Part shown: positions 1-40,916 of the stretch, piece by piece | How positions within the stretch are numbered: the first letter of the stretch is position 1 | How the letters are laid out: the number at the start of each line of letters is the position of its first letter | DNA from: a virus | Taxonomy: Duplodnaviria; Caudoviricetes | Length of the DNA stretch: 40,916 nucleotides | Reading direction: 5' to 3' (one strand) | Virus record (IMG/VR): IMGVR_UViG_3300020045_009122 | Span: 1 to 40,916 of that record | Translations under genes and position numbers: made by a program | The notes under the pieces: model-generated | Database searches by the model: none | Told to the model about the DNA's origin: nothing | Seen by the model: the letters and a program-made list of their open reading frames with translations, nothing else

Positions 1-2
1 GG

Positions 3-449
3 ATGCATACCGTCCTTCACCAGCGTATGATGCTGCCTGACCGTCAGATCGGTTATCGCACACAACTCATTCAGCGTGATTTTGTCAGTCATACTTCTGA
101 AGCGGAAGATGGGCGATACGATTCGACGTTGGTGATGCGGGCTATGCTGCAATACTACCGGCGGCTGGGCAAGGAGATGAGCGTAAACGAGCAAATGGAG
201 CGTCGGACACGATTGCAGGCGGATCTTTTGCAGAGCAAGCTGGATGTTGAGCGTGGAAAGTTGCTGCCGGTGGATGGGGTGATGAGTGCATGGGAGTTCA
301 TACTGATGAACATTCGACAGAGAATCCAGCATCATGCTAATTTTGGAGCGGATGTCAAAAAAGAGATCTTGTCCGAGCTCAAAGCAATCCCAGTCGAAGA
401 TTATAGACTACCAGAGTCAATTTCGGAACATGCTGAGGAAGAGCCTTGA
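3..449 (+). CDS. Terminase small subunit (lambda gpNu1-like), possibly 5'-truncated
   Basis: C-terminal ERRTRLQADLLQSKLDVERGKLLPVDGV..AW resembles the Nu1-family coiled-coil; directly upstream of and overlapping TerL. Confidence 0.8.
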   Translation: MHTVLHQRMMLPDRQIGYRTQLIQRDFVSHTSEAEDGRYDSTLVMRAMLQYYRRLGKEMSVNEQMERRTRLQADLLQSKLDVERGKLLPVDGVMSAWEFILMNIRQRIQHHANFGADVKKEILSELKAIPVEDYRLPESISEHAEEEP

Positions 450-2460
450 GCTTGCGTTCTCGGAGACGGACGAGCTGACGGTGTGGCAGTGGGCCGAGCG
501 TTACCGGCGGCTGGGCAAGGACGTGACGGCGCTTCCCGGCGCTTACCGAGTCAGTAACACCCCATACCAGCGAGAGCCGCAAGAATCATTTACCGACAGG
601 GATGTTCAATCTACCGTGCTTTGGTGGGGCTCCAGGCTTGGGAAGACCGAGACGCTCAACAACCTCGAAGGATACGTCGCCGAACATGACCCGAGCAGCG
701 TCCTTGTGGTTTACCCGACGCTGGACAGCGCCAAGAAATGGTCAAAGGAATTCTTCACCCCGATGGTCAACGCAACCCCGAAACTGCGCGGCCGCATCCG
801 AGAAGCCAAGAGCCGAGACTCCAACAACACGATTCTCTCGAAGCATTTCCCCGGTGGTAAAATTTCAGCGATAGGAGCGAACTCTCCGAGTGGTTTCCGT
901 CAGATCCAAGCGCGGGTCGTGATCTGCGACGAGATCGATGCGATGGAGAATGGAGCGGAGGGCGATCCGGTGACGCTGGCATTCAAGCGCGCCGACAATT
1001 ACTCGGACTCGATCCAGGTGTTGAGTTCGACCTCGACGATCAAGGGATTTTCGCGGATCGAAAAAGCGTATTTGCAGAGCGACCAGCGGAAATGGTTCGT
1101 TGCGTGCCCGAAATGTGGAGCCGATCAACTGTTGGTTTTCTCGCAAGTGCATTGGCCGGGGCGCGAGATATTCGAGATCAACCCGCAGGCTCATGCTGAT
1201 GCCTGCGACCCTGAGAAAGCACACTACAATTGCAGCCACTGTCAGACAGAGCTGTCAGACACCGACCGCGTTGCGATGGTCAAGGCCGGGAAATGGCGCG
1301 CGACTGCGCCTTTTCGTGGCGTCCGAGGCTATTGGCTCAATGGACTCAACACGACGTTCCCCGCCAAAAAGGGTTTCAAGACCAAGCTGCACCAGATGGC
1401 GCAAGAATACATGACTGCGCGGCTGGAGGGCGACGAATCCATGCAGGTATGGACGAACACGTTTTTGACCGAGAGTTACGAGCCTGCGGATTCGACCATC
1501 CCACTCGATCCACTCTACAAGCGACGCGAGGAATACACTCACGAGTTGCTCCCTCCGAAAATTGTGCTGTTGGTTGCGGGCGTGGACGTGCAGTCCGACC
1601 GGATTGAGATGGAGGTGAGCGGTTTTGGGGATGGTGAAGAATGGTGGGGAGTGGAATTTGTGAGGATCTTGGGCAACCCGAGCACACCGGAGCCGTGGCG
1701 GGTGCTGAGCGAGGCGCTGTGCAAGCTCTACACTCACCCACTTTATGGGCCCATGCGGGTGAAGATCGCATTTGTCGATTCGGGCTATTTGCAGGCAAGC
1801 GTATTTCGGATCGTGCGCAACTGGGAACAACGCCGGATTCAGGAGCCGGGGCATCGGGAAGATCCATTGATGTTCGCGGTGAAGGGCGTAAGCGGGGAAT
1901 GTCCGATTGCGCCGCGGCTGCACAGCCGCAGCAACGCCGCACGCGCGGCTGTCTGCCGGGTCGGCGTCGATATGGCCAAGGATGAACTGCACGCTCGGAT
2001 CAAGCTTGTGTTTCCAGGGCCGAAATATTTGCACTTCCCGATGGCTTACGAACTCGAATGGTTCCAACAACTGCTCGCCGAGAAACCGTATTACGAATTG
2101 CGGAAGGGTAAGGTCGTGAAAGTGTGGAAGAAGGCAAACAAACAGGACAGGAATGAGGCGTTGGACATTCGTGTCTATTCTTTGGCTGCGTTCATTTACT
2201 ACCGGCGGCTGCCGGAGTCGATCAAGGGGAGCCTGGACAAAGCGCTGGCGGCAAAACAGCTTGCAAAGTCGGTTGAACAGCCTGAAACTGTCATTAGCAA
2301 AACTAATGACGAAACCTTTAGTCGGCCTGCGGTCAATCGATTTGCGCGGACGGCTGGCGGCGGTGGGTTCGTAAAAGGTTGGCGAAAATATCGATGGCTG
2401 CCCCAATCCCAAGCACTGAACCGACAGTTGCATCAGCCGGGAACACGATCACATGGTTGA
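430..2460 (+). CDS. Terminase large subunit (lambda gpA family)
   Basis: TVWQWAERYR start, Walker A-like GSRLGKT, Walker B VVICDEID, CPKC/CSHC Zn motifs, nuclease AGVDVQ and RNEALD motifs; start moved to ATG 430. Confidence 0.95.
   Translation: MLRKSLELAFSETDELTVWQWAERYRRLGKDVTALPGAYRVSNTPYQREPQESFTDRDVQSTVLWWGSRLGKTETLNNLEGYVAEHDPSSVLVVYPTLDSAKKWSKEFFTPMVNATPKLRGRIREAKSRDSNNTILSKHFPGGKISAIGANSPSGFRQIQARVVICDEIDAMENGAEGDPVTLAFKRADNYSDSIQVLSSTSTIKGFSRIEKAYLQSDQRKWFVACPKCGADQLLVFSQVHWPGREIFEINPQAHADACDPEKAHYNCSHCQTELSDTDRVAMVKAGKWRATAPFRGVRGYWLNGLNTTFPAKKGFKTKLHQMAQEYMTARLEGDESMQVWTNTFLTESYEPADSTIPLDPLYKRREEYTHELLPPKIVLLVAGVDVQSDRIEMEVSGFGDGEEWWGVEFVRILGNPSTPEPWRVLSEALCKLYTHPLYGPMRVKIAFVDSGYLQASVFRIVRNWEQRRIQEPGHREDPLMFAVKGVSGECPIAPRLHSRSNAARAAVCRVGVDMAKDELHARIKLVFPGPKYLHFPMAYELEWFQQLLAEKPYYELRKGKVVKVWKKANKQDRNEALDIRVYSLAAFIYYRRLPESIKGSLDKALAAKQLAKSVEQPETVISKTNDETFSRPAVNRFARTAGGGGFVKGWRKYRWLPQSQALNRQLHQPGTRSHG
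2290..2310. promoter_or_regulatory. Palindromic late motif copy 1 (GTCATTAG-CAAAA-CTAATGAC)
   Basis: Perfect 8-bp inverted repeat with 5-nt spacer inside the TerL 3' end, 84 nt upstream of the next gene; arms identical to those at 14015-14035. Confidence 0.6.
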
Positions 2461-2963
2461 AATCCCTGCCAGATTACCCGGCTGACCAGGGCTGGGTGCT
2501 GTCCTACGCATTCGTTTCGACTGTTGGGAATAAGTTCGCCGTGACGGCTGCGGCGAGCGGTAGCGATCACCTGGTAACGATCACGGCTGCGACAAGTGCG
2601 GCTTACGCGGCCGGAAAATGGTCATGGCAGAGCTATGCGACCTCCGGCGCGCTCCGTTACCTGGTCGATGACGGACTTCTCCAGATCCTGCCCAATTACT
2701 CTGCGCAAACGACCACGCTCGACACTCGGAGCCATGCTCGCAAATGTCTTGAGCTGATCGAGGCGGCCATGCAGGGCAGACTGCCGGACGGGCTGGACGG
2801 TTACAACATCGGCGGGGTGGACATTCGCATGATCGGACTGGCGCAACTACGCGTAATGGAAGATCAGTATCGCGCGGACGTGATCCGAGAGGAGCAAGCT
2901 GAGAATATTTCCAAGGGGCTGGGGAGCGGCAGAAATATTTACGTGCGCTTTGGCCGACCATGA
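2394..2963 (+). CDS. Head-completion / head-tail joining protein (gpW-position protein)
   Basis: Lies between TerL and portal; C-terminal YNIGG..I...L..LR....Y...V..E pattern like gpW-type proteins. Confidence 0.6.
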   Translation: MAAPIPSTEPTVASAGNTITWLKSLPDYPADQGWVLSYAFVSTVGNKFAVTAAASGSDHLVTITAATSAAYAAGKWSWQSYATSGALRYLVDDGLLQILPNYSAQTTTLDTRSHARKCLELIEAAMQGRLPDGLDGYNIGGVDIRMIGLAQLRVMEDQYRADVIREEQAENISKGLGSGRNIYVRFGRP

Positions 2964-4456
2964 AACTAATCGAGCGCGCGATGCGCAAATTCGGTTACGC
3001 TAAAATCCAGACGCGCAGCGGGAATTTGTTCAATGCGGCGGCTGTCAACCGGCTGACCAATGACTGGTCAATCAACACCCTATCGCCGGATGCAGCGATC
3101 TGGAAAGATCTCAGATCGCTGCGCTCACGGGCGCGCGACCTGGAACGTAACAACGATTACGTCAGAAAGTTCCTCAGCGACCTTGAGAAAAATATTCTGG
3201 GATCTTTCGGGATCGGTCTTCAGATGAAAATCAAGGACCCGAACGGATCTTATGACCGAGTGGCGAATGATCTGATCGAGACGGCCTGGAAAGATTTCTG
3301 CAAGCGCGGCACCTTCACCGTTACCCGGAAAATGAGCGCATTGACTGCGTGCCGGTTGATTGTCAGGAGCATCGCGCGCGACGGTGAATGCCTGATCCGC
3401 AAGGTGAGGGGATTCGAGAACGGATGGGGATTCTCGATTCAGTTGATCGAGTCCGACCTGCTAGACATCGATTACAACTCGTTCCCGATGGGCGGCAACA
3501 AAATCAAAATGGGCGTCGAACTTAATCAGTGGGACGAGCCAGTTGCCTACCACATTTTGCCGGCGCATCCGGGGGATTTATTCACCGGCAGCACGGAGAT
3601 TTACAAGAATCGCGTGCGCGTACCAGCGGAAGAGATTCTGCACCCGTTCATCCCGGAGCGAATCGGCCAGACTCGAGGTTATCCATGGCTTGCATCGTCG
3701 ATGCTCCGGCTTCAGATGCTCGGTGCGTGGGAAGAGAGCGCACTCGTGGCGGCGCGTAACGGGGCGAGTACGATGGGATTCTTTGAGCGCACGACTCCCG
3801 AGGGTTGGAGCGGAGAAGACGACGGGCGCGGAAATTTGATTCAGGAAGTCGAGCCTGGGCTCCTGCAAGACTTGCCCATGGGGGTCACTTTCAAACCTCA
3901 CAATGCAGCCTATCCGAACATCGAGAGTAGCGCGTTTCGAAAGGACATTTTGCGCGGTATAGCCAGCGGCCTGTGTGTTTCCTACAACAATCTGGCCGGG
4001 GATTATGAGTCTGTGAATTATTCGAGCCTGCGCGCGGCTGCGCTTGATGACCGCGAGGTTTGGAAAATGATCCAGACGTTTTTCTGTGATGAGGTGATGG
4101 CTGGGATCTTCGAGCCGTGGTTGGAAATGGCTTTGATGAGCGGGAAAGTTGCATTGCCGTTGCGCAAGCTCGATAAATTTACGGCGCCGGAATGGAAGCC
4201 GAGGCGATGGAGCTGGGTGGATCCGCTCAAGGACGTCCAAGCATCGATCCTGGAGGTTGACAATGGATTCACGTCAAGGAGGCAGATCATCGCGGAAGAC
4301 GGGGGAGACATTGAGGATACCTTCAACGAGATATCCGAGGATGAAGCGCTAGAGGAGGAATACGGGATCGAGCTTGGAGTGAACAAACAGGCGGTGGCGG
4401 ATGCGGCCGTGGCGACCGCAAAAGAAGAGGCTAAAGTTCCCCCGGGAAAGGATTAA
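2960..4456 (+). CDS. Portal protein, lambda family
   Basis: LRSRARDLERNN, RIGQTRGYPW, NYSSLRAA and WVDPLKD motifs; 498 aa. Confidence 0.95.
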   Translation: MKLIERAMRKFGYAKIQTRSGNLFNAAAVNRLTNDWSINTLSPDAAIWKDLRSLRSRARDLERNNDYVRKFLSDLEKNILGSFGIGLQMKIKDPNGSYDRVANDLIETAWKDFCKRGTFTVTRKMSALTACRLIVRSIARDGECLIRKVRGFENGWGFSIQLIESDLLDIDYNSFPMGGNKIKMGVELNQWDEPVAYHILPAHPGDLFTGSTEIYKNRVRVPAEEILHPFIPERIGQTRGYPWLASSMLRLQMLGAWEESALVAARNGASTMGFFERTTPEGWSGEDDGRGNLIQEVEPGLLQDLPMGVTFKPHNAAYPNIESSAFRKDILRGIASGLCVSYNNLAGDYESVNYSSLRAAALDDREVWKMIQTFFCDEVMAGIFEPWLEMALMSGKVALPLRKLDKFTAPEWKPRRWSWVDPLKDVQASILEVDNGFTSRRQIIAEDGGDIEDTFNEISEDEALEEEYGIELGVNKQAVADAAVATAKEEAKVPPGKD

Positions 4457-4457
4457 A

Positions 4458-4904
4458 ATGCCGGACGCGCACAAAAATTTCTCAATTTCGACGGTGCTTA
4501 CGGCTCCGAGTCCTGCGGCGAGCGGCACATCTCTCGTTGTCGCGGCTGCTGGCGGCCTTCTTTTTCCAACCCCTCCGTTCAACGCTACGATCTGGCCGAC
4601 AGCGGTTCAGCCAACATCAGTCAATGCGGAGGTGGTTCGGGTTACTCTGATCGTTGTTGACACCCTGACGATCACGCGCACGCAGGAGGGATCATCGGCT
4701 CGGACTATCGTTGTTGGTGACCAGATTGCCGCGACGATAACAGCAAAGACGTTCACCGACATTGAACTCTCGCTTCCGACGACCTACGCGGGCGACCCGA
4801 ACGGTAATCTGGACGGCAATCCAGGCCGTCCGTGTTACGACACCGTCGGAGAGAGGAACTGGATAAAAACAACGGCGGCTGCAACATTAACTGGTTGGCA
4901 ATGA
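4458..4904 (+). CDS. Putative virion structural protein (fibre-anchor-like)
   Basis: Thr/Ala/Val-rich beta sequence; EVVRVT..DTLTITRTQEGSSAR resembles N-termini of phage fibre proteins. Confidence 0.55.
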   Translation: MPDAHKNFSISTVLTAPSPAASGTSLVVAAAGGLLFPTPPFNATIWPTAVQPTSVNAEVVRVTLIVVDTLTITRTQEGSSARTIVVGDQIAATITAKTFTDIELSLPTTYAGDPNGNLDGNPGRPCYDTVGERNWIKTTAAATLTGWQ

Positions 4905-5542
4905 AAACTCGTTTACTATTTTCGGTTCTGGTTTTGCTCACATGCTCGGTGCGCGGCCAGATAAATAATATCGTAGCTCCGGGAGGCACGTTGACGCTCA
5001 AGACCAACGTAACGGTGACGGGTGCGCTTGTGGTTGGAGCAACCAATATTGTTGGTGCGCTCAGCTCGAAAGCCGAACTGGTTTCTCCTGCGTTCACGAC
5101 TCCAAGCCTCGGGGCCGCGACGGCTCTCACCCTCGACACCGGCCAAGGCGCCAACGAACTCTACGACATGGACCAGGATGTGATGACGACTTCTGATCCA
5201 TTGTTTGGAGTTATTACAGCCAAGAAATCGTTTCGGGTTTATCAGGGTTCACTCACGCACGCCGGTACAGTCACGCTGGATTTTGACGCAACCACGACTG
5301 TCAACGCCCTGACGATCACCGGCAATGTCACATTCGCCACATCGAACCTCGCGACTAATCGGACCTACCGATTGAAGATTACAGGCACGAGCACGAATGC
5401 CACGCCTACATTTCCGGCTACGTGGAATTTCCTTGGTGGCGCTCCAACGGTAATCACAGCGTCGAAGGTAGGAATGCTCTCCCTAGAAGCATGGGGAACA
5501 ACTGATGAGAGCGTAGTCGCTGCATTCTCCGAGGCACAATGA
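4901..5542 (+). CDS. Signal-peptide-bearing Thr-rich fibre-like protein
   Basis: N-terminus MKTRLLFSVLVLLTCSVRG; C-terminal TITGNVTFATSN..TFPATWNFLGGAP resembles fibre tip domains; ATGA-coupled. Confidence 0.55.
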   Translation: MKTRLLFSVLVLLTCSVRGQINNIVAPGGTLTLKTNVTVTGALVVGATNIVGALSSKAELVSPAFTTPSLGAATALTLDTGQGANELYDMDQDVMTTSDPLFGVITAKKSFRVYQGSLTHAGTVTLDFDATTTVNALTITGNVTFATSNLATNRTYRLKITGTSTNATPTFPATWNFLGGAPTVITASKVGMLSLEAWGTTDESVVAAFSEAQ

Positions 5543-6333
5543 AGACTTGCTTCCTTTTGGCTGTTGTCCTCTTTTTTGTGGTTTGTACAAGTAGTCAACC
5601 AGCGTTCTCGACTGGCGACCTTGCTCACATTAACAGCACATCTCCACTTAGAAAAAACCTTGAGGGATACTGGAGATTAGGCGAGGCAACTGGAACAACG
5701 AGATACGATGATTCTAAAAACGGAGTCCATCTGACCAGCAATAACGGCGTTAGCCAGCAGGTGGGAATGGTAAACAATTGTTCGGGTTTCGTAAGTGCAA
5801 GCACACAATACTTAAGCGCAGCAAATACCAACCAGCTTCAGTTTTTACTTTCAACTCCGTTCACTTTAGCTGCATGGGTTAAACTCACAAACAACGCTAC
5901 AACGCAAACCTTAGTGTCGAAATTTACTGCGTCCCCATTTAGGGGATATATGACGTACGTTCAAGCGGGCAAATTTAAGGTTGTTCTGTACTCAACAAGC
6001 ACCGCTTCAAAAATTCTTGCTGCAAATGCGGTCATAACCAATGCCGTCTGGCATTTTCTGGTCGGAACTCACGACGGCACAGGAACGACGAACGGCTTAA
6101 AGGTTTGGGTTGATGGAACAAATGACACAACAGCAGTCCCTACAACGGCTGGTACTCTGACAGATATAAATAATACAGCCGAGTTTAATGTTGGGGTTTA
6201 CGGTTCATCAATAAGCCCAGCAAACGGCCTCATTGACGAAGTTGGAGTCTGGTCGAGAGTTCTGACCACAAATGAGATAGGCAAGCTCTACAGAAGCGGA
6301 CTCGGAACGCATTTTCCTTGGGCGCATCCATGA
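5539..6333 (+). CDS. LamG/concanavalin A-like domain protein with signal peptide
   Basis: LEGYWRLGE, FTLAAWVK, WHFLVGT, VWVDG, GLIDEVGVWSRVLT..EI..LY motifs. Confidence 0.85.
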   Translation: MKTCFLLAVVLFFVVCTSSQPAFSTGDLAHINSTSPLRKNLEGYWRLGEATGTTRYDDSKNGVHLTSNNGVSQQVGMVNNCSGFVSASTQYLSAANTNQLQFLLSTPFTLAAWVKLTNNATTQTLVSKFTASPFRGYMTYVQAGKFKVVLYSTSTASKILAANAVITNAVWHFLVGTHDGTGTTNGLKVWVDGTNDTTAVPTTAGTLTDINNTAEFNVGVYGSSISPANGLIDEVGVWSRVLTTNEIGKLYRSGLGTHFPWAHP

Positions 6334-6803
6334 AGATTTTACTCATGCTGTTGGTATTCTTGGTTTGCGTCTCCGCACAAGCCGCGACGTTGGCCAGCGC
6401 ACGCGCGAAGGTGGACGCGTGGCTTACAAATAACTGGTCAGCAGTCACGACTCGACAGGCAACATATCTTGCTGCACACGGACGATACTGGCAGGGATTG
6501 CTAACTTGCACAGATACGAACGGAATCCCAAACTTCACAACCGGAGCCGATGGCGATTCGATTCAGAACAATCTCGCATCTAAACCCTATTACCAGTCCG
6601 AATCTATTACGGATATTTTCCCGGAGTTTTTGGGTCTCCCTCTGCCAGCAGCATTCGAGTGCACGCAATACGTTGGACCGTTCGGAAAAGGATATGTCGT
6701 GACCGTGTGGGTTCGGTTCAACGGTACGATTTATACTCGGTCAAAGGGTGTCGGACCGGAATCGAGAGATGCAGCATGGGCCGCTTGGGTTCCTGGGTTA
6801 TGA
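6330..6803 (+). CDS. Hypothetical protein with signal peptide
   Basis: MKILLMLLVFLVCVSAQA (AxA cleavage site); ATGA-coupled to the upstream gene. Confidence 0.6.
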   Translation: MKILLMLLVFLVCVSAQAATLASARAKVDAWLTNNWSAVTTRQATYLAAHGRYWQGLLTCTDTNGIPNFTTGADGDSIQNNLASKPYYQSESITDIFPEFLGLPLPAAFECTQYVGPFGKGYVVTVWVRFNGTIYTRSKGVGPESRDAAWAAWVPGL

Positions 6804-6879
6804 CCATCCCTCTCCTCATCCTTCTCGCCTGCAGGCTGCCGATAGTCGGCAAGCGTTTCATGGAAAAATGCGCCGTGAC

Positions 6880-7056
6880 ATGATGGGTTTTTATTACTTC
6901 GGCCAACCGTATTTTGGGCAAGGGTCAGTCAACGTCGCTGCACCTGTGTCCCCCACCACGCCGCGCACAAAGAAAGAGCGCATGACCCCCGTGGAGAAGC
7001 GAGCTTACGAGAAAATTCGCGTGCTTCCTCCGGATGCTTTGCGCCTTACCCGTTGA
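6880..7056 (+). CDS. Small hypothetical protein
   Basis: MMGFYYFGQPYFGQG aromatic/Gly N-terminus; fills the gap before the capsid gene. Confidence 0.4.
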   Translation: MMGFYYFGQPYFGQGSVNVAAPVSPTTPRTKKERMTPVEKRAYEKIRVLPPDALRLTR

Positions 7057-7080
7057 CTTCCACTATTAGAGAGCCTAATG
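7053..7080 (+). promoter_or_regulatory. TTGACT plus late motif copy 2 (TATTAG-AGAGC-CTAATG)
   Basis: Intergenic; ends 11 nt before the capsid ATG; one mismatch to CATTAG-N5-CTAATG. Confidence 0.55.
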
Positions 7081-7091
7081 ATTGTAAGTAG

Positions 7092-8951
7092 ATGAGTAGA
7101 ACGATCAAATCGGGCATATTCTACCGAACGCTAGAACTCGGCGGCGATGGAGACAAGGTGCGGGCCTCCGTAGACATGGAAAAACGCACGATCCGCGTCG
7201 CGTTTGCGTCCGAGGTTCCCTGCCAGAGATTTTTCGGAAACGAGATCCTCGATTGCTCTCCGGAAAGCGTTGACCTCAGCCGCATGAATTCAGCCGGGCC
7301 CCTTCTGATGGATCACAATCGCGAGGATGTCGTTGGAGTGTGCGAAAGCGCAAGATGTGATTCGGACAAGAAGGTGAGAGGGACGTTTCGATTCGGCAAA
7401 TCTGATCGTGCGAGTGAAATTTTAACCGACGTTGCGGATGGAATCCGCTCGCTGGTTTCTGTCGGATATCGAGTCAAGAAAATGGTGACCGAGAAGATCG
7501 AGGACGGTGTGGAAACCCTCCGCGCGGTCTCTTGGATGCCGGTTGAAGTCTCGATAGTGAGTGTGCCTCTCGATCCAACTGTTGGAATCGGGAGAAGCAA
7601 CTCAAACGAAACTCTTGAAATTCAAATTATGGATACAACTTCACAACCTCCGACCGCTTCAGCGTCGCCTCCCGCTGCGCCTCCGGGCCGGTCAGAGGCC
7701 GATGTCAGAAAGGACATCCTGAAAGATCATGCCGAGATCCGGGCAATCGCTTTGAAAGCGAATCTCGTCGAACTCGGTGAACAGGCAATTCAAGCCGGCA
7801 CTGACCCGCAGACATTCCGACAGCAAGCATTTGAGAAAGTTTGCACGGGCGCGAGATCAATCCCCTCTACGGCTCCCGAACTTGGGATGTCGAACAATGA
7901 AATCAAGCGCTACTCGATAGTCCGCGCTATCAACATGATTGCCAACCGTCAGCCATTGGATGGACTCGAAGCCGAAGCCAGCAAGGCAGTCGAAAAACAA
8001 GTCGGGAAAAGGCCGGACGGTTTTTTCGTTCCCTACGACGTGACATCAAGATCGTTTTCCGAGAGCAAGGAAATAGATTCACGATCCGCGTCCGAACTTC
8101 TCCTGCAACTTCGAGCTCTCGTGCCAAACGTATTTTCTGCGGGCGGTGCGCTGATATCTACTGATCTGCTCACGGGATCGATGATCGATCTGTTGCGAAA
8201 CGCGATGCAGGTGATGGCGCTGGGCGCTCGCAATCTGACCGGGCTGGTCGGTGACGTGGCCATCCCTCGTGTGACTGGCGGCGCAACGGCATACTGGCTT
8301 GCGGTTGGTGCGGCTATCACGCGCAGCCAACAGACGGTCGGTCAGCTCGCGCTCACCCCGCACAGGCTCGGGGCCGCGACGGCTTACGACAAGCAGTTGG
8401 TCATTCAGACTTCCCTGAGCGTCGAACAATTCGTTCGACAGGACCTCATGGAGGTGCTCGCGCTCGAAAAGGATCGAGCGGCGATTGCCGGAAGCGGAGT
8501 CAGCGGTGAACCGCTGGGCATTCTCAACACAACCGGGCTTTCGACTCCGGTGACATTCGGCACGGCGGCTCAACCGCTCTTCACCGACGTGATCAAATTC
8601 GAGACGAACCTGGCAGCCAATAATGCCGACCGTGGGAACCTCGGGTTCCTGGTCAACCCGGCAATTCGCGGGTGGGCCAAAGGCACGCCAAAATTCACAA
8701 GCACGGGAACTCCGATTTGGGAAGGAGACATGATGAACGGTTATCCGGCTAGAGTTTCCAACCAGGTGCCAATTGCGACGAGCACGATTTTCGGGAGATG
8801 GGACGATCTGATTGTCGCTGACTGGAACGGGATCGATGTTGTGGTTGACCCATACACGCTGTCCCTCAACGGACAGATCGGGATCGTGGTTCAGATGTTC
8901 ACGGACATTGGGATACGGCACGCGCCATCATTTGCCGTTTCGACCAACTAA
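7092..8951 (+). CDS. Fused prohead protease - major capsid protein (HK97 fold)
   Basis: N-terminal protease motifs PLLMDHN, VSVGYRV, EVSIVSVPLD; C-terminal capsid motifs GGALISTD, GYPARVSNQVP, IFGRWDDL, DIGIRHAPSF. Confidence 0.93.
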   Translation: MSRTIKSGIFYRTLELGGDGDKVRASVDMEKRTIRVAFASEVPCQRFFGNEILDCSPESVDLSRMNSAGPLLMDHNREDVVGVCESARCDSDKKVRGTFRFGKSDRASEILTDVADGIRSLVSVGYRVKKMVTEKIEDGVETLRAVSWMPVEVSIVSVPLDPTVGIGRSNSNETLEIQIMDTTSQPPTASASPPAAPPGRSEADVRKDILKDHAEIRAIALKANLVELGEQAIQAGTDPQTFRQQAFEKVCTGARSIPSTAPELGMSNNEIKRYSIVRAINMIANRQPLDGLEAEASKAVEKQVGKRPDGFFVPYDVTSRSFSESKEIDSRSASELLLQLRALVPNVFSAGGALISTDLLTGSMIDLLRNAMQVMALGARNLTGLVGDVAIPRVTGGATAYWLAVGAAITRSQQTVGQLALTPHRLGAATAYDKQLVIQTSLSVEQFVRQDLMEVLALEKDRAAIAGSGVSGEPLGILNTTGLSTPVTFGTAAQPLFTDVIKFETNLAANNADRGNLGFLVNPAIRGWAKGTPKFTSTGTPIWEGDMMNGYPARVSNQVPIATSTIFGRWDDLIVADWNGIDVVVDPYTLSLNGQIGIVVQMFTDIGIRHAPSFAVSTN

Positions 8952-9142
8952 TGAAAATACGAATTCTACGAAGCACGACTCTGCACGGTAGGGCGGTTGC
9001 TGCCGGTGAAATCCTGGAGGTGACTCCGGGAGATTATCAAAACCTTGCCGAGTACAAGCTCTGCGAGGAAGTGAAATCGGCTCCGGTTGAAGCGGTGATT
9101 GAAGCGGCTCCGAAGAAATTCGCGAAAGGAAAACAGATATGA
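8951..9142 (+). CDS. Small post-capsid protein
   Basis: 63 aa; MKIRILR..GEILEV pattern typical of small genes following the major capsid gene. Confidence 0.65.
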   Translation: MKIRILRSTTLHGRAVAAGEILEVTPGDYQNLAEYKLCEEVKSAPVEAVIEAAPKKFAKGKQI

Positions 9143-9525
9143 ATCTACAAAATCTTAACGGTGAACTGACAGGGCTCCAATTCATGAACGCTCACGCGCT
9201 CGTCGCGGCAGGTACTGCGACATTCGCGGGTGTTGACGTGAAGGAGTTCCTCGGTGACATCGCGCTGATACTGACCAGCGCAAATGCAAATGCTACCACG
9301 GGCGCACAGATCAGCCTGTTGCAGTCGGCGGACAATACTACGTTCGCGACATGGGCGGCGGCTCCGACGTTCGCGCTCCTCACGAGCGCTGTGACCGGGC
9401 CATTGCAGGCAAGTTTAGACACTCGGGCTTGCCAGCGTTACATCCAAGCAAAGCACGTGGTCACAGGCACGACAGCGACATTCGACCTTGCTCTTATTGG
9501 GGTCGGAGTTAAACAGCGAATCTGA
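9139..9525 (+). CDS. Putative capsid cement/decoration protein
   Basis: 128 aa beta-rich; LLQSADNTTF and QRYIQAKHVV resemble jelly-roll cement proteins; followed by a terminator. Confidence 0.6.
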   Translation: MNLQNLNGELTGLQFMNAHALVAAGTATFAGVDVKEFLGDIALILTSANANATTGAQISLLQSADNTTFATWAAAPTFALLTSAVTGPLQASLDTRACQRYIQAKHVVTGTTATFDLALIGVGVKQRI

Positions 9526-9545
9526 CGATTGGTTGCGGTGTGTTG

Positions 9546-9590
9546 ACCCGGGCTGGCTTGCTTTTTCACCAGCTCGGGTTTTTTCTTTTC
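9546..9590 (+). terminator. Rho-independent terminator
   Basis: ACCCGGGCTGG / CCAGCTCGGGT stem (one G-U pair) followed by TTTTTCTTTT. Confidence 0.8.
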
Positions 9591-9735
9591 TTGACGGTGG
9601 ATTCGTGTTGCGCGATTGTCCGATTGTGATTGGACCCACAGCCGAAACCGAGTTCTCAAAATTTCCCCCTCTCTGCATCTGCTTGCGCCTCTCGGGGCGG
9701 GTCCTCTCGTCGATGTAGGGAGGGGGTTTTTAGTT

Positions 9736-10968
9736 ATGAGCGAATGCGTTGAACTTTGGAACAGAGCCCGGAAGCTCCACGAGGAAAACAAATTCCTCGA
9801 AGCGGCGGACGTATACACCAAGGCCGTACTTTCTCCCGAGAACAATCCTCGCATCAAGGGCAACTGCATGAACAATCTCGGGATCATCATTCAGTCAATG
9901 GGCCATCTGGAGAAAGCCGCCGGGTGCTTCGCCTTCGCAATCTCGATGCGTCCGAAGAGCGCTGAGATTCTGAACAATATCGGCAACGTGCGGCTCTACT
10001 GCGGCGATTACCTGGGGGCGCAGGAGTTTTTTCTCAAGGCGATGGCGATGAACCCCGAGTCCGCCGAGGCGCGGCAAAACTCGGCCGTGGTCTCGCTGAT
10101 CATGGGTGAATTCCGCCGCGGCTGGATTGGGTACGAGTCAAGATGGAAATGCCCGACGTTCACGACGAAGGAATTCCCGACAAAGAAACCACGATGGAAA
10201 GGACAAAATCTCGAAGGCAAAACCATCATGCTCACGCACGAGCAAGGCTTTGGCGACTCCATCATGTTCATCCGTTACGCGAAAATGGTGAAGGATCGCG
10301 GCGCCGCGCGAGTACGGTTCCTCGGGCCGCCAGAGCTTCGGCGGCTGTTCGATGGGGTTGATGGGATCGATGAATACCTGATTGCGAATACGGATGAGGA
10401 TTTCGATTTCCACTGTCCGCTACTCTCGCTGCCAAAAGTTTTCAAAACCACGCTTGAGACGGTGCCGAGCTCGGTTCCCTACATCACACGATTTCAGCGA
10501 TGCCCAGTTCCCGAGTCTCCGGAGATGCGTGTCGGCATCGCTTGGGCCGGGCGACCTGAACACGGCAAAGATCGCTGGCGGTCAATCACCGCGAAGCACT
10601 TCACACCATTGATGGATCTGGACAAGATAGCTTGGGTGTCTCTTCAGGTCGGGGCCAAGGCATCAATGGTTTCCGATTTACCGAAGGTGATCGATCTGTC
10701 ATCAACGCTGCGCGACTTCACCGATACGGCTGGAGCAATCGCACACCTTGACCTCATCATCTCCATCGATACGGCGCTCGTGCATCTGGCTGGCGCGATG
10801 GCGAAACCCGTCTGGATGCTGACCCCTTATAATCCAGATTGGCGATGGATGTTGAACCGCACGGACAGTCCCTGGTATCCGACGATGAGATTATTTCGGC
10901 AACCGAAACAGGACGATTGGGATTCGGTTTTTGCGGATGTGCGGAACGCGCTCTTGGATCTGCTATGA
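9736..10968 (+). CDS. TPR-repeat glycosyltransferase (GT9/heptosyltransferase-like GT-B fold)
   Basis: TPRs (NNLG, PKSAEILNNIG), HEQGFGDSIMF, VGIAWAG, ISIDTALVHLAGAM, DWRW, SPWYPTMRLFRQ. Confidence 0.9.
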   Translation: MSECVELWNRARKLHEENKFLEAADVYTKAVLSPENNPRIKGNCMNNLGIIIQSMGHLEKAAGCFAFAISMRPKSAEILNNIGNVRLYCGDYLGAQEFFLKAMAMNPESAEARQNSAVVSLIMGEFRRGWIGYESRWKCPTFTTKEFPTKKPRWKGQNLEGKTIMLTHEQGFGDSIMFIRYAKMVKDRGAARVRFLGPPELRRLFDGVDGIDEYLIANTDEDFDFHCPLLSLPKVFKTTLETVPSSVPYITRFQRCPVPESPEMRVGIAWAGRPEHGKDRWRSITAKHFTPLMDLDKIAWVSLQVGAKASMVSDLPKVIDLSSTLRDFTDTAGAIAHLDLIISIDTALVHLAGAMAKPVWMLTPYNPDWRWMLNRTDSPWYPTMRLFRQPKQDDWDSVFADVRNALLDLL

Positions 10969-11558
10969 CCGCTCTCGAATATTTCCTTGCTGAACTCTGC
11001 CTGGACTCCTACCCCGAGCCAATCACTGCCGGTCATTCTGCGATTACCGAAAGAGTATTTGAGGGCATCCGGCATCTTATCCCGTCGGGAGCTAAAGTGC
11101 TGGACGTTGGATGCGGCTCAGGACCCGCTCTCGCTCTGTTTCGCAAGTACGGATTCAATGCGGAGGGGATCACGCCGAACAAAACCGATTTTGCTGCGTG
11201 TCAGTTCCACGGTTTCCGTGTCCACAATATGATGCAGGAGCAGTTGACGTTCACCGACGAATGCTTCGATCTTGTTTGGGCTCGTCACGTCCTTGAGCAT
11301 TCTCCGATTCCATACTGGGTGCTACACGAGTTCCATCGCGTGTGCGGGCCGGGCGGATTGCTCTACGTAGAGGTTCCGGCGCCAGATACAGCCTGCCATC
11401 ACGAAACGAACGAGAATCATTACAGTTGCCTCACGTTTTCCACATGGGTTCAACTGATCCAACGAAGTGGTTTTGAGATTTTTGAGAGCTTAAAAATTCC
11501 ACTCTCAACGCCGGTTGGACCGGATGAATACTGGAGTTACCTCTGCCGAAAAAAATGA
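10965..11558 (+). CDS. Class I SAM-dependent methyltransferase
   Basis: VLDVGCGSG motif I, FDLVWARHVLEH, GGLLYVEVP. Confidence 0.9.
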   Translation: MTALEYFLAELCLDSYPEPITAGHSAITERVFEGIRHLIPSGAKVLDVGCGSGPALALFRKYGFNAEGITPNKTDFAACQFHGFRVHNMMQEQLTFTDECFDLVWARHVLEHSPIPYWVLHEFHRVCGPGGLLYVEVPAPDTACHHETNENHYSCLTFSTWVQLIQRSGFEIFESLKIPLSTPVGPDEYWSYLCRKK

Positions 11559-12598
11559 AATCTTCCCTTTTCTATGCTGGCCAACCAGGCAACGGCTTCG
11601 GTTGGGGAACATGCAACAAATACCTAAGACTGGAGCTTGGGAAGCTGTTTGAATTGCGCGAACTACCATCTCGCCCATGCGGAGTGGGCTCGCCGCTCTT
11701 CATGCCCATAGCTGACCACGACCTCGAACCAATCACACAACACAGCGGCAAGCCGACCATCGGTTACACGTTCTTTGAATATCCTCTAGGCGCGCGCTCG
11801 CGTAAGAATGCGGCGCGCTACGATTGGATCTTCGCGGGTTCGTCCTGGTGTGTGGATCGGCTGAATGCGCACGGGATCGAGCATTGTTCGGTGCTGGTTC
11901 AGGGGGTGGACCATGAGATATTCCATCCGGCAACCGAAGCGCGAATTAGTGACGGAAAATTCCGCATCTTCTCCGGCGGAAAATTCGAGTGGCGCAAGGG
12001 GCAGGATCTCGTCATCGCCGCATTCCGCAAACTCTCCAAGCAGTTCCCCGAGATGACCCTCGTCGCTGCCTGGCACAATCCCTGGCCAGACCTAATGAAG
12101 ACCATGTGCCAAAGCCCACACATCGAATGGGACGCGCGCGGCGACACGCAGGAAGAGTTCTTGATTGACCTCTGCAAGAACAACGGCATCCCGGAGGGCC
12201 GGGTCGAGATCCTGCCGCTCTGTTCCCAGAAGCAACTGGCCGACGTTATGAGGTCCTGTGACCTGGGGGTTTTCCCCAATCGCTGCGAGGGCGGAACAAA
12301 CCTCGTGCTGATGGAATTTATGGCGTGCGGGAAACCGGCTATGGTAAGTTACGTGACAGGGCACATGGACGTTGCTACTGCTTTTAACTCTGCCTGGCTG
12401 ACAGGTGAAAAAACTAATGCTGGATGGTGCGAGGTGAGGGTCAATCAAATCGTAGAGCAGGTGACGGCGTTGCGAGACATGCCGCTTTGCAGAGAAGGAA
12501 TCTCGCAGCAGGCAGCAATGGACATGAAGCAGTGGACGTGGGCACGAGCAGCAAAAACTATTGCGGGTAAAATTGACGAGTTATGCCGAGCGCATTAG
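11555..12598 (+). CDS. Glycosyltransferase family 4
   Basis: GVDHEIFHP, GKFEWRKGQD, FPNRCEGGTNLVLMEFMACGKP (EX7E-like), WTWARAA. Confidence 0.9.
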   Translation: MKSSLFYAGQPGNGFGWGTCNKYLRLELGKLFELRELPSRPCGVGSPLFMPIADHDLEPITQHSGKPTIGYTFFEYPLGARSRKNAARYDWIFAGSSWCVDRLNAHGIEHCSVLVQGVDHEIFHPATEARISDGKFRIFSGGKFEWRKGQDLVIAAFRKLSKQFPEMTLVAAWHNPWPDLMKTMCQSPHIEWDARGDTQEEFLIDLCKNNGIPEGRVEILPLCSQKQLADVMRSCDLGVFPNRCEGGTNLVLMEFMACGKPAMVSYVTGHMDVATAFNSAWLTGEKTNAGWCEVRVNQIVEQVTALRDMPLCREGISQQAAMDMKQWTWARAAKTIAGKIDELCRAH

Positions 12599-12903
12599 AC
12601 GAAACGAGATTCATTTCGGCCTGGCGGTTCATCATTGCCCAGCAGCCCAAGGTCTTCACATTCTCGGCTGTGAATTACACGGGATTCATGTCGGACATCA
12701 ACAATACCATTGACCTCGGGATCGGTGGGTTCACGCAGGGAAACGACACTCGGCTGTTTTGTCTCCGGGCGGATTTTCTTTCAACGGTTCCCACTGAGGG
12801 AGACATCGTGACGGTTGCTGGCATTCCCTATCGCATCTCGCAGGTGACTGTTGTAAAAACATTCGGACTGGTCTTTACGTTGGAGGGCCCGAGCAAACCA
12901 TGA
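12583..12903 (+). CDS. Putative head-tail joining / head-closure protein
   Basis: 106 aa beta-rich, PTEGDIVTVAGIPYRI (gpFII-like); synteny. Confidence 0.6.
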   Translation: MPSALDETRFISAWRFIIAQQPKVFTFSAVNYTGFMSDINNTIDLGIGGFTQGNDTRLFCLRADFLSTVPTEGDIVTVAGIPYRISQVTVVKTFGLVFTLEGPSKP

Positions 12904-13556
12904 GCGCCAAGCTCGAAATCGACACGAGCCAGATGACGCGTGCGCTCAGGGAATACCAGGACGCGACGAAGAAAGATTTCGCCGAGGTGGTCAACCGCGC
13001 GGCGGTCAACGTCGCCTTGCGCGCCGCACAATTCACGAAAAAGGCTGACCGTGGTTCGATTCAGGCGCTGGAAAACCAACCTTGGTGGCCACGATTCATC
13101 GCGAAATATTTCCGAGACAAAGGCAGCACATTCAACAAGACCGTCAGCGGCCGCAAGTTCGGGATCGATGAAAAAGTGAAGGTGCGTCGATTCGTGAAAG
13201 GTTCAAGCTACTCGAAAGCCGAAGCCCGACAGCTTTCCAGGAGAATCATCGGATCGCGCATTCGTGCGATCACGTTCATTCGAAGCGGCTGGATTCCCGC
13301 GATTCGGCTGCTCGCGCCATTCGCGAAGGTCCGCCTGCGCGTCGCCGATGCCAAGCAACGAGGAAAGGACAAAGGCGGGGCAACGCCAGCCAAAGCCGGG
13401 ATCAATCCTACATCCTTCATTATGAATAACGCTCAAGGCGCAGGCACAGTAGGCGACGATGCGTTGCAAAAAGCTGTGTCGTTCGTCGCTTCGGACATGA
13501 TCGCATACGCTCGCAAGAAGATGAGCGAGACAGCTCGCAAACACTCAGCAAAATGA
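12900..13556 (+). CDS. Putative neck / tail-completion protein
   Basis: Basic helical protein between the head-closure and tail-terminator positions. Confidence 0.5.
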   Translation: MSAKLEIDTSQMTRALREYQDATKKDFAEVVNRAAVNVALRAAQFTKKADRGSIQALENQPWWPRFIAKYFRDKGSTFNKTVSGRKFGIDEKVKVRRFVKGSSYSKAEARQLSRRIIGSRIRAITFIRSGWIPAIRLLAPFAKVRLRVADAKQRGKDKGGATPAKAGINPTSFIMNNAQGAGTVGDDALQKAVSFVASDMIAYARKKMSETARKHSAK

Positions 13557-13993
13557 ACCCACCTTACAACAATGTCTTCCGCAAAGTCGAAAACGCATTC
13601 GCCACTTACCTGACCGCTCAACTCTCAGCCGGTCAACTCGCCGGGGCCGCCATCCATCTGGGCATCGCCAACGAAATGAAAACCGTCCCCTACATCTACT
13701 GCCATTGCCCGGAAGGAAGGGAAGACGAACCCGGCACGGGAAACTATCACGTTGAAGCCGAAATAGGGGTTGTGGCGAATGCAAACGATGAGACGGCACT
13801 TGCTGACGCCGAACGATTCTCGAACGTCCTGGACGTGATTCACCGCGATACGCTCAAGGCTTCACTCTCAGCCGCCGAATCTTCATTCAGTGTGATCGGC
13901 ATTTCGCAGATGACGGCAAGCAGTGGACTGGACGGTGCTCAATGGAAGGGCACGATCCGCGTCCCAATGCTGGTGGCCGGTTCGGCGCTTTGA
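13553..13993 (+). CDS. Putative tail terminator protein
   Basis: 146 aa directly upstream of the tail tube gene; PYIYC motif; synteny. Confidence 0.5.
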   Translation: MNPPYNNVFRKVENAFATYLTAQLSAGQLAGAAIHLGIANEMKTVPYIYCHCPEGREDEPGTGNYHVEAEIGVVANANDETALADAERFSNVLDVIHRDTLKASLSAAESSFSVIGISQMTASSGLDGAQWKGTIRVPMLVAGSAL

Positions 13994-14001
13994 AATCCAC
14001 G

Positions 14002-14035
14002 TTGACTAGGCCACGTCATTAGGTAAGCTAATGAC
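14002..14035 (+). promoter_or_regulatory. Candidate promoter TTGACT-N16-TAAGCT overlapping late motif copy 3 (GTCATTAG-GTAAG-CTAATGAC)
   Basis: Intergenic, immediately before ATG 14036; perfect 8-bp inverted repeat at 14015-14035. Confidence 0.65.
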
Positions 14036-14473
14036 ATGGCAGATTTTCGTGGCATTGCGTGTCAGTGGGGGATCTCGACCACAGCCTTCGCCAATTCCCA
14101 AACCCTCGGGACTGGAGTCGCGGTAAAGGTAAGCGGCGAGGAATTCGAGAAATCCGTAAAACAAGAGGAGCTTCTTGAGCGCAACGGCGAACCCGTCGGC
14201 CTTGGATTCTATGATCGCAGGAAAGTTCTCTCGCTGAATCTCTGGCCGTCTGCTGCAACAATCGCTGCTGCCGACGGGGCCATTCTCGTCACTCCCGGCG
14301 ACGTTCTCACTCTCACTGACGCTCTTGACACCGATGTCGGCTCGACCTTCTCCGGGAAATATATCGTCCGAAGGGCAAGCAAGACGAAGCGCAACGACGG
14401 CAAAGTCGTTTGGTCAGTTACGGTCGAGCAGTTCTCAACCGACCTCGCATCAGGGTCACTCATCGTCGCTTGA
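14036..14473 (+). CDS. Putative major tail tube protein
   Basis: 145 aa, beta-rich, Ser/Thr/Gly-rich; positioned before chaperone and tape measure. Confidence 0.6.
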   Translation: MADFRGIACQWGISTTAFANSQTLGTGVAVKVSGEEFEKSVKQEELLERNGEPVGLGFYDRRKVLSLNLWPSAATIAAADGAILVTPGDVLTLTDALDTDVGSTFSGKYIVRRASKTKRNDGKVVWSVTVEQFSTDLASGSLIVA

Positions 14474-14477
14474 CCAT

Positions 14478-15062
14478 GTGGACAAAGAATTTCTCGCCTC
14501 GCGCATCTCGGCTCGTCCGCGCATCCTCGGTTTACAGCTTCATCCGCTAAGTCTCGGGCATCGACTCATCCTTGAGCGCGCCGAATCTCCATTCATCAGC
14601 GACGGGATAATCGGCATCGTCGATGTGATATTCGCAGTTCTCGTTTGCTCGATGCGATTTGAGGAAGCGACTGCGTTTTTTGATTCGTATCGATGCGGAA
14701 AGCAAATCCGCAAGTGGGTCAGGAAACTTCGCAAGCTGGACTTCATTTCTAAGATCCAGGAATTCCGACGTTATTGGTTTTACGGAAATCTGGTTCCGAC
14801 CTACAGCATCGTTGATGACAAAGGGGCTAACGAATGGTCTGGGACACCATGGCCACAGCGTCTGAAAATAGTCCTGATGTCCGAGCTTGGCCTTACTGAA
14901 TCCGAAGTTCTTAACCGGCCGCTTAGGCTCTGTTGGTGGGATTATCTCTGTTTCGAGGAACTGCGAGGAAACGTGAACGTGATCAGTGACGAGATAAGGG
15001 CCGGTGAAGATTCACTTGTCCAACAGGCAAACCAAGTCGCGGAGGCGTTGAAAAATGACTGA
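14478..15062 (+). CDS. Putative tail assembly chaperone
   Basis: Between tail tube and tape measure; GTG start inferred; C-terminal ELGLTESEVLNRPL resembles gpT-type chaperone motifs. Confidence 0.55.
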   Translation: MDKEFLASRISARPRILGLQLHPLSLGHRLILERAESPFISDGIIGIVDVIFAVLVCSMRFEEATAFFDSYRCGKQIRKWVRKLRKLDFISKIQEFRRYWFYGNLVPTYSIVDDKGANEWSGTPWPQRLKIVLMSELGLTESEVLNRPLRLCWWDYLCFEELRGNVNVISDEIRAGEDSLVQQANQVAEALKND

Positions 15063-16125
15063 AGCGGAACTGAAAGCAAAAATCTCGCTGGACAGTTCAA
15101 GCTGGCAGGCGGGCATGACTCAGGTCAGCAGCGGCCTGAAGAAAATCTCTGGTGAGTTTGGCGCTATAAAAAACCAGATTGCGTCCGCGTTCACGGTCCA
15201 TGCTCTGGCAGATCAGACTCGCAAAGTCATCGAGTACGGATCCAAAATACACGATCTATCCGCTCGCTTTGGAATATCTACGGACGCACTTCAGGAATTT
15301 GATTACGCTGCGAAACAGACTGGGACGAGCCTGGACTCCTTTGTCGTGGCAATGCGCAGGCTGACTGTCTCGCAGGTAGGAGCGGTGAAGGACAACGATG
15401 AATTGCGAGCGCAGTTTGAGGCGCTCGGAGTTTCGATGAGCGATCTGGCATCTAAAAACCCAGAGCAACTGTTCAGACAAATCGCTGAACGAATCCACGC
15501 TGGCGGTCTCAGCTCTGAACAGTTCGCGGCAGTAATAAAAATCATGGGCAGGAGCGCAGACGAAATTCTGCCAGCGATGTTGCAGGGGTTTTCCGACCTC
15601 GCAACGGAGGCTCACAATGTTGGGGCGGTCCTGCAAAGCGATGTCATCGACAAACTCGACGAAGCTGGCGATGCTATGGTGCGGGCTGGCGAAAAGATGA
15701 AACCAGTTTGGGCAAACATTGCTGTCGGTGCGGCGGATGCAGTTTCGTGGTTGCAAAAAATGGTGCAGATGACCGGGCTTGGAGCGCAGGCATTTTACGC
15801 GAAGCTGACTGGGGACTGGGATCTCTACGAGGGCACGGTCGAGCAGATCCGGGAAATTACAGCTCCGAAAAAGGAAGGGGTCAAAGCTATCCAAAAATCC
15901 ATGCTCCCGATTGACATGGAGCAGATCAAAACCAAGAGCGAACGCGCCGCCTCAGAACGCCAACTCCCTGCCGACGCGCAGATCAATCAGTTGCAGAAAA
16001 TCGGCGCTTACGTCGGCGGGCCAGACCGGCTGCTAAGCGTCGCCGAGCGGCAGCTTGTAACTCTGCGAAAAATTGAAGAGAACACGGCGAAGCAAAGTGG
16101 ATCTGGAATTACATTCCCTCAATGA
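15055..16125 (+). CDS. Tail tape measure protein (short, 356 aa)
   Basis: ELKAKISLDSSSWQAGM start, DLSARFGISTDALQ..YAAKQTG, helical Ala/Gln-rich. Confidence 0.85.
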   Translation: MTEAELKAKISLDSSSWQAGMTQVSSGLKKISGEFGAIKNQIASAFTVHALADQTRKVIEYGSKIHDLSARFGISTDALQEFDYAAKQTGTSLDSFVVAMRRLTVSQVGAVKDNDELRAQFEALGVSMSDLASKNPEQLFRQIAERIHAGGLSSEQFAAVIKIMGRSADEILPAMLQGFSDLATEAHNVGAVLQSDVIDKLDEAGDAMVRAGEKMKPVWANIAVGAADAVSWLQKMVQMTGLGAQAFYAKLTGDWDLYEGTVEQIREITAPKKEGVKAIQKSMLPIDMEQIKTKSERAASERQLPADAQINQLQKIGAYVGGPDRLLSVAERQLVTLRKIEENTAKQSGSGITFPQ

Positions 16126-16913
16126 ACAACGATCTTCACGGAGCACAAATTGCAGAGCAGGCGCGGGAGTTATTCTGGCGCCGAGACGCTGGATACGCGC
16201 AGGTGTTCAAAATGCGCGGGCTCAAAGTTTGGATCTACAATCAGATACCGTTCTGGCAACAGACCGCGGATGAGATCAGGATCGTCGAGGACAGTTCTCC
16301 ATACGCGACGCTAACGGCAATAATCAACTCAGTGATTGACGGCAGCATCGAGGTTCCGGTGAACGTATGGGAACTGCTAGGACAAGACCTGGAGCACGAT
16401 GCGTGGTTGCATCCTAAATCGAATCGAATCACGGACACCGATTACGGAAAAATACTGAGAGCGATTGAGGAGATCAAAGATCGCAAACCCGTATCGGTTT
16501 ACCCATCCGGGCCGGAAGCCAATTCGATGCTGGCGCTTCTCAAGAAAGCGGGAAACGTTGCATTTGTGCAGTCGCAATTCGTTCTACGCAAAACCCAAAC
16601 CGTGACATCAACCTTTCAGTTCGACATGAGCATGGCTGGGCTCGATCAAATCTGGACCACGGCGCGGCTCGTCGCCGCTGAACCTCTGATGAACTCAAAC
16701 ATTCTGCGCGCGGTGAACAACATCCCAAACCAGCAGGTTATGTATCGCGTCGATACTGGACCAGAGAGCGGCAATCTCGTTGTCGATGGGAACTGGCTGT
16801 GGGGATGGCTCAAGAAATCTCCGACCATCACGCAGGAGGCCAACAACAGGATCAAGCTCACGCAGGAATTCTGGCTTGAGAACTGGTCAACCTACCTCTA
16901 CAGCGTTTATTGA
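16122..16913 (+). CDS. Putative tail tip (distal tail-position) protein
   Basis: ATGA-coupled right after the tape measure; synteny only. Confidence 0.45.
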   Translation: MNNDLHGAQIAEQARELFWRRDAGYAQVFKMRGLKVWIYNQIPFWQQTADEIRIVEDSSPYATLTAIINSVIDGSIEVPVNVWELLGQDLEHDAWLHPKSNRITDTDYGKILRAIEEIKDRKPVSVYPSGPEANSMLALLKKAGNVAFVQSQFVLRKTQTVTSTFQFDMSMAGLDQIWTTARLVAAEPLMNSNILRAVNNIPNQQVMYRVDTGPESGNLVVDGNWLWGWLKKSPTITQEANNRIKLTQEFWLENWSTYLYSVY

Positions 16914-16914
16914 A

Positions 16915-17532
16915 ATGGGTCGGTTCAGGCCACCTGGCAGGGTAAGCGGAACATCGCCACAAGCGCGATGGTGCAACGAGCTTCTCGATTACCTCGTCTC
17001 TCTGTCACCGCAACCATCGCCTGGGATTCTCACGGATCACACGGTACGCGGTGTTTCGCGTAGGGCGCAATCTCAAAGTGCTGGAGGCGCTTCAGGGTCG
17101 CAGGTAAAACAATTCATCCTAAAGGAAGTGCACGGCGATTTTCTGAAGTGTTTGCCTTACGAAACTGGGCTTCCAATCCCAGGCGATGATTACGATGTGA
17201 CCAAGATTGTTCTCGTTGCAAAACCGCCAGAGCTTCAGGCGTCTTTATTTCATACGAAGACCATAGACGGTTGGCTCTACGATGTTTTCGATGTTACTCC
17301 ACCGGGTGACGATCTAGTTTGGAAGGGTATCCGACGGCACGCGACGAACGGAATCAAAAAGGAGATCCAACAGATCATCCCAAAGTATCGCATCGACTGG
17401 TTGATTTACGGGATTGACTCGGTCGATGGGCTCGTTGGGATTGAGTGGATTGATCTCAATGTCGATGGTCGGGCGTTCGCTAAAACCCTGGAGCGAGTTG
17501 AAGAGGACGGGACATTCGGAATGCCGGAATGA
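16915..17532 (+). CDS. Hypothetical tail-region protein
   Basis: ATG 16915 one nt after the previous stop; synteny. Confidence 0.5.
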   Translation: MGRFRPPGRVSGTSPQARWCNELLDYLVSLSPQPSPGILTDHTVRGVSRRAQSQSAGGASGSQVKQFILKEVHGDFLKCLPYETGLPIPGDDYDVTKIVLVAKPPELQASLFHTKTIDGWLYDVFDVTPPGDDLVWKGIRRHATNGIKKEIQQIIPKYRIDWLIYGIDSVDGLVGIEWIDLNVDGRAFAKTLERVEEDGTFGMPE

Positions 17533-18638
17533 GCGCAACCGCATTTGGTTCATCGTCTGCCCGGGCGTTCTTCGAGTCTCCCGCGCACGCGCGGGATGAT
17601 CCGGTTGACGTCGGGACTCCGTGGGCGGTGAGCACGTGGGCGCTTGCGATTATCTATCAATGGGGATGGCCTCCGTTTGATCTGTCGATTCTGAATTCTC
17701 ACTCAGATGCTCGGAACAAATATCTTCGTCAACGACGGCTGCTCACGACGACAAGTGGAGAGACGTGGAGCCAGATCTGGACGATGAACAGGACAACCGG
17801 AATTGTTGCTGCATCAGATCCTGTGTTCTCATCCGGCTGGAGCGGGGTTGATGCTGGAGCGGCCTGCGAGATACTGGAGGCTACACCGACTTACATGAAG
17901 CTCACCGGCTTGAATCTTGATTCTGAGCCGATCTTCACGCTTGAACTGTTCAACGATTCAGAGAATACATTCGAGCTTGCGGCGATACGCTGCGCAGCCT
18001 TACTCGATCAGATCAATCTCGATGAGCAACCGTTCGCATCGACCACGACGATTTACTATCAGGATAACCCGGATCTTCCTGGCTTGGGGACCGTGCAGAT
18101 CGATGTAGCTGAGAGAAACATAGGATCGTTTCCCTATGAATCGTATCACGAGCTGAAGCAATCAGGACCCAACAGCACGGGGATGGCTGAATATGTCTTC
18201 AACCAGGAGGATAGACCAGCCGATCCGTGGCCGGATTTATATTTCTCGCTGACCATTCCAGAGCTTCAACACTTGGTTGGGAACGGGGATGAAATGAGAA
18301 TGCTAAAATCCAAGGTGCTGATGCGCGGAGAAATTTGCGTCACTTCGAAGCGGACTTTGTTCTCTTCGGCTGACTACCTTGAGCCAAGGATTCCGACGGA
18401 AGAGATCGTAAAATGTTTGCCTTATGCGATGGCCGAACCGGAGAGTTCGGATGGCACTCGGACAGTCCGGTTTAATCCGCCATGCCGACGCGGATTCTAC
18501 TTCTGGAATGTGGACGCATGGCCGAAGACTTATCACGTTGTCGAAGGCGAACTTGTTCCGATCCTTGATTACCCCGTCGCCTGCGATCTTTCTGGGGTCA
18601 CAGGGACTGACCCGGTTTGTTCAAGCAATCCCTTGTAG
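17529..18638 (+). CDS. Hypothetical tail-region protein
   Basis: 369 aa ORF, ATGA-coupled; no recognisable motif. Confidence 0.55.
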   Translation: MSATAFGSSSARAFFESPAHARDDPVDVGTPWAVSTWALAIIYQWGWPPFDLSILNSHSDARNKYLRQRRLLTTTSGETWSQIWTMNRTTGIVAASDPVFSSGWSGVDAGAACEILEATPTYMKLTGLNLDSEPIFTLELFNDSENTFELAAIRCAALLDQINLDEQPFASTTTIYYQDNPDLPGLGTVQIDVAERNIGSFPYESYHELKQSGPNSTGMAEYVFNQEDRPADPWPDLYFSLTIPELQHLVGNGDEMRMLKSKVLMRGEICVTSKRTLFSSADYLEPRIPTEEIVKCLPYAMAEPESSDGTRTVRFNPPCRRGFYFWNVDAWPKTYHVVEGELVPILDYPVACDLSGVTGTDPVCSSNPL

Positions 18639-18764
18639 CACTCCTGACAGACACCGTGAGAGACAGCGTCGCTGGCTTCTGGGCATTTCACACCCAACAC
18701 CTTTTTGCACCATGCGCAGACGATTGTGATCATGCCAACCTATCGGCACGCGCTTGGAAAAGAA

Positions 18765-18796
18765 TAGACTCTGCTCAAGCATAAGGTAACCTAATG
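18765..18796 (+). promoter_or_regulatory. Candidate promoter TAGACT-N16-TAACCT overlapping late motif copy 4 (CATAAG-GTAAC-CTAATG)
   Basis: Same geometry as the 14002 site; ends 5 nt before ATG 18802. Confidence 0.55.
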
Positions 18797-18801
18797 AGTG
18801 A

Positions 18802-19446
18802 ATGACGCTCAAGTTCGCGGTTGACATTTCGCAGCGCAAACTGGTTCTTTCTCCCTACCGGCCAGAGCCGTTCGTTCTTCCGGTCCTCGTGCAAGGGGAC
18901 ACCATTTCCCTCGAAATACAACTGTGCGAGCCGAACTACGGCGCCGGGTTCGGTCGTTACTCGCTGGTCAACATTGCAAACCTCACTCTTCGAGCGGCGA
19001 TCATCGGCCATCGGCCAATCGGGAATGCGTCCGACACTCCCGAGGTGTTGCAGACGAGCTGGATCAAGGACACCGCGACGAACACGTTCAAAGGGGTGCT
19101 ATCAATGGGGGCCGGCGTCACGACGTTGCTGGGGGCTGCGTCAAGTGTCGATGCTTATTTCGAGATCGAAACCAAGGACGGTGATACTGGGTATTACGAT
19201 ACCGTTTATCCGTGGGCGCTCTGCACGATTAGAGCGGAAGCTATCGAGGACGGAGTCCTGGTCAGTCCGCCAGTCAGCGGTGGCTCTGCGCTCACCGTCC
19301 AAGAGGGCAATCAGATTTACGTCAAGAGGCGGGGGTTGCCTGGGGAAATGTTTTCGCTCGTGTCAGCGAACGGGCTCTGGGAGCGAATCATCGGCGTTGA
19401 TGATAACGGCACCAAGCTCGATGAGGTGATCGAATACGTACCATGA
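18802..19446 (+). CDS. Putative baseplate / fibre-attachment protein (BppU-like N-terminus)
   Basis: LVQGDTISLEIQL and AYFEIE motifs resemble upper-baseplate N-terminal domains; precedes the large fibre gene. Confidence 0.45.
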   Translation: MTLKFAVDISQRKLVLSPYRPEPFVLPVLVQGDTISLEIQLCEPNYGAGFGRYSLVNIANLTLRAAIIGHRPIGNASDTPEVLQTSWIKDTATNTFKGVLSMGAGVTTLLGAASSVDAYFEIETKDGDTGYYDTVYPWALCTIRAEAIEDGVLVSPPVSGGSALTVQEGNQIYVKRRGLPGEMFSLVSANGLWERIIGVDDNGTKLDEVIEYVP

Positions 19447-22400
19447 AGATTTTTAGGGTTCTTGTTTTTTTGATGCTCTTTGTTCCGGCTGCGCGCGCGG
19501 CGCTCGATCAGACGATTGTCACGCTTACCATGACGAACGCGCCGGTCCCGGGCGATACGCTCACTGTCAACGGAAGCGTGAGGACGTGGACAAACACGGT
19601 CGTCACGGCATCAACTCAAATCCTGACCAACTCGAACATCGGGCTTGCGACTACGAACCTCTGGCGGCACATCACCACTTACAATTTTGGGCCGACAATT
19701 CGCATGACATGGATGGCCACGAATTCCGTGAGGTGGATCTCCAATCCTGGAGTGACGCTGGACGTTGGGGTGACGGGCGCATGGGCAACGCTCACGACGA
19801 ACTTCACGCAGACCACCGAGCAATATCCGATCATTGTTCCAGCGATTTCAGCGTACACTCTGAACACGGTTCGGACGAATCTCCTGAGTTTGTTGCTTAC
19901 CGATTTGGATCGTTACCCGAGCAATTCATTCTCCTCGACAGCGACAGCGATGACGAATTTTTTCAACCTGTCGAACGCGCAGACCGGCGGCAACAAGACG
20001 ATCACGAACTCTTCGTTCTATGGGACCGCGTTCCCTCGGAGGAATGTTTCGTCGTTGGCAAACGGAGCCAACAGCGGAATAAATTTTGGAGTCGAGTCCT
20101 ACATCAAGCTCGTGCCTGGGCCTACAGATCCATTTTCAATCGACGGGATAATTCACAACGGGCGCAACGGTCGGTTCATCATCATCGAGAATGCAACCGG
20201 GGAGGATCTGCTGATCGCAAACGAATCAATATCCGAGGCCACGCCGGACAACCGGATTCTGACAGGGACAGGCTCCGCCGTCACGACCATTGGAAATGCT
20301 GTTTTCGGTTTGATTTACGACACCGACGCGCTTCGGTGGAAGCTGGTCTTTGTCTCGGATTCAATCGCTGGCACGAGTGGGTTGCCTGAGATCGAGACGA
20401 TAGCGGCATTGAAAGCGCGCAATGTCCTCAATCCTATTACCACCGTTTACGTCCGCGGGTATTCGAGCCTCAACGACGGTGGCCAAGGAATTTTCGTCTA
20501 TGACGCAACGTCAGTCGATTCGGATGATGGTGGGATTGTATTCACTCCTACCACGGGCGGCGGAAAATGGAAAAGGGCTGTCGATGGGCGAACCTATTTC
20601 GCGTCGTGGTGGGGTCCGACGCGAACGAATTCCACTCTTCAATCAGCAATCAATTATGTGTCAACCTCGGGCGGAGGGACGGTTGTTGTTGGAGGTGGAA
20701 ATTGGATCGTCAAATCTGATGACACCAACCGGGTGACGATGAGGAGCAACGTCACGCTGACCACGGATGCGGACGGACAGATCGTTTGCGCGGCGAGTCC
20801 TACGAACAGTTGGGTTTTGATCGACGTTGCTCTGGATTCAGTCAATTGGACAATCGGACCGGCGCGGCTTGTCGGATGGGACCTTGCTGCGCCTGGTGGC
20901 GACACGAACAAAACCGGAGTGATCATCGCTGCGCAGGATACCGTGAACGGAACTGTCGGTGGCGTTCGCGCGAGCAACTGGTATTCACAATATGCGGACA
21001 TTGGGAGCGGAAACCAAAATCTCCAGATGTTCGATCAGGACTGGCAGCCTGGCGCGATGGCGCACGGTGCTAAGGGCGACGGCGTCACCGATGATCGGCG
21101 GAGTCTTCAATCGTTCGCGTCTTTCTGCGAGCGTTACAACGTCGAGTTCTACATGCGGCCAACTACGAACGGCTATCTTATCGGCGGCACCGGGGAAGCG
21201 GTCGCAGGCGGTGTGTATTTCACCAATGGCGTTCCGGTCAAGTTGCGCGGCGATGGCACTATCATCAAGAGCATCTACTACAATCCCGACGAAGGAGTTG
21301 TGCCGCGATACTCCACCGCATTCAACATCACAGCGAACAATTGCTCCGTGGAGGGCTTTGACTTCAGAACTGTCGGAGCATACCCAACAACAGAAACGAA
21401 CGCATCCGTTACAGGCTTTTTCATTCCGTTGATTGTCCACATGGGCACGAACACGTTGATTCAAAACAACACGTTTACGGTTGAGAGCGGTAAGGGGATT
21501 TTCCTTTCAGGGGCATCCTATACGAAGGTTCTGAACAACACGTTCAACGATTGCGGAATATCTACAGGCAATGGCCATCAGCCGGACTGGCTGTGGTACG
21601 AAGCTGCGGTGCCGATAAAGGGCGGCCCGTCGCGCTCTCCTATCGGATGCGTGTTTGAAGGGAACATTTTCAATCGTGGCTCACCGTACAAACACACGTT
21701 ATTCCTATCGGCTGCGGATGACTTTACGGTTACTAAAAATCATCTCGTGAACATGAACGGCCCGCTCACGCTTGCCGTCTATTCCGGTGACGAAGGCACT
21801 ACGGATCAGTTTGGAACAAACGTTTACATCGTGCGCGGCACCATAGCCAACAACTTCATCAGCGGCACAAACATTGGATCGGCCAACGCGGCCATCTATG
21901 TCGCTCTCACTACTCCGACTAATTACGTCCCTATAACTTTTACCCCGAGCAACATGGTTTCGGGAATCACCGTTCGTGACAACTACATTGCTGGCGTCGG
22001 CAACGGCATTGAAATCTTAACCGCGCCAGGGACCAAAGTAATCGGTAATGATGTTCGTGTTTCCGGGTCTCCGCTTTGGTATGTGGGCGATGTTAAGAAT
22101 ACCATCGTGGAATACAATCACCTCGAATCCACGAATACCGGCGTGGGCAATATCACGATCACGTGGTCAGTCGGGTATTTGCAACCACAGGAAGCTGACG
22201 GGCTCGTTTTCCGCCACAATCGCGTTGTGACTCCTCCGGGTGACGAATACGCCATCAGGACAATCCCGCCGAACCTTGTGTCGAATTTTAAGATGACGGA
22301 CAATGAGTTCTATTTCTCGGGGGCTGCCGGGACTGGAGACGCTCCGGCTGTGTTTCAGTTTTACGGAAGCACGAACAGGATTGATATTTCACATAACCGT

Positions 22401-23807
22401 TTCTACATCACCAACACCTTAAGCTTGCGCCGCCTGGGTCGCGTCCTTATCAGCGAGCCAAACACAGATGTTCATTTCAATGACAACATAAGCATCCCCA
22501 TGAGCCCGTCTGTGGTTCTGCAAGGACCGATCCTGAGCGGGCGCACCGTGGTAGCTACTGGAAACGACGTGGGAAGCATGACGTTCGACAGCATCGACGA
22601 TTTGATTGTGAGTAGAAATATCCTCACCTCGAATACGAATTCCCCAATCCCGCTGGAGATCACGGCCACGCGCCGCGCTTCTATCGTCGGCAATTACATA
22701 TGGAACAACTCGACGGTGGCGGCGCTCGGGGCGACTATCGCAGCGACCAACAGCACGTTTTCAGGCAATATCGTGCGTGTCAATTCGAGCAGCGACATCA
22801 TTCGTTCTACGCTTGGCAAAATGTACGTTCACAACAACGTCATCACCAATGTCGGCGTCGGGCTTACATATCCAAACGGAACCGGAACGGGAACAATTTC
22901 TGATGATATTTACGAACGTCCACTCATCGTGGATATCTCTGGAGTGAATGATTACCTATTCAGCTTTCATCGGAACGGCAGCCCAGCCAAGTACAGGATG
23001 GTGCTCGATAATTATTTCACAGGTTCAACCCGCGACGCTCAGTTCTACATTGATCCTGATTCTGCGACTGAAGCCGCCGGTTTGGCATTCTTCGCGCGGA
23101 AGGCGGATGGCAATCGGCAGTTCGTATTCGGCGCGCACGGGTTTACGACGCCGGTGTTCTATGTCGGCACCGAAAGCAATGCGACCGATATAGTTTTGCG
23201 TTCGTCTGTTGGGCTCGGGACAAACATCCTGGTTTATCTCAACGAGAACCGAGCCATGAGAGCTGTGACTATCGGCTCTGGAATCACATTCACCAACGGC
23301 ATACTTTCGGGAGGCGGAGCGGCATCCATCCAACTGCCAGTCAACATCGCTAAACTGCCATCGGCAAATCCGGCTGAACTGGACGCGACTAACACGATTC
23401 ACCGGCTGTTGTTCGATGATACTACGGCTCAGACCGTGACGTGGACGTTTATCTTGCCTCAGAACTATGGGAATACTCCAAAGATTAGACTAAAAACAGA
23501 CTGCAATCAGGTTCAGACCGGCAACAAAGTCACTTCACTTAATGCGTACATTTCTGCAATAGGAAACGGAGAGAGCACCGTATCTCCGCCTTTTGCTGCC
23601 GCGAACCTAAACAATGTTACTTGGGGATTGGACCAAGCGCCGTTTGTAAACGTCCCTGTAGTAATCTCCTTGTTTTTTGAAGATAACATGGTCGCTGGGG
23701 ATCTCGTCGTGCTGAAGCTAGAGCGAGATGCGGCATCCGGCACAGACACCGCCGTGGGCGATACAGCCATCGTCGGAAGCGTGGAATTTGAATACCAAAA
23801 GCAATGA
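19443..23807 (+). CDS. Tail spike/fibre-like protein with parallel beta-helix (pectate lyase-like) domains and signal peptide
   Basis: MKIFRVLVFLMLFVPAARA; TIAALKA..VYVRGY...DGGQG.F.YD..DDGG domain; GAKGDGVTDD..SLQ beta-helix cap; many xxNxI/F repeats. Confidence 0.8.
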   Translation: MKIFRVLVFLMLFVPAARAALDQTIVTLTMTNAPVPGDTLTVNGSVRTWTNTVVTASTQILTNSNIGLATTNLWRHITTYNFGPTIRMTWMATNSVRWISNPGVTLDVGVTGAWATLTTNFTQTTEQYPIIVPAISAYTLNTVRTNLLSLLLTDLDRYPSNSFSSTATAMTNFFNLSNAQTGGNKTITNSSFYGTAFPRRNVSSLANGANSGINFGVESYIKLVPGPTDPFSIDGIIHNGRNGRFIIIENATGEDLLIANESISEATPDNRILTGTGSAVTTIGNAVFGLIYDTDALRWKLVFVSDSIAGTSGLPEIETIAALKARNVLNPITTVYVRGYSSLNDGGQGIFVYDATSVDSDDGGIVFTPTTGGGKWKRAVDGRTYFASWWGPTRTNSTLQSAINYVSTSGGGTVVVGGGNWIVKSDDTNRVTMRSNVTLTTDADGQIVCAASPTNSWVLIDVALDSVNWTIGPARLVGWDLAAPGGDTNKTGVIIAAQDTVNGTVGGVRASNWYSQYADIGSGNQNLQMFDQDWQPGAMAHGAKGDGVTDDRRSLQSFASFCERYNVEFYMRPTTNGYLIGGTGEAVAGGVYFTNGVPVKLRGDGTIIKSIYYNPDEGVVPRYSTAFNITANNCSVEGFDFRTVGAYPTTETNASVTGFFIPLIVHMGTNTLIQNNTFTVESGKGIFLSGASYTKVLNNTFNDCGISTGNGHQPDWLWYEAAVPIKGGPSRSPIGCVFEGNIFNRGSPYKHTLFLSAADDFTVTKNHLVNMNGPLTLAVYSGDEGTTDQFGTNVYIVRGTIANNFISGTNIGSANAAIYVALTTPTNYVPITFTPSNMVSGITVRDNYIAGVGNGIEILTAPGTKVIGNDVRVSGSPLWYVGDVKNTIVEYNHLESTNTGVGNITITWSVGYLQPQEADGLVFRHNRVVTPPGDEYAIRTIPPNLVSNFKMTDNEFYFSGAAGTGDAPAVFQFYGSTNRIDISHNRFYITNTLSLRRLGRVLISEPNTDVHFNDNISIPMSPSVVLQGPILSGRTVVATGNDVGSMTFDSIDDLIVSRNILTSNTNSPIPLEITATRRASIVGNYIWNNSTVAALGATIAATNSTFSGNIVRVNSSSDIIRSTLGKMYVHNNVITNVGVGLTYPNGTGTGTISDDIYERPLIVDISGVNDYLFSFHRNGSPAKYRMVLDNYFTGSTRDAQFYIDPDSATEAAGLAFFARKADGNRQFVFGAHGFTTPVFYVGTESNATDIVLRSSVGLGTNILVYLNENRAMRAVTIGSGITFTNGILSGGGAASIQLPVNIAKLPSANPAELDATNTIHRLLFDDTTAQTVTWTFILPQNYGNTPKIRLKTDCNQVQTGNKVTSLNAYISAIGNGESTVSPPFAAANLNNVTWGLDQAPFVNVPVVISLFFEDNMVAGDLVVLKLERDAASGTDTAVGDTAIVGSVEFEYQKQ

Positions 23808-24547
23808 GACTCATAATTCTGCTTCTCTCGGCTCTCTCGGCTCAGGCGGCTTACGTCAACTGGGATGTTCATAATTACTCGTGGGACGGGAAGTCCAAGG
23901 ACGTAACCTGCATCGAGTATAACCGAACCTACGAACGGTTTACTGCTTCTGCGCCTCCGTATCCTCAACATAGCCAATTCGTGAAATACTCAGCGTCGCC
24001 GCTCTGCCAGTTCAACGGCCTGCTGGTCGAGGATCGGGTTTTGTGGACTAGCGTCGCAATGGCTGACTCGAACGTCTACAGCTACCAGAACGGAGTCTGC
24101 ATCCAAACCAACGCGCACACCGGACCGTTGCCTGAGTACCAGCCAAAGCGCATCCGCGAGATGGCTTATTACACGGACCTAAACATGGATGGCAGCTCCG
24201 GCGGGAAGTTCTCGCGCTACACGTTCGGTAGGCAACGCTTCTGGATCAACGCGGTAACTAACGGGAATTACTACGTCAAAGTCACTTTCACAGGAGGCTA
24301 CTGGGACGACTGGTTTCCGGGCCACTCCTATCCGGGGGACATCGACGATATAAATACGCCAGCCGTGAAACAGTTCAATTACGTGGCTGACGGCGTGCGG
24401 ATAAACAACATCACTCCAAACTATGCCGGCGTGGTTTACTTCTACTGGAACCCATACGGCGGGGTGACAATTGACCTAACTCCGACGGTAGCCAATGCGA
24501 CTCGCGGAAGGCACTGGAAATACCACCTGATAATGGAAATCCCTTGA
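23804..24547 (+). CDS. Hypothetical secreted-type protein
   Basis: MRLIILLLSALSAQA signal peptide; aromatic-rich. Confidence 0.6.
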   Translation: MRLIILLLSALSAQAAYVNWDVHNYSWDGKSKDVTCIEYNRTYERFTASAPPYPQHSQFVKYSASPLCQFNGLLVEDRVLWTSVAMADSNVYSYQNGVCIQTNAHTGPLPEYQPKRIREMAYYTDLNMDGSSGGKFSRYTFGRQRFWINAVTNGNYYVKVTFTGGYWDDWFPGHSYPGDIDDINTPAVKQFNYVADGVRINNITPNYAGVVYFYWNPYGGVTIDLTPTVANATRGRHWKYHLIMEIP

Positions 24548-27500
24548 GAACTCTTTTACTCCTTCTTCTCTCGGTGCTGTCAGTCTCCGGGCAGCAGAGC
24601 AGGTCGCAGGGAAGGGCTCCAGGTCTGGAACCAATCGTAAGCCAGCTCATCACGGTTGACGTTGGTGAGTCGCAGACAATTCCAGGGCCTTCCGCAATAG
24701 CAGTCCTGGAGGCCATTGTCGGCATCACTGGCGGCAGCACAAACGGAGTTGTGACAAGCTGGACTTACACCGAGGGGCCGCTCTCCGCTGAATTCGCCCA
24801 ACAGAACGGCATCACCAACCTTGGAACCTTTACATCCGTCGGTCGATACACGATCACCGTTGTTGCGCAGAAGGGTGTGCTGTTCAACACGAATTCGATT
24901 TATGTGTTCGTGGTCGATCAGGGGATCACGAACTTCAATCCAGCCGTCAGCATGACACGTCCTGCCAACGGTGCTGAATTCACAGCACCGATCAATCTGA
25001 CTCTGGCTGCTGACGCGCAGGACAAAGACGGTAGCGTAACAAATGTGGTTTTCTACAACGGAGCTACTCCGCTCTGGACGAGCACAGTCGCGCCTTACAC
25101 ATTCACGCTGACGAACGCAGCGGCGACCAATTACGTCTTTGCGGCCGCTGCGACGGATAACCGGGGCGCAACAAATCTCTCAGCTTCAGTCTCGGCAATC
25201 GTGCGCGAATCGACCACGCCCATTCTCGTTCCGCCATTGGTCAGCATCACGACACCGACCAATGACGCATCATTCACCGCTCCGGTGACGTTCGACCTCA
25301 CGGCCGCAGCCAGCGATTCAGACGGCACCATCACGAGCGTCGCGTTCACCGACAACGATGTCACACTTAGCGTCGATACAACTTTCCCTTACTCGGTCAG
25401 TCTCTCGCCTACGGTCGGGATTCACACCATCCGCGCTACCGCTCTGGACGATGACGGATTGACTTCCGTCGCAACCGCGTTCTTTACCGTGCTCAATCCG
25501 CCAAACATCCTGCCAGTCGCAACGCTCACGGTGCCTACAAACGGCGCGGTGTACACGGCTGCCGCTGACATTCCACTCGAAGCAATAGCAACAGACGAGG
25601 ACGGGACAATCTCGTTCGTGCGTTGGTTCGTGAACGGAGCACAGATCGCAACTGACAGCACCGCTCCATACACGAATGTTGTCTTGTCTCTTGGAGTTGG
25701 TTCCTACGTGTTTGTCGCTCAGGCAATAGACAACCGTTCAGCAGTTGGAACGAGCACGACTAATACGATCACGGTCAACCCGCCAGCAGGCACACCTCCG
25801 GTGGTATCGCTTACGTCTCCGACCAACGGGCAGGCGTTCGTCGCCGGGGCCACTGTGACCCTGACCGCGACGGCGACCGATGCGGGGACGATCACCAACG
25901 TCGCGTTCTGGTCGTCTGTCACAGATCCGCCAACTCCCGGCGAAGAAACTATTGTCAATGATGATGCCGAGGGGCTCGCCTACACCGGCTCATGGACCGA
26001 TAACAACGGTGCTCTCAACCGCAACAACGGTGACGAGCACTACACGCAAACCACCGGCGCGAGTGTGTCGCTCACGTTCACGGGCACTCAGGTGTCGTGG
26101 TTCGGAACTAAGTTCAGCAATCGCGGCAATGCAGATGTCTTTATCGATGATGTGCTCCAAACCACCGTGGACGAATACAATTCCACGGTTCTCTATCAGC
26201 AGGAGCTGTTCACTATCGGCGGGCTGACAAACGGATCACACACGATCAAAGTCGTTTGCAAGGGAACGAAGAACGGCTCATCGACCGGATACTACGTGGA
26301 TCTGGATTTCTTTCAGTATTCAACCGAGGTTGCTGCCGGGCCGGTGGAAACCCTGGTGGCCAGCGATACCACTTCGCCATATACCCAATCCTGGATACCG
26401 GCGGCCAACTCCTATTTGATTGTGGCGCGCGCTTACAACAACGTCGGGCTGGTTTCTACCAGCACACCGCCGGTGTTGATCACGGTCAATCCGCCGATCC
26501 CTCCCATCGTGACGTTGACTCTGCCGACCAACGGAGCGGCATTCGTTCAAGGAGATAACATCGCGCTTGCGGCGATTGCCAGCGATCAGGACGGCACGGT
26601 TACGAATGTTGTTTTTATGCAATTCCAGCCGGACGCGTTCATTACCTCGGATCCAAGTTCCCCCTACTCTGGAACGTGGACGAATGCTCCGGCTGGTTCT
26701 TACGCGCTCGTTGCCAAAGCGTTCGATTCGAGCGGGCTCACCACTATCTCGCCTGCGATCAACATCACGATTGCACCAACGCCTCCGCAGAGTGTGTTCG
26801 TAGACGCGGGGCCATTCCGCACCGCAACGATGAGTGCGTACAAAAATTATTTCGACTCCGAGTATACCGACAACGCAGCGACGTTTAACGCCATTGTCAA
26901 CGCGGGCACGGGGCCGAACATGTATAACGCGCAGTTCTTCATCGACGGCACCATCAGCATGTACGAAGGAACCAAGGACACCAATTACATCAACCGCGCC
27001 CTGGTCTGGTCCGAGACATGCGTGCTACGGGCAAACATCACTGACAGCAACGGTAAGAAGAATTGGGGAGGCGTCTGGGCTTCGCCGTATACAGCGACTC
27101 CGATTGCTTACCAGCTTGAAGAAATCCAGGGCGCCAGCGCCATGAGCAGGGTAGCGAGAATCGTAATGACTGACCCGGACCTCCGCGCGGTCTATGGCAC
27201 CAGAGCAACCGCCGTCTATAACTTCTGCCGTGACCATATCCTCGCTAAGCACCTCGTCACGCGGGCCGGGTATTCCGCTTACGCCAACTGGAGCCAAGTG
27301 ACGACGAGCAACACCTCGGACAAACCGAGCATCCTCCTGCGCCTTGTCCTGGACTGCAAAGCCATCAGCGCCGTGCTTGGAAGCTCCGATGCGTCTACCT
27401 ACGGCTGGGCTACCAAGGCGACCGAACTCGCCGAGGGTATCAAGGATTACAACGGCAAGGAAGCGCGATTCCTTCCGTGGCAAGGCGGACTGATCTGGGG

Positions 27501-28158
27501 GCACGGCAAGGTGTGGCAGTCCTGGACAGATATTGACACGTCGCACGCGAACCGGCTGCCGTTCGTGGTGATCCAAGGCTTCGAGATGGGCCAGACGTTC
27601 ACTATGACGCACGTCACGGGGTTGGCCAATCTGCTCACGCTCACGCTCTGGGATCTTTCGACCACATCGCCGCAGTTCAGGAATTTCCTCAGCGGCTATA
27701 ACGGGCCGTTCCTGAACCGGCCAGCGTGGAACAACGGAAAGATCGCGGATGGCTGGAGCTTGCTCGCCGGGTATGATGCGAGCGCCGCGAGCGCTGTCAA
27801 AGCAACGGTGCGGGCAATTTACAACGGTGTGAGCAATCCGAGTCTGTCGTACAACGACTCGCATCTTGCGCGACACGCGCTCATTGGCCATCTGGTTCGT
27901 TCTGTGTCGCTGCGCGAGTCGCCGCCTTACGCTACGCTTACCGGCATCGCCACGGGCAGTGGCATAACGGGTATGCTTTGGACACACGTAAGCGGGCCAA
28001 GCGGTTGGACTATCGCCAAGCCGACGAGCGCCGCGACAACGATTCTGTTCACCAGCGCTGCTGTCGGTGCGCACACATTTCGGCTTACCGTGTCGTCTGG
28101 CAGTCCTGATGTGTCCGACGACGTTGGAGTTACTGTTGTTGCCGCTCCCGCGATGTAG
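24544..28158 (+). CDS. Multi-Ig-domain adhesin-like protein with CBM-like jelly roll and helical domain, signal peptide
   Basis: About five P.V..T.PxN(G/D)A.F..A.A.D.DG....V.F bacterial Ig repeats; YTGSW..SLTFTGT..GSHTIKV jelly roll inserted in one repeat; PKD-like halves flank an aromatic helical domain; TTG start. Confidence 0.8.
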   Translation: MRTLLLLLLSVLSVSGQQSRSQGRAPGLEPIVSQLITVDVGESQTIPGPSAIAVLEAIVGITGGSTNGVVTSWTYTEGPLSAEFAQQNGITNLGTFTSVGRYTITVVAQKGVLFNTNSIYVFVVDQGITNFNPAVSMTRPANGAEFTAPINLTLAADAQDKDGSVTNVVFYNGATPLWTSTVAPYTFTLTNAAATNYVFAAAATDNRGATNLSASVSAIVRESTTPILVPPLVSITTPTNDASFTAPVTFDLTAAASDSDGTITSVAFTDNDVTLSVDTTFPYSVSLSPTVGIHTIRATALDDDGLTSVATAFFTVLNPPNILPVATLTVPTNGAVYTAAADIPLEAIATDEDGTISFVRWFVNGAQIATDSTAPYTNVVLSLGVGSYVFVAQAIDNRSAVGTSTTNTITVNPPAGTPPVVSLTSPTNGQAFVAGATVTLTATATDAGTITNVAFWSSVTDPPTPGEETIVNDDAEGLAYTGSWTDNNGALNRNNGDEHYTQTTGASVSLTFTGTQVSWFGTKFSNRGNADVFIDDVLQTTVDEYNSTVLYQQELFTIGGLTNGSHTIKVVCKGTKNGSSTGYYVDLDFFQYSTEVAAGPVETLVASDTTSPYTQSWIPAANSYLIVARAYNNVGLVSTSTPPVLITVNPPIPPIVTLTLPTNGAAFVQGDNIALAAIASDQDGTVTNVVFMQFQPDAFITSDPSSPYSGTWTNAPAGSYALVAKAFDSSGLTTISPAINITIAPTPPQSVFVDAGPFRTATMSAYKNYFDSEYTDNAATFNAIVNAGTGPNMYNAQFFIDGTISMYEGTKDTNYINRALVWSETCVLRANITDSNGKKNWGGVWASPYTATPIAYQLEEIQGASAMSRVARIVMTDPDLRAVYGTRATAVYNFCRDHILAKHLVTRAGYSAYANWSQVTTSNTSDKPSILLRLVLDCKAISAVLGSSDASTYGWATKATELAEGIKDYNGKEARFLPWQGGLIWGHGKVWQSWTDIDTSHANRLPFVVIQGFEMGQTFTMTHVTGLANLLTLTLWDLSTTSPQFRNFLSGYNGPFLNRPAWNNGKIADGWSLLAGYDASAASAVKATVRAIYNGVSNPSLSYNDSHLARHALIGHLVRSVSLRESPPYATLTGIATGSGITGMLWTHVSGPSGWTIAKPTSAATTILFTSAAVGAHTFRLTVSSGSPDVSDDVGVTVVAAPAM

Positions 28159-28171
28159 GGTAAAATATTTT

Positions 28172-28579
28172 ATGACAGACACCAATCTAGTCGAAATGCT
28201 CCTGCGCACCGTAATCGAGAAACAGACGATTGCATCGAACACGTGGGCGCTCATCATCGCCGCGCTCTTGACGGGATTACCGCCGACTCTCGCCGCGATC
28301 ATGGCATATATAAAGGCTGCGTCTGCAGAACGGAATACAGTAGAAACCAAACACGTCAACGTCGCTCAGGCGCTCGACCTTAAGGAGATCCATACGGCTG
28401 TCAATTCCGGGAAGACGGCTCTCGAAAAGCGGATTGAAGTCCTGGACGGCACTGTGCTGGACCTGTCCAAAAAACTCGCCACCGCACTGGAATTCCAACG
28501 CGGGAAGGATCAGGCAAAAGACATCGCTGCTGCCCGATTGGAAGGCGCTGCGGTAATCGAACCAAACAAAACACAATGA
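28172..28579 (+). CDS. Membrane protein with coiled-coil (holin/lysis-module-like)
   Basis: Hydrophobic WALIIAALLTGLPPTLAAIMAYI, then EIHTAVNS and a coiled-coil; end of the late region. Confidence 0.55.
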   Translation: MTDTNLVEMLLRTVIEKQTIASNTWALIIAALLTGLPPTLAAIMAYIKAASAERNTVETKHVNVAQALDLKEIHTAVNSGKTALEKRIEVLDGTVLDLSKKLATALEFQRGKDQAKDIAAARLEGAAVIEPNKTQ

Positions 28580-28589
28580 AAGGCATTCT

Positions 28590-28766
28590 ATGAAAATTGG
28601 ATTTCTCTTTTGGTTATTGATGGTCCTGTGGCTGCTGTTCGGATTCATTCCGCAGCCGCCGGGCTCGCCAGCGCCCGTTTACATGCGTTACGGCGGCACG
28701 CTGCTCTTGTTCATACTCCTGGCCATTCTTGGATGGGACGCATTTGGCCCTGCCCTGAGCAAGTGA
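28590..28766 (+). CDS. 58-aa two-TM membrane protein (holin-like), not in the ORF track
   Basis: Translated by hand: MKIGFLFWLLMVLWLLFGFIPQPPGSPAPVYMRYGGTLLLFILLAILGWDAFGPALSK. Confidence 0.7.
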   Translation: MKIGFLFWLLMVLWLLFGFIPQPPGSPAPVYMRYGGTLLLFILLAILGWDAFGPALSK

Positions 28767-28820
28767 GCACGTGCGTTGGGGCGAGTCTGGAACTCGAAAA
28801 TAATTTTTCTTAAATTATTC

Positions 28821-28850
28821 CTTGCATTCCCGCAATTGCGGGAATACAAG
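28821..28850. promoter_or_regulatory. 30-bp palindromic operator/promoter
   Basis: CTTGCATTCCCGCAATTGCGGGAATACAAG, one mismatched pair; AT-rich tract upstream; 7 nt before the RHH gene. Confidence 0.7.
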
Positions 28851-28857
28851 TGCGTTC

Positions 28858-29073
28858 GTGAAAACGAATGTTACGGTTAGCCTTGATTCCGACGACTACT
28901 CTCGCGTCCAAGCCCTCAGCAAGAAAACCGGACTCTCGAAAGCGTATCTGGTCAAGAGATGCGTTTTTCAATCGCTTGGAACGATGGAGGATCAGCTTGC
29001 CAACATCTGGCAAATAGAGAGCAAAGGTGAAAAGAATTTAGGGCGCTCCGCTTTGCCTCGCAAACGCGGGTGA
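28858..29073 (+). CDS. Ribbon-helix-helix (CopG/Arc-like) DNA-binding protein
   Basis: TNVTVSL strand then DDYSRVQALSKKTGLSKAYLVKRCV helix-G-S-helix; GTG start inferred. Confidence 0.7.
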   Translation: MKTNVTVSLDSDDYSRVQALSKKTGLSKAYLVKRCVFQSLGTMEDQLANIWQIESKGEKNLGRSALPRKRG

Positions 29074-29131
29074 AGCGCTCTCACCCGGCGCGTTCTTGAA
29101 ACTTTCGCGCCGGGAAAACGAAAGGACCAAA

Positions 29132-29347
29132 ATGGACAAAATTGAAAAAGCGTATCGAGAGGGGTACGCGGAAGGTTACAGCCAAGGCGAGGAGGACATC
29201 AGCCGCTTCGACATCGGCGAAGGCAAGATCAGGCCGAGCACGCGTAAGAAAAATATCGACCGAGCATGGGACAGCTCGAAGGCGAAAAACGCAATCGTCC
29301 AACCACCGCTGCCGCTACCGGAATCAATAAAAGAGGAGGACCCATGA
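29132..29347 (+). CDS. Hypothetical protein
   Basis: AAAGGA RBS before the ATG; AYREGYAEGY motif. Confidence 0.55.
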   Translation: MDKIEKAYREGYAEGYSQGEEDISRFDIGEGKIRPSTRKKNIDRAWDSSKAKNAIVQPPLPLPESIKEEDP

Positions 29348-29382
29348 ACTTGAAGTTGGGTGGAAGCGCAGAAGGAGAAAGT

Positions 29383-29847
29383 ATGAAGATCACTAAAATC
29401 ACAATCGGAAGGCTCTACAACTTGGGAAATTATGAGCACGTCCGCTACGAACTGACCGCCGAAGTGAAAGACGGAGAAAGCGCCACGACCGCTATCACTG
29501 GCATGGAGAAAATACTCGTCGGACTTGCGCCGCTCAAGAATGCCTGCATCAAAAGCGCCGGTGAGCTTAAGCGAATGGCCAACGAAGTCGAAGAAATGAA
29601 AACGATGCCGGTAGTGGACTGGGAGCGACGCTACGGACATCGCAAAGGAACGGCTTCGGAGGAGATAGACCGCTATCAGAAGTCTCTTGAGGATGAAACT
29701 ATCAAGAGAAATGTCGCCCTAGACCGCGCTCGGCAAGCTCGCAAACTATTCGATGACCTCGGCGGCGCGGCACAATGGAAGGATGCCAAACTCGATTGGG
29801 ATGACTACGACAACGATGACTACGACAACGATGACCAGGAATTCTAA
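29383..29847 (+). CDS. Hypothetical protein with acidic C-terminal tail
   Basis: AAGGAG RBS; GRLYNLGNYEHVRYEL; ends DDYDNDDYDNDDQEF. Confidence 0.65.
   Translation: MKITKITIGRLYNLGNYEHVRYELTAEVKDGESATTAITGMEKILVGLAPLKNACIKSAGELKRMANEVEEMKTMPVVDWERRYGHRKGTASEEIDRYQKSLEDETIKRNVALDRARQARKLFDDLGGAAQWKDAKLDWDDYDNDDYDNDDQEF
29800..29835 (+). repeat. 15-bp tandem repeat (GATGACTACGACAAC x2.4)
   Basis: Read directly; encodes DDYDN repeats. Confidence 0.8.
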
Positions 29848-29850
29848 CCT

Positions 29851-30591
29851 ATGAGCGACTCAAAAGAACTTGCAGCCGTCGGGCAGCAACTCCCGGCAAA
29901 ACAAAGTCCAACCGTAGGCGACATGCTCCACGCGGTCATTGAACGCGGGGTGACAGGCGAGAACGTCGCGGCAGTCGCTGAGCTTGCAAAGCTCTGGAAG
30001 CAAACCCAGGAATGGGACGCGGAAAAACGATTCGTCGAGGCGTTCGTCGCGCTCCAAGCGGACGTTCCGAAAGTCCAAGCGACCAAGGCTGTACCCAACA
30101 ACGATGGAACCGTTCGCTACAAGTTCGCACCGTTCGAGGATCTCATGGAGCAAGTGCAACCCATGCTCCAGCGGCATGGGTTCACCGTATCATTCAGCAG
30201 CCGGGTCGATGCGGGCCGGATCATCTCGACGTGTATCCTGCAACACGTCGGCGGTCATAAGCGCTTAAACGAATTCGCTGTGAGGATCGGCTCCGGGCCT
30301 CCGAAGGCAACTGAGGCGCAGGCGGACGGCGCGGCGGCGACCTACGCGAAACGGTTCGCTCTTACCGAGGCGCTCAACATCGTCGTGGGACATTTAGATG
30401 ATGACGCACGCAACGAGGGCAGCACCATCACCCCGGAGCAAGCAGCAGCGCTGGCAAAGCGCGTTGTGGCTACAGGAAGCAACGCGGAGGCGTTCCTCAA
30501 ATACGCCGGTGCGGCGGACTACGAGTCAATCGCGGCGGTGAAGTATCCATTGCTCGATGAACTCCTTAAAAAGAAGGAGCGGAAACCATGA
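29851..30591 (+). CDS. ERF-family single-strand annealing protein
   Basis: YKFAPFED, HVGGH, QADGAAATYAKRFAL...DDDA motifs. Confidence 0.88.
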   Translation: MSDSKELAAVGQQLPAKQSPTVGDMLHAVIERGVTGENVAAVAELAKLWKQTQEWDAEKRFVEAFVALQADVPKVQATKAVPNNDGTVRYKFAPFEDLMEQVQPMLQRHGFTVSFSSRVDAGRIISTCILQHVGGHKRLNEFAVRIGSGPPKATEAQADGAAATYAKRFALTEALNIVVGHLDDDARNEGSTITPEQAAALAKRVVATGSNAEAFLKYAGAADYESIAAVKYPLLDELLKKKERKP

Positions 30592-31238
30592 TCATCCACG
30601 ACACCAAACAGGGCTCAGAGGAATGGTTTGGCCTGCGGGCAGGCATCCCGACGGCCAGCGAGTTTGATAACCTAGTGACGCCGCTCGGAAAAATCCGCGA
30701 GGGTGAGATGCCCAAAAGTTTTCTCGCGCGGAAAGTCGCGGAAGCATGGCTCGGTGGACCACTACCTTCCGCTGGATTCTTTGATGCCGAACAGGGTCAG
30801 ATCCTGGAGCAAGAGGCAATCCCGTTCTTGGAATTCGAGTATGGCTGGAAAATCTCGAGGCCGGGCTTCATCACGACGGATGACAAACGGATCGGCTGCT
30901 CACCTGACGGCCTGATCGAATCGGAAGGCTGTGGCGTCGAGGTGAAGTGTCCACGGGCAGATACGCATGTCGGCTACCTGCTCTCGGGTGGAATTCCAAA
31001 GGACTACGTCTGTCAAGTCCAGGGCTCCCTGCTGGTCACCGGATTGCACCAGTGGAAATTCGTTTCCTACCGGCGGCACTTTCCGTCGTTGGTGCTCACA
31101 GTCGGACGCGACGAAAAACTGCAATCGGCACTGACCGATGCGCTGTCGGGATTCCTTGTTTCGCTTCGGGAAGCGATGGAGCGGCTGAAGCAACTCAACG
31201 GCGATGATGCGCCGCTCTCACATGCCGCGCTGGTCTAA
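30588..31238 (+). CDS. YqaJ / lambda exonuclease-like protein
   Basis: QGSEEW..LRAG..TAS, GCSPDG, VEVKCP, YVCQVQG. Confidence 0.92.
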   Translation: MIIHDTKQGSEEWFGLRAGIPTASEFDNLVTPLGKIREGEMPKSFLARKVAEAWLGGPLPSAGFFDAEQGQILEQEAIPFLEFEYGWKISRPGFITTDDKRIGCSPDGLIESEGCGVEVKCPRADTHVGYLLSGGIPKDYVCQVQGSLLVTGLHQWKFVSYRRHFPSLVLTVGRDEKLQSALTDALSGFLVSLREAMERLKQLNGDDAPLSHAALV

Positions 31239-31515
31239 AGAAAATCTTTCAGCATTCTATGAACGGCAAAATCGTGCTGGTAGTAAAGGACCTCGGCCAT
31301 GTGCCGAGCTTCAAAAACTCGAAGATGCTGACACGGGGGCGTCTCATCACAAAGCCCGAAAGGCAAAAGTGGATGGCTCGTTGCATCCAAAGTTTTCTTG
31401 CTCAGTTGTCTTGCTCGTCTCAGACAATCGCCGTCGAGATGCGAGCGGCGCGCTCGACACCCTACTTGACTGCTTGGTCGCCGCGATTCGACGATTCAGT
31501 TCAATGGATTCCTGA
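31222..31515 (+). CDS. Overlapping ORF carrying the RusA-like central motif
   Basis: SVVLLVSDNRRRDASGALDTLLDCLV resembles RusA PD.RRRDLDN..K.L.D.L. Confidence 0.5.
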   Translation: MPRWSKENLSAFYERQNRAGSKGPRPCAELQKLEDADTGASHHKARKAKVDGSLHPKFSCSVVLLVSDNRRRDASGALDTLLDCLVAAIRRFSSMDS

Positions 31516-31585
31516 CATCAAAATCACGACGCAGATTGTGGCAAAAGGCAAAGAGGGGGCAATCGTGATCCTGGAAAAATTATGA
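31259..31585 (+). CDS. RusA-like Holliday junction resolvase (N- and C-terminal motifs, central motif absent)
   Basis: GHVPSFKNS, TKPERQKW, DDSVQWI, GAIVILEKL. Confidence 0.6.
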   Translation: MNGKIVLVVKDLGHVPSFKNSKMLTRGRLITKPERQKWMARCIQSFLAQLSCSSQTIAVEMRAARSTPYLTAWSPRFDDSVQWIPDIKITTQIVAKGKEGAIVILEKL

Positions 31586-31872
31586 GATCGCATTCTTACC
31601 GGCCAATCTCACCGCCGGACGGGCCGAAGGACGCGCCGCAAGAACCGTCTGACCCAGAGCAATTCCTCGGACTGAGAATAGTTGATTTTTCACAATTCGA
31701 TGGTGTCTCGGGGCTGATGGCTCATCTGTTGGAGCCCAATTGCCCAGTGCCGTTCTGGCTGAGGGTAGGGAAAGCGACGTTCGGAATCACGCAACACAAT
31801 CGAGATGCTGTTGCGCGAGGGTTGTTGATCGCGATGGAGATCGCCGCGCTTGACAAGGAGCGCGGCGAGTGA
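31582..31872 (+). CDS. Hypothetical protein
   Basis: ATGA-coupled 96 aa ORF. Confidence 0.5.
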   Translation: MRSHSYRPISPPDGPKDAPQEPSDPEQFLGLRIVDFSQFDGVSGLMAHLLEPNCPVPFWLRVGKATFGITQHNRDAVARGLLIAMEIAALDKERGE

Positions 31873-32018
31873 GATGAATGGCGAGCAGTCAACGGCCCGA
31901 CAGCCAAACATGAAAATCAATTCTGATCTGGTCCACTCGTCGCAAAAGGCTTCAAGCTTCGCTCCCGCGCGGCTGCATGTGCCTCTGTCGGCTTCGGGTG
32001 GACCAACTCAGGATTGAT

Positions 32019-32852
32019 ATGCCAGAAAAAATTCCACTCACACCTAACGAGCGAAAGCGTTACGAGATTTGCAAAAAGCAAATCTCGGACGGGTTGCAAA
32101 CTGTTTTCGATACCGGAACCGCCATTATGGAAATCCGAGACTCGAAATTGTACCGCGAGGAATTCGACACCTTCAAAGATTTCTGCAAGCAAACCTATAA
32201 AATCGGCGAGGCCCACGCCTACCGAATGATCGAAGCGGCCGATGTTAAGGATAGTCTGAAAAACTCTCCAATTGGAGAGGAAATTAAAAACGAGGCGCAA
32301 GCACGCGAACTCGCCAATGTGCCGGAAAAGCTTCGAGAAAAGCTCATAAAGCAAATCGTCAAATCAGGCGTCCCCGTGACAGCGGAAGCGATCAAAGAAG
32401 CCAACGCCTGCCTAACAACCGAGAAAAAAGGGAGTCTGAAAATGTCTCCAATTGGAGACAAAATCAAAAATGACAGTCCGATCAAGGACGCGGTAGAACT
32501 GGACCGCGAGCGATGGCCGATACCAGCAAAGTCACTCGAAATCTGGAGTCGCAAACAGGAGATCCAGGAGCTCCTCACGGGGCTCAGCCGGATCAAGTGC
32601 AGAGTCGAAAAAGCCGACGGCGACTTGCTCTTCCACGTTCGGAGTTACCAGCGGTGCCTGGAGACTCTCAATGCCGCGTATTTCCTGCTCACCAACTTTA
32701 TGCCATACGCGGTGTGCCCGGGGTGCAACGGGCAGGTTCCAAAATCCTGTACATGGTGCCTGGGTCGCGGGTTCATATCAGAGCAAGAATGGAATGCGCC
32801 GGACGACAATCTGAAAAAGATTAAGAAAATCCGAGCGGCGCAAATAAAATGA
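32019..32852 (+). CDS. Putative DNA-binding/replication-associated protein with C-terminal Zn finger
   Basis: G.AIMEIRDSKLYRE.F.TF..FC...AYRMIEAA helical domain; CPGCNG..CTWCLGRG DnaJ-type CxxCxG motifs. Confidence 0.65.
   Translation: MPEKIPLTPNERKRYEICKKQISDGLQTVFDTGTAIMEIRDSKLYREEFDTFKDFCKQTYKIGEAHAYRMIEAADVKDSLKNSPIGEEIKNEAQARELANVPEKLREKLIKQIVKSGVPVTAEAIKEANACLTTEKKGSLKMSPIGDKIKNDSPIKDAVELDRERWPIPAKSLEIWSRKQEIQELLTGLSRIKCRVEKADGDLLFHVRSYQRCLETLNAAYFLLTNFMPYAVCPGCNGQVPKSCTWCLGRGFISEQEWNAPDDNLKKIKKIRAAQIK
32264..32460. repeat. Two palindromes with TCTCCAATTGGAGA core, 180 bp apart
   Basis: CTCTCCAATTGGAGAG at 32264-32279 and TGTCTCCAATTGGAGACA at 32443-32460, each preceded by AGTCTGAAAA. 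Confidence 0.8.
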
Positions 32853-34594
32853 GCGCGTTCAAACTCCGAGATTATCAGAGGGAAGCCTCGGACGGCGTGT
32901 TGTCTGACTTCAAAGAAAACAGCTCGACGCTCGGGGTGCTCTACACTGGCGGGGGCAAGACGATAATTTTCGCCGATGTCATCCGGCGCATGAGGCCGCA
33001 GCGTGCAATGGTGCTCGCACACCGCGAGGAGTTGATCTGGCAGGCGCGCGACAAGATCGAGGCAACGACCGGGCTCAACTGCGAAATCGAGATGGCCGAC
33101 CTTCGCGCGAACAACACATTGTTCTCGAATGCGGATGTCGTGGTTGGGACTGTCCAGACCCAGATCGCAGGGAAGAACGGCGGGCGCAAGGAGCGGTTCG
33201 ATCCGATGGACTTCGGGCTTCTGATCATCGACGAGGCGCACCATGCGACCAGCGACAGCTACAAGCAGATCATCGAATACTACCGCAAGAATCCAGATCT
33301 GAAAATTCTGGGGGTTACGGCCACACCGGATCGAACCGACGAGGAGGCGCTCGGTCAAATATTTCAATCCGTCGCATTCGACTTCGAAATTTTGGACGGC
33401 ATCCATGATGGCTGGCTAGTGCCGGTCGATCAGCAAATGGTGAGCATCAAGGGACTCGATTTCTCGAATGTGCGGACCACGTGCGGAGATCTGAATGGTG
33501 CTGAACTGGCGGCAATCATGGAGGCCGAAAGCAATCTGCAAGGCGTGGTTGGAAGCGCAATCGAGATCATCGGCGACAAGCGCGCGCTCATGTTCACGTC
33601 ATCCGTGCTGCACGCGGAGAAGTCCTGCGAACTGTTCAACCGTCACAAGGCGGGCATAGCGGAGTGGGTGTGCGGAAACACGGATAAGGACGTCCGCAGA
33701 GACATGCTCAAAAAGTATGCTGACGGTTCGGTGCAGATCGTTGTCAACTGCAATTGTCTGTCCGAGGGATTCGATAATCCGGCAGTCGAAGTCATCATCC
33801 AGGCCAAGCCGACCAAGAGCAGATCTCTCTACGCGCAGCAGATCGGGCGCGCCACACGGCCATTGCCAGGCGTTGTGGATGGACCAGAGACAGCCGAATT
33901 GCGCCGCGCAGCAATCGCTGCTAGCGCCAAGCCGTCATGCCTGATCGTCGATTACGTCGGAGTCTCGGGGAAACACAAACTCGTTTACGCATCCGACATC
34001 CTCGGAGGAAAGGTCAGCGACGCGGCGATTGATCGCGCGAACAAAGTGGCGCAAGACCGTGGTGTCCCCGTGCGCGTATCCGATCTGTTGGACAAGTCAG
34101 AGGCCGACATCCAACGTGAAGCCGAAGAGCGGAGGATGGCTGAGGAACGAAAACGCGCAGAAGAATTGCGGCGCCGGGCCGTCGTCGCGAAAGTGTCCTA
34201 CTCCGCAAAATTCGTCAATCCGTTCGACGTCCTGGAAATTATTCCCGTGCGGCAGCGAGGTTGGGACAACAATCGGATGCTTTCCGAGAAGCAGCGAAAT
34301 CTGTTGCTCAAGCAAGGCATCAACGCAGACGAGATTCCCTACGCGCAAGCCCGGCAATTGATCGGTGAGATTTTTCACCGCTGGGGAAAGCATCAGGCGA
34401 CGTTCAAGCAGGCGAAAGTCCTCAAGAAATACGGCTATGAAACGAAAGTCTCCATGACCGAGGCGACGAAGATCATCGACGCAATCGCGGCCAACGGTTG
34501 GAAGAAACCTAACGCCGTGCTCCAAGCGCCGCCCACACCACCGGCTCAATCGGACGCGCCGCCAATCGAACACTACGACGAGGTTCCATTTTGA
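32849..34594 (+). CDS. Superfamily 2 DEAH helicase
   Basis: LRDYQ, TGGGKT, DEAHH, TATP, LSEGFD, QQIGRATR. Confidence 0.95.
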   Translation: MSAFKLRDYQREASDGVLSDFKENSSTLGVLYTGGGKTIIFADVIRRMRPQRAMVLAHREELIWQARDKIEATTGLNCEIEMADLRANNTLFSNADVVVGTVQTQIAGKNGGRKERFDPMDFGLLIIDEAHHATSDSYKQIIEYYRKNPDLKILGVTATPDRTDEEALGQIFQSVAFDFEILDGIHDGWLVPVDQQMVSIKGLDFSNVRTTCGDLNGAELAAIMEAESNLQGVVGSAIEIIGDKRALMFTSSVLHAEKSCELFNRHKAGIAEWVCGNTDKDVRRDMLKKYADGSVQIVVNCNCLSEGFDNPAVEVIIQAKPTKSRSLYAQQIGRATRPLPGVVDGPETAELRRAAIAASAKPSCLIVDYVGVSGKHKLVYASDILGGKVSDAAIDRANKVAQDRGVPVRVSDLLDKSEADIQREAEERRMAEERKRAEELRRRAVVAKVSYSAKFVNPFDVLEIIPVRQRGWDNNRMLSEKQRNLLLKQGINADEIPYAQARQLIGEIFHRWGKHQATFKQAKVLKKYGYETKVSMTEATKIIDAIAANGWKKPNAVLQAPPTPPAQSDAPPIEHYDEVPF

Positions 34595-35439
34595 GTGCGA
34601 GTATCCAATGGGTGAGGGTGACGCGGACTAACAAATGTCCGGTGTGCGATCACGGAGATTGGTGCACCTACAGCCAATTAGGATCTTGCTGCATGAGAGT
34701 CCAGAGCGATAAGCCGATGAAGAATGGCGGATGGCTCCACGCGACAGACGGTGAGACATCGCGCGTCCAACCAGTTACCCAAGAGAAGGTCAAAGCAAAG
34801 TTGAACGTCACGGAACTGATGCGCGAATGGAAGAGCAATACGCTGCCTGAGTGGATCGATCAGTTAGCGACGGAACTTGGAGTGTCTAGAGTGTCGCTCG
34901 TCGCGCTAGGGGTTGCGTGGGCAGCGGAACACCGCGCTTGGGCATTCCCGATGTTCGACGGCTACGGCGAGCCTATTGGAATCCGGCTCCGAACTATCGA
35001 AGGCAGAAAGTTGGCCGTGGCAGGCAGCCGCAACGGATTGTTCATTCCCGAAATGCCGGCCGCTCGAACAGCCTGGATCACTGAGGGACCCACAAGCGCC
35101 GCGGCGGCCATCACGCTCGGCTTGTTCCCAGTGTCGCGTCCATCCTGTAGCGGTTCGCTGGGTGACGTCCCAATTGCCTGCCGACGGCTCGGTATCCAGC
35201 GGGCAGTGATCGTCGCGGACAATGATCGCGACAAGTCCATGCCGAACGGATCCACATGGAATCCAGGTGTAGGATCGACTGTGAAACTGGCTGAGATTAT
35301 GAAAATCCCGACGTGCGTTTACGTCCCCCCGGCTAAGGATATCAGAGATTTCTTACGGCTCGGTGGAACCGCTGAAATGATTCATGCGACCGTAAAAAAT
35401 CTCGTGTGGCGCGTGGACCCGAAGGCCGAAAACCTATGA
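34591..35439 (+). CDS. Primase-like protein (Zn finger + TOPRIM)
   Basis: CPVCDH.DWC, ITEGPTSAAA, IVADND, AKDIRDF. Confidence 0.8.
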   Translation: MSASIQWVRVTRTNKCPVCDHGDWCTYSQLGSCCMRVQSDKPMKNGGWLHATDGETSRVQPVTQEKVKAKLNVTELMREWKSNTLPEWIDQLATELGVSRVSLVALGVAWAAEHRAWAFPMFDGYGEPIGIRLRTIEGRKLAVAGSRNGLFIPEMPAARTAWITEGPTSAAAAITLGLFPVSRPSCSGSLGDVPIACRRLGIQRAVIVADNDRDKSMPNGSTWNPGVGSTVKLAEIMKIPTCVYVPPAKDIRDFLRLGGTAEMIHATVKNLVWRVDPKAENL

Positions 35440-35660
35440 CCACTGAAAACCACAACGAACACTCAGCGCTCGACCATTTTCTCGAAACTCATGGCGAAGA
35501 TTTCCTGTCGTGGCGAGACGGCTGCATCGTTGTCGAAACCTACTACGACAAGAAATTTCGGGCGCTTGGCGGCGACACGCGGCGTCTGATTTCATTCTTC
35601 GAGGACTACTGCAACATGACCGATGCGAGCCGTCACTATCTCGCCGCACTGAATGGTTAA
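35436..35660 (+). CDS. Hypothetical protein
   Basis: ATGA-coupled to primase; its stop lies within an attC-like core. Confidence 0.5.
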   Translation: MTTENHNEHSALDHFLETHGEDFLSWRDGCIVVETYYDKKFRALGGDTRRLISFFEDYCNMTDASRHYLAALNG

Positions 35661-35665
35661 GAGTC
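35641..35665 (-). repeat. attC-like left arm (R''-L'')
   Basis: Minus strand GACTCTTAAC-CATTC-AGTGCGGCGA. Confidence 0.5.
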
Positions 35666-35669
35666 ATTT

Positions 35670-36098
35670 ATGAGCAGAAGTGGATATAGCTACGAATGTG
35701 AAAATCTCGAACTCTATCGAGCCTCCGTGGACCGTGCGCTGCATGGAAAACGCGGACAAGCGTTCCTCCGTGAACTCGCCGCCGCGATGGACGCAATGCC
35801 CGAGAAAGTGCTCATCGCTGGAGAACTTGTGAGCGAAAAAGGCGAGTGCTGCACCATCGGCGTGGTGTGCAAAGCTCGACAATTGGATGTCAGCCGCGTG
35901 GACTGCTACGATCCTGATTCCGTCGCCAAGGCAATCGGTGTAGCGCGTTCTATGGCTGCGGAAATCGAATACATGAACGACGAGTGGGGAACGGCAAGTG
36001 AACTGCCGAACGAGCGATGGAATCGGATGCGCAAATGGGTGTCCGACAACCTCGCGGCTCAGACTCCTAACGACAAAGCTCAGCGACCTGGCACATGA
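35670..36098 (+). CDS. Hypothetical phage protein (cassette-borne)
   Basis: MSRSGYS..GKRGQAFLREL..EIEYMNDE; C-terminus PNDKAQRP is encoded by an attC-like arm. Confidence 0.75.
   Translation: MSRSGYSYECENLELYRASVDRALHGKRGQAFLRELAAAMDAMPEKVLIAGELVSEKGECCTIGVVCKARQLDVSRVDCYDPDSVAKAIGVARSMAAEIEYMNDEWGTASELPNERWNRMRKWVSDNLAAQTPNDKAQRPGT
36062..36092 (-). repeat. attC-like right arm (L'-R')
   Basis: Minus strand GCCAGGTCGCTGAG-CTTTGTC-GTTAGGAGTC. Confidence 0.65.
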
Positions 36099-36511
36099 CC
36101 CGTTCCGCACTAATCCTATGCCTAGCACTCTCGGCTTGCTCCACTAAGCAACCCGAGGGCATCGAGACAATCCCGCAGGCGGTTGAGATGGGTGCCTACC
36201 TCGCAGCCAAGCGCACGATCTTAGTCAAACCGGACTACCGGCAGGACTTCCAAAGCTGTGCGGACACCCTTGGAGTGCTTATCGACGATTGGGGGAACAT
36301 GGATGCGCCGCGCCCGATCACGATGAAGCAGCTTCAGCAAACCCTCGCATGCTTACCTGTGTCAGAGATGCGCTCCTCCGGCGGCGCGCTGATTGTCCGC
36401 AAGGATGATGTGCTATTCAACTACGAGCCACTGGCACGCGAGATGATCCTGCCCGTGGCCGTCGCTGTGCGGGCGGGGCTGGAGCGGTTCCTAGAGCATG
36501 ACGACCATTGA
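36095..36511 (+). CDS. Putative lipoprotein
   Basis: MTRSALILCLALSAC lipobox (LSAC). Confidence 0.65.
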   Translation: MTRSALILCLALSACSTKQPEGIETIPQAVEMGAYLAAKRTILVKPDYRQDFQSCADTLGVLIDDWGNMDAPRPITMKQLQQTLACLPVSEMRSSGGALIVRKDDVLFNYEPLAREMILPVAVAVRAGLERFLEHDDH

Positions 36512-36517
36512 AACTTT

Positions 36518-37165
36518 ATGCGCATACTGATCCCAGCATATTTCTACCCGGGGCCGATTTGGGACACGTTGATCGAAACAGCGTCCGACGGTGTGAGTGT
36601 CATCATCAATCCCAACAGCGGGCCTGGGGCACTCTACAGCGACAATTACGGACGGCTGTGCGTGCAGTTGCGTAAGCGCGGTATTGACATGCTGGGTTAC
36701 GTCGCCACGGGGTGGGGCGAGCGACCAATGATAAAAGTGCATTCCGACATTGACACTTACCGCTTGTTCTACGGAATCCAGAACACATTCCTTGATGAAG
36801 CCGCCACAAGCCCAGAGAAGCGCGATTATTACGGTGAGTTTTACCGCGATAGCCTTGGAATGGTGATCCTCAATCCCGGAACTATCCCCGATGAATCCTA
36901 TACCGAAGTCAGCGAGGTGCTGGTGATATTTGAAGATTCACTGGCCACTCACAAGATCGCAAAGTTCCCGTCGTGGCTGCGCCAGCATCCGCGGGACAAG
37001 TTCGCGCAGATCGTTCACACATGCCCCAAGGCGGGCGAGATGCGCAAAGCTCTCGCTCGGATTAAGCCGGTCGCCGGTTGGGCCTATGTGACAGACGACG
37101 TGGTGCCTAACCCTTACGATTCGCTGCCGGGCTACTGGCGCGAAGAACTCAAGGTGACAAAATGA
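36518..37165 (+). CDS. Spherulin-4 family (GH135-like) glycoside hydrolase
   Basis: ILIPAYFYP, IINPNSGPG, LGYVAT, FLDE, ILNPG, VIFED, YVTDD..NPYDSLPGYW. Confidence 0.9.
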   Translation: MRILIPAYFYPGPIWDTLIETASDGVSVIINPNSGPGALYSDNYGRLCVQLRKRGIDMLGYVATGWGERPMIKVHSDIDTYRLFYGIQNTFLDEAATSPEKRDYYGEFYRDSLGMVILNPGTIPDESYTEVSEVLVIFEDSLATHKIAKFPSWLRQHPRDKFAQIVHTCPKAGEMRKALARIKPVAGWAYVTDDVVPNPYDSLPGYWREELKVTK

Positions 37166-37194
37166 ATGACAAACATCAAAAGGCCGGGTTCGCT
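37150..37194 (+). repeat. 45-bp direct repeat copy 1
   Basis: CAAGGTGACAAAATGAATGACAAACATCAAAAGGCCGGGTTCGCT, identical to 37721-37765. Confidence 0.95.
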
Positions 37195-37213
37195 CCAACC
37201 CGTTGTTCGAGCG
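37182..37213 (-). repeat. attC-like left arm (R''-L'')
   Basis: Minus strand CGCTCGAAC-AACGG-GTTGGAGCGAACCCGGCC. Confidence 0.65.
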
Positions 37214-37260
37214 TCCGGTAAACGACTTACAAACAATCGAAAGAAAAGTAAAAATAGTTC

Positions 37261-37288
37261 TTGATATACGCAACCGATTGCGTATAGT
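37261..37288 (+). promoter_or_regulatory. Sigma70-like promoter with overlapping operator
   Basis: TTGATA-N16-TATAGT; palindrome TATACGCAA-CCGA-TTGCGTATA at 37265-37286; A-rich upstream tract. Confidence 0.7.
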
Positions 37289-37334
37289 AATACCAACGAT
37301 AGCAATGAAGCTGTCGGGTAGCTGAAAGAACAAA

Positions 37335-37517
37335 ATGAAAGATCGGAAACAATACTACGTTCGGTGGAACAACGACTCATACGCTGGAGCTTTGGATGGT
37401 CACTATACCTCGAAGAAAAAAGCTAAAAAGGCGGCGGCGGCGGCGCGACGGGACGACAAGAAATATCCAGCGTTTCAGTCACCGTGTCGGTTCACGGTAG
37501 AAGTGCTTGAATCATGA
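37335..37517 (+). CDS. Small basic hypothetical protein
   Basis: 60 aa downstream of the promoter; ATGA-coupled to the next gene. Confidence 0.6.
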   Translation: MKDRKQYYVRWNNDSYAGALDGHYTSKKKAKKAAAAARRDDKKYPAFQSPCRFTVEVLES

Positions 37518-37669
37518 AAAACCCAGCCGCGGTAGCTCTTGGCCGGCTTGGTGGTAAAGCCGGGACTGGAAACGCCAAAGCGCGGACCTCGGAGCAGGCC
37601 CGCGCTGCGGTCAATGCTCGGTGGGCCAAACGCAAACCCAAGCGCGTCGCCCGGCGCTCGAACGACTGA
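37514..37669 (+). CDS. 51-aa basic protein MKNPAAVALGRLGG...ARWAKR, not in the ORF track
   Basis: Translated by hand: MKNPAAVALGRLGGKAGTGNAKARTSEQARAAVNARWAKRKPKRVARRSND. Confidence 0.75.
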   Translation: MKNPAAVALGRLGGKAGTGNAKARTSEQARAAVNARWAKRKPKRVARRSND

Positions 37670-37782
37670 AATGAGCGACCGGAGGCGTAATATGTCAACC
37701 GCATGTCACGAACCAAAACCCAAGGTGACAAAATGAATGACAAACATCAAAAGGCCGGGTTCGCTGCATCGACTAATTCGGA
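37655..37782 (-). repeat. Complete attC-like site (~128 bp), containing direct repeat copy 2 (37721-37765)
   Basis: Minus strand TCCGAAT-TAGTCG-ATGCAGCGA ... TCGCTCAT-TTCAGTC-GTTCGAGCG; ATGCAGCGA pairs with TCGCTCAT leaving one extra C. Confidence 0.65.
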
Positions 37783-37984
37783 GAAATATGACCATGACGA
37801 AGTGCGATGCGATGAGATGGCCGACTCGGACTGCGAGAACAAGTCAGTTGGAGACCCTCGGACATGCTGCGTGTGCGCCGGCCATGATTGCGCCTTGGCA
37901 CGAGCAGAACGCCTGAAGCACCCGGCGCGTATTTCGCCTTTAACGACCGAGTTGAAACACCGAATAATCAGAGATAACAGTTGA
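37733..37984 (+). CDS. Hypothetical Cys-rich protein starting inside the attC-like site
   Basis: ATG within the repeat, preceded by AAGGTG; CCVC..HDC. Confidence 0.4.
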   Translation: MNDKHQKAGFAASTNSEKYDHDEVRCDEMADSDCENKSVGDPRTCCVCAGHDCALARAERLKHPARISPLTTELKHRIIRDNS

Positions 37985-38009
37985 CAATGCGAACTAGCAC
38001 GCATAGAGT
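37981..38009 (+). promoter_or_regulatory. Sigma70-like promoter with inverted repeat in the spacer
   Basis: TTGACA-N17-TAGAGT; ATGCG-N8-CGCAT; ATG 6 nt after the -10 box. Confidence 0.75.
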
Positions 38010-38015
38010 AAGCGT

Positions 38016-38300
38016 ATGAAAGAGACGATACGAATGAAAAAGCAAATCCAAGTGCCGACCAGCCGTGAGCAGGTGGCGCTGGAAGCGCTGCGTGAACTCC
38101 CCGAGGTCAGCGTAGAGAACATCCCTGGCTGGTCGGCGCATGTCGAAGCGTGCAACTGCCTCGCTGCTGCCGAGGCGATGGTAAAGGATGCGGAATCGGC
38201 AATGCACGAGTCGGCCAAAACAATCCGGGCATACATCTCCGCCAACTGGAAGCCGGAAGAAGTAAGTGAAAACGTGCGCTCCGTGATGATGGTGTGGTGA
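38016..38300 (+). CDS. Hypothetical protein
   Basis: 94 aa helical ORF directly after the promoter. Confidence 0.6.
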   Translation: MKETIRMKKQIQVPTSREQVALEALRELPEVSVENIPGWSAHVEACNCLAAAEAMVKDAESAMHESAKTIRAYISANWKPEEVSENVRSVMMVW

Positions 38301-38301
38301 A

Positions 38302-38448
38302 ATGAACAAATGCCCGAAATGCGGCCACGAATGGCCGGACAAGAAACGAGCTAAAGGCGGCAAGGCTCGTTGGAGGGGGATGGGGAAGAAGGCCCGCTCT
38401 GATGCCGCATCAGAAGCCGCGAAAGCACGGTGGGCGAAGCGTCCCTGA
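38302..38448 (+). CDS. 48-aa basic protein CPKCGHEW...KGG...ARWAKR, not in the ORF track
   Basis: Translated by hand: MNKCPKCGHEWPDKKRAKGGKARWRGMGKKARSDAASEAAKARWAKRP. Confidence 0.7.
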   Translation: MNKCPKCGHEWPDKKRAKGGKARWRGMGKKARSDAASEAAKARWAKRP

Positions 38449-38474
38449 CCTGCAAAAAACACCGAATAAAAAAT

Positions 38475-38786
38475 ATGAGCAAAATCGAAATATCCCGATG
38501 CAACCCATGGCTGAAGAAGGTGACGGCGACTCATCCAGTCTATCACTTGGACGGCGACTTCGTCGCCCAATCCCGGCGCGTGAGTCGTCAATACGCCATC
38601 TACGACGTCAACGAGCCCGGGATCTATCAAGGACCCAAGCTCGGCAAGGGGCAGATGGTGGCAGGCAGCCGACGGATAGATAGCGGCCTGATCCGCGTGG
38701 ACGAGGCTGGCGATGTATGCGAGATCACGCTGGACGATGCCCGCGCAGCGTTAGAAGCGACCCTGAAAATGAAGAATACAACCTGA
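38475..38786 (+). CDS. Hypothetical protein
   Basis: ATG after an A-rich tract; PWLKKVT..LDGDFV. Confidence 0.55.
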   Translation: MSKIEISRCNPWLKKVTATHPVYHLDGDFVAQSRRVSRQYAIYDVNEPGIYQGPKLGKGQMVAGSRRIDSGLIRVDEAGDVCEITLDDARAALEATLKMKNTT

Positions 38787-38843
38787 AACTATGATAAAAT
38801 CCACAGCACAAATAACATCGTACGACGACAGTTACATTGACCC
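38758..38843 (+). repeat. 86-bp inverted repeat copy 1
   Basis: Exact reverse complement of 40831-40916. Confidence 0.95.
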
Positions 38844-40071
38844 CAAGGATTACGGAGCAATTGGCGACGGAAAACTGCACCGAGTCGCTCAGCGCTACAA
38901 TTCCCTGGAGGCCGCTCGACTCCGCTGGCCAGGCTGTTCGACGCTCGACGATACGGTCGATTGGTGCGCCGCTCAGACTGCGCTCGATTACGCAGCGATA
39001 CGGATAAAGGAATCGGTGCCTTACTTTGCGGGCGATAGCATTGCGCGCACCGGTAGGAGCTGGTCTCCGACGGTGCGTTTTTCGCCCGGCGATTACGTCA
39101 TCAACCGACCGCTCATGCGGTACCCTCACGTGCCGATTCGCGGAACGAGTTGGAGCAACACCACGATCCGATTAGCCGACGACGGTTGGTCACAGTTCGC
39201 CGACCGATTGACAACCAACCGCCAAGGGACGGTATGGTGTGGCAACATCTCGGGCAAATCCGCCTTGCTCTGGATTCTTTGCGACCAGGAATGGCCAGCC
39301 TTAAGCGGCCGCTATGTGGCGGAAATGGAGGATGAGATCAGCAATCTCACGCTCATTTGTCACGACGGACCGGCGCTCTATTTCGATGGAAACACCAACC
39401 TCGTCAAAATCCACGACCTGAAGATCAAAGGCTACGGCGCCGGGCCGACCGGGATCGGGATCGTTAGCAACAATGCAACCTCGTCCACCCAGATCACCAA
39501 TCTTGCCATCGGCCCGAACGTCGTTATCGAGGGTTGCGTCGCGGCTATCGTCCTTGACAAGGTCGTGGAGGGGAACATCTGCGCGCAGATCGAATCCTGC
39601 CAGAATGGGATATTCGTCGCTCACGGCAAGGGTGTGATCATCTCCGGGTGTGTTCTATCCAATGACATCCCGAACAAACCTTTCGGGAACGGGATTTTCA
39701 TCGGTGTGAGTCAAACGTGCATCGTAGCCAATAACATCATTTCTGACATAGAGCAGAAAGCGATCAAAACACTCGGTGACGTGAACGTGCAAAACAATAA
39801 GATCGTGATCAAGAATGGAGCGCAGATCAACCACTCAGGCTACGCAATCCATATCGTGACTCCTGCGAATCAGTTCGGGGGTGATACCAGCGTGCTCGCC
39901 GGGCTCTACGGGCCGGTCATCATTACCGGCAACTCGCTGCGATGTGATGTCAAGCCAAAATCCAAGCCGTTGCCGGGTTTCCCGAATCCAAAACCACTCG
40001 ATCCAATCTTTTTGGATGAAGCGGCTGGCGAACTAATATATGCACTCGTTAGTGACAACCTTTTGATCTAA
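38791..40071 (+). CDS. Parallel beta-helix (pectate lyase-like) protein, putative depolymerase
   Basis: PKDYGAIGDG..D.CAAQTALD cap, FSPGDYVINRPL, IVANNII / VQNNKI / ITGNSL repeats; no signal peptide. Confidence 0.8.
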   Translation: MIKSTAQITSYDDSYIDPKDYGAIGDGKLHRVAQRYNSLEAARLRWPGCSTLDDTVDWCAAQTALDYAAIRIKESVPYFAGDSIARTGRSWSPTVRFSPGDYVINRPLMRYPHVPIRGTSWSNTTIRLADDGWSQFADRLTTNRQGTVWCGNISGKSALLWILCDQEWPALSGRYVAEMEDEISNLTLICHDGPALYFDGNTNLVKIHDLKIKGYGAGPTGIGIVSNNATSSTQITNLAIGPNVVIEGCVAAIVLDKVVEGNICAQIESCQNGIFVAHGKGVIISGCVLSNDIPNKPFGNGIFIGVSQTCIVANNIISDIEQKAIKTLGDVNVQNNKIVIKNGAQINHSGYAIHIVTPANQFGGDTSVLAGLYGPVIITGNSLRCDVKPKSKPLPGFPNPKPLDPIFLDEAAGELIYALVSDNLLI

Positions 40072-40301
40072 TGACCACCATCCAACTGATCGCCATAGCC
40101 GCGCTGTCCATAGGACTCGCGGGCGTCGCTGTCGTGATCGCTGCCTTAGTCCATCACCGCCGCAATACCTGCTGGACTCAATGTCACAAGTGCGGCGTCC
40201 ATTTCAACTCTTGGGGTGATGTGTGCTCGTACCCGGATCATGGATGGGTCAGGCCGGATCTGGGCACGTGCGGGATGTGCTCGGAGGCTCAAATCAAATG
40301 A
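40071..40301 (+). CDS. Small membrane-anchored Zn-ribbon protein
   Basis: N-terminal TM helix, CHKC and CGMC motifs. Confidence 0.6.
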   Translation: MTTIQLIAIAALSIGLAGVAVVIAALVHHRRNTCWTQCHKCGVHFNSWGDVCSYPDHGWVRPDLGTCGMCSEAQIK

Positions 40302-40305
40302 AGAA

Positions 40306-40473
40306 ATGGAGATTTACGATCAGAAGAACAAAAGGCCTACGACCCCCTACCCGACCACCCTCTGCGAATACTGCGTTTCCCTGGACGAAGTAGCCGAAGC
40401 GGACTGTGCGCTGGCGATCCAGTGGTTAGACGGATTTTTTAGCATCTTAAGGAACGAGATTAAAATGACCTAA
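40306..40473 (+). CDS. Small hypothetical protein
   Basis: 55 aa in-frame part of ORF 40216-40473; weak support. Confidence 0.3.
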   Translation: MEIYDQKNKRPTTPYPTTLCEYCVSLDEVAEADCALAIQWLDGFFSILRNEIKMT

Positions 40474-40830
40474 ATCCTACGAATGTAGGAAGTCTTGGAC
40501 ATCGGTTGGACAATCTGAAACGCAAAACCCGAAAGTTGTGAAATATTTCACAAGCGTAAACGCAAGTGGTTCAAAATCAGGATTACAAAATTAGAGGTTG
40601 ACACTAAAACCCCAACCGTGCTCTTAGTGCTAATGCTGTCCATCCTGCGAAGGTCGAAAGTAGTGCGCTTTCTTTTTCCGTTTTCTTTTTTCAAAGTTGC
40701 GCTTACATGCTTCTCATGTTTGCTCTCGCTTCGCAGTCCCCCTCCGCGCCACGCGACCAGTGAAGTCAATGTCTTCTATGCGGTCGCTATGCCCGACGCG
40801 CCAGAGGGCGGGTTTTGTGCGAATGCGAAT

Positions 40831-40916
40831 GGGTCAATGTAACTGTCGTCGTACGATGTTATTTGTGCTGTGGATTTTATCATAGTTTCAGGTTGTATTC
40901 TTCATTTTCAGGGTCG
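40831..40916 (-). repeat. 86-bp inverted repeat copy 2 (runs to the window end)
   Basis: Exact reverse complement of 38758-38843. Confidence 0.95.

What the first reader, a model, noticed from the sequence alone, without database searches (positions are those of the whole stretch)
4901..28158. Six structural-region proteins carry Sec-type signal peptides and abundant N-X-S/T sequons
Seen: N-termini MKTRLLFSVLVLLTCSVRG (4901), MKTCFLLAVVLFFVVCTSS (5539), MKILLMLLVFLVCVSAQA (6330), MKIFRVLVFLMLFVPAARA (19443), MRLIILLLSALSAQA (23804) and MRTLLLLLLSVLSVSG (24544). Most are visibly rich in TN dipeptides and sequons (TNVT, TNRT, TNAT, NNAT, TNDT, TNFT, NKTITNSS, TNST, TNAS, TNLS), unlike the capsid, portal or early proteins. 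Established: tailed virions assemble in the cytoplasm, so fibres and spikes normally lack signal peptides; bacterial OST-type N-glycosylation is periplasmic. Inference: fibre/spike/Ig proteins are exported, possibly glycosylated by the host, and added to the virion at or after lysis. Alternatively they act at the infected cell surface.
Basis: partly seen in the sequence, partly recalled or inferred. Interest (0 to 1): 0.85.

Follow-up and report, generated by a model that had tools for sequence, protein, structure and literature searches.

The report
Phage fibres made outside the cytoplasm
Six fibre-, spike- and lectin-like proteins of this uncultured tailed phage begin with secretion-signal-like leaders and carry twice the chance number of threonine-asparagine pairs, as exported proteins of its likely host group do, so they are likely exported, possibly sugar-tagged, and would attach to leaderless anchor proteins of the particle only at lysis, although tailed phages are thought to be built entirely in the cytoplasm.

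Summary
The six leaders are real, at the stated coordinates. They were called by a hydrophobicity/charge rule, not SignalP. N-X-S/T sequons are not enriched (55 vs 47±6 in shuffles). The real bias is Thr-Asn (62 vs 30±5), absent from the other 36 ORFs. The 1454-aa protein heads a family of 1100 clusters: 128 of 149 top members have a leader, TN 2.5x, N-X-S/T 1.05x. Both blocks follow a leaderless anchor gene. gp18802 has a BppU-N fold and directly precedes the exported gene in 21 of 26 loci. gp4458 is the N-terminal domain of ordinary leaderless fibres elsewhere. A related prophage lies in a Verrucomicrobiia chromosome, and exported chromosomal proteins of that order share the TN bias (2.1x; cytoplasmic 1.0x). 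STT3/PglB was found in only 4 of 121 genomes of the order, so canonical N-glycosylation is not supported. Best reading: split fibres, with anchors built in the cytoplasm and distal parts exported, probably host-modified at TN, docking at lysis (0.6). Export, modification and virion location are untested. Cellulophaga phi18:3 virion proteins gp085-087 carry similar leaders. The scan has noted this pattern on other phage DNA; my paper searches found no description.

The parts
4458..4904 (+). Leaderless 148-aa head/neck fibre anchor candidate (gp4458); residues 1-110 are the N-terminal domain of ordinary phage fibres
   Evidence: PHROG tail-fibre N-terminal matches, E 4.5e-10; 55-75% identical to the N-termini of 213-1244-aa leaderless proteins in 8 of 12 viral loci (best-segment identity 43-75%)
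4901..5542 (+). SP1, 213 aa, leader + phage fibre-type protein
   Evidence: Leader; Atlas look-alikes are viral fibre clusters, score 0.92-0.93, PF26209 on 33% of one cluster
5539..6333 (+). SP2, 264 aa, leader + LamG/ConA-like lectin
   Evidence: PF13385 E 1.7e-20; homologue with leader in L111
6330..6803 (+). SP3, 157 aa, leader + unknown domain; travels with SP2
   Evidence: Homologue with leader directly after the SP2 homologue in L111, there in the tail block; no family
6880..7056 (+). Leaderless 58-aa ORF with an FGQPYFG motif, closing the head-region block
   Evidence: a gene opening with a similar motif follows the fused gp4458-type fibre in L112, L114 and more weakly L122
18802..19446 (+). 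Leaderless 214-aa tail-tip anchor, BppU-N fold plus short C-terminal beta motif
   Evidence: Model pLDDT 87; TP901-1 BppU 4v96 Z 9.1 (rmsd 3.0, 118 aligned) and 3uh8 Z 8.7, T5 tail tip 7qg9 Z 8.7; Foldseek E 2e-5; 21 aligned family members 196-220 aa, none with a leader
19443..23807 (+). SP4, 1454 aa: leader, domain D1 (23-121), spike-type sandwich D2 (198-306), beta-helix tailspike-like body, C-terminal domains
23804..24547 (+). SP5, 247 aa, leader + unknown domain
   Evidence: Leader; no family or relative found
24544..28158 (+). SP6, 1204 aa, leader + five Big_7 Ig domains, carbohydrate-binding-type module, PKD domain
   Evidence: PF17957 E 7e-55, PF17996, PF22352; seven close homologues, six with leaders; phage context in L111

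Best explanation
This siphophage, likely of a Verrucomicrobiia order, encodes two leaderless anchor proteins each followed by three leader-bearing fibre, spike and lectin proteins, which are likely exported through the host Sec pathway, probably modified by a host enzyme at Thr-Asn sites, and would dock on the anchors of finished particles when lysis opens the inner membrane. Shown in sequence: leaders, gene order, TN excess, the same excess in exported chromosomal proteins of the order. Predicted: BppU-N fold of gp18802; virion-type folds of SP1 and SP4. Inferred: gp18802 trimers sit at the tail tip and bind SP4 domain D1 through their C-terminal motif; gp4458 sits at the head or neck and carries SP1, then SP2/SP3; SP5 and SP6 are further branches. 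Inferred: TN is the acceptor motif of a periplasmic, non-STT3 protein glycosylation system, analogous to Bacteroidota D-(S/T); I put this step at about 0.55 and cannot say whether Thr or Asn is modified. Export would give the appendages the host's folding environment and surface mark, and keep large glycan-binding parts out of the cytoplasm.
For: Leader conservation: 120 of 149 homologues at the called start, 8 more at a nearby start; 24 of 26 distinct D1 loci; 0 of 70 core virion homologues and 0 of 21 anchors. Fixed pairing: an anchor gene directly precedes the D1 gene in 21 of 26 distinct loci, across different head modules. Split architecture: the gp4458 domain is fused to leaderless fibres in 8 of 12 loci (TN 26 vs 24.9), and the anchor's N-domain lies in open frames of 318-1141 aa in several other Verrucomicrobiota genomes. 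Folds. SP4 is the only large tailspike-like gene in the tail block. Complex prediction, anchor 146-214 x3 with SP4 20-190 x3: weak support, score 0.60 (runs 0.60, 0.01, 0.83), best of 3 controls 0.05, runs agree in at least 48% of contacts, partner pLDDT at least 57; the mark was reached by 116 of 157 solved complexes and 2 of 215 mismatches, but at 0.60 or under by only 18 of the 157 and by both mismatches. Host mark: G303 exported 276 vs 129.3 (66 proteins), cytoplasmic 104 vs 100.5 (129 proteins); G046 122 vs 69.5 (45 proteins); G456, another order, 14 vs 17.3 (15 proteins); G001 7 vs 7.0 (8 proteins). Fold control: 119 Big_7 homologues have median TN ratio 0.68, nine named ones from other groups 0-0.97, the seven close ones 1.4-2.65. 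Precedent: phi18:3 gp085-087 are annotated as structural by MS/MS and pass the same leader rule, while 8 other structural proteins scored do not.
Against: No experiment shows export, cleavage, modification or virion location. Leaders come from my rule, not SignalP. One of three complex runs scored 0.01. D1 also resembles flagellin and FliD domains (Z 6-7) and D2 a secreted protease domain (6o38, Z 9.3). SP6 looks like a cellular secreted multi-Ig protein; SP3 and SP5 have no virion-type match. In G303 the D1 gene stands without an anchor. No modifying enzyme was identified. Two of the best conserved TN pairs (71-72, 145-146) lie in predicted helices, which could be structural. G046 cytoplasmic proteins show 1.18x and phage ORFs not called as exported 1.49x, which I attribute to missed leaders. 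phi18:3 gp085-087 hold fewer Bacteroidota D-(S/T) motifs than chance (1, 1, 2 vs 4.7, 3.8, 3.7), and a leader-bearing gene behind a fused anchor in G552 has no TN: export does not require the host mark. Two of three GTDB hits were in Acidobacteriota bins; I read these as misbinned, with small samples only.
Confidence: 0.6

Rival explanations
1. The six proteins are exported but never join the virion: they act at the infected or lysogenic cell surface, degrading capsule to aid release, masking receptors or excluding other phages.
For: SP6 resembles cellular secreted Ig/carbohydrate proteins; related loci carry an alpha-galactosidase and a GDSL esterase with leaders in this block; D1 occurs without an anchor in G303.
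Against: Translational coupling inside the late operon; anchor adjacency in 21 of 26 loci; SP1-3 replace the body of an otherwise fused fibre; the anchors would have no fibre to carry; phi18:3 precedent.
Confidence: 0.2
2. One reading: exported parts are N-glycosylated at N-X-S/T by a PglB/STT3 enzyme.
For: 55 sequons are present; T-N-X-S/T is 12 vs 5.8; STT3 passes the cut-off in 4 of 121 genomes of the order.
Against: No N-X-S/T excess in window, family (1615 vs 1545) or host (261 vs 240); in the family Asn after Thr is followed by S/T at +2 in 486 of 2300 cases, below background 0.235; no STT3 found in the single-contig G303 chromosome or in G002.
Confidence: 0.05
3. The leaders tether or delay the proteins rather than export them (uncleaved anchors or inefficient export), and fibres are added in the cytoplasm; TN is then a structural or inherited bias.
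For: Textbook cytoplasmic assembly (recalled); no direct export data; some TN pairs lie in helices.
Against: Short h-regions ending in A-x-A-like sites across the family (consensus); TN confined to leader-bearing proteins in both phage and host, across unrelated folds.
Confidence: 0.08
4. Particles cross the inner membrane first and finish assembly in an enlarged periplasm before the outer envelope breaks.
For: No endolysin was recognised in the window; an enlarged periplasm in this superphylum is recalled, not tested.
Against: No crossing mechanism is evident; unrecognised lysins are common; holin-like genes follow SP6 (28172, 28590; by hydrophobicity only).
Confidence: 0.07

Closest known systems
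BppU (ORF48) baseplate arm of lactococcal siphophage TP901-1 (PDB 4v96, 3uh8) and T5 tail-tip ring proteins (7qg9)
   Same: Predicted N-terminal fold of gp18802 and position after the tail-tip genes; receptor-binding part is a separate gene.
   Different: Here the downstream partner has a secretion-type leader and a TN excess; known partners are cytoplasmic (recalled).
Cellulophaga phage phi18:3 gp085-087 (KC821620)
   Same: Consecutive genes annotated as structural by MS/MS that pass the same leader rule.
   Different: Bacteroidota host, no similarity tested to these proteins, host D-(S/T) motif below chance; the record does not remark on the leaders.
General O-glycosylation of Bacteroidota, D-(S/T)-hydrophobic (PMC12871550; abstract and section 5 read)
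   Same: Short motif enriched over chance in non-cytoplasmic proteins of one lineage; transferase unidentified.
   Different: Motif is Thr-Asn, Ser does not substitute (SN 0.72x), lineage is Verrucomicrobiota, no glycan has been measured.
PglB/STT3 N-glycosylation at N-X-S/T
   Same: Periplasmic modification near Asn is conceivable.
   Different: Sequon not enriched; enzyme rare in the order.
Virion glycosylation of mycobacteriophage Che8 (as cited in PMC11256854, passages read)
   Same: Glycosylated tailed virions exist; this window also encodes glycosyltransferases among head genes.
   Different: Attributed to phage glycosyltransferases acting on capsid proteins; no export involved as described there.
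CBA120 TSP4 N-terminal and Acinetobacter phage Solidus gp83 spike domains (7rej, 24qj)
   Same: Fold of SP4 domain D2 (Z 7.1 and 8.7; Foldseek E 9e-4 and 1e-4).
   Different: Those tailspikes are made in the cytoplasm (recalled).

Membership tests
Sec/SPase I signal peptides | Positive n-region, hydrophobic h-region at the true start | tested here: met
   own rule, 0 of 70 core homologues called
Sec/SPase I signal peptides | Small residues at -3/-1 | tested here: met
   Read from sequence (AQA, ARA, AQA, VRG, VSG, TSS); family consensus ends AxA; cleavage sites not predicted by a trained tool
Sec/SPase I signal peptides | Cleavage and translocation in vivo | not testable with these tools
   Needs fractionation or N-terminal sequencing
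PglB/STT3 N-glycosylation substrates | N-X-S/T (or D/E-X-N-X-S/T) excess in exported proteins | tested here: not met
   55 vs 47.1; extended 6 vs 3.3, p 0.11; 1.05x family; 1.09x host
PglB/STT3 N-glycosylation substrates | STT3-family transferase general in the host group | tested here: not met
   4 of 121 genomes over cut-off, none found in G303 or G002; control rang in 4 archaea
Bacteroidota-type motif-directed O-glycosylation | D-(S/T)-hydrophobic motif | not tested
   Not counted on the six proteins; counted only on phi18:3. The motif enriched here is T-N
Bacteroidota-type motif-directed O-glycosylation | Lineage motif restricted to non-cytoplasmic proteins (works-like test, for T-N) | tested here: met
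Bacteroidota-type motif-directed O-glycosylation | Glycan measured on the motif | not testable with these tools
   Needs glycoproteomics
BppU-like siphophage fibre anchors | BppU N-terminal Ig-like fold, gene after tail-tip genes | tested here: met
   (Z about 9, top six rows all phage tail or neck chains)
BppU-like siphophage fibre anchors | Binds the receptor-binding protein through its C-terminal part | tested here: inconclusive
   Weak support only, 0.60 vs control 0.05
Beta-helix tailspikes | Right-handed beta-helix body | tested here: met
   PF13229 E 2e-7, PF05048
Beta-helix tailspikes | Cytoplasmic synthesis with N-terminal particle-binding domain at residue 1 | tested here: not met
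   N-terminus is a conserved leader
Beta-helix tailspikes | Present in the virion | not testable with these tools
   Uncultured phage

The most novel reading that the evidence does not exclude
A large phage lineage of Verrucomicrobiota finishes its virion in two compartments: cytoplasmic anchors capture Sec-exported fibres and spikes at lysis, and those parts carry a host glycan placed on a so far undescribed Thr-Asn motif by a non-STT3 transferase.
Probability: 0.38. Interest if true: 0.92.

Novelty: categorically new. Interest (0 to 1): 0.8.

Why it matters
It would break the rule that tailed virions are completed in the cytoplasm, and it would explain why such phages' receptor-binding proteins look like host secreted proteins. 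It also points to a motif-directed protein modification in an abundant, little-cultured bacterial group that is neither N-X-S/T nor the Bacteroidota motif. Both claims are directly testable: phi18:3 is in culture, and host glycoproteomics needs no phage.

Tried and rejected
N-X-S/T enrichment: rejected. TN as a by-product of beta-rich or Ig folds: rejected by Big_7 homologues and fused gp4458-type fibres. TN as a DNA-level bias: rejected, since cytoplasmic genes of the same genomes lack it. Wrong start codons: rejected by 4-nt overlaps; SP1 has an upstream in-frame GTG at 4832 that I did not use. Candidate transferases: TMTC PF08409 rang nowhere, including controls, so uninformative; PMT PF02366 is in 5 of 5 genomes, with and without TN bias; PF11846 under cut-off in all 5. 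Viral scans with the capsid protein, SP5 and SP1 found no relative; SP2 had no match in annotated phages; the Atlas left SP3 unexplained. A search for longer forms of the anchor gave 2 weak partial hits. D1 was not matched in 101 + 101 genomes drawn from two other orders, only repeat regions of the profile; with 3 of 301 in the G002 order this is weak. Samples of G327, G552, G602 and G003 were too small to judge TN (1-10 exported proteins). Sequencing runs: none was listed. HFTV1 as a precedent: passages of PMC12494034 and bioRxiv 10.64898/2026.09.13.751334 show no leaders on virion proteins; the latter notes P22 tailspike has none. bioRxiv 10.64898/2026.10.24.761521 (passages) covers phage outer-membrane and sortase substrates, not virion parts. 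No supplements were read; those of the phi18:3 proteomics study could bear on the precedent.

Full report
The window is a 40.9-kb siphophage-type genome, with the genes I analysed on the + strand: terminase, lambda-type portal, fused protease-capsid, head closure, short tape measure (356 aa), then recombination and replication genes. It is the whole record held.

Observation. The six ORFs and their N-termini are as reported, each coupled to the upstream gene by a 4-nt overlap. With no SignalP, I used a rule (8-residue hydrophobicity at least 2.6 near the start, net positive charge before it). It flags 8 of 42 window ORFs: the six, a 58-aa membrane protein and a lipoprotein-like ORF. N-X-S/T is 55 against 47.1±6.0 in shuffles, not significant. 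Thr-Asn is 62 against 30.2±4.9, Asn-Thr 18 against 30.3; the other 36 ORFs show neither bias.

Family. SP4 residues 1-330 find 1100 clusters at E up to 0.001. Of the 149 listed homologues, 120 pass the leader rule at the called start, 8 at a nearby start and 21 do not; many of the 21 show weaker or truncated leaders by eye. TN is the top dipeptide (2300 vs 914), SN is 0.72x, N-X-S/T 1.05x. In an alignment of SP4 with the 120, TN columns 31-32, 71-72 and 145-146 are 81-99% conserved. Core virion homologues in 22 related loci show TN 48 vs 50.6 and no leaders (70 proteins).

Architecture. Of 42 loci examined, 31 hold domain D1; after dropping 5 duplicates, 26 remain. In 21 the gene directly upstream is a leaderless 196-220-aa homologue of gp18802 (four of these seeded the profile); four others lack enough upstream DNA or show none in 1.5 kb, and one is the G303 island. 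These loci have different head modules. The gp18802 model matches BppU-N and related tail or neck chains. SP4 D1 matches a protruding sheath domain (8kee, Z 11.2, rmsd 1.8, 88 aligned) and nozzle domains, and more weakly flagellin domains; D2 matches CBA120 TSP4, Solidus gp83 and a secreted protease domain. A three-plus-three complex of anchor C-terminus and SP4 20-190 got weak support: 0.60 against a best control of 0.05, with one run at 0.01 (calibration counts in Best explanation). The head-region block repeats the plan. The gp4458 domain begins leaderless 213-1244-aa proteins in 8 of 12 viral loci; three are cut by contig ends or unclear, one matches only the C-terminal motif, and an annotated phage has it alone at 111 aa. 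In L112 and L114 the next gene opens with an FGQPYFG-like motif, as does window ORF 6880-7056. SP1-3 thus sit where the fibre body normally is. SP1 resembles viral fibre clusters. L111 carries homologues of SP2, SP3, SP4 and SP6, all with leaders, in one tail block. In 401 genomes of the phylum the anchor profile hit 13: mostly longer leaderless frames, but in G602 and G640 a short anchor followed by a TN-rich leader-bearing gene.

Host. GTDB hits were one Verrucomicrobiia and two Acidobacteriota bins. The Verrucomicrobiia contig (G002:C60, 84 kb) has the prophage followed by housekeeping-type genes. In 301 genomes of that order D1 was matched in three. I take the order to be Verrucomicrobia subdivision 3 (Limisphaerales) from recall; no call names it. 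In 31 sampled 20-kb stretches of G303, exported soluble proteins have TN 2.13x, the top dipeptide, and strict cytoplasmic proteins 1.03x (ORFs near region edges, membrane proteins and Arg-rich frames were dropped). G046 gives 1.75x and 1.18x; G456, from another order, 0.81x and 0.87x; G001 1.0x on 8 proteins. Basic residues are depleted two places after the Asn in both phage family and host. Big_7 homologues from other groups lack the bias. STT3 is rare in the order; no other transferase tracked the bias.

Mechanism. I commit to two-compartment assembly at 0.6: anchors built into head/neck and tail tip in the cytoplasm, distal parts exported and pooled in the periplasm, docking at lysis. TN as a glycosylation motif is a separate inference at about 0.55. 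Rivals: surface-acting cargo 0.2, non-exporting leaders 0.08, periplasmic completion before lysis 0.07, STT3-type glycosylation 0.05. A mixed case, with SP1 and SP4 on the virion and SP5/SP6 free, is counted under the best reading.

Known work. Nine paper searches were answered (make ten with one on HFTV1); I saw listings and abstract openings, and none described exported fibres of tailed phages or a Thr-Asn motif. The library lacks most subscription papers. I read the abstract and section 5 of PMC12871550 and passages of PMC11256854, PMC12494034 and two preprints. The GenBank record of phi18:3 marks gp085-087 as structural by MS/MS; all three pass the leader rule, 8 other structural proteins scored do not. 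Co-purification is possible, so this is a precedent to check, not proof. Earlier scan notes report the same pattern in other Verrucomicrobiota-type and Bacteroidota phages; they are not independent evidence, and the phi18:3, BppU and Bacteroidota leads came from them and were rechecked here.

Verdict. Observation partly confirmed; export of virion appendages likely; canonical N-glycosylation not supported; Thr-Asn host mark real, function inferred. Interest 0.8.

Noticed in passing
window 9736-12598: TPR + GT9-like protein, SAM methyltransferase and GT4 lie between capsid and head-closure genes, all leaderless. L009 has a TPR-GT9 homologue, L013 and L014 a GT2, L016 an FkbM methyltransferase at a similar place. 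Possibly cytoplasmic glycosylation of capsid or tail, separate from the TN mark.
   Followed up: partly
G303:C1:2314540-2323578 (L046): About 9-kb island: integrase, HK97-type capsid, leader-bearing D1 fibre, tape-measure homologue, no anchor or tail tube seen. Looks like a capsid-forming satellite or remnant with its own exported fibre.
   Followed up: partly
window 38791-40071: Leaderless 426-aa protein with a tail-protein-like N-terminal match (PHROG 13768, E 7e-8) placed after the replication genes; TN 3 vs 1.6.
   Followed up: partly
window 28172-28766: Two small membrane-type genes after SP6 where lysis genes are expected; no endolysin recognised in the window by Pfam, PHROG or NCBIfam.
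   Followed up: partly
window 36095-37165: Lipoprotein-like ORF (homologue in L111) followed by a Spherulin4 family protein (PF12138 E 1e-39), a possible exopolysaccharide hydrolase.
   Followed up: no
L002 n/a; L003:911-1627, L006:410-1510 and 1866-2318, L007:881-1345, L008:1541-2155: Related phages also put leader-like, often TN-rich genes right after the capsid gene, candidate exported decoration proteins.
   Followed up: no
L132:622-1860 and the following ORF (G552): A 412-aa fused anchor is followed by a leader-bearing gene with no TN in the part seen: export without the TN mark in another Verrucomicrobiota genome.
   Followed up: no
L005, L007: Phage contigs of this lineage sit in Terriglobia and Pyrinomonadaceae bins; exported proteins of the Terriglobia bin show no TN bias, suggesting misbinning.
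   Followed up: partly

What the first reader, a model, noticed from the sequence alone, without database searches (positions are those of the whole stretch)
31222..31585. RusA resolvase motifs are divided between two overlapping reading frames
Seen: frame A (31259-31585) has RusA-like start (GHVPSFKNS..TKPERQKW) and end (DDSVQWI..GAIVILEKL) but no central catalytic motif. Frame B (31222-31515, -1 relative to A) has VVLLVSDNRRRDASGALDTLLDCLV at exactly the position where it is missing from A. Both frames stay open for about 100 codons, and B has its own plausible start (MPRWSKENL). A TTTT at 31393-31396 could allow an A-to-B -1 slip, but a second shift near 31485 would be needed to return. Inference: double recoding, a two-chain enzyme from overprinted genes, or compensating frameshifts that left one protein inactive.
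Basis: partly seen in the sequence, partly recalled or inferred. Interest (0 to 1): 0.72.

Follow-up and report, generated by a model that had tools for sequence, protein, structure and literature searches.

The report
RusA resolvase interleaved across two frames
One 360-base stretch of an uncultured phage holds two overlapping reading frames, kept open in dozens of distant relatives, that carry alternating pieces of a RusA-type DNA-junction-cutting enzyme and likely make two separate proteins predicted to assemble into one enzyme.

Summary
Observation confirmed, and it is not a sequencing error. Frame A (31259-31585) carries RusA's N-half, DD motif and C-terminal strands. Frame B (31222-31515) carries the missing strand, the D70/D72 motif and helix 2. 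The layout recurs in 56 non-redundant loci (mean 55% nucleotide identity). Both frames are under selection along the whole overlap: B stops across A's N-half 2 vs 100 expected; A stops across B's core 0 vs 79; B stops across A's DD 2 vs 50. At both junctions the same nucleotides are constrained in both frames, which one double-shifting ribosome cannot explain; the proposed TTTT slip is in 3 of 56 loci. Both frames have start codons. RusA is the top structural match for A and the top PDB match for B's core; A+B co-folding gives weak support (0.55 vs 0.00). Best reading: a two-chain, probably A2B2, RusA-like resolvase (0.72). Simpler two-frame splits suggest a two-indel origin. K76 and N73 are lost, and expression and activity are untested. 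This scan noted the same kind of layout earlier in at least eight other windows; six literature searches aimed at it found no description.

The parts
31259..31585 (+). ORF A (108 aa): RusA strand 1, PSFKN turn and loop, helix 1, a variable linker read over B's core, DD motif, two C-terminal strands
   Evidence: 47 homologues; 469 clusters at 50% identity; model's top structural match is RusA
31222..31515 (+). ORF B (97 aa, -1 frame relative to A): N-terminal helix, linker, then RusA central strand, Arg-rich loop, D70/D72 motif and an extended helix 2. Starts inside the last codons of the YqaJ gene; ATGs at 31204/31207 are alternatives
   Evidence: core profile's best PDB hit is RusA residues 57-85; hhalign E 1.4e-5
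31304..31324 (+). A motif PSFKNSK; K19 (31313-31315) invariant; Phe before it is TTC in 50 loci and TTT in 1, which avoids a B stop
31393..31425 (+). 5' double-constrained zone: end of A helix 1 (F46..Q49-L50) on the same bases as B's strand (F/Y, V/I, S-D). Contains the unconserved TTTT
31423..31467 (+). B catalytic motif DNRRRDASGALDTLLD: D70-equivalent GAT 31438-31440; D72-equivalent is Ser (31444-31446) with Asp at the K76-equivalent position (31456-31458)
31481..31512 (+). 3' double-constrained zone: A L/P-x-DD (D78 31490, D79 31493; D90/D91 equivalents) on the same bases as B's helix end; first Asp is GAC in 52 loci and GAT in 1, which avoids a B stop
29851..30591 (+). Context: ERF single-strand annealing protein
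30588..31238 (+). Context: YqaJ-like recombination exonuclease, directly upstream
32849..35439 (+). Context: DNA helicase and primase-like genes downstream

Best explanation
Two overlapping reading frames, both kept open by selection, likely make two separate proteins that are predicted to assemble into one RusA-type Holliday junction resolvase. Shown: A encodes the outer pieces of the RusA fold and B the middle piece, in alternating order A-B-A, and both frames are constrained over the whole overlap. Inferred: each frame is initiated at its own start codon; B's strand slots into A's sheet and B's helix takes the place of helix 2; two A+B units pair as RusA does (A2B2); D70/D72 from B and D90/D91 from A form the Mg site. 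That division is plausible because E. coli RusA already brings D70 and D91 together from different subunits (PMC1636454). Inferred role: resolving recombination and replication intermediates for the phage's ERF/YqaJ/helicase module. Inferred origin: a first indel split rusA into N-half (frame A) and C-half (frame B with a new upstream start), as seen in L077, L096 and P0089; a second indel after helix 2 moved the DD and C-terminal strands back to frame A.
For: Layout: 74 of 80 classified loci; 41 of 44 loci picked by B alone have A open, and 32 of 35 picked by A alone show the full layout, the other 3 being two cut contigs and L035. Stops against synonymous recoding, 56 loci: B over A's N-half 2 vs 99.8, A over B's core 0 vs 78.5, B across DD 2 vs 49.5; third-frame controls 196/143, 83/86, 15/10; 22 distant loci: 0/37, 0/30, 2/18. 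Same bases constrained in both frames (observed vs expected of 56): B F/Y 55 vs 10.9, A Q49 46 vs 8.7, B V/I 52 vs 14.2, A L50 55 vs 19.5, B Ala 52 vs 28.9, A P76 50 vs 20.0 of 55. Starts: ATG upstream in A 51 of 56, any start codon 56 of 56; ATG upstream of B's core 53 of 56. B runs at least 7 codons past A's first Asp in 55 of 56. 0 of 194 A proteins carry the motif in frame. A model: RusA ranks first of 48,161 chains, Z 4.9, rmsd 3.1, 80 aligned, next Z 3.3, and first in Foldseek. B core: RusA E 0.013, hhalign E 1.4e-5. Co-fold: weak support, 0.55 vs best control 0.00, runs agree in at least 89% of contacts, partner pLDDT at least 64; the mark was reached by 116 of 157 solved and 2 of 215 mismatched pairs, but at 0.60 or under by only 18 solved and both mismatches; it may reflect memory of the RusA structure. 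D72 lost goes with an acid at 76 in 16 of 16, and never in the 80 with D72, in 3 lineages. No PF05866 match elsewhere in this record or 10 related records, several incomplete.
Against: No expression, binding or activity data. K76 and N73, which matter for E. coli RusA catalysis (PMC1636454), are replaced (S/A/T/D/E and G). Neither start has a conserved strong Shine-Dalgarno site. Structural matches are weak in absolute terms (Z under 5; Foldseek E 1.4), and A's profile does not align to a 12-sequence RusA profile (hhalign probability 0.4%) or to RusA in the PDB by sequence. NNA_AAG at A Q36-K37 is enriched, 22 vs 8.6 of 56. Exceptions: L060 has two B stops upstream (an in-frame ATG follows), L072's B stops just before DD, L022 has a B stop near the anchor, L035 has stops in A. 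Loci share ancestry, so expected counts overstate independence.
Confidence: 0.72

Rival explanations
1. Two chains are made and assemble, but the complex is no longer a Holliday junction resolvase: it cuts other branched DNA, or only binds it.
For: K76 and N73 equivalents are lost throughout. A gains an invariant Lys in PSFKN and a linker of about 25 residues.
Against: D70 is invariant, DD conserved, the Arg loop kept; the D72/position-76 acid swap recurs; single-frame RusA-family members also carry DIDG (L079, L081, L082); neighbours with a Pfam match are mostly replication genes and DNA methylases.
Confidence: 0.12
2. One programmed shift makes the active chain: A-to-B (-1, for example at the NNA_AAG at 31366-31369) or B-to-A (+1 near 31485), with the unshifted product as partner or by-product.
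For: NNA_AAG at Q36-K37 in 22 of 56 vs 8.6 expected, 5 of them A_AAA_AAG. The simpler split (L077, L096) looks like a classic -1 layout.
Against: Absent in 34 of 56. A shift there would drop most of helix 1, whose M39, Q49 and L50 are conserved. B is stop-free upstream of it and past DD. No window of conserved local mRNA stability (mean z -0.6 to +0.3). In L077 and L096 B is also open upstream with its own ATG (0 vs 6.0 and 2.4 stops).
Confidence: 0.09
3. A double ribosomal or transcriptional shift (A to B to A) gives one RusA chain.
For: The motif order A-B-A reproduces RusA exactly, with two compensating shifts.
Against: TTTT in 3 of 56; no run of 5 or more at the 3' junction in any locus; both frames are selected on the same bases at both junctions; B is kept open outside the part needed and A inside the part skipped; a chimera would leave only about 8 residues between the helix-1 Trp and the strand, where L079 has about 20.
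Confidence: 0.05
4. Assembly errors, or a decayed gene after two compensating indels.
For: Reads for this contig could not be checked.
Against: The same layout is in 56 non-redundant loci, with in-frame indels that keep both frames (L007, L009, L032, L033) and 469 protein clusters for A.
Confidence: 0.02

Closest known systems
E. coli RusA (PDB 1Q8R, 2H8C, 2H8E; Pfam PF05866; phrog_34)
   Same: Fold elements and their order, Arg-rich loop, D70, usually D72, DD; phage recombination/replication context. Its D70 and D91 come together from different subunits (PMC1636454, parts 1-3 of 5 read).
   Different: One 120-aa chain forming a homodimer, against two overlapping frames here. K76 and N73 absent; extra A linker and B N-terminal extension; neither chain passes PF05866.
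Split nrdA of ribonucleotide reductase (NrdA-a/NrdA-b; PMC3045599, abstract and outline read)
   Same: One enzyme fragmented into two chains that reassemble as an (a/b)2 tetramer; new tails arise at the break.
   Different: Fragmented by insertion of the mobile endonuclease gene mobE into two smaller genes; simple N-half and C-half, not alternating pieces read from the same bases.
Viral overlapping genes whose products interact (11 pairs listed in PMC6195259, passages read; lambda Rz/Rz1, recalled)
   Same: Two frames on one stretch give partners of one complex.
   Different: Those are described as distinct proteins arising by overprinting; here both frames hold parts of one ancestral domain.
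Programmed -1 frameshift genes (phage tail chaperones, IS transposases; recalled; PMC5009743 searched for terms only)
   Same: One function spread over two frames.
   Different: They have a conserved slip site and a short overlap, and the second frame needs no own start or upstream openness; none of that holds here.

Membership tests
RusA (PF05866) | Match to PF05866 above the gathering score (22.8 bits) | tested here: not met
   No hit for A or B, or for any of 48 A and 29 B members. The simpler-split B chains reach only 15.8 and 18.8 bits.
RusA (PF05866) | Whole fold (four-stranded sheet, two helices) in one chain | tested here: not met
   0 of 194 A proteins have the central motif; B lacks DD and the terminal strands; B alone models as two helices.
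RusA (PF05866) | RusA fold when A and B are taken together | tested here: inconclusive
   A model top hit RusA, Z 4.9, rmsd 3.1, 80 aligned; B core hhalign E 1.4e-5; co-fold weak support 0.55 vs 0.00, no interface given.
RusA (PF05866) | Catalytic D70 | tested here: met
   Invariant in 56 of 56 B cores and aligned to RusA D70.
RusA (PF05866) | Catalytic D72 | tested here: inconclusive
   Asp in 52 of 56 loci; this window has Ser, with Asp four residues on.
RusA (PF05866) | D90/D91 | tested here: met
   In chain A: second Asp 56 of 56, first Asp 53 of 56; equivalence inferred from motif position.
RusA (PF05866) | K76 and N73 | tested here: not met
   Position 73 is Gly in 55 of 56; position 76 is S/A/T or D/E in 96 of 96.
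RusA (PF05866) | Arg-rich loop with R69 | tested here: met
   Arg before D70 in 96% of 56 loci.
RusA (PF05866) | Mg-dependent symmetric cleavage of four-way junctions as a dimer | not testable with these tools
   Needs biochemistry.
Programmed -1 frameshift gene | Conserved slippery site at the junction | tested here: not met
   TTTT 3 of 56; strict heptamer in the junction zone 7 of 56; NNA_AAG 22 of 56.
Programmed -1 frameshift gene | Conserved downstream stimulatory structure | tested here: inconclusive
   No 50-nt window with mean folding z below -0.6; pseudoknots and alignment-based folds were not tested.
Programmed -1 frameshift gene | Second frame unconstrained upstream of the shift | tested here: not met
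   2 stops vs 99.8 expected.

The most novel reading that the evidence does not exclude
A widespread phage family builds one active nuclease domain from two proteins read in different frames of the same bases, with secondary-structure elements dealt alternately between frames (A-B-A) and the active site shared between them. Overlapping genes would then arise by partition of one ancestral gene through two indels, not by overprinting a new protein, and the intermediate stage is still extant.
Probability: 0.65. Interest if true: 0.9.

Novelty: new variant of a known kind. Interest (0 to 1): 0.8.

Why it matters
It would show a route to long overlapping genes other than overprinting, and a way for frameshift mutations to be tolerated without recoding: the old frame keeps being read as a partner chain. 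Intact, singly split and interleaved forms all exist, so each step can be tested with proteins of about 100 residues and a standard junction-cleavage assay. Gene callers apparently keep one frame and neither passes Pfam, so hundreds of phage 'hypothetical proteins' would be half an enzyme, and other families may hide the same way.

Tried and rejected
Pfam and PHROG scans of full-length A and B: nothing. Profile of A against PDB sequences and against a 12-sequence RusA alignment: no RusA match. Sequencing runs: none was listed, so neither indels nor expression were checked. GenBank phages: no match for A at E 0.01, only weak unrelated hits for P0013; simpler-split B chains mostly hit annotated RusA genes weakly. 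GTDB genome scan with the B core gave 1 locus, L096; host not determined. TTTT slip rejected. Strong Shine-Dalgarno sites not conserved. Literature: six searches aimed at this layout and one on interacting overlap products showed no description in their listings; PMC5009743 has no 'RusA' in the held text; the single RusA/RuvC mention in PMC10885494 cites a group of references whose only resolvase paper is the 1991 ruvC identification (that paper not read). The library lacks most subscription journals, and supplements were not searched. Rows dropped before the 56-locus set: of 74 interleaved loci, 2 cut contigs (L023, L034) and 16 at 85% identity or more to a kept one (including L022).

Full report
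Observation. The window is a whole 40.9-kb virus record with terminase, portal, major head and tape-measure-like genes. The finding sits in its recombination/replication module, after ERF and YqaJ genes and before a helicase and a primase-like gene. Both frames are as described: A is 31259-31585 (108 aa), B is 31222-31515 (97 aa), and they overlap by 257 nt. Neither hits Pfam or PHROGs as a full-length protein. In this one sequence the double openness is unremarkable, with about one stop or fewer expected per tested stretch, so homologues decide the matter.

Family. A has 47 homologues in the word-index search and 469 clusters at 50% identity; none of the 194 I examined carries the central motif in frame. 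B has 41 protein relatives. I fetched loci in two ways, by A's N-terminal motif (35 loci) and by B's core (44 loci). With the window, 74 of 80 have the window's interleaved layout, 2 have a simpler split, 1 is an intact single-frame RusA, and 3 are unclassified (two cut contigs and L035); some contigs were fetched twice. After dropping 2 cut contigs and near-duplicates, 56 loci remain at a mean 55% nucleotide identity. Insertions in several loci keep both frames.

Selection. I held one frame's protein fixed, redrew synonymous codons from each locus's usage, and counted stops in the other frame. B stops over A's N-half: 2 vs 99.8. A stops over B's core: 0 vs 78.5. B stops across A's DD: 2 vs 49.5. 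The third frame shows no depletion (196/143, 83/86, 15/10), and B's frame past most B ends has 63 vs 43.8. In 22 loci under 62% identical the counts are 0/37, 0/30 and 2/18. Single codons show it: the Phe before K19 is TTC 50 times and TTT once; the first Asp of DD is GAC 52 times and GAT once, against 38% and 42% T-ending usage. With stops excluded, residues of both frames are still over-conserved on the same bases at 31393-31425 and 31481-31486. Some apparent conservation is only a shadow of the other frame: B's R-R-L over DD matches expectation, and B's KVDG mirrors A's K-W-M-E. Shared ancestry inflates these contrasts, but third positions vary freely elsewhere in the alignment.

One chain or two. 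A double shift reads each base once and needs neither B outside its core nor A inside it; both are maintained. The TTTT is in 3 of 56 loci, a strict heptamer in the junction zone in 7, and no 3' junction has a run of five. An NNA_AAG at A Q36-K37 is enriched (22 vs 8.6) but missing in 34 loci, and no conserved local mRNA stability follows it. A has an upstream ATG in 51 of 56 and some start codon in all; B has an ATG before its core in 53 of 56, the rest being two GTG starts and a cut contig. Strong Shine-Dalgarno sites are not conserved. L060 has lost B's N-terminal part through two stops and has an ATG just before the core; L072's B ends just before DD.

Structure. The A model (mean pLDDT 75.7) has a confident N-half and C-terminus and a weak linker at about 51-80; residues 81-100 are confident but form no strand, as if a partner strand were missing (my inference). 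RusA is its first match by both aligners, though weak: Z 4.9, rmsd 3.1, 80 aligned, next Z 3.3, and E 1.4. B's core profile finds RusA residues 57-85 first in the PDB (E 0.013) and aligns to a RusA profile at E 1.4e-5; A's profile does not. B alone models as two helices and an extended linker (pTM 0.31). Co-folding A with B's last 50 residues gave weak support: 0.55 vs best control 0.00, at least 89% contact agreement, partner pLDDT at least 64. The tool's calibration puts passes at 0.60 or under at 18 of 157 solved pairs and both of its 2 mismatches among 215, and halves of a split gene can pass from memory of the solved fold.

Active site. In E. coli RusA, D70, D72, K76 and D90 are listed as critical, D70, D72 and D91 form the cation site, and residue 70 of one subunit contacts D91 of the other (PMC1636454; parts 1-3 of 5 read). 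Here D70 is invariant in B and DD is conserved in A. N73 is Gly, as in some intact members, and K76 is lost. A's invariant K19 is a candidate substitute; that is untested. This window has Ser for D72 and Asp at 76. Among 96 B sequences, all 16 without D72 have an acid at 76 and none of the 80 with D72 does. A tree of A needs 3 changes for this and rejects one origin (p-AU 0.011; few columns, and A shares bases with these sites). Repeated compensation suggests that metal binding is still selected.

Origin. L077/L078, L096 and P0089 show a simpler split: A holds only the N-half, while B has its own Met and the whole C-half with DD; such B chains hit RusA profiles weakly. In L077 and L096, B is stop-free upstream (0 vs 6.0 and 2.4) and A stays open through B's core (0 vs 2.3 and 4.1), which is what a second indel would need to hand the C-terminus back to A. 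The order intact, split, interleaved is inferred; no rooted tree was built.

Comparison and novelty. It works like RusA, but neither chain meets the family's profile or single-chain definition. Known neighbours are split enzymes (PMC3045599, abstract) and overlapping viral genes whose products interact (PMC6195259, passages). I found no description of one domain interleaved across frames in the listings; the library lacks most subscription journals. No cultured phage matched A. This scan has reported RusA split over overlapping frames in at least eight other windows; those are unchecked AI notes that agree with a reading I had stated before looking, and they are not independent evidence.

Verdict. 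A real, widespread, doubly selected gene overlap. Two-chain RusA-like resolvase 0.72; two chains with altered activity 0.12; single shift 0.09; double shift 0.05; artefact 0.02. Interest 0.8; new variant of a known kind, with an apparently undescribed gene architecture.

Noticed in passing
PHROG scan of L077, L096, P0089, P0013: phrog_1532 (80 positions, unknown function) matches the C-half B chains (E 5e-6 to 2e-4) and phrog_1117 (54 positions, unknown) weakly matches A's N-half (E 0.08). They may be a split RusA in catalogued phages; tblastn of GenBank phages did not identify members.
   Followed up: partly
L077:1836-2186, L096:1400-1764: In the simpler split, frame A stays open almost to the end of B (0 stops vs 2.2 expected in the last stretch of each), though it holds no recognisable RusA part there. 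Unexplained.
   Followed up: partly
L035:1316-1660: A stops right at B's motif, B runs KAGAIP without DD, and a RusA-like last strand appears in frame A after two stops: a broken or mis-assembled intermediate.
   Followed up: partly
L060:1884-2211; L072:1888-2223: Natural variants: B shortened to an internal ATG just before the core (L060); B ending at TKIPSD just before A's DD, with a 3-codon insertion (L072).
   Followed up: partly
L009, L046, P0074, P0077-P0088: A clade with long insertions kept in both frames, motif RRTDLSGKLDT, and B often ending in VPF.
   Followed up: partly
L049-L075: A large subgroup has the A/B pair between a DnaB helicase and an Enc34-type ssDNA-binding gene.
   Followed up: partly
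window 31582-31872: The next ORF starts in A's stop (ATGA); a stop-start overlap follows A in 18 of 56 loci. B's ATG lies within the last 17 nt of YqaJ.
   Followed up: partly
window 24544-28158: 1204-aa ORF with a signal-peptide-like start and repeated PPxVSLTxPTNG units that look Ig-like (by eye); one PHROG hit of unknown function.
   Followed up: no
window 10839-12598: A methyltransferase-like and a glycosyltransferase gene lie between the head and tail genes.
   Followed up: no
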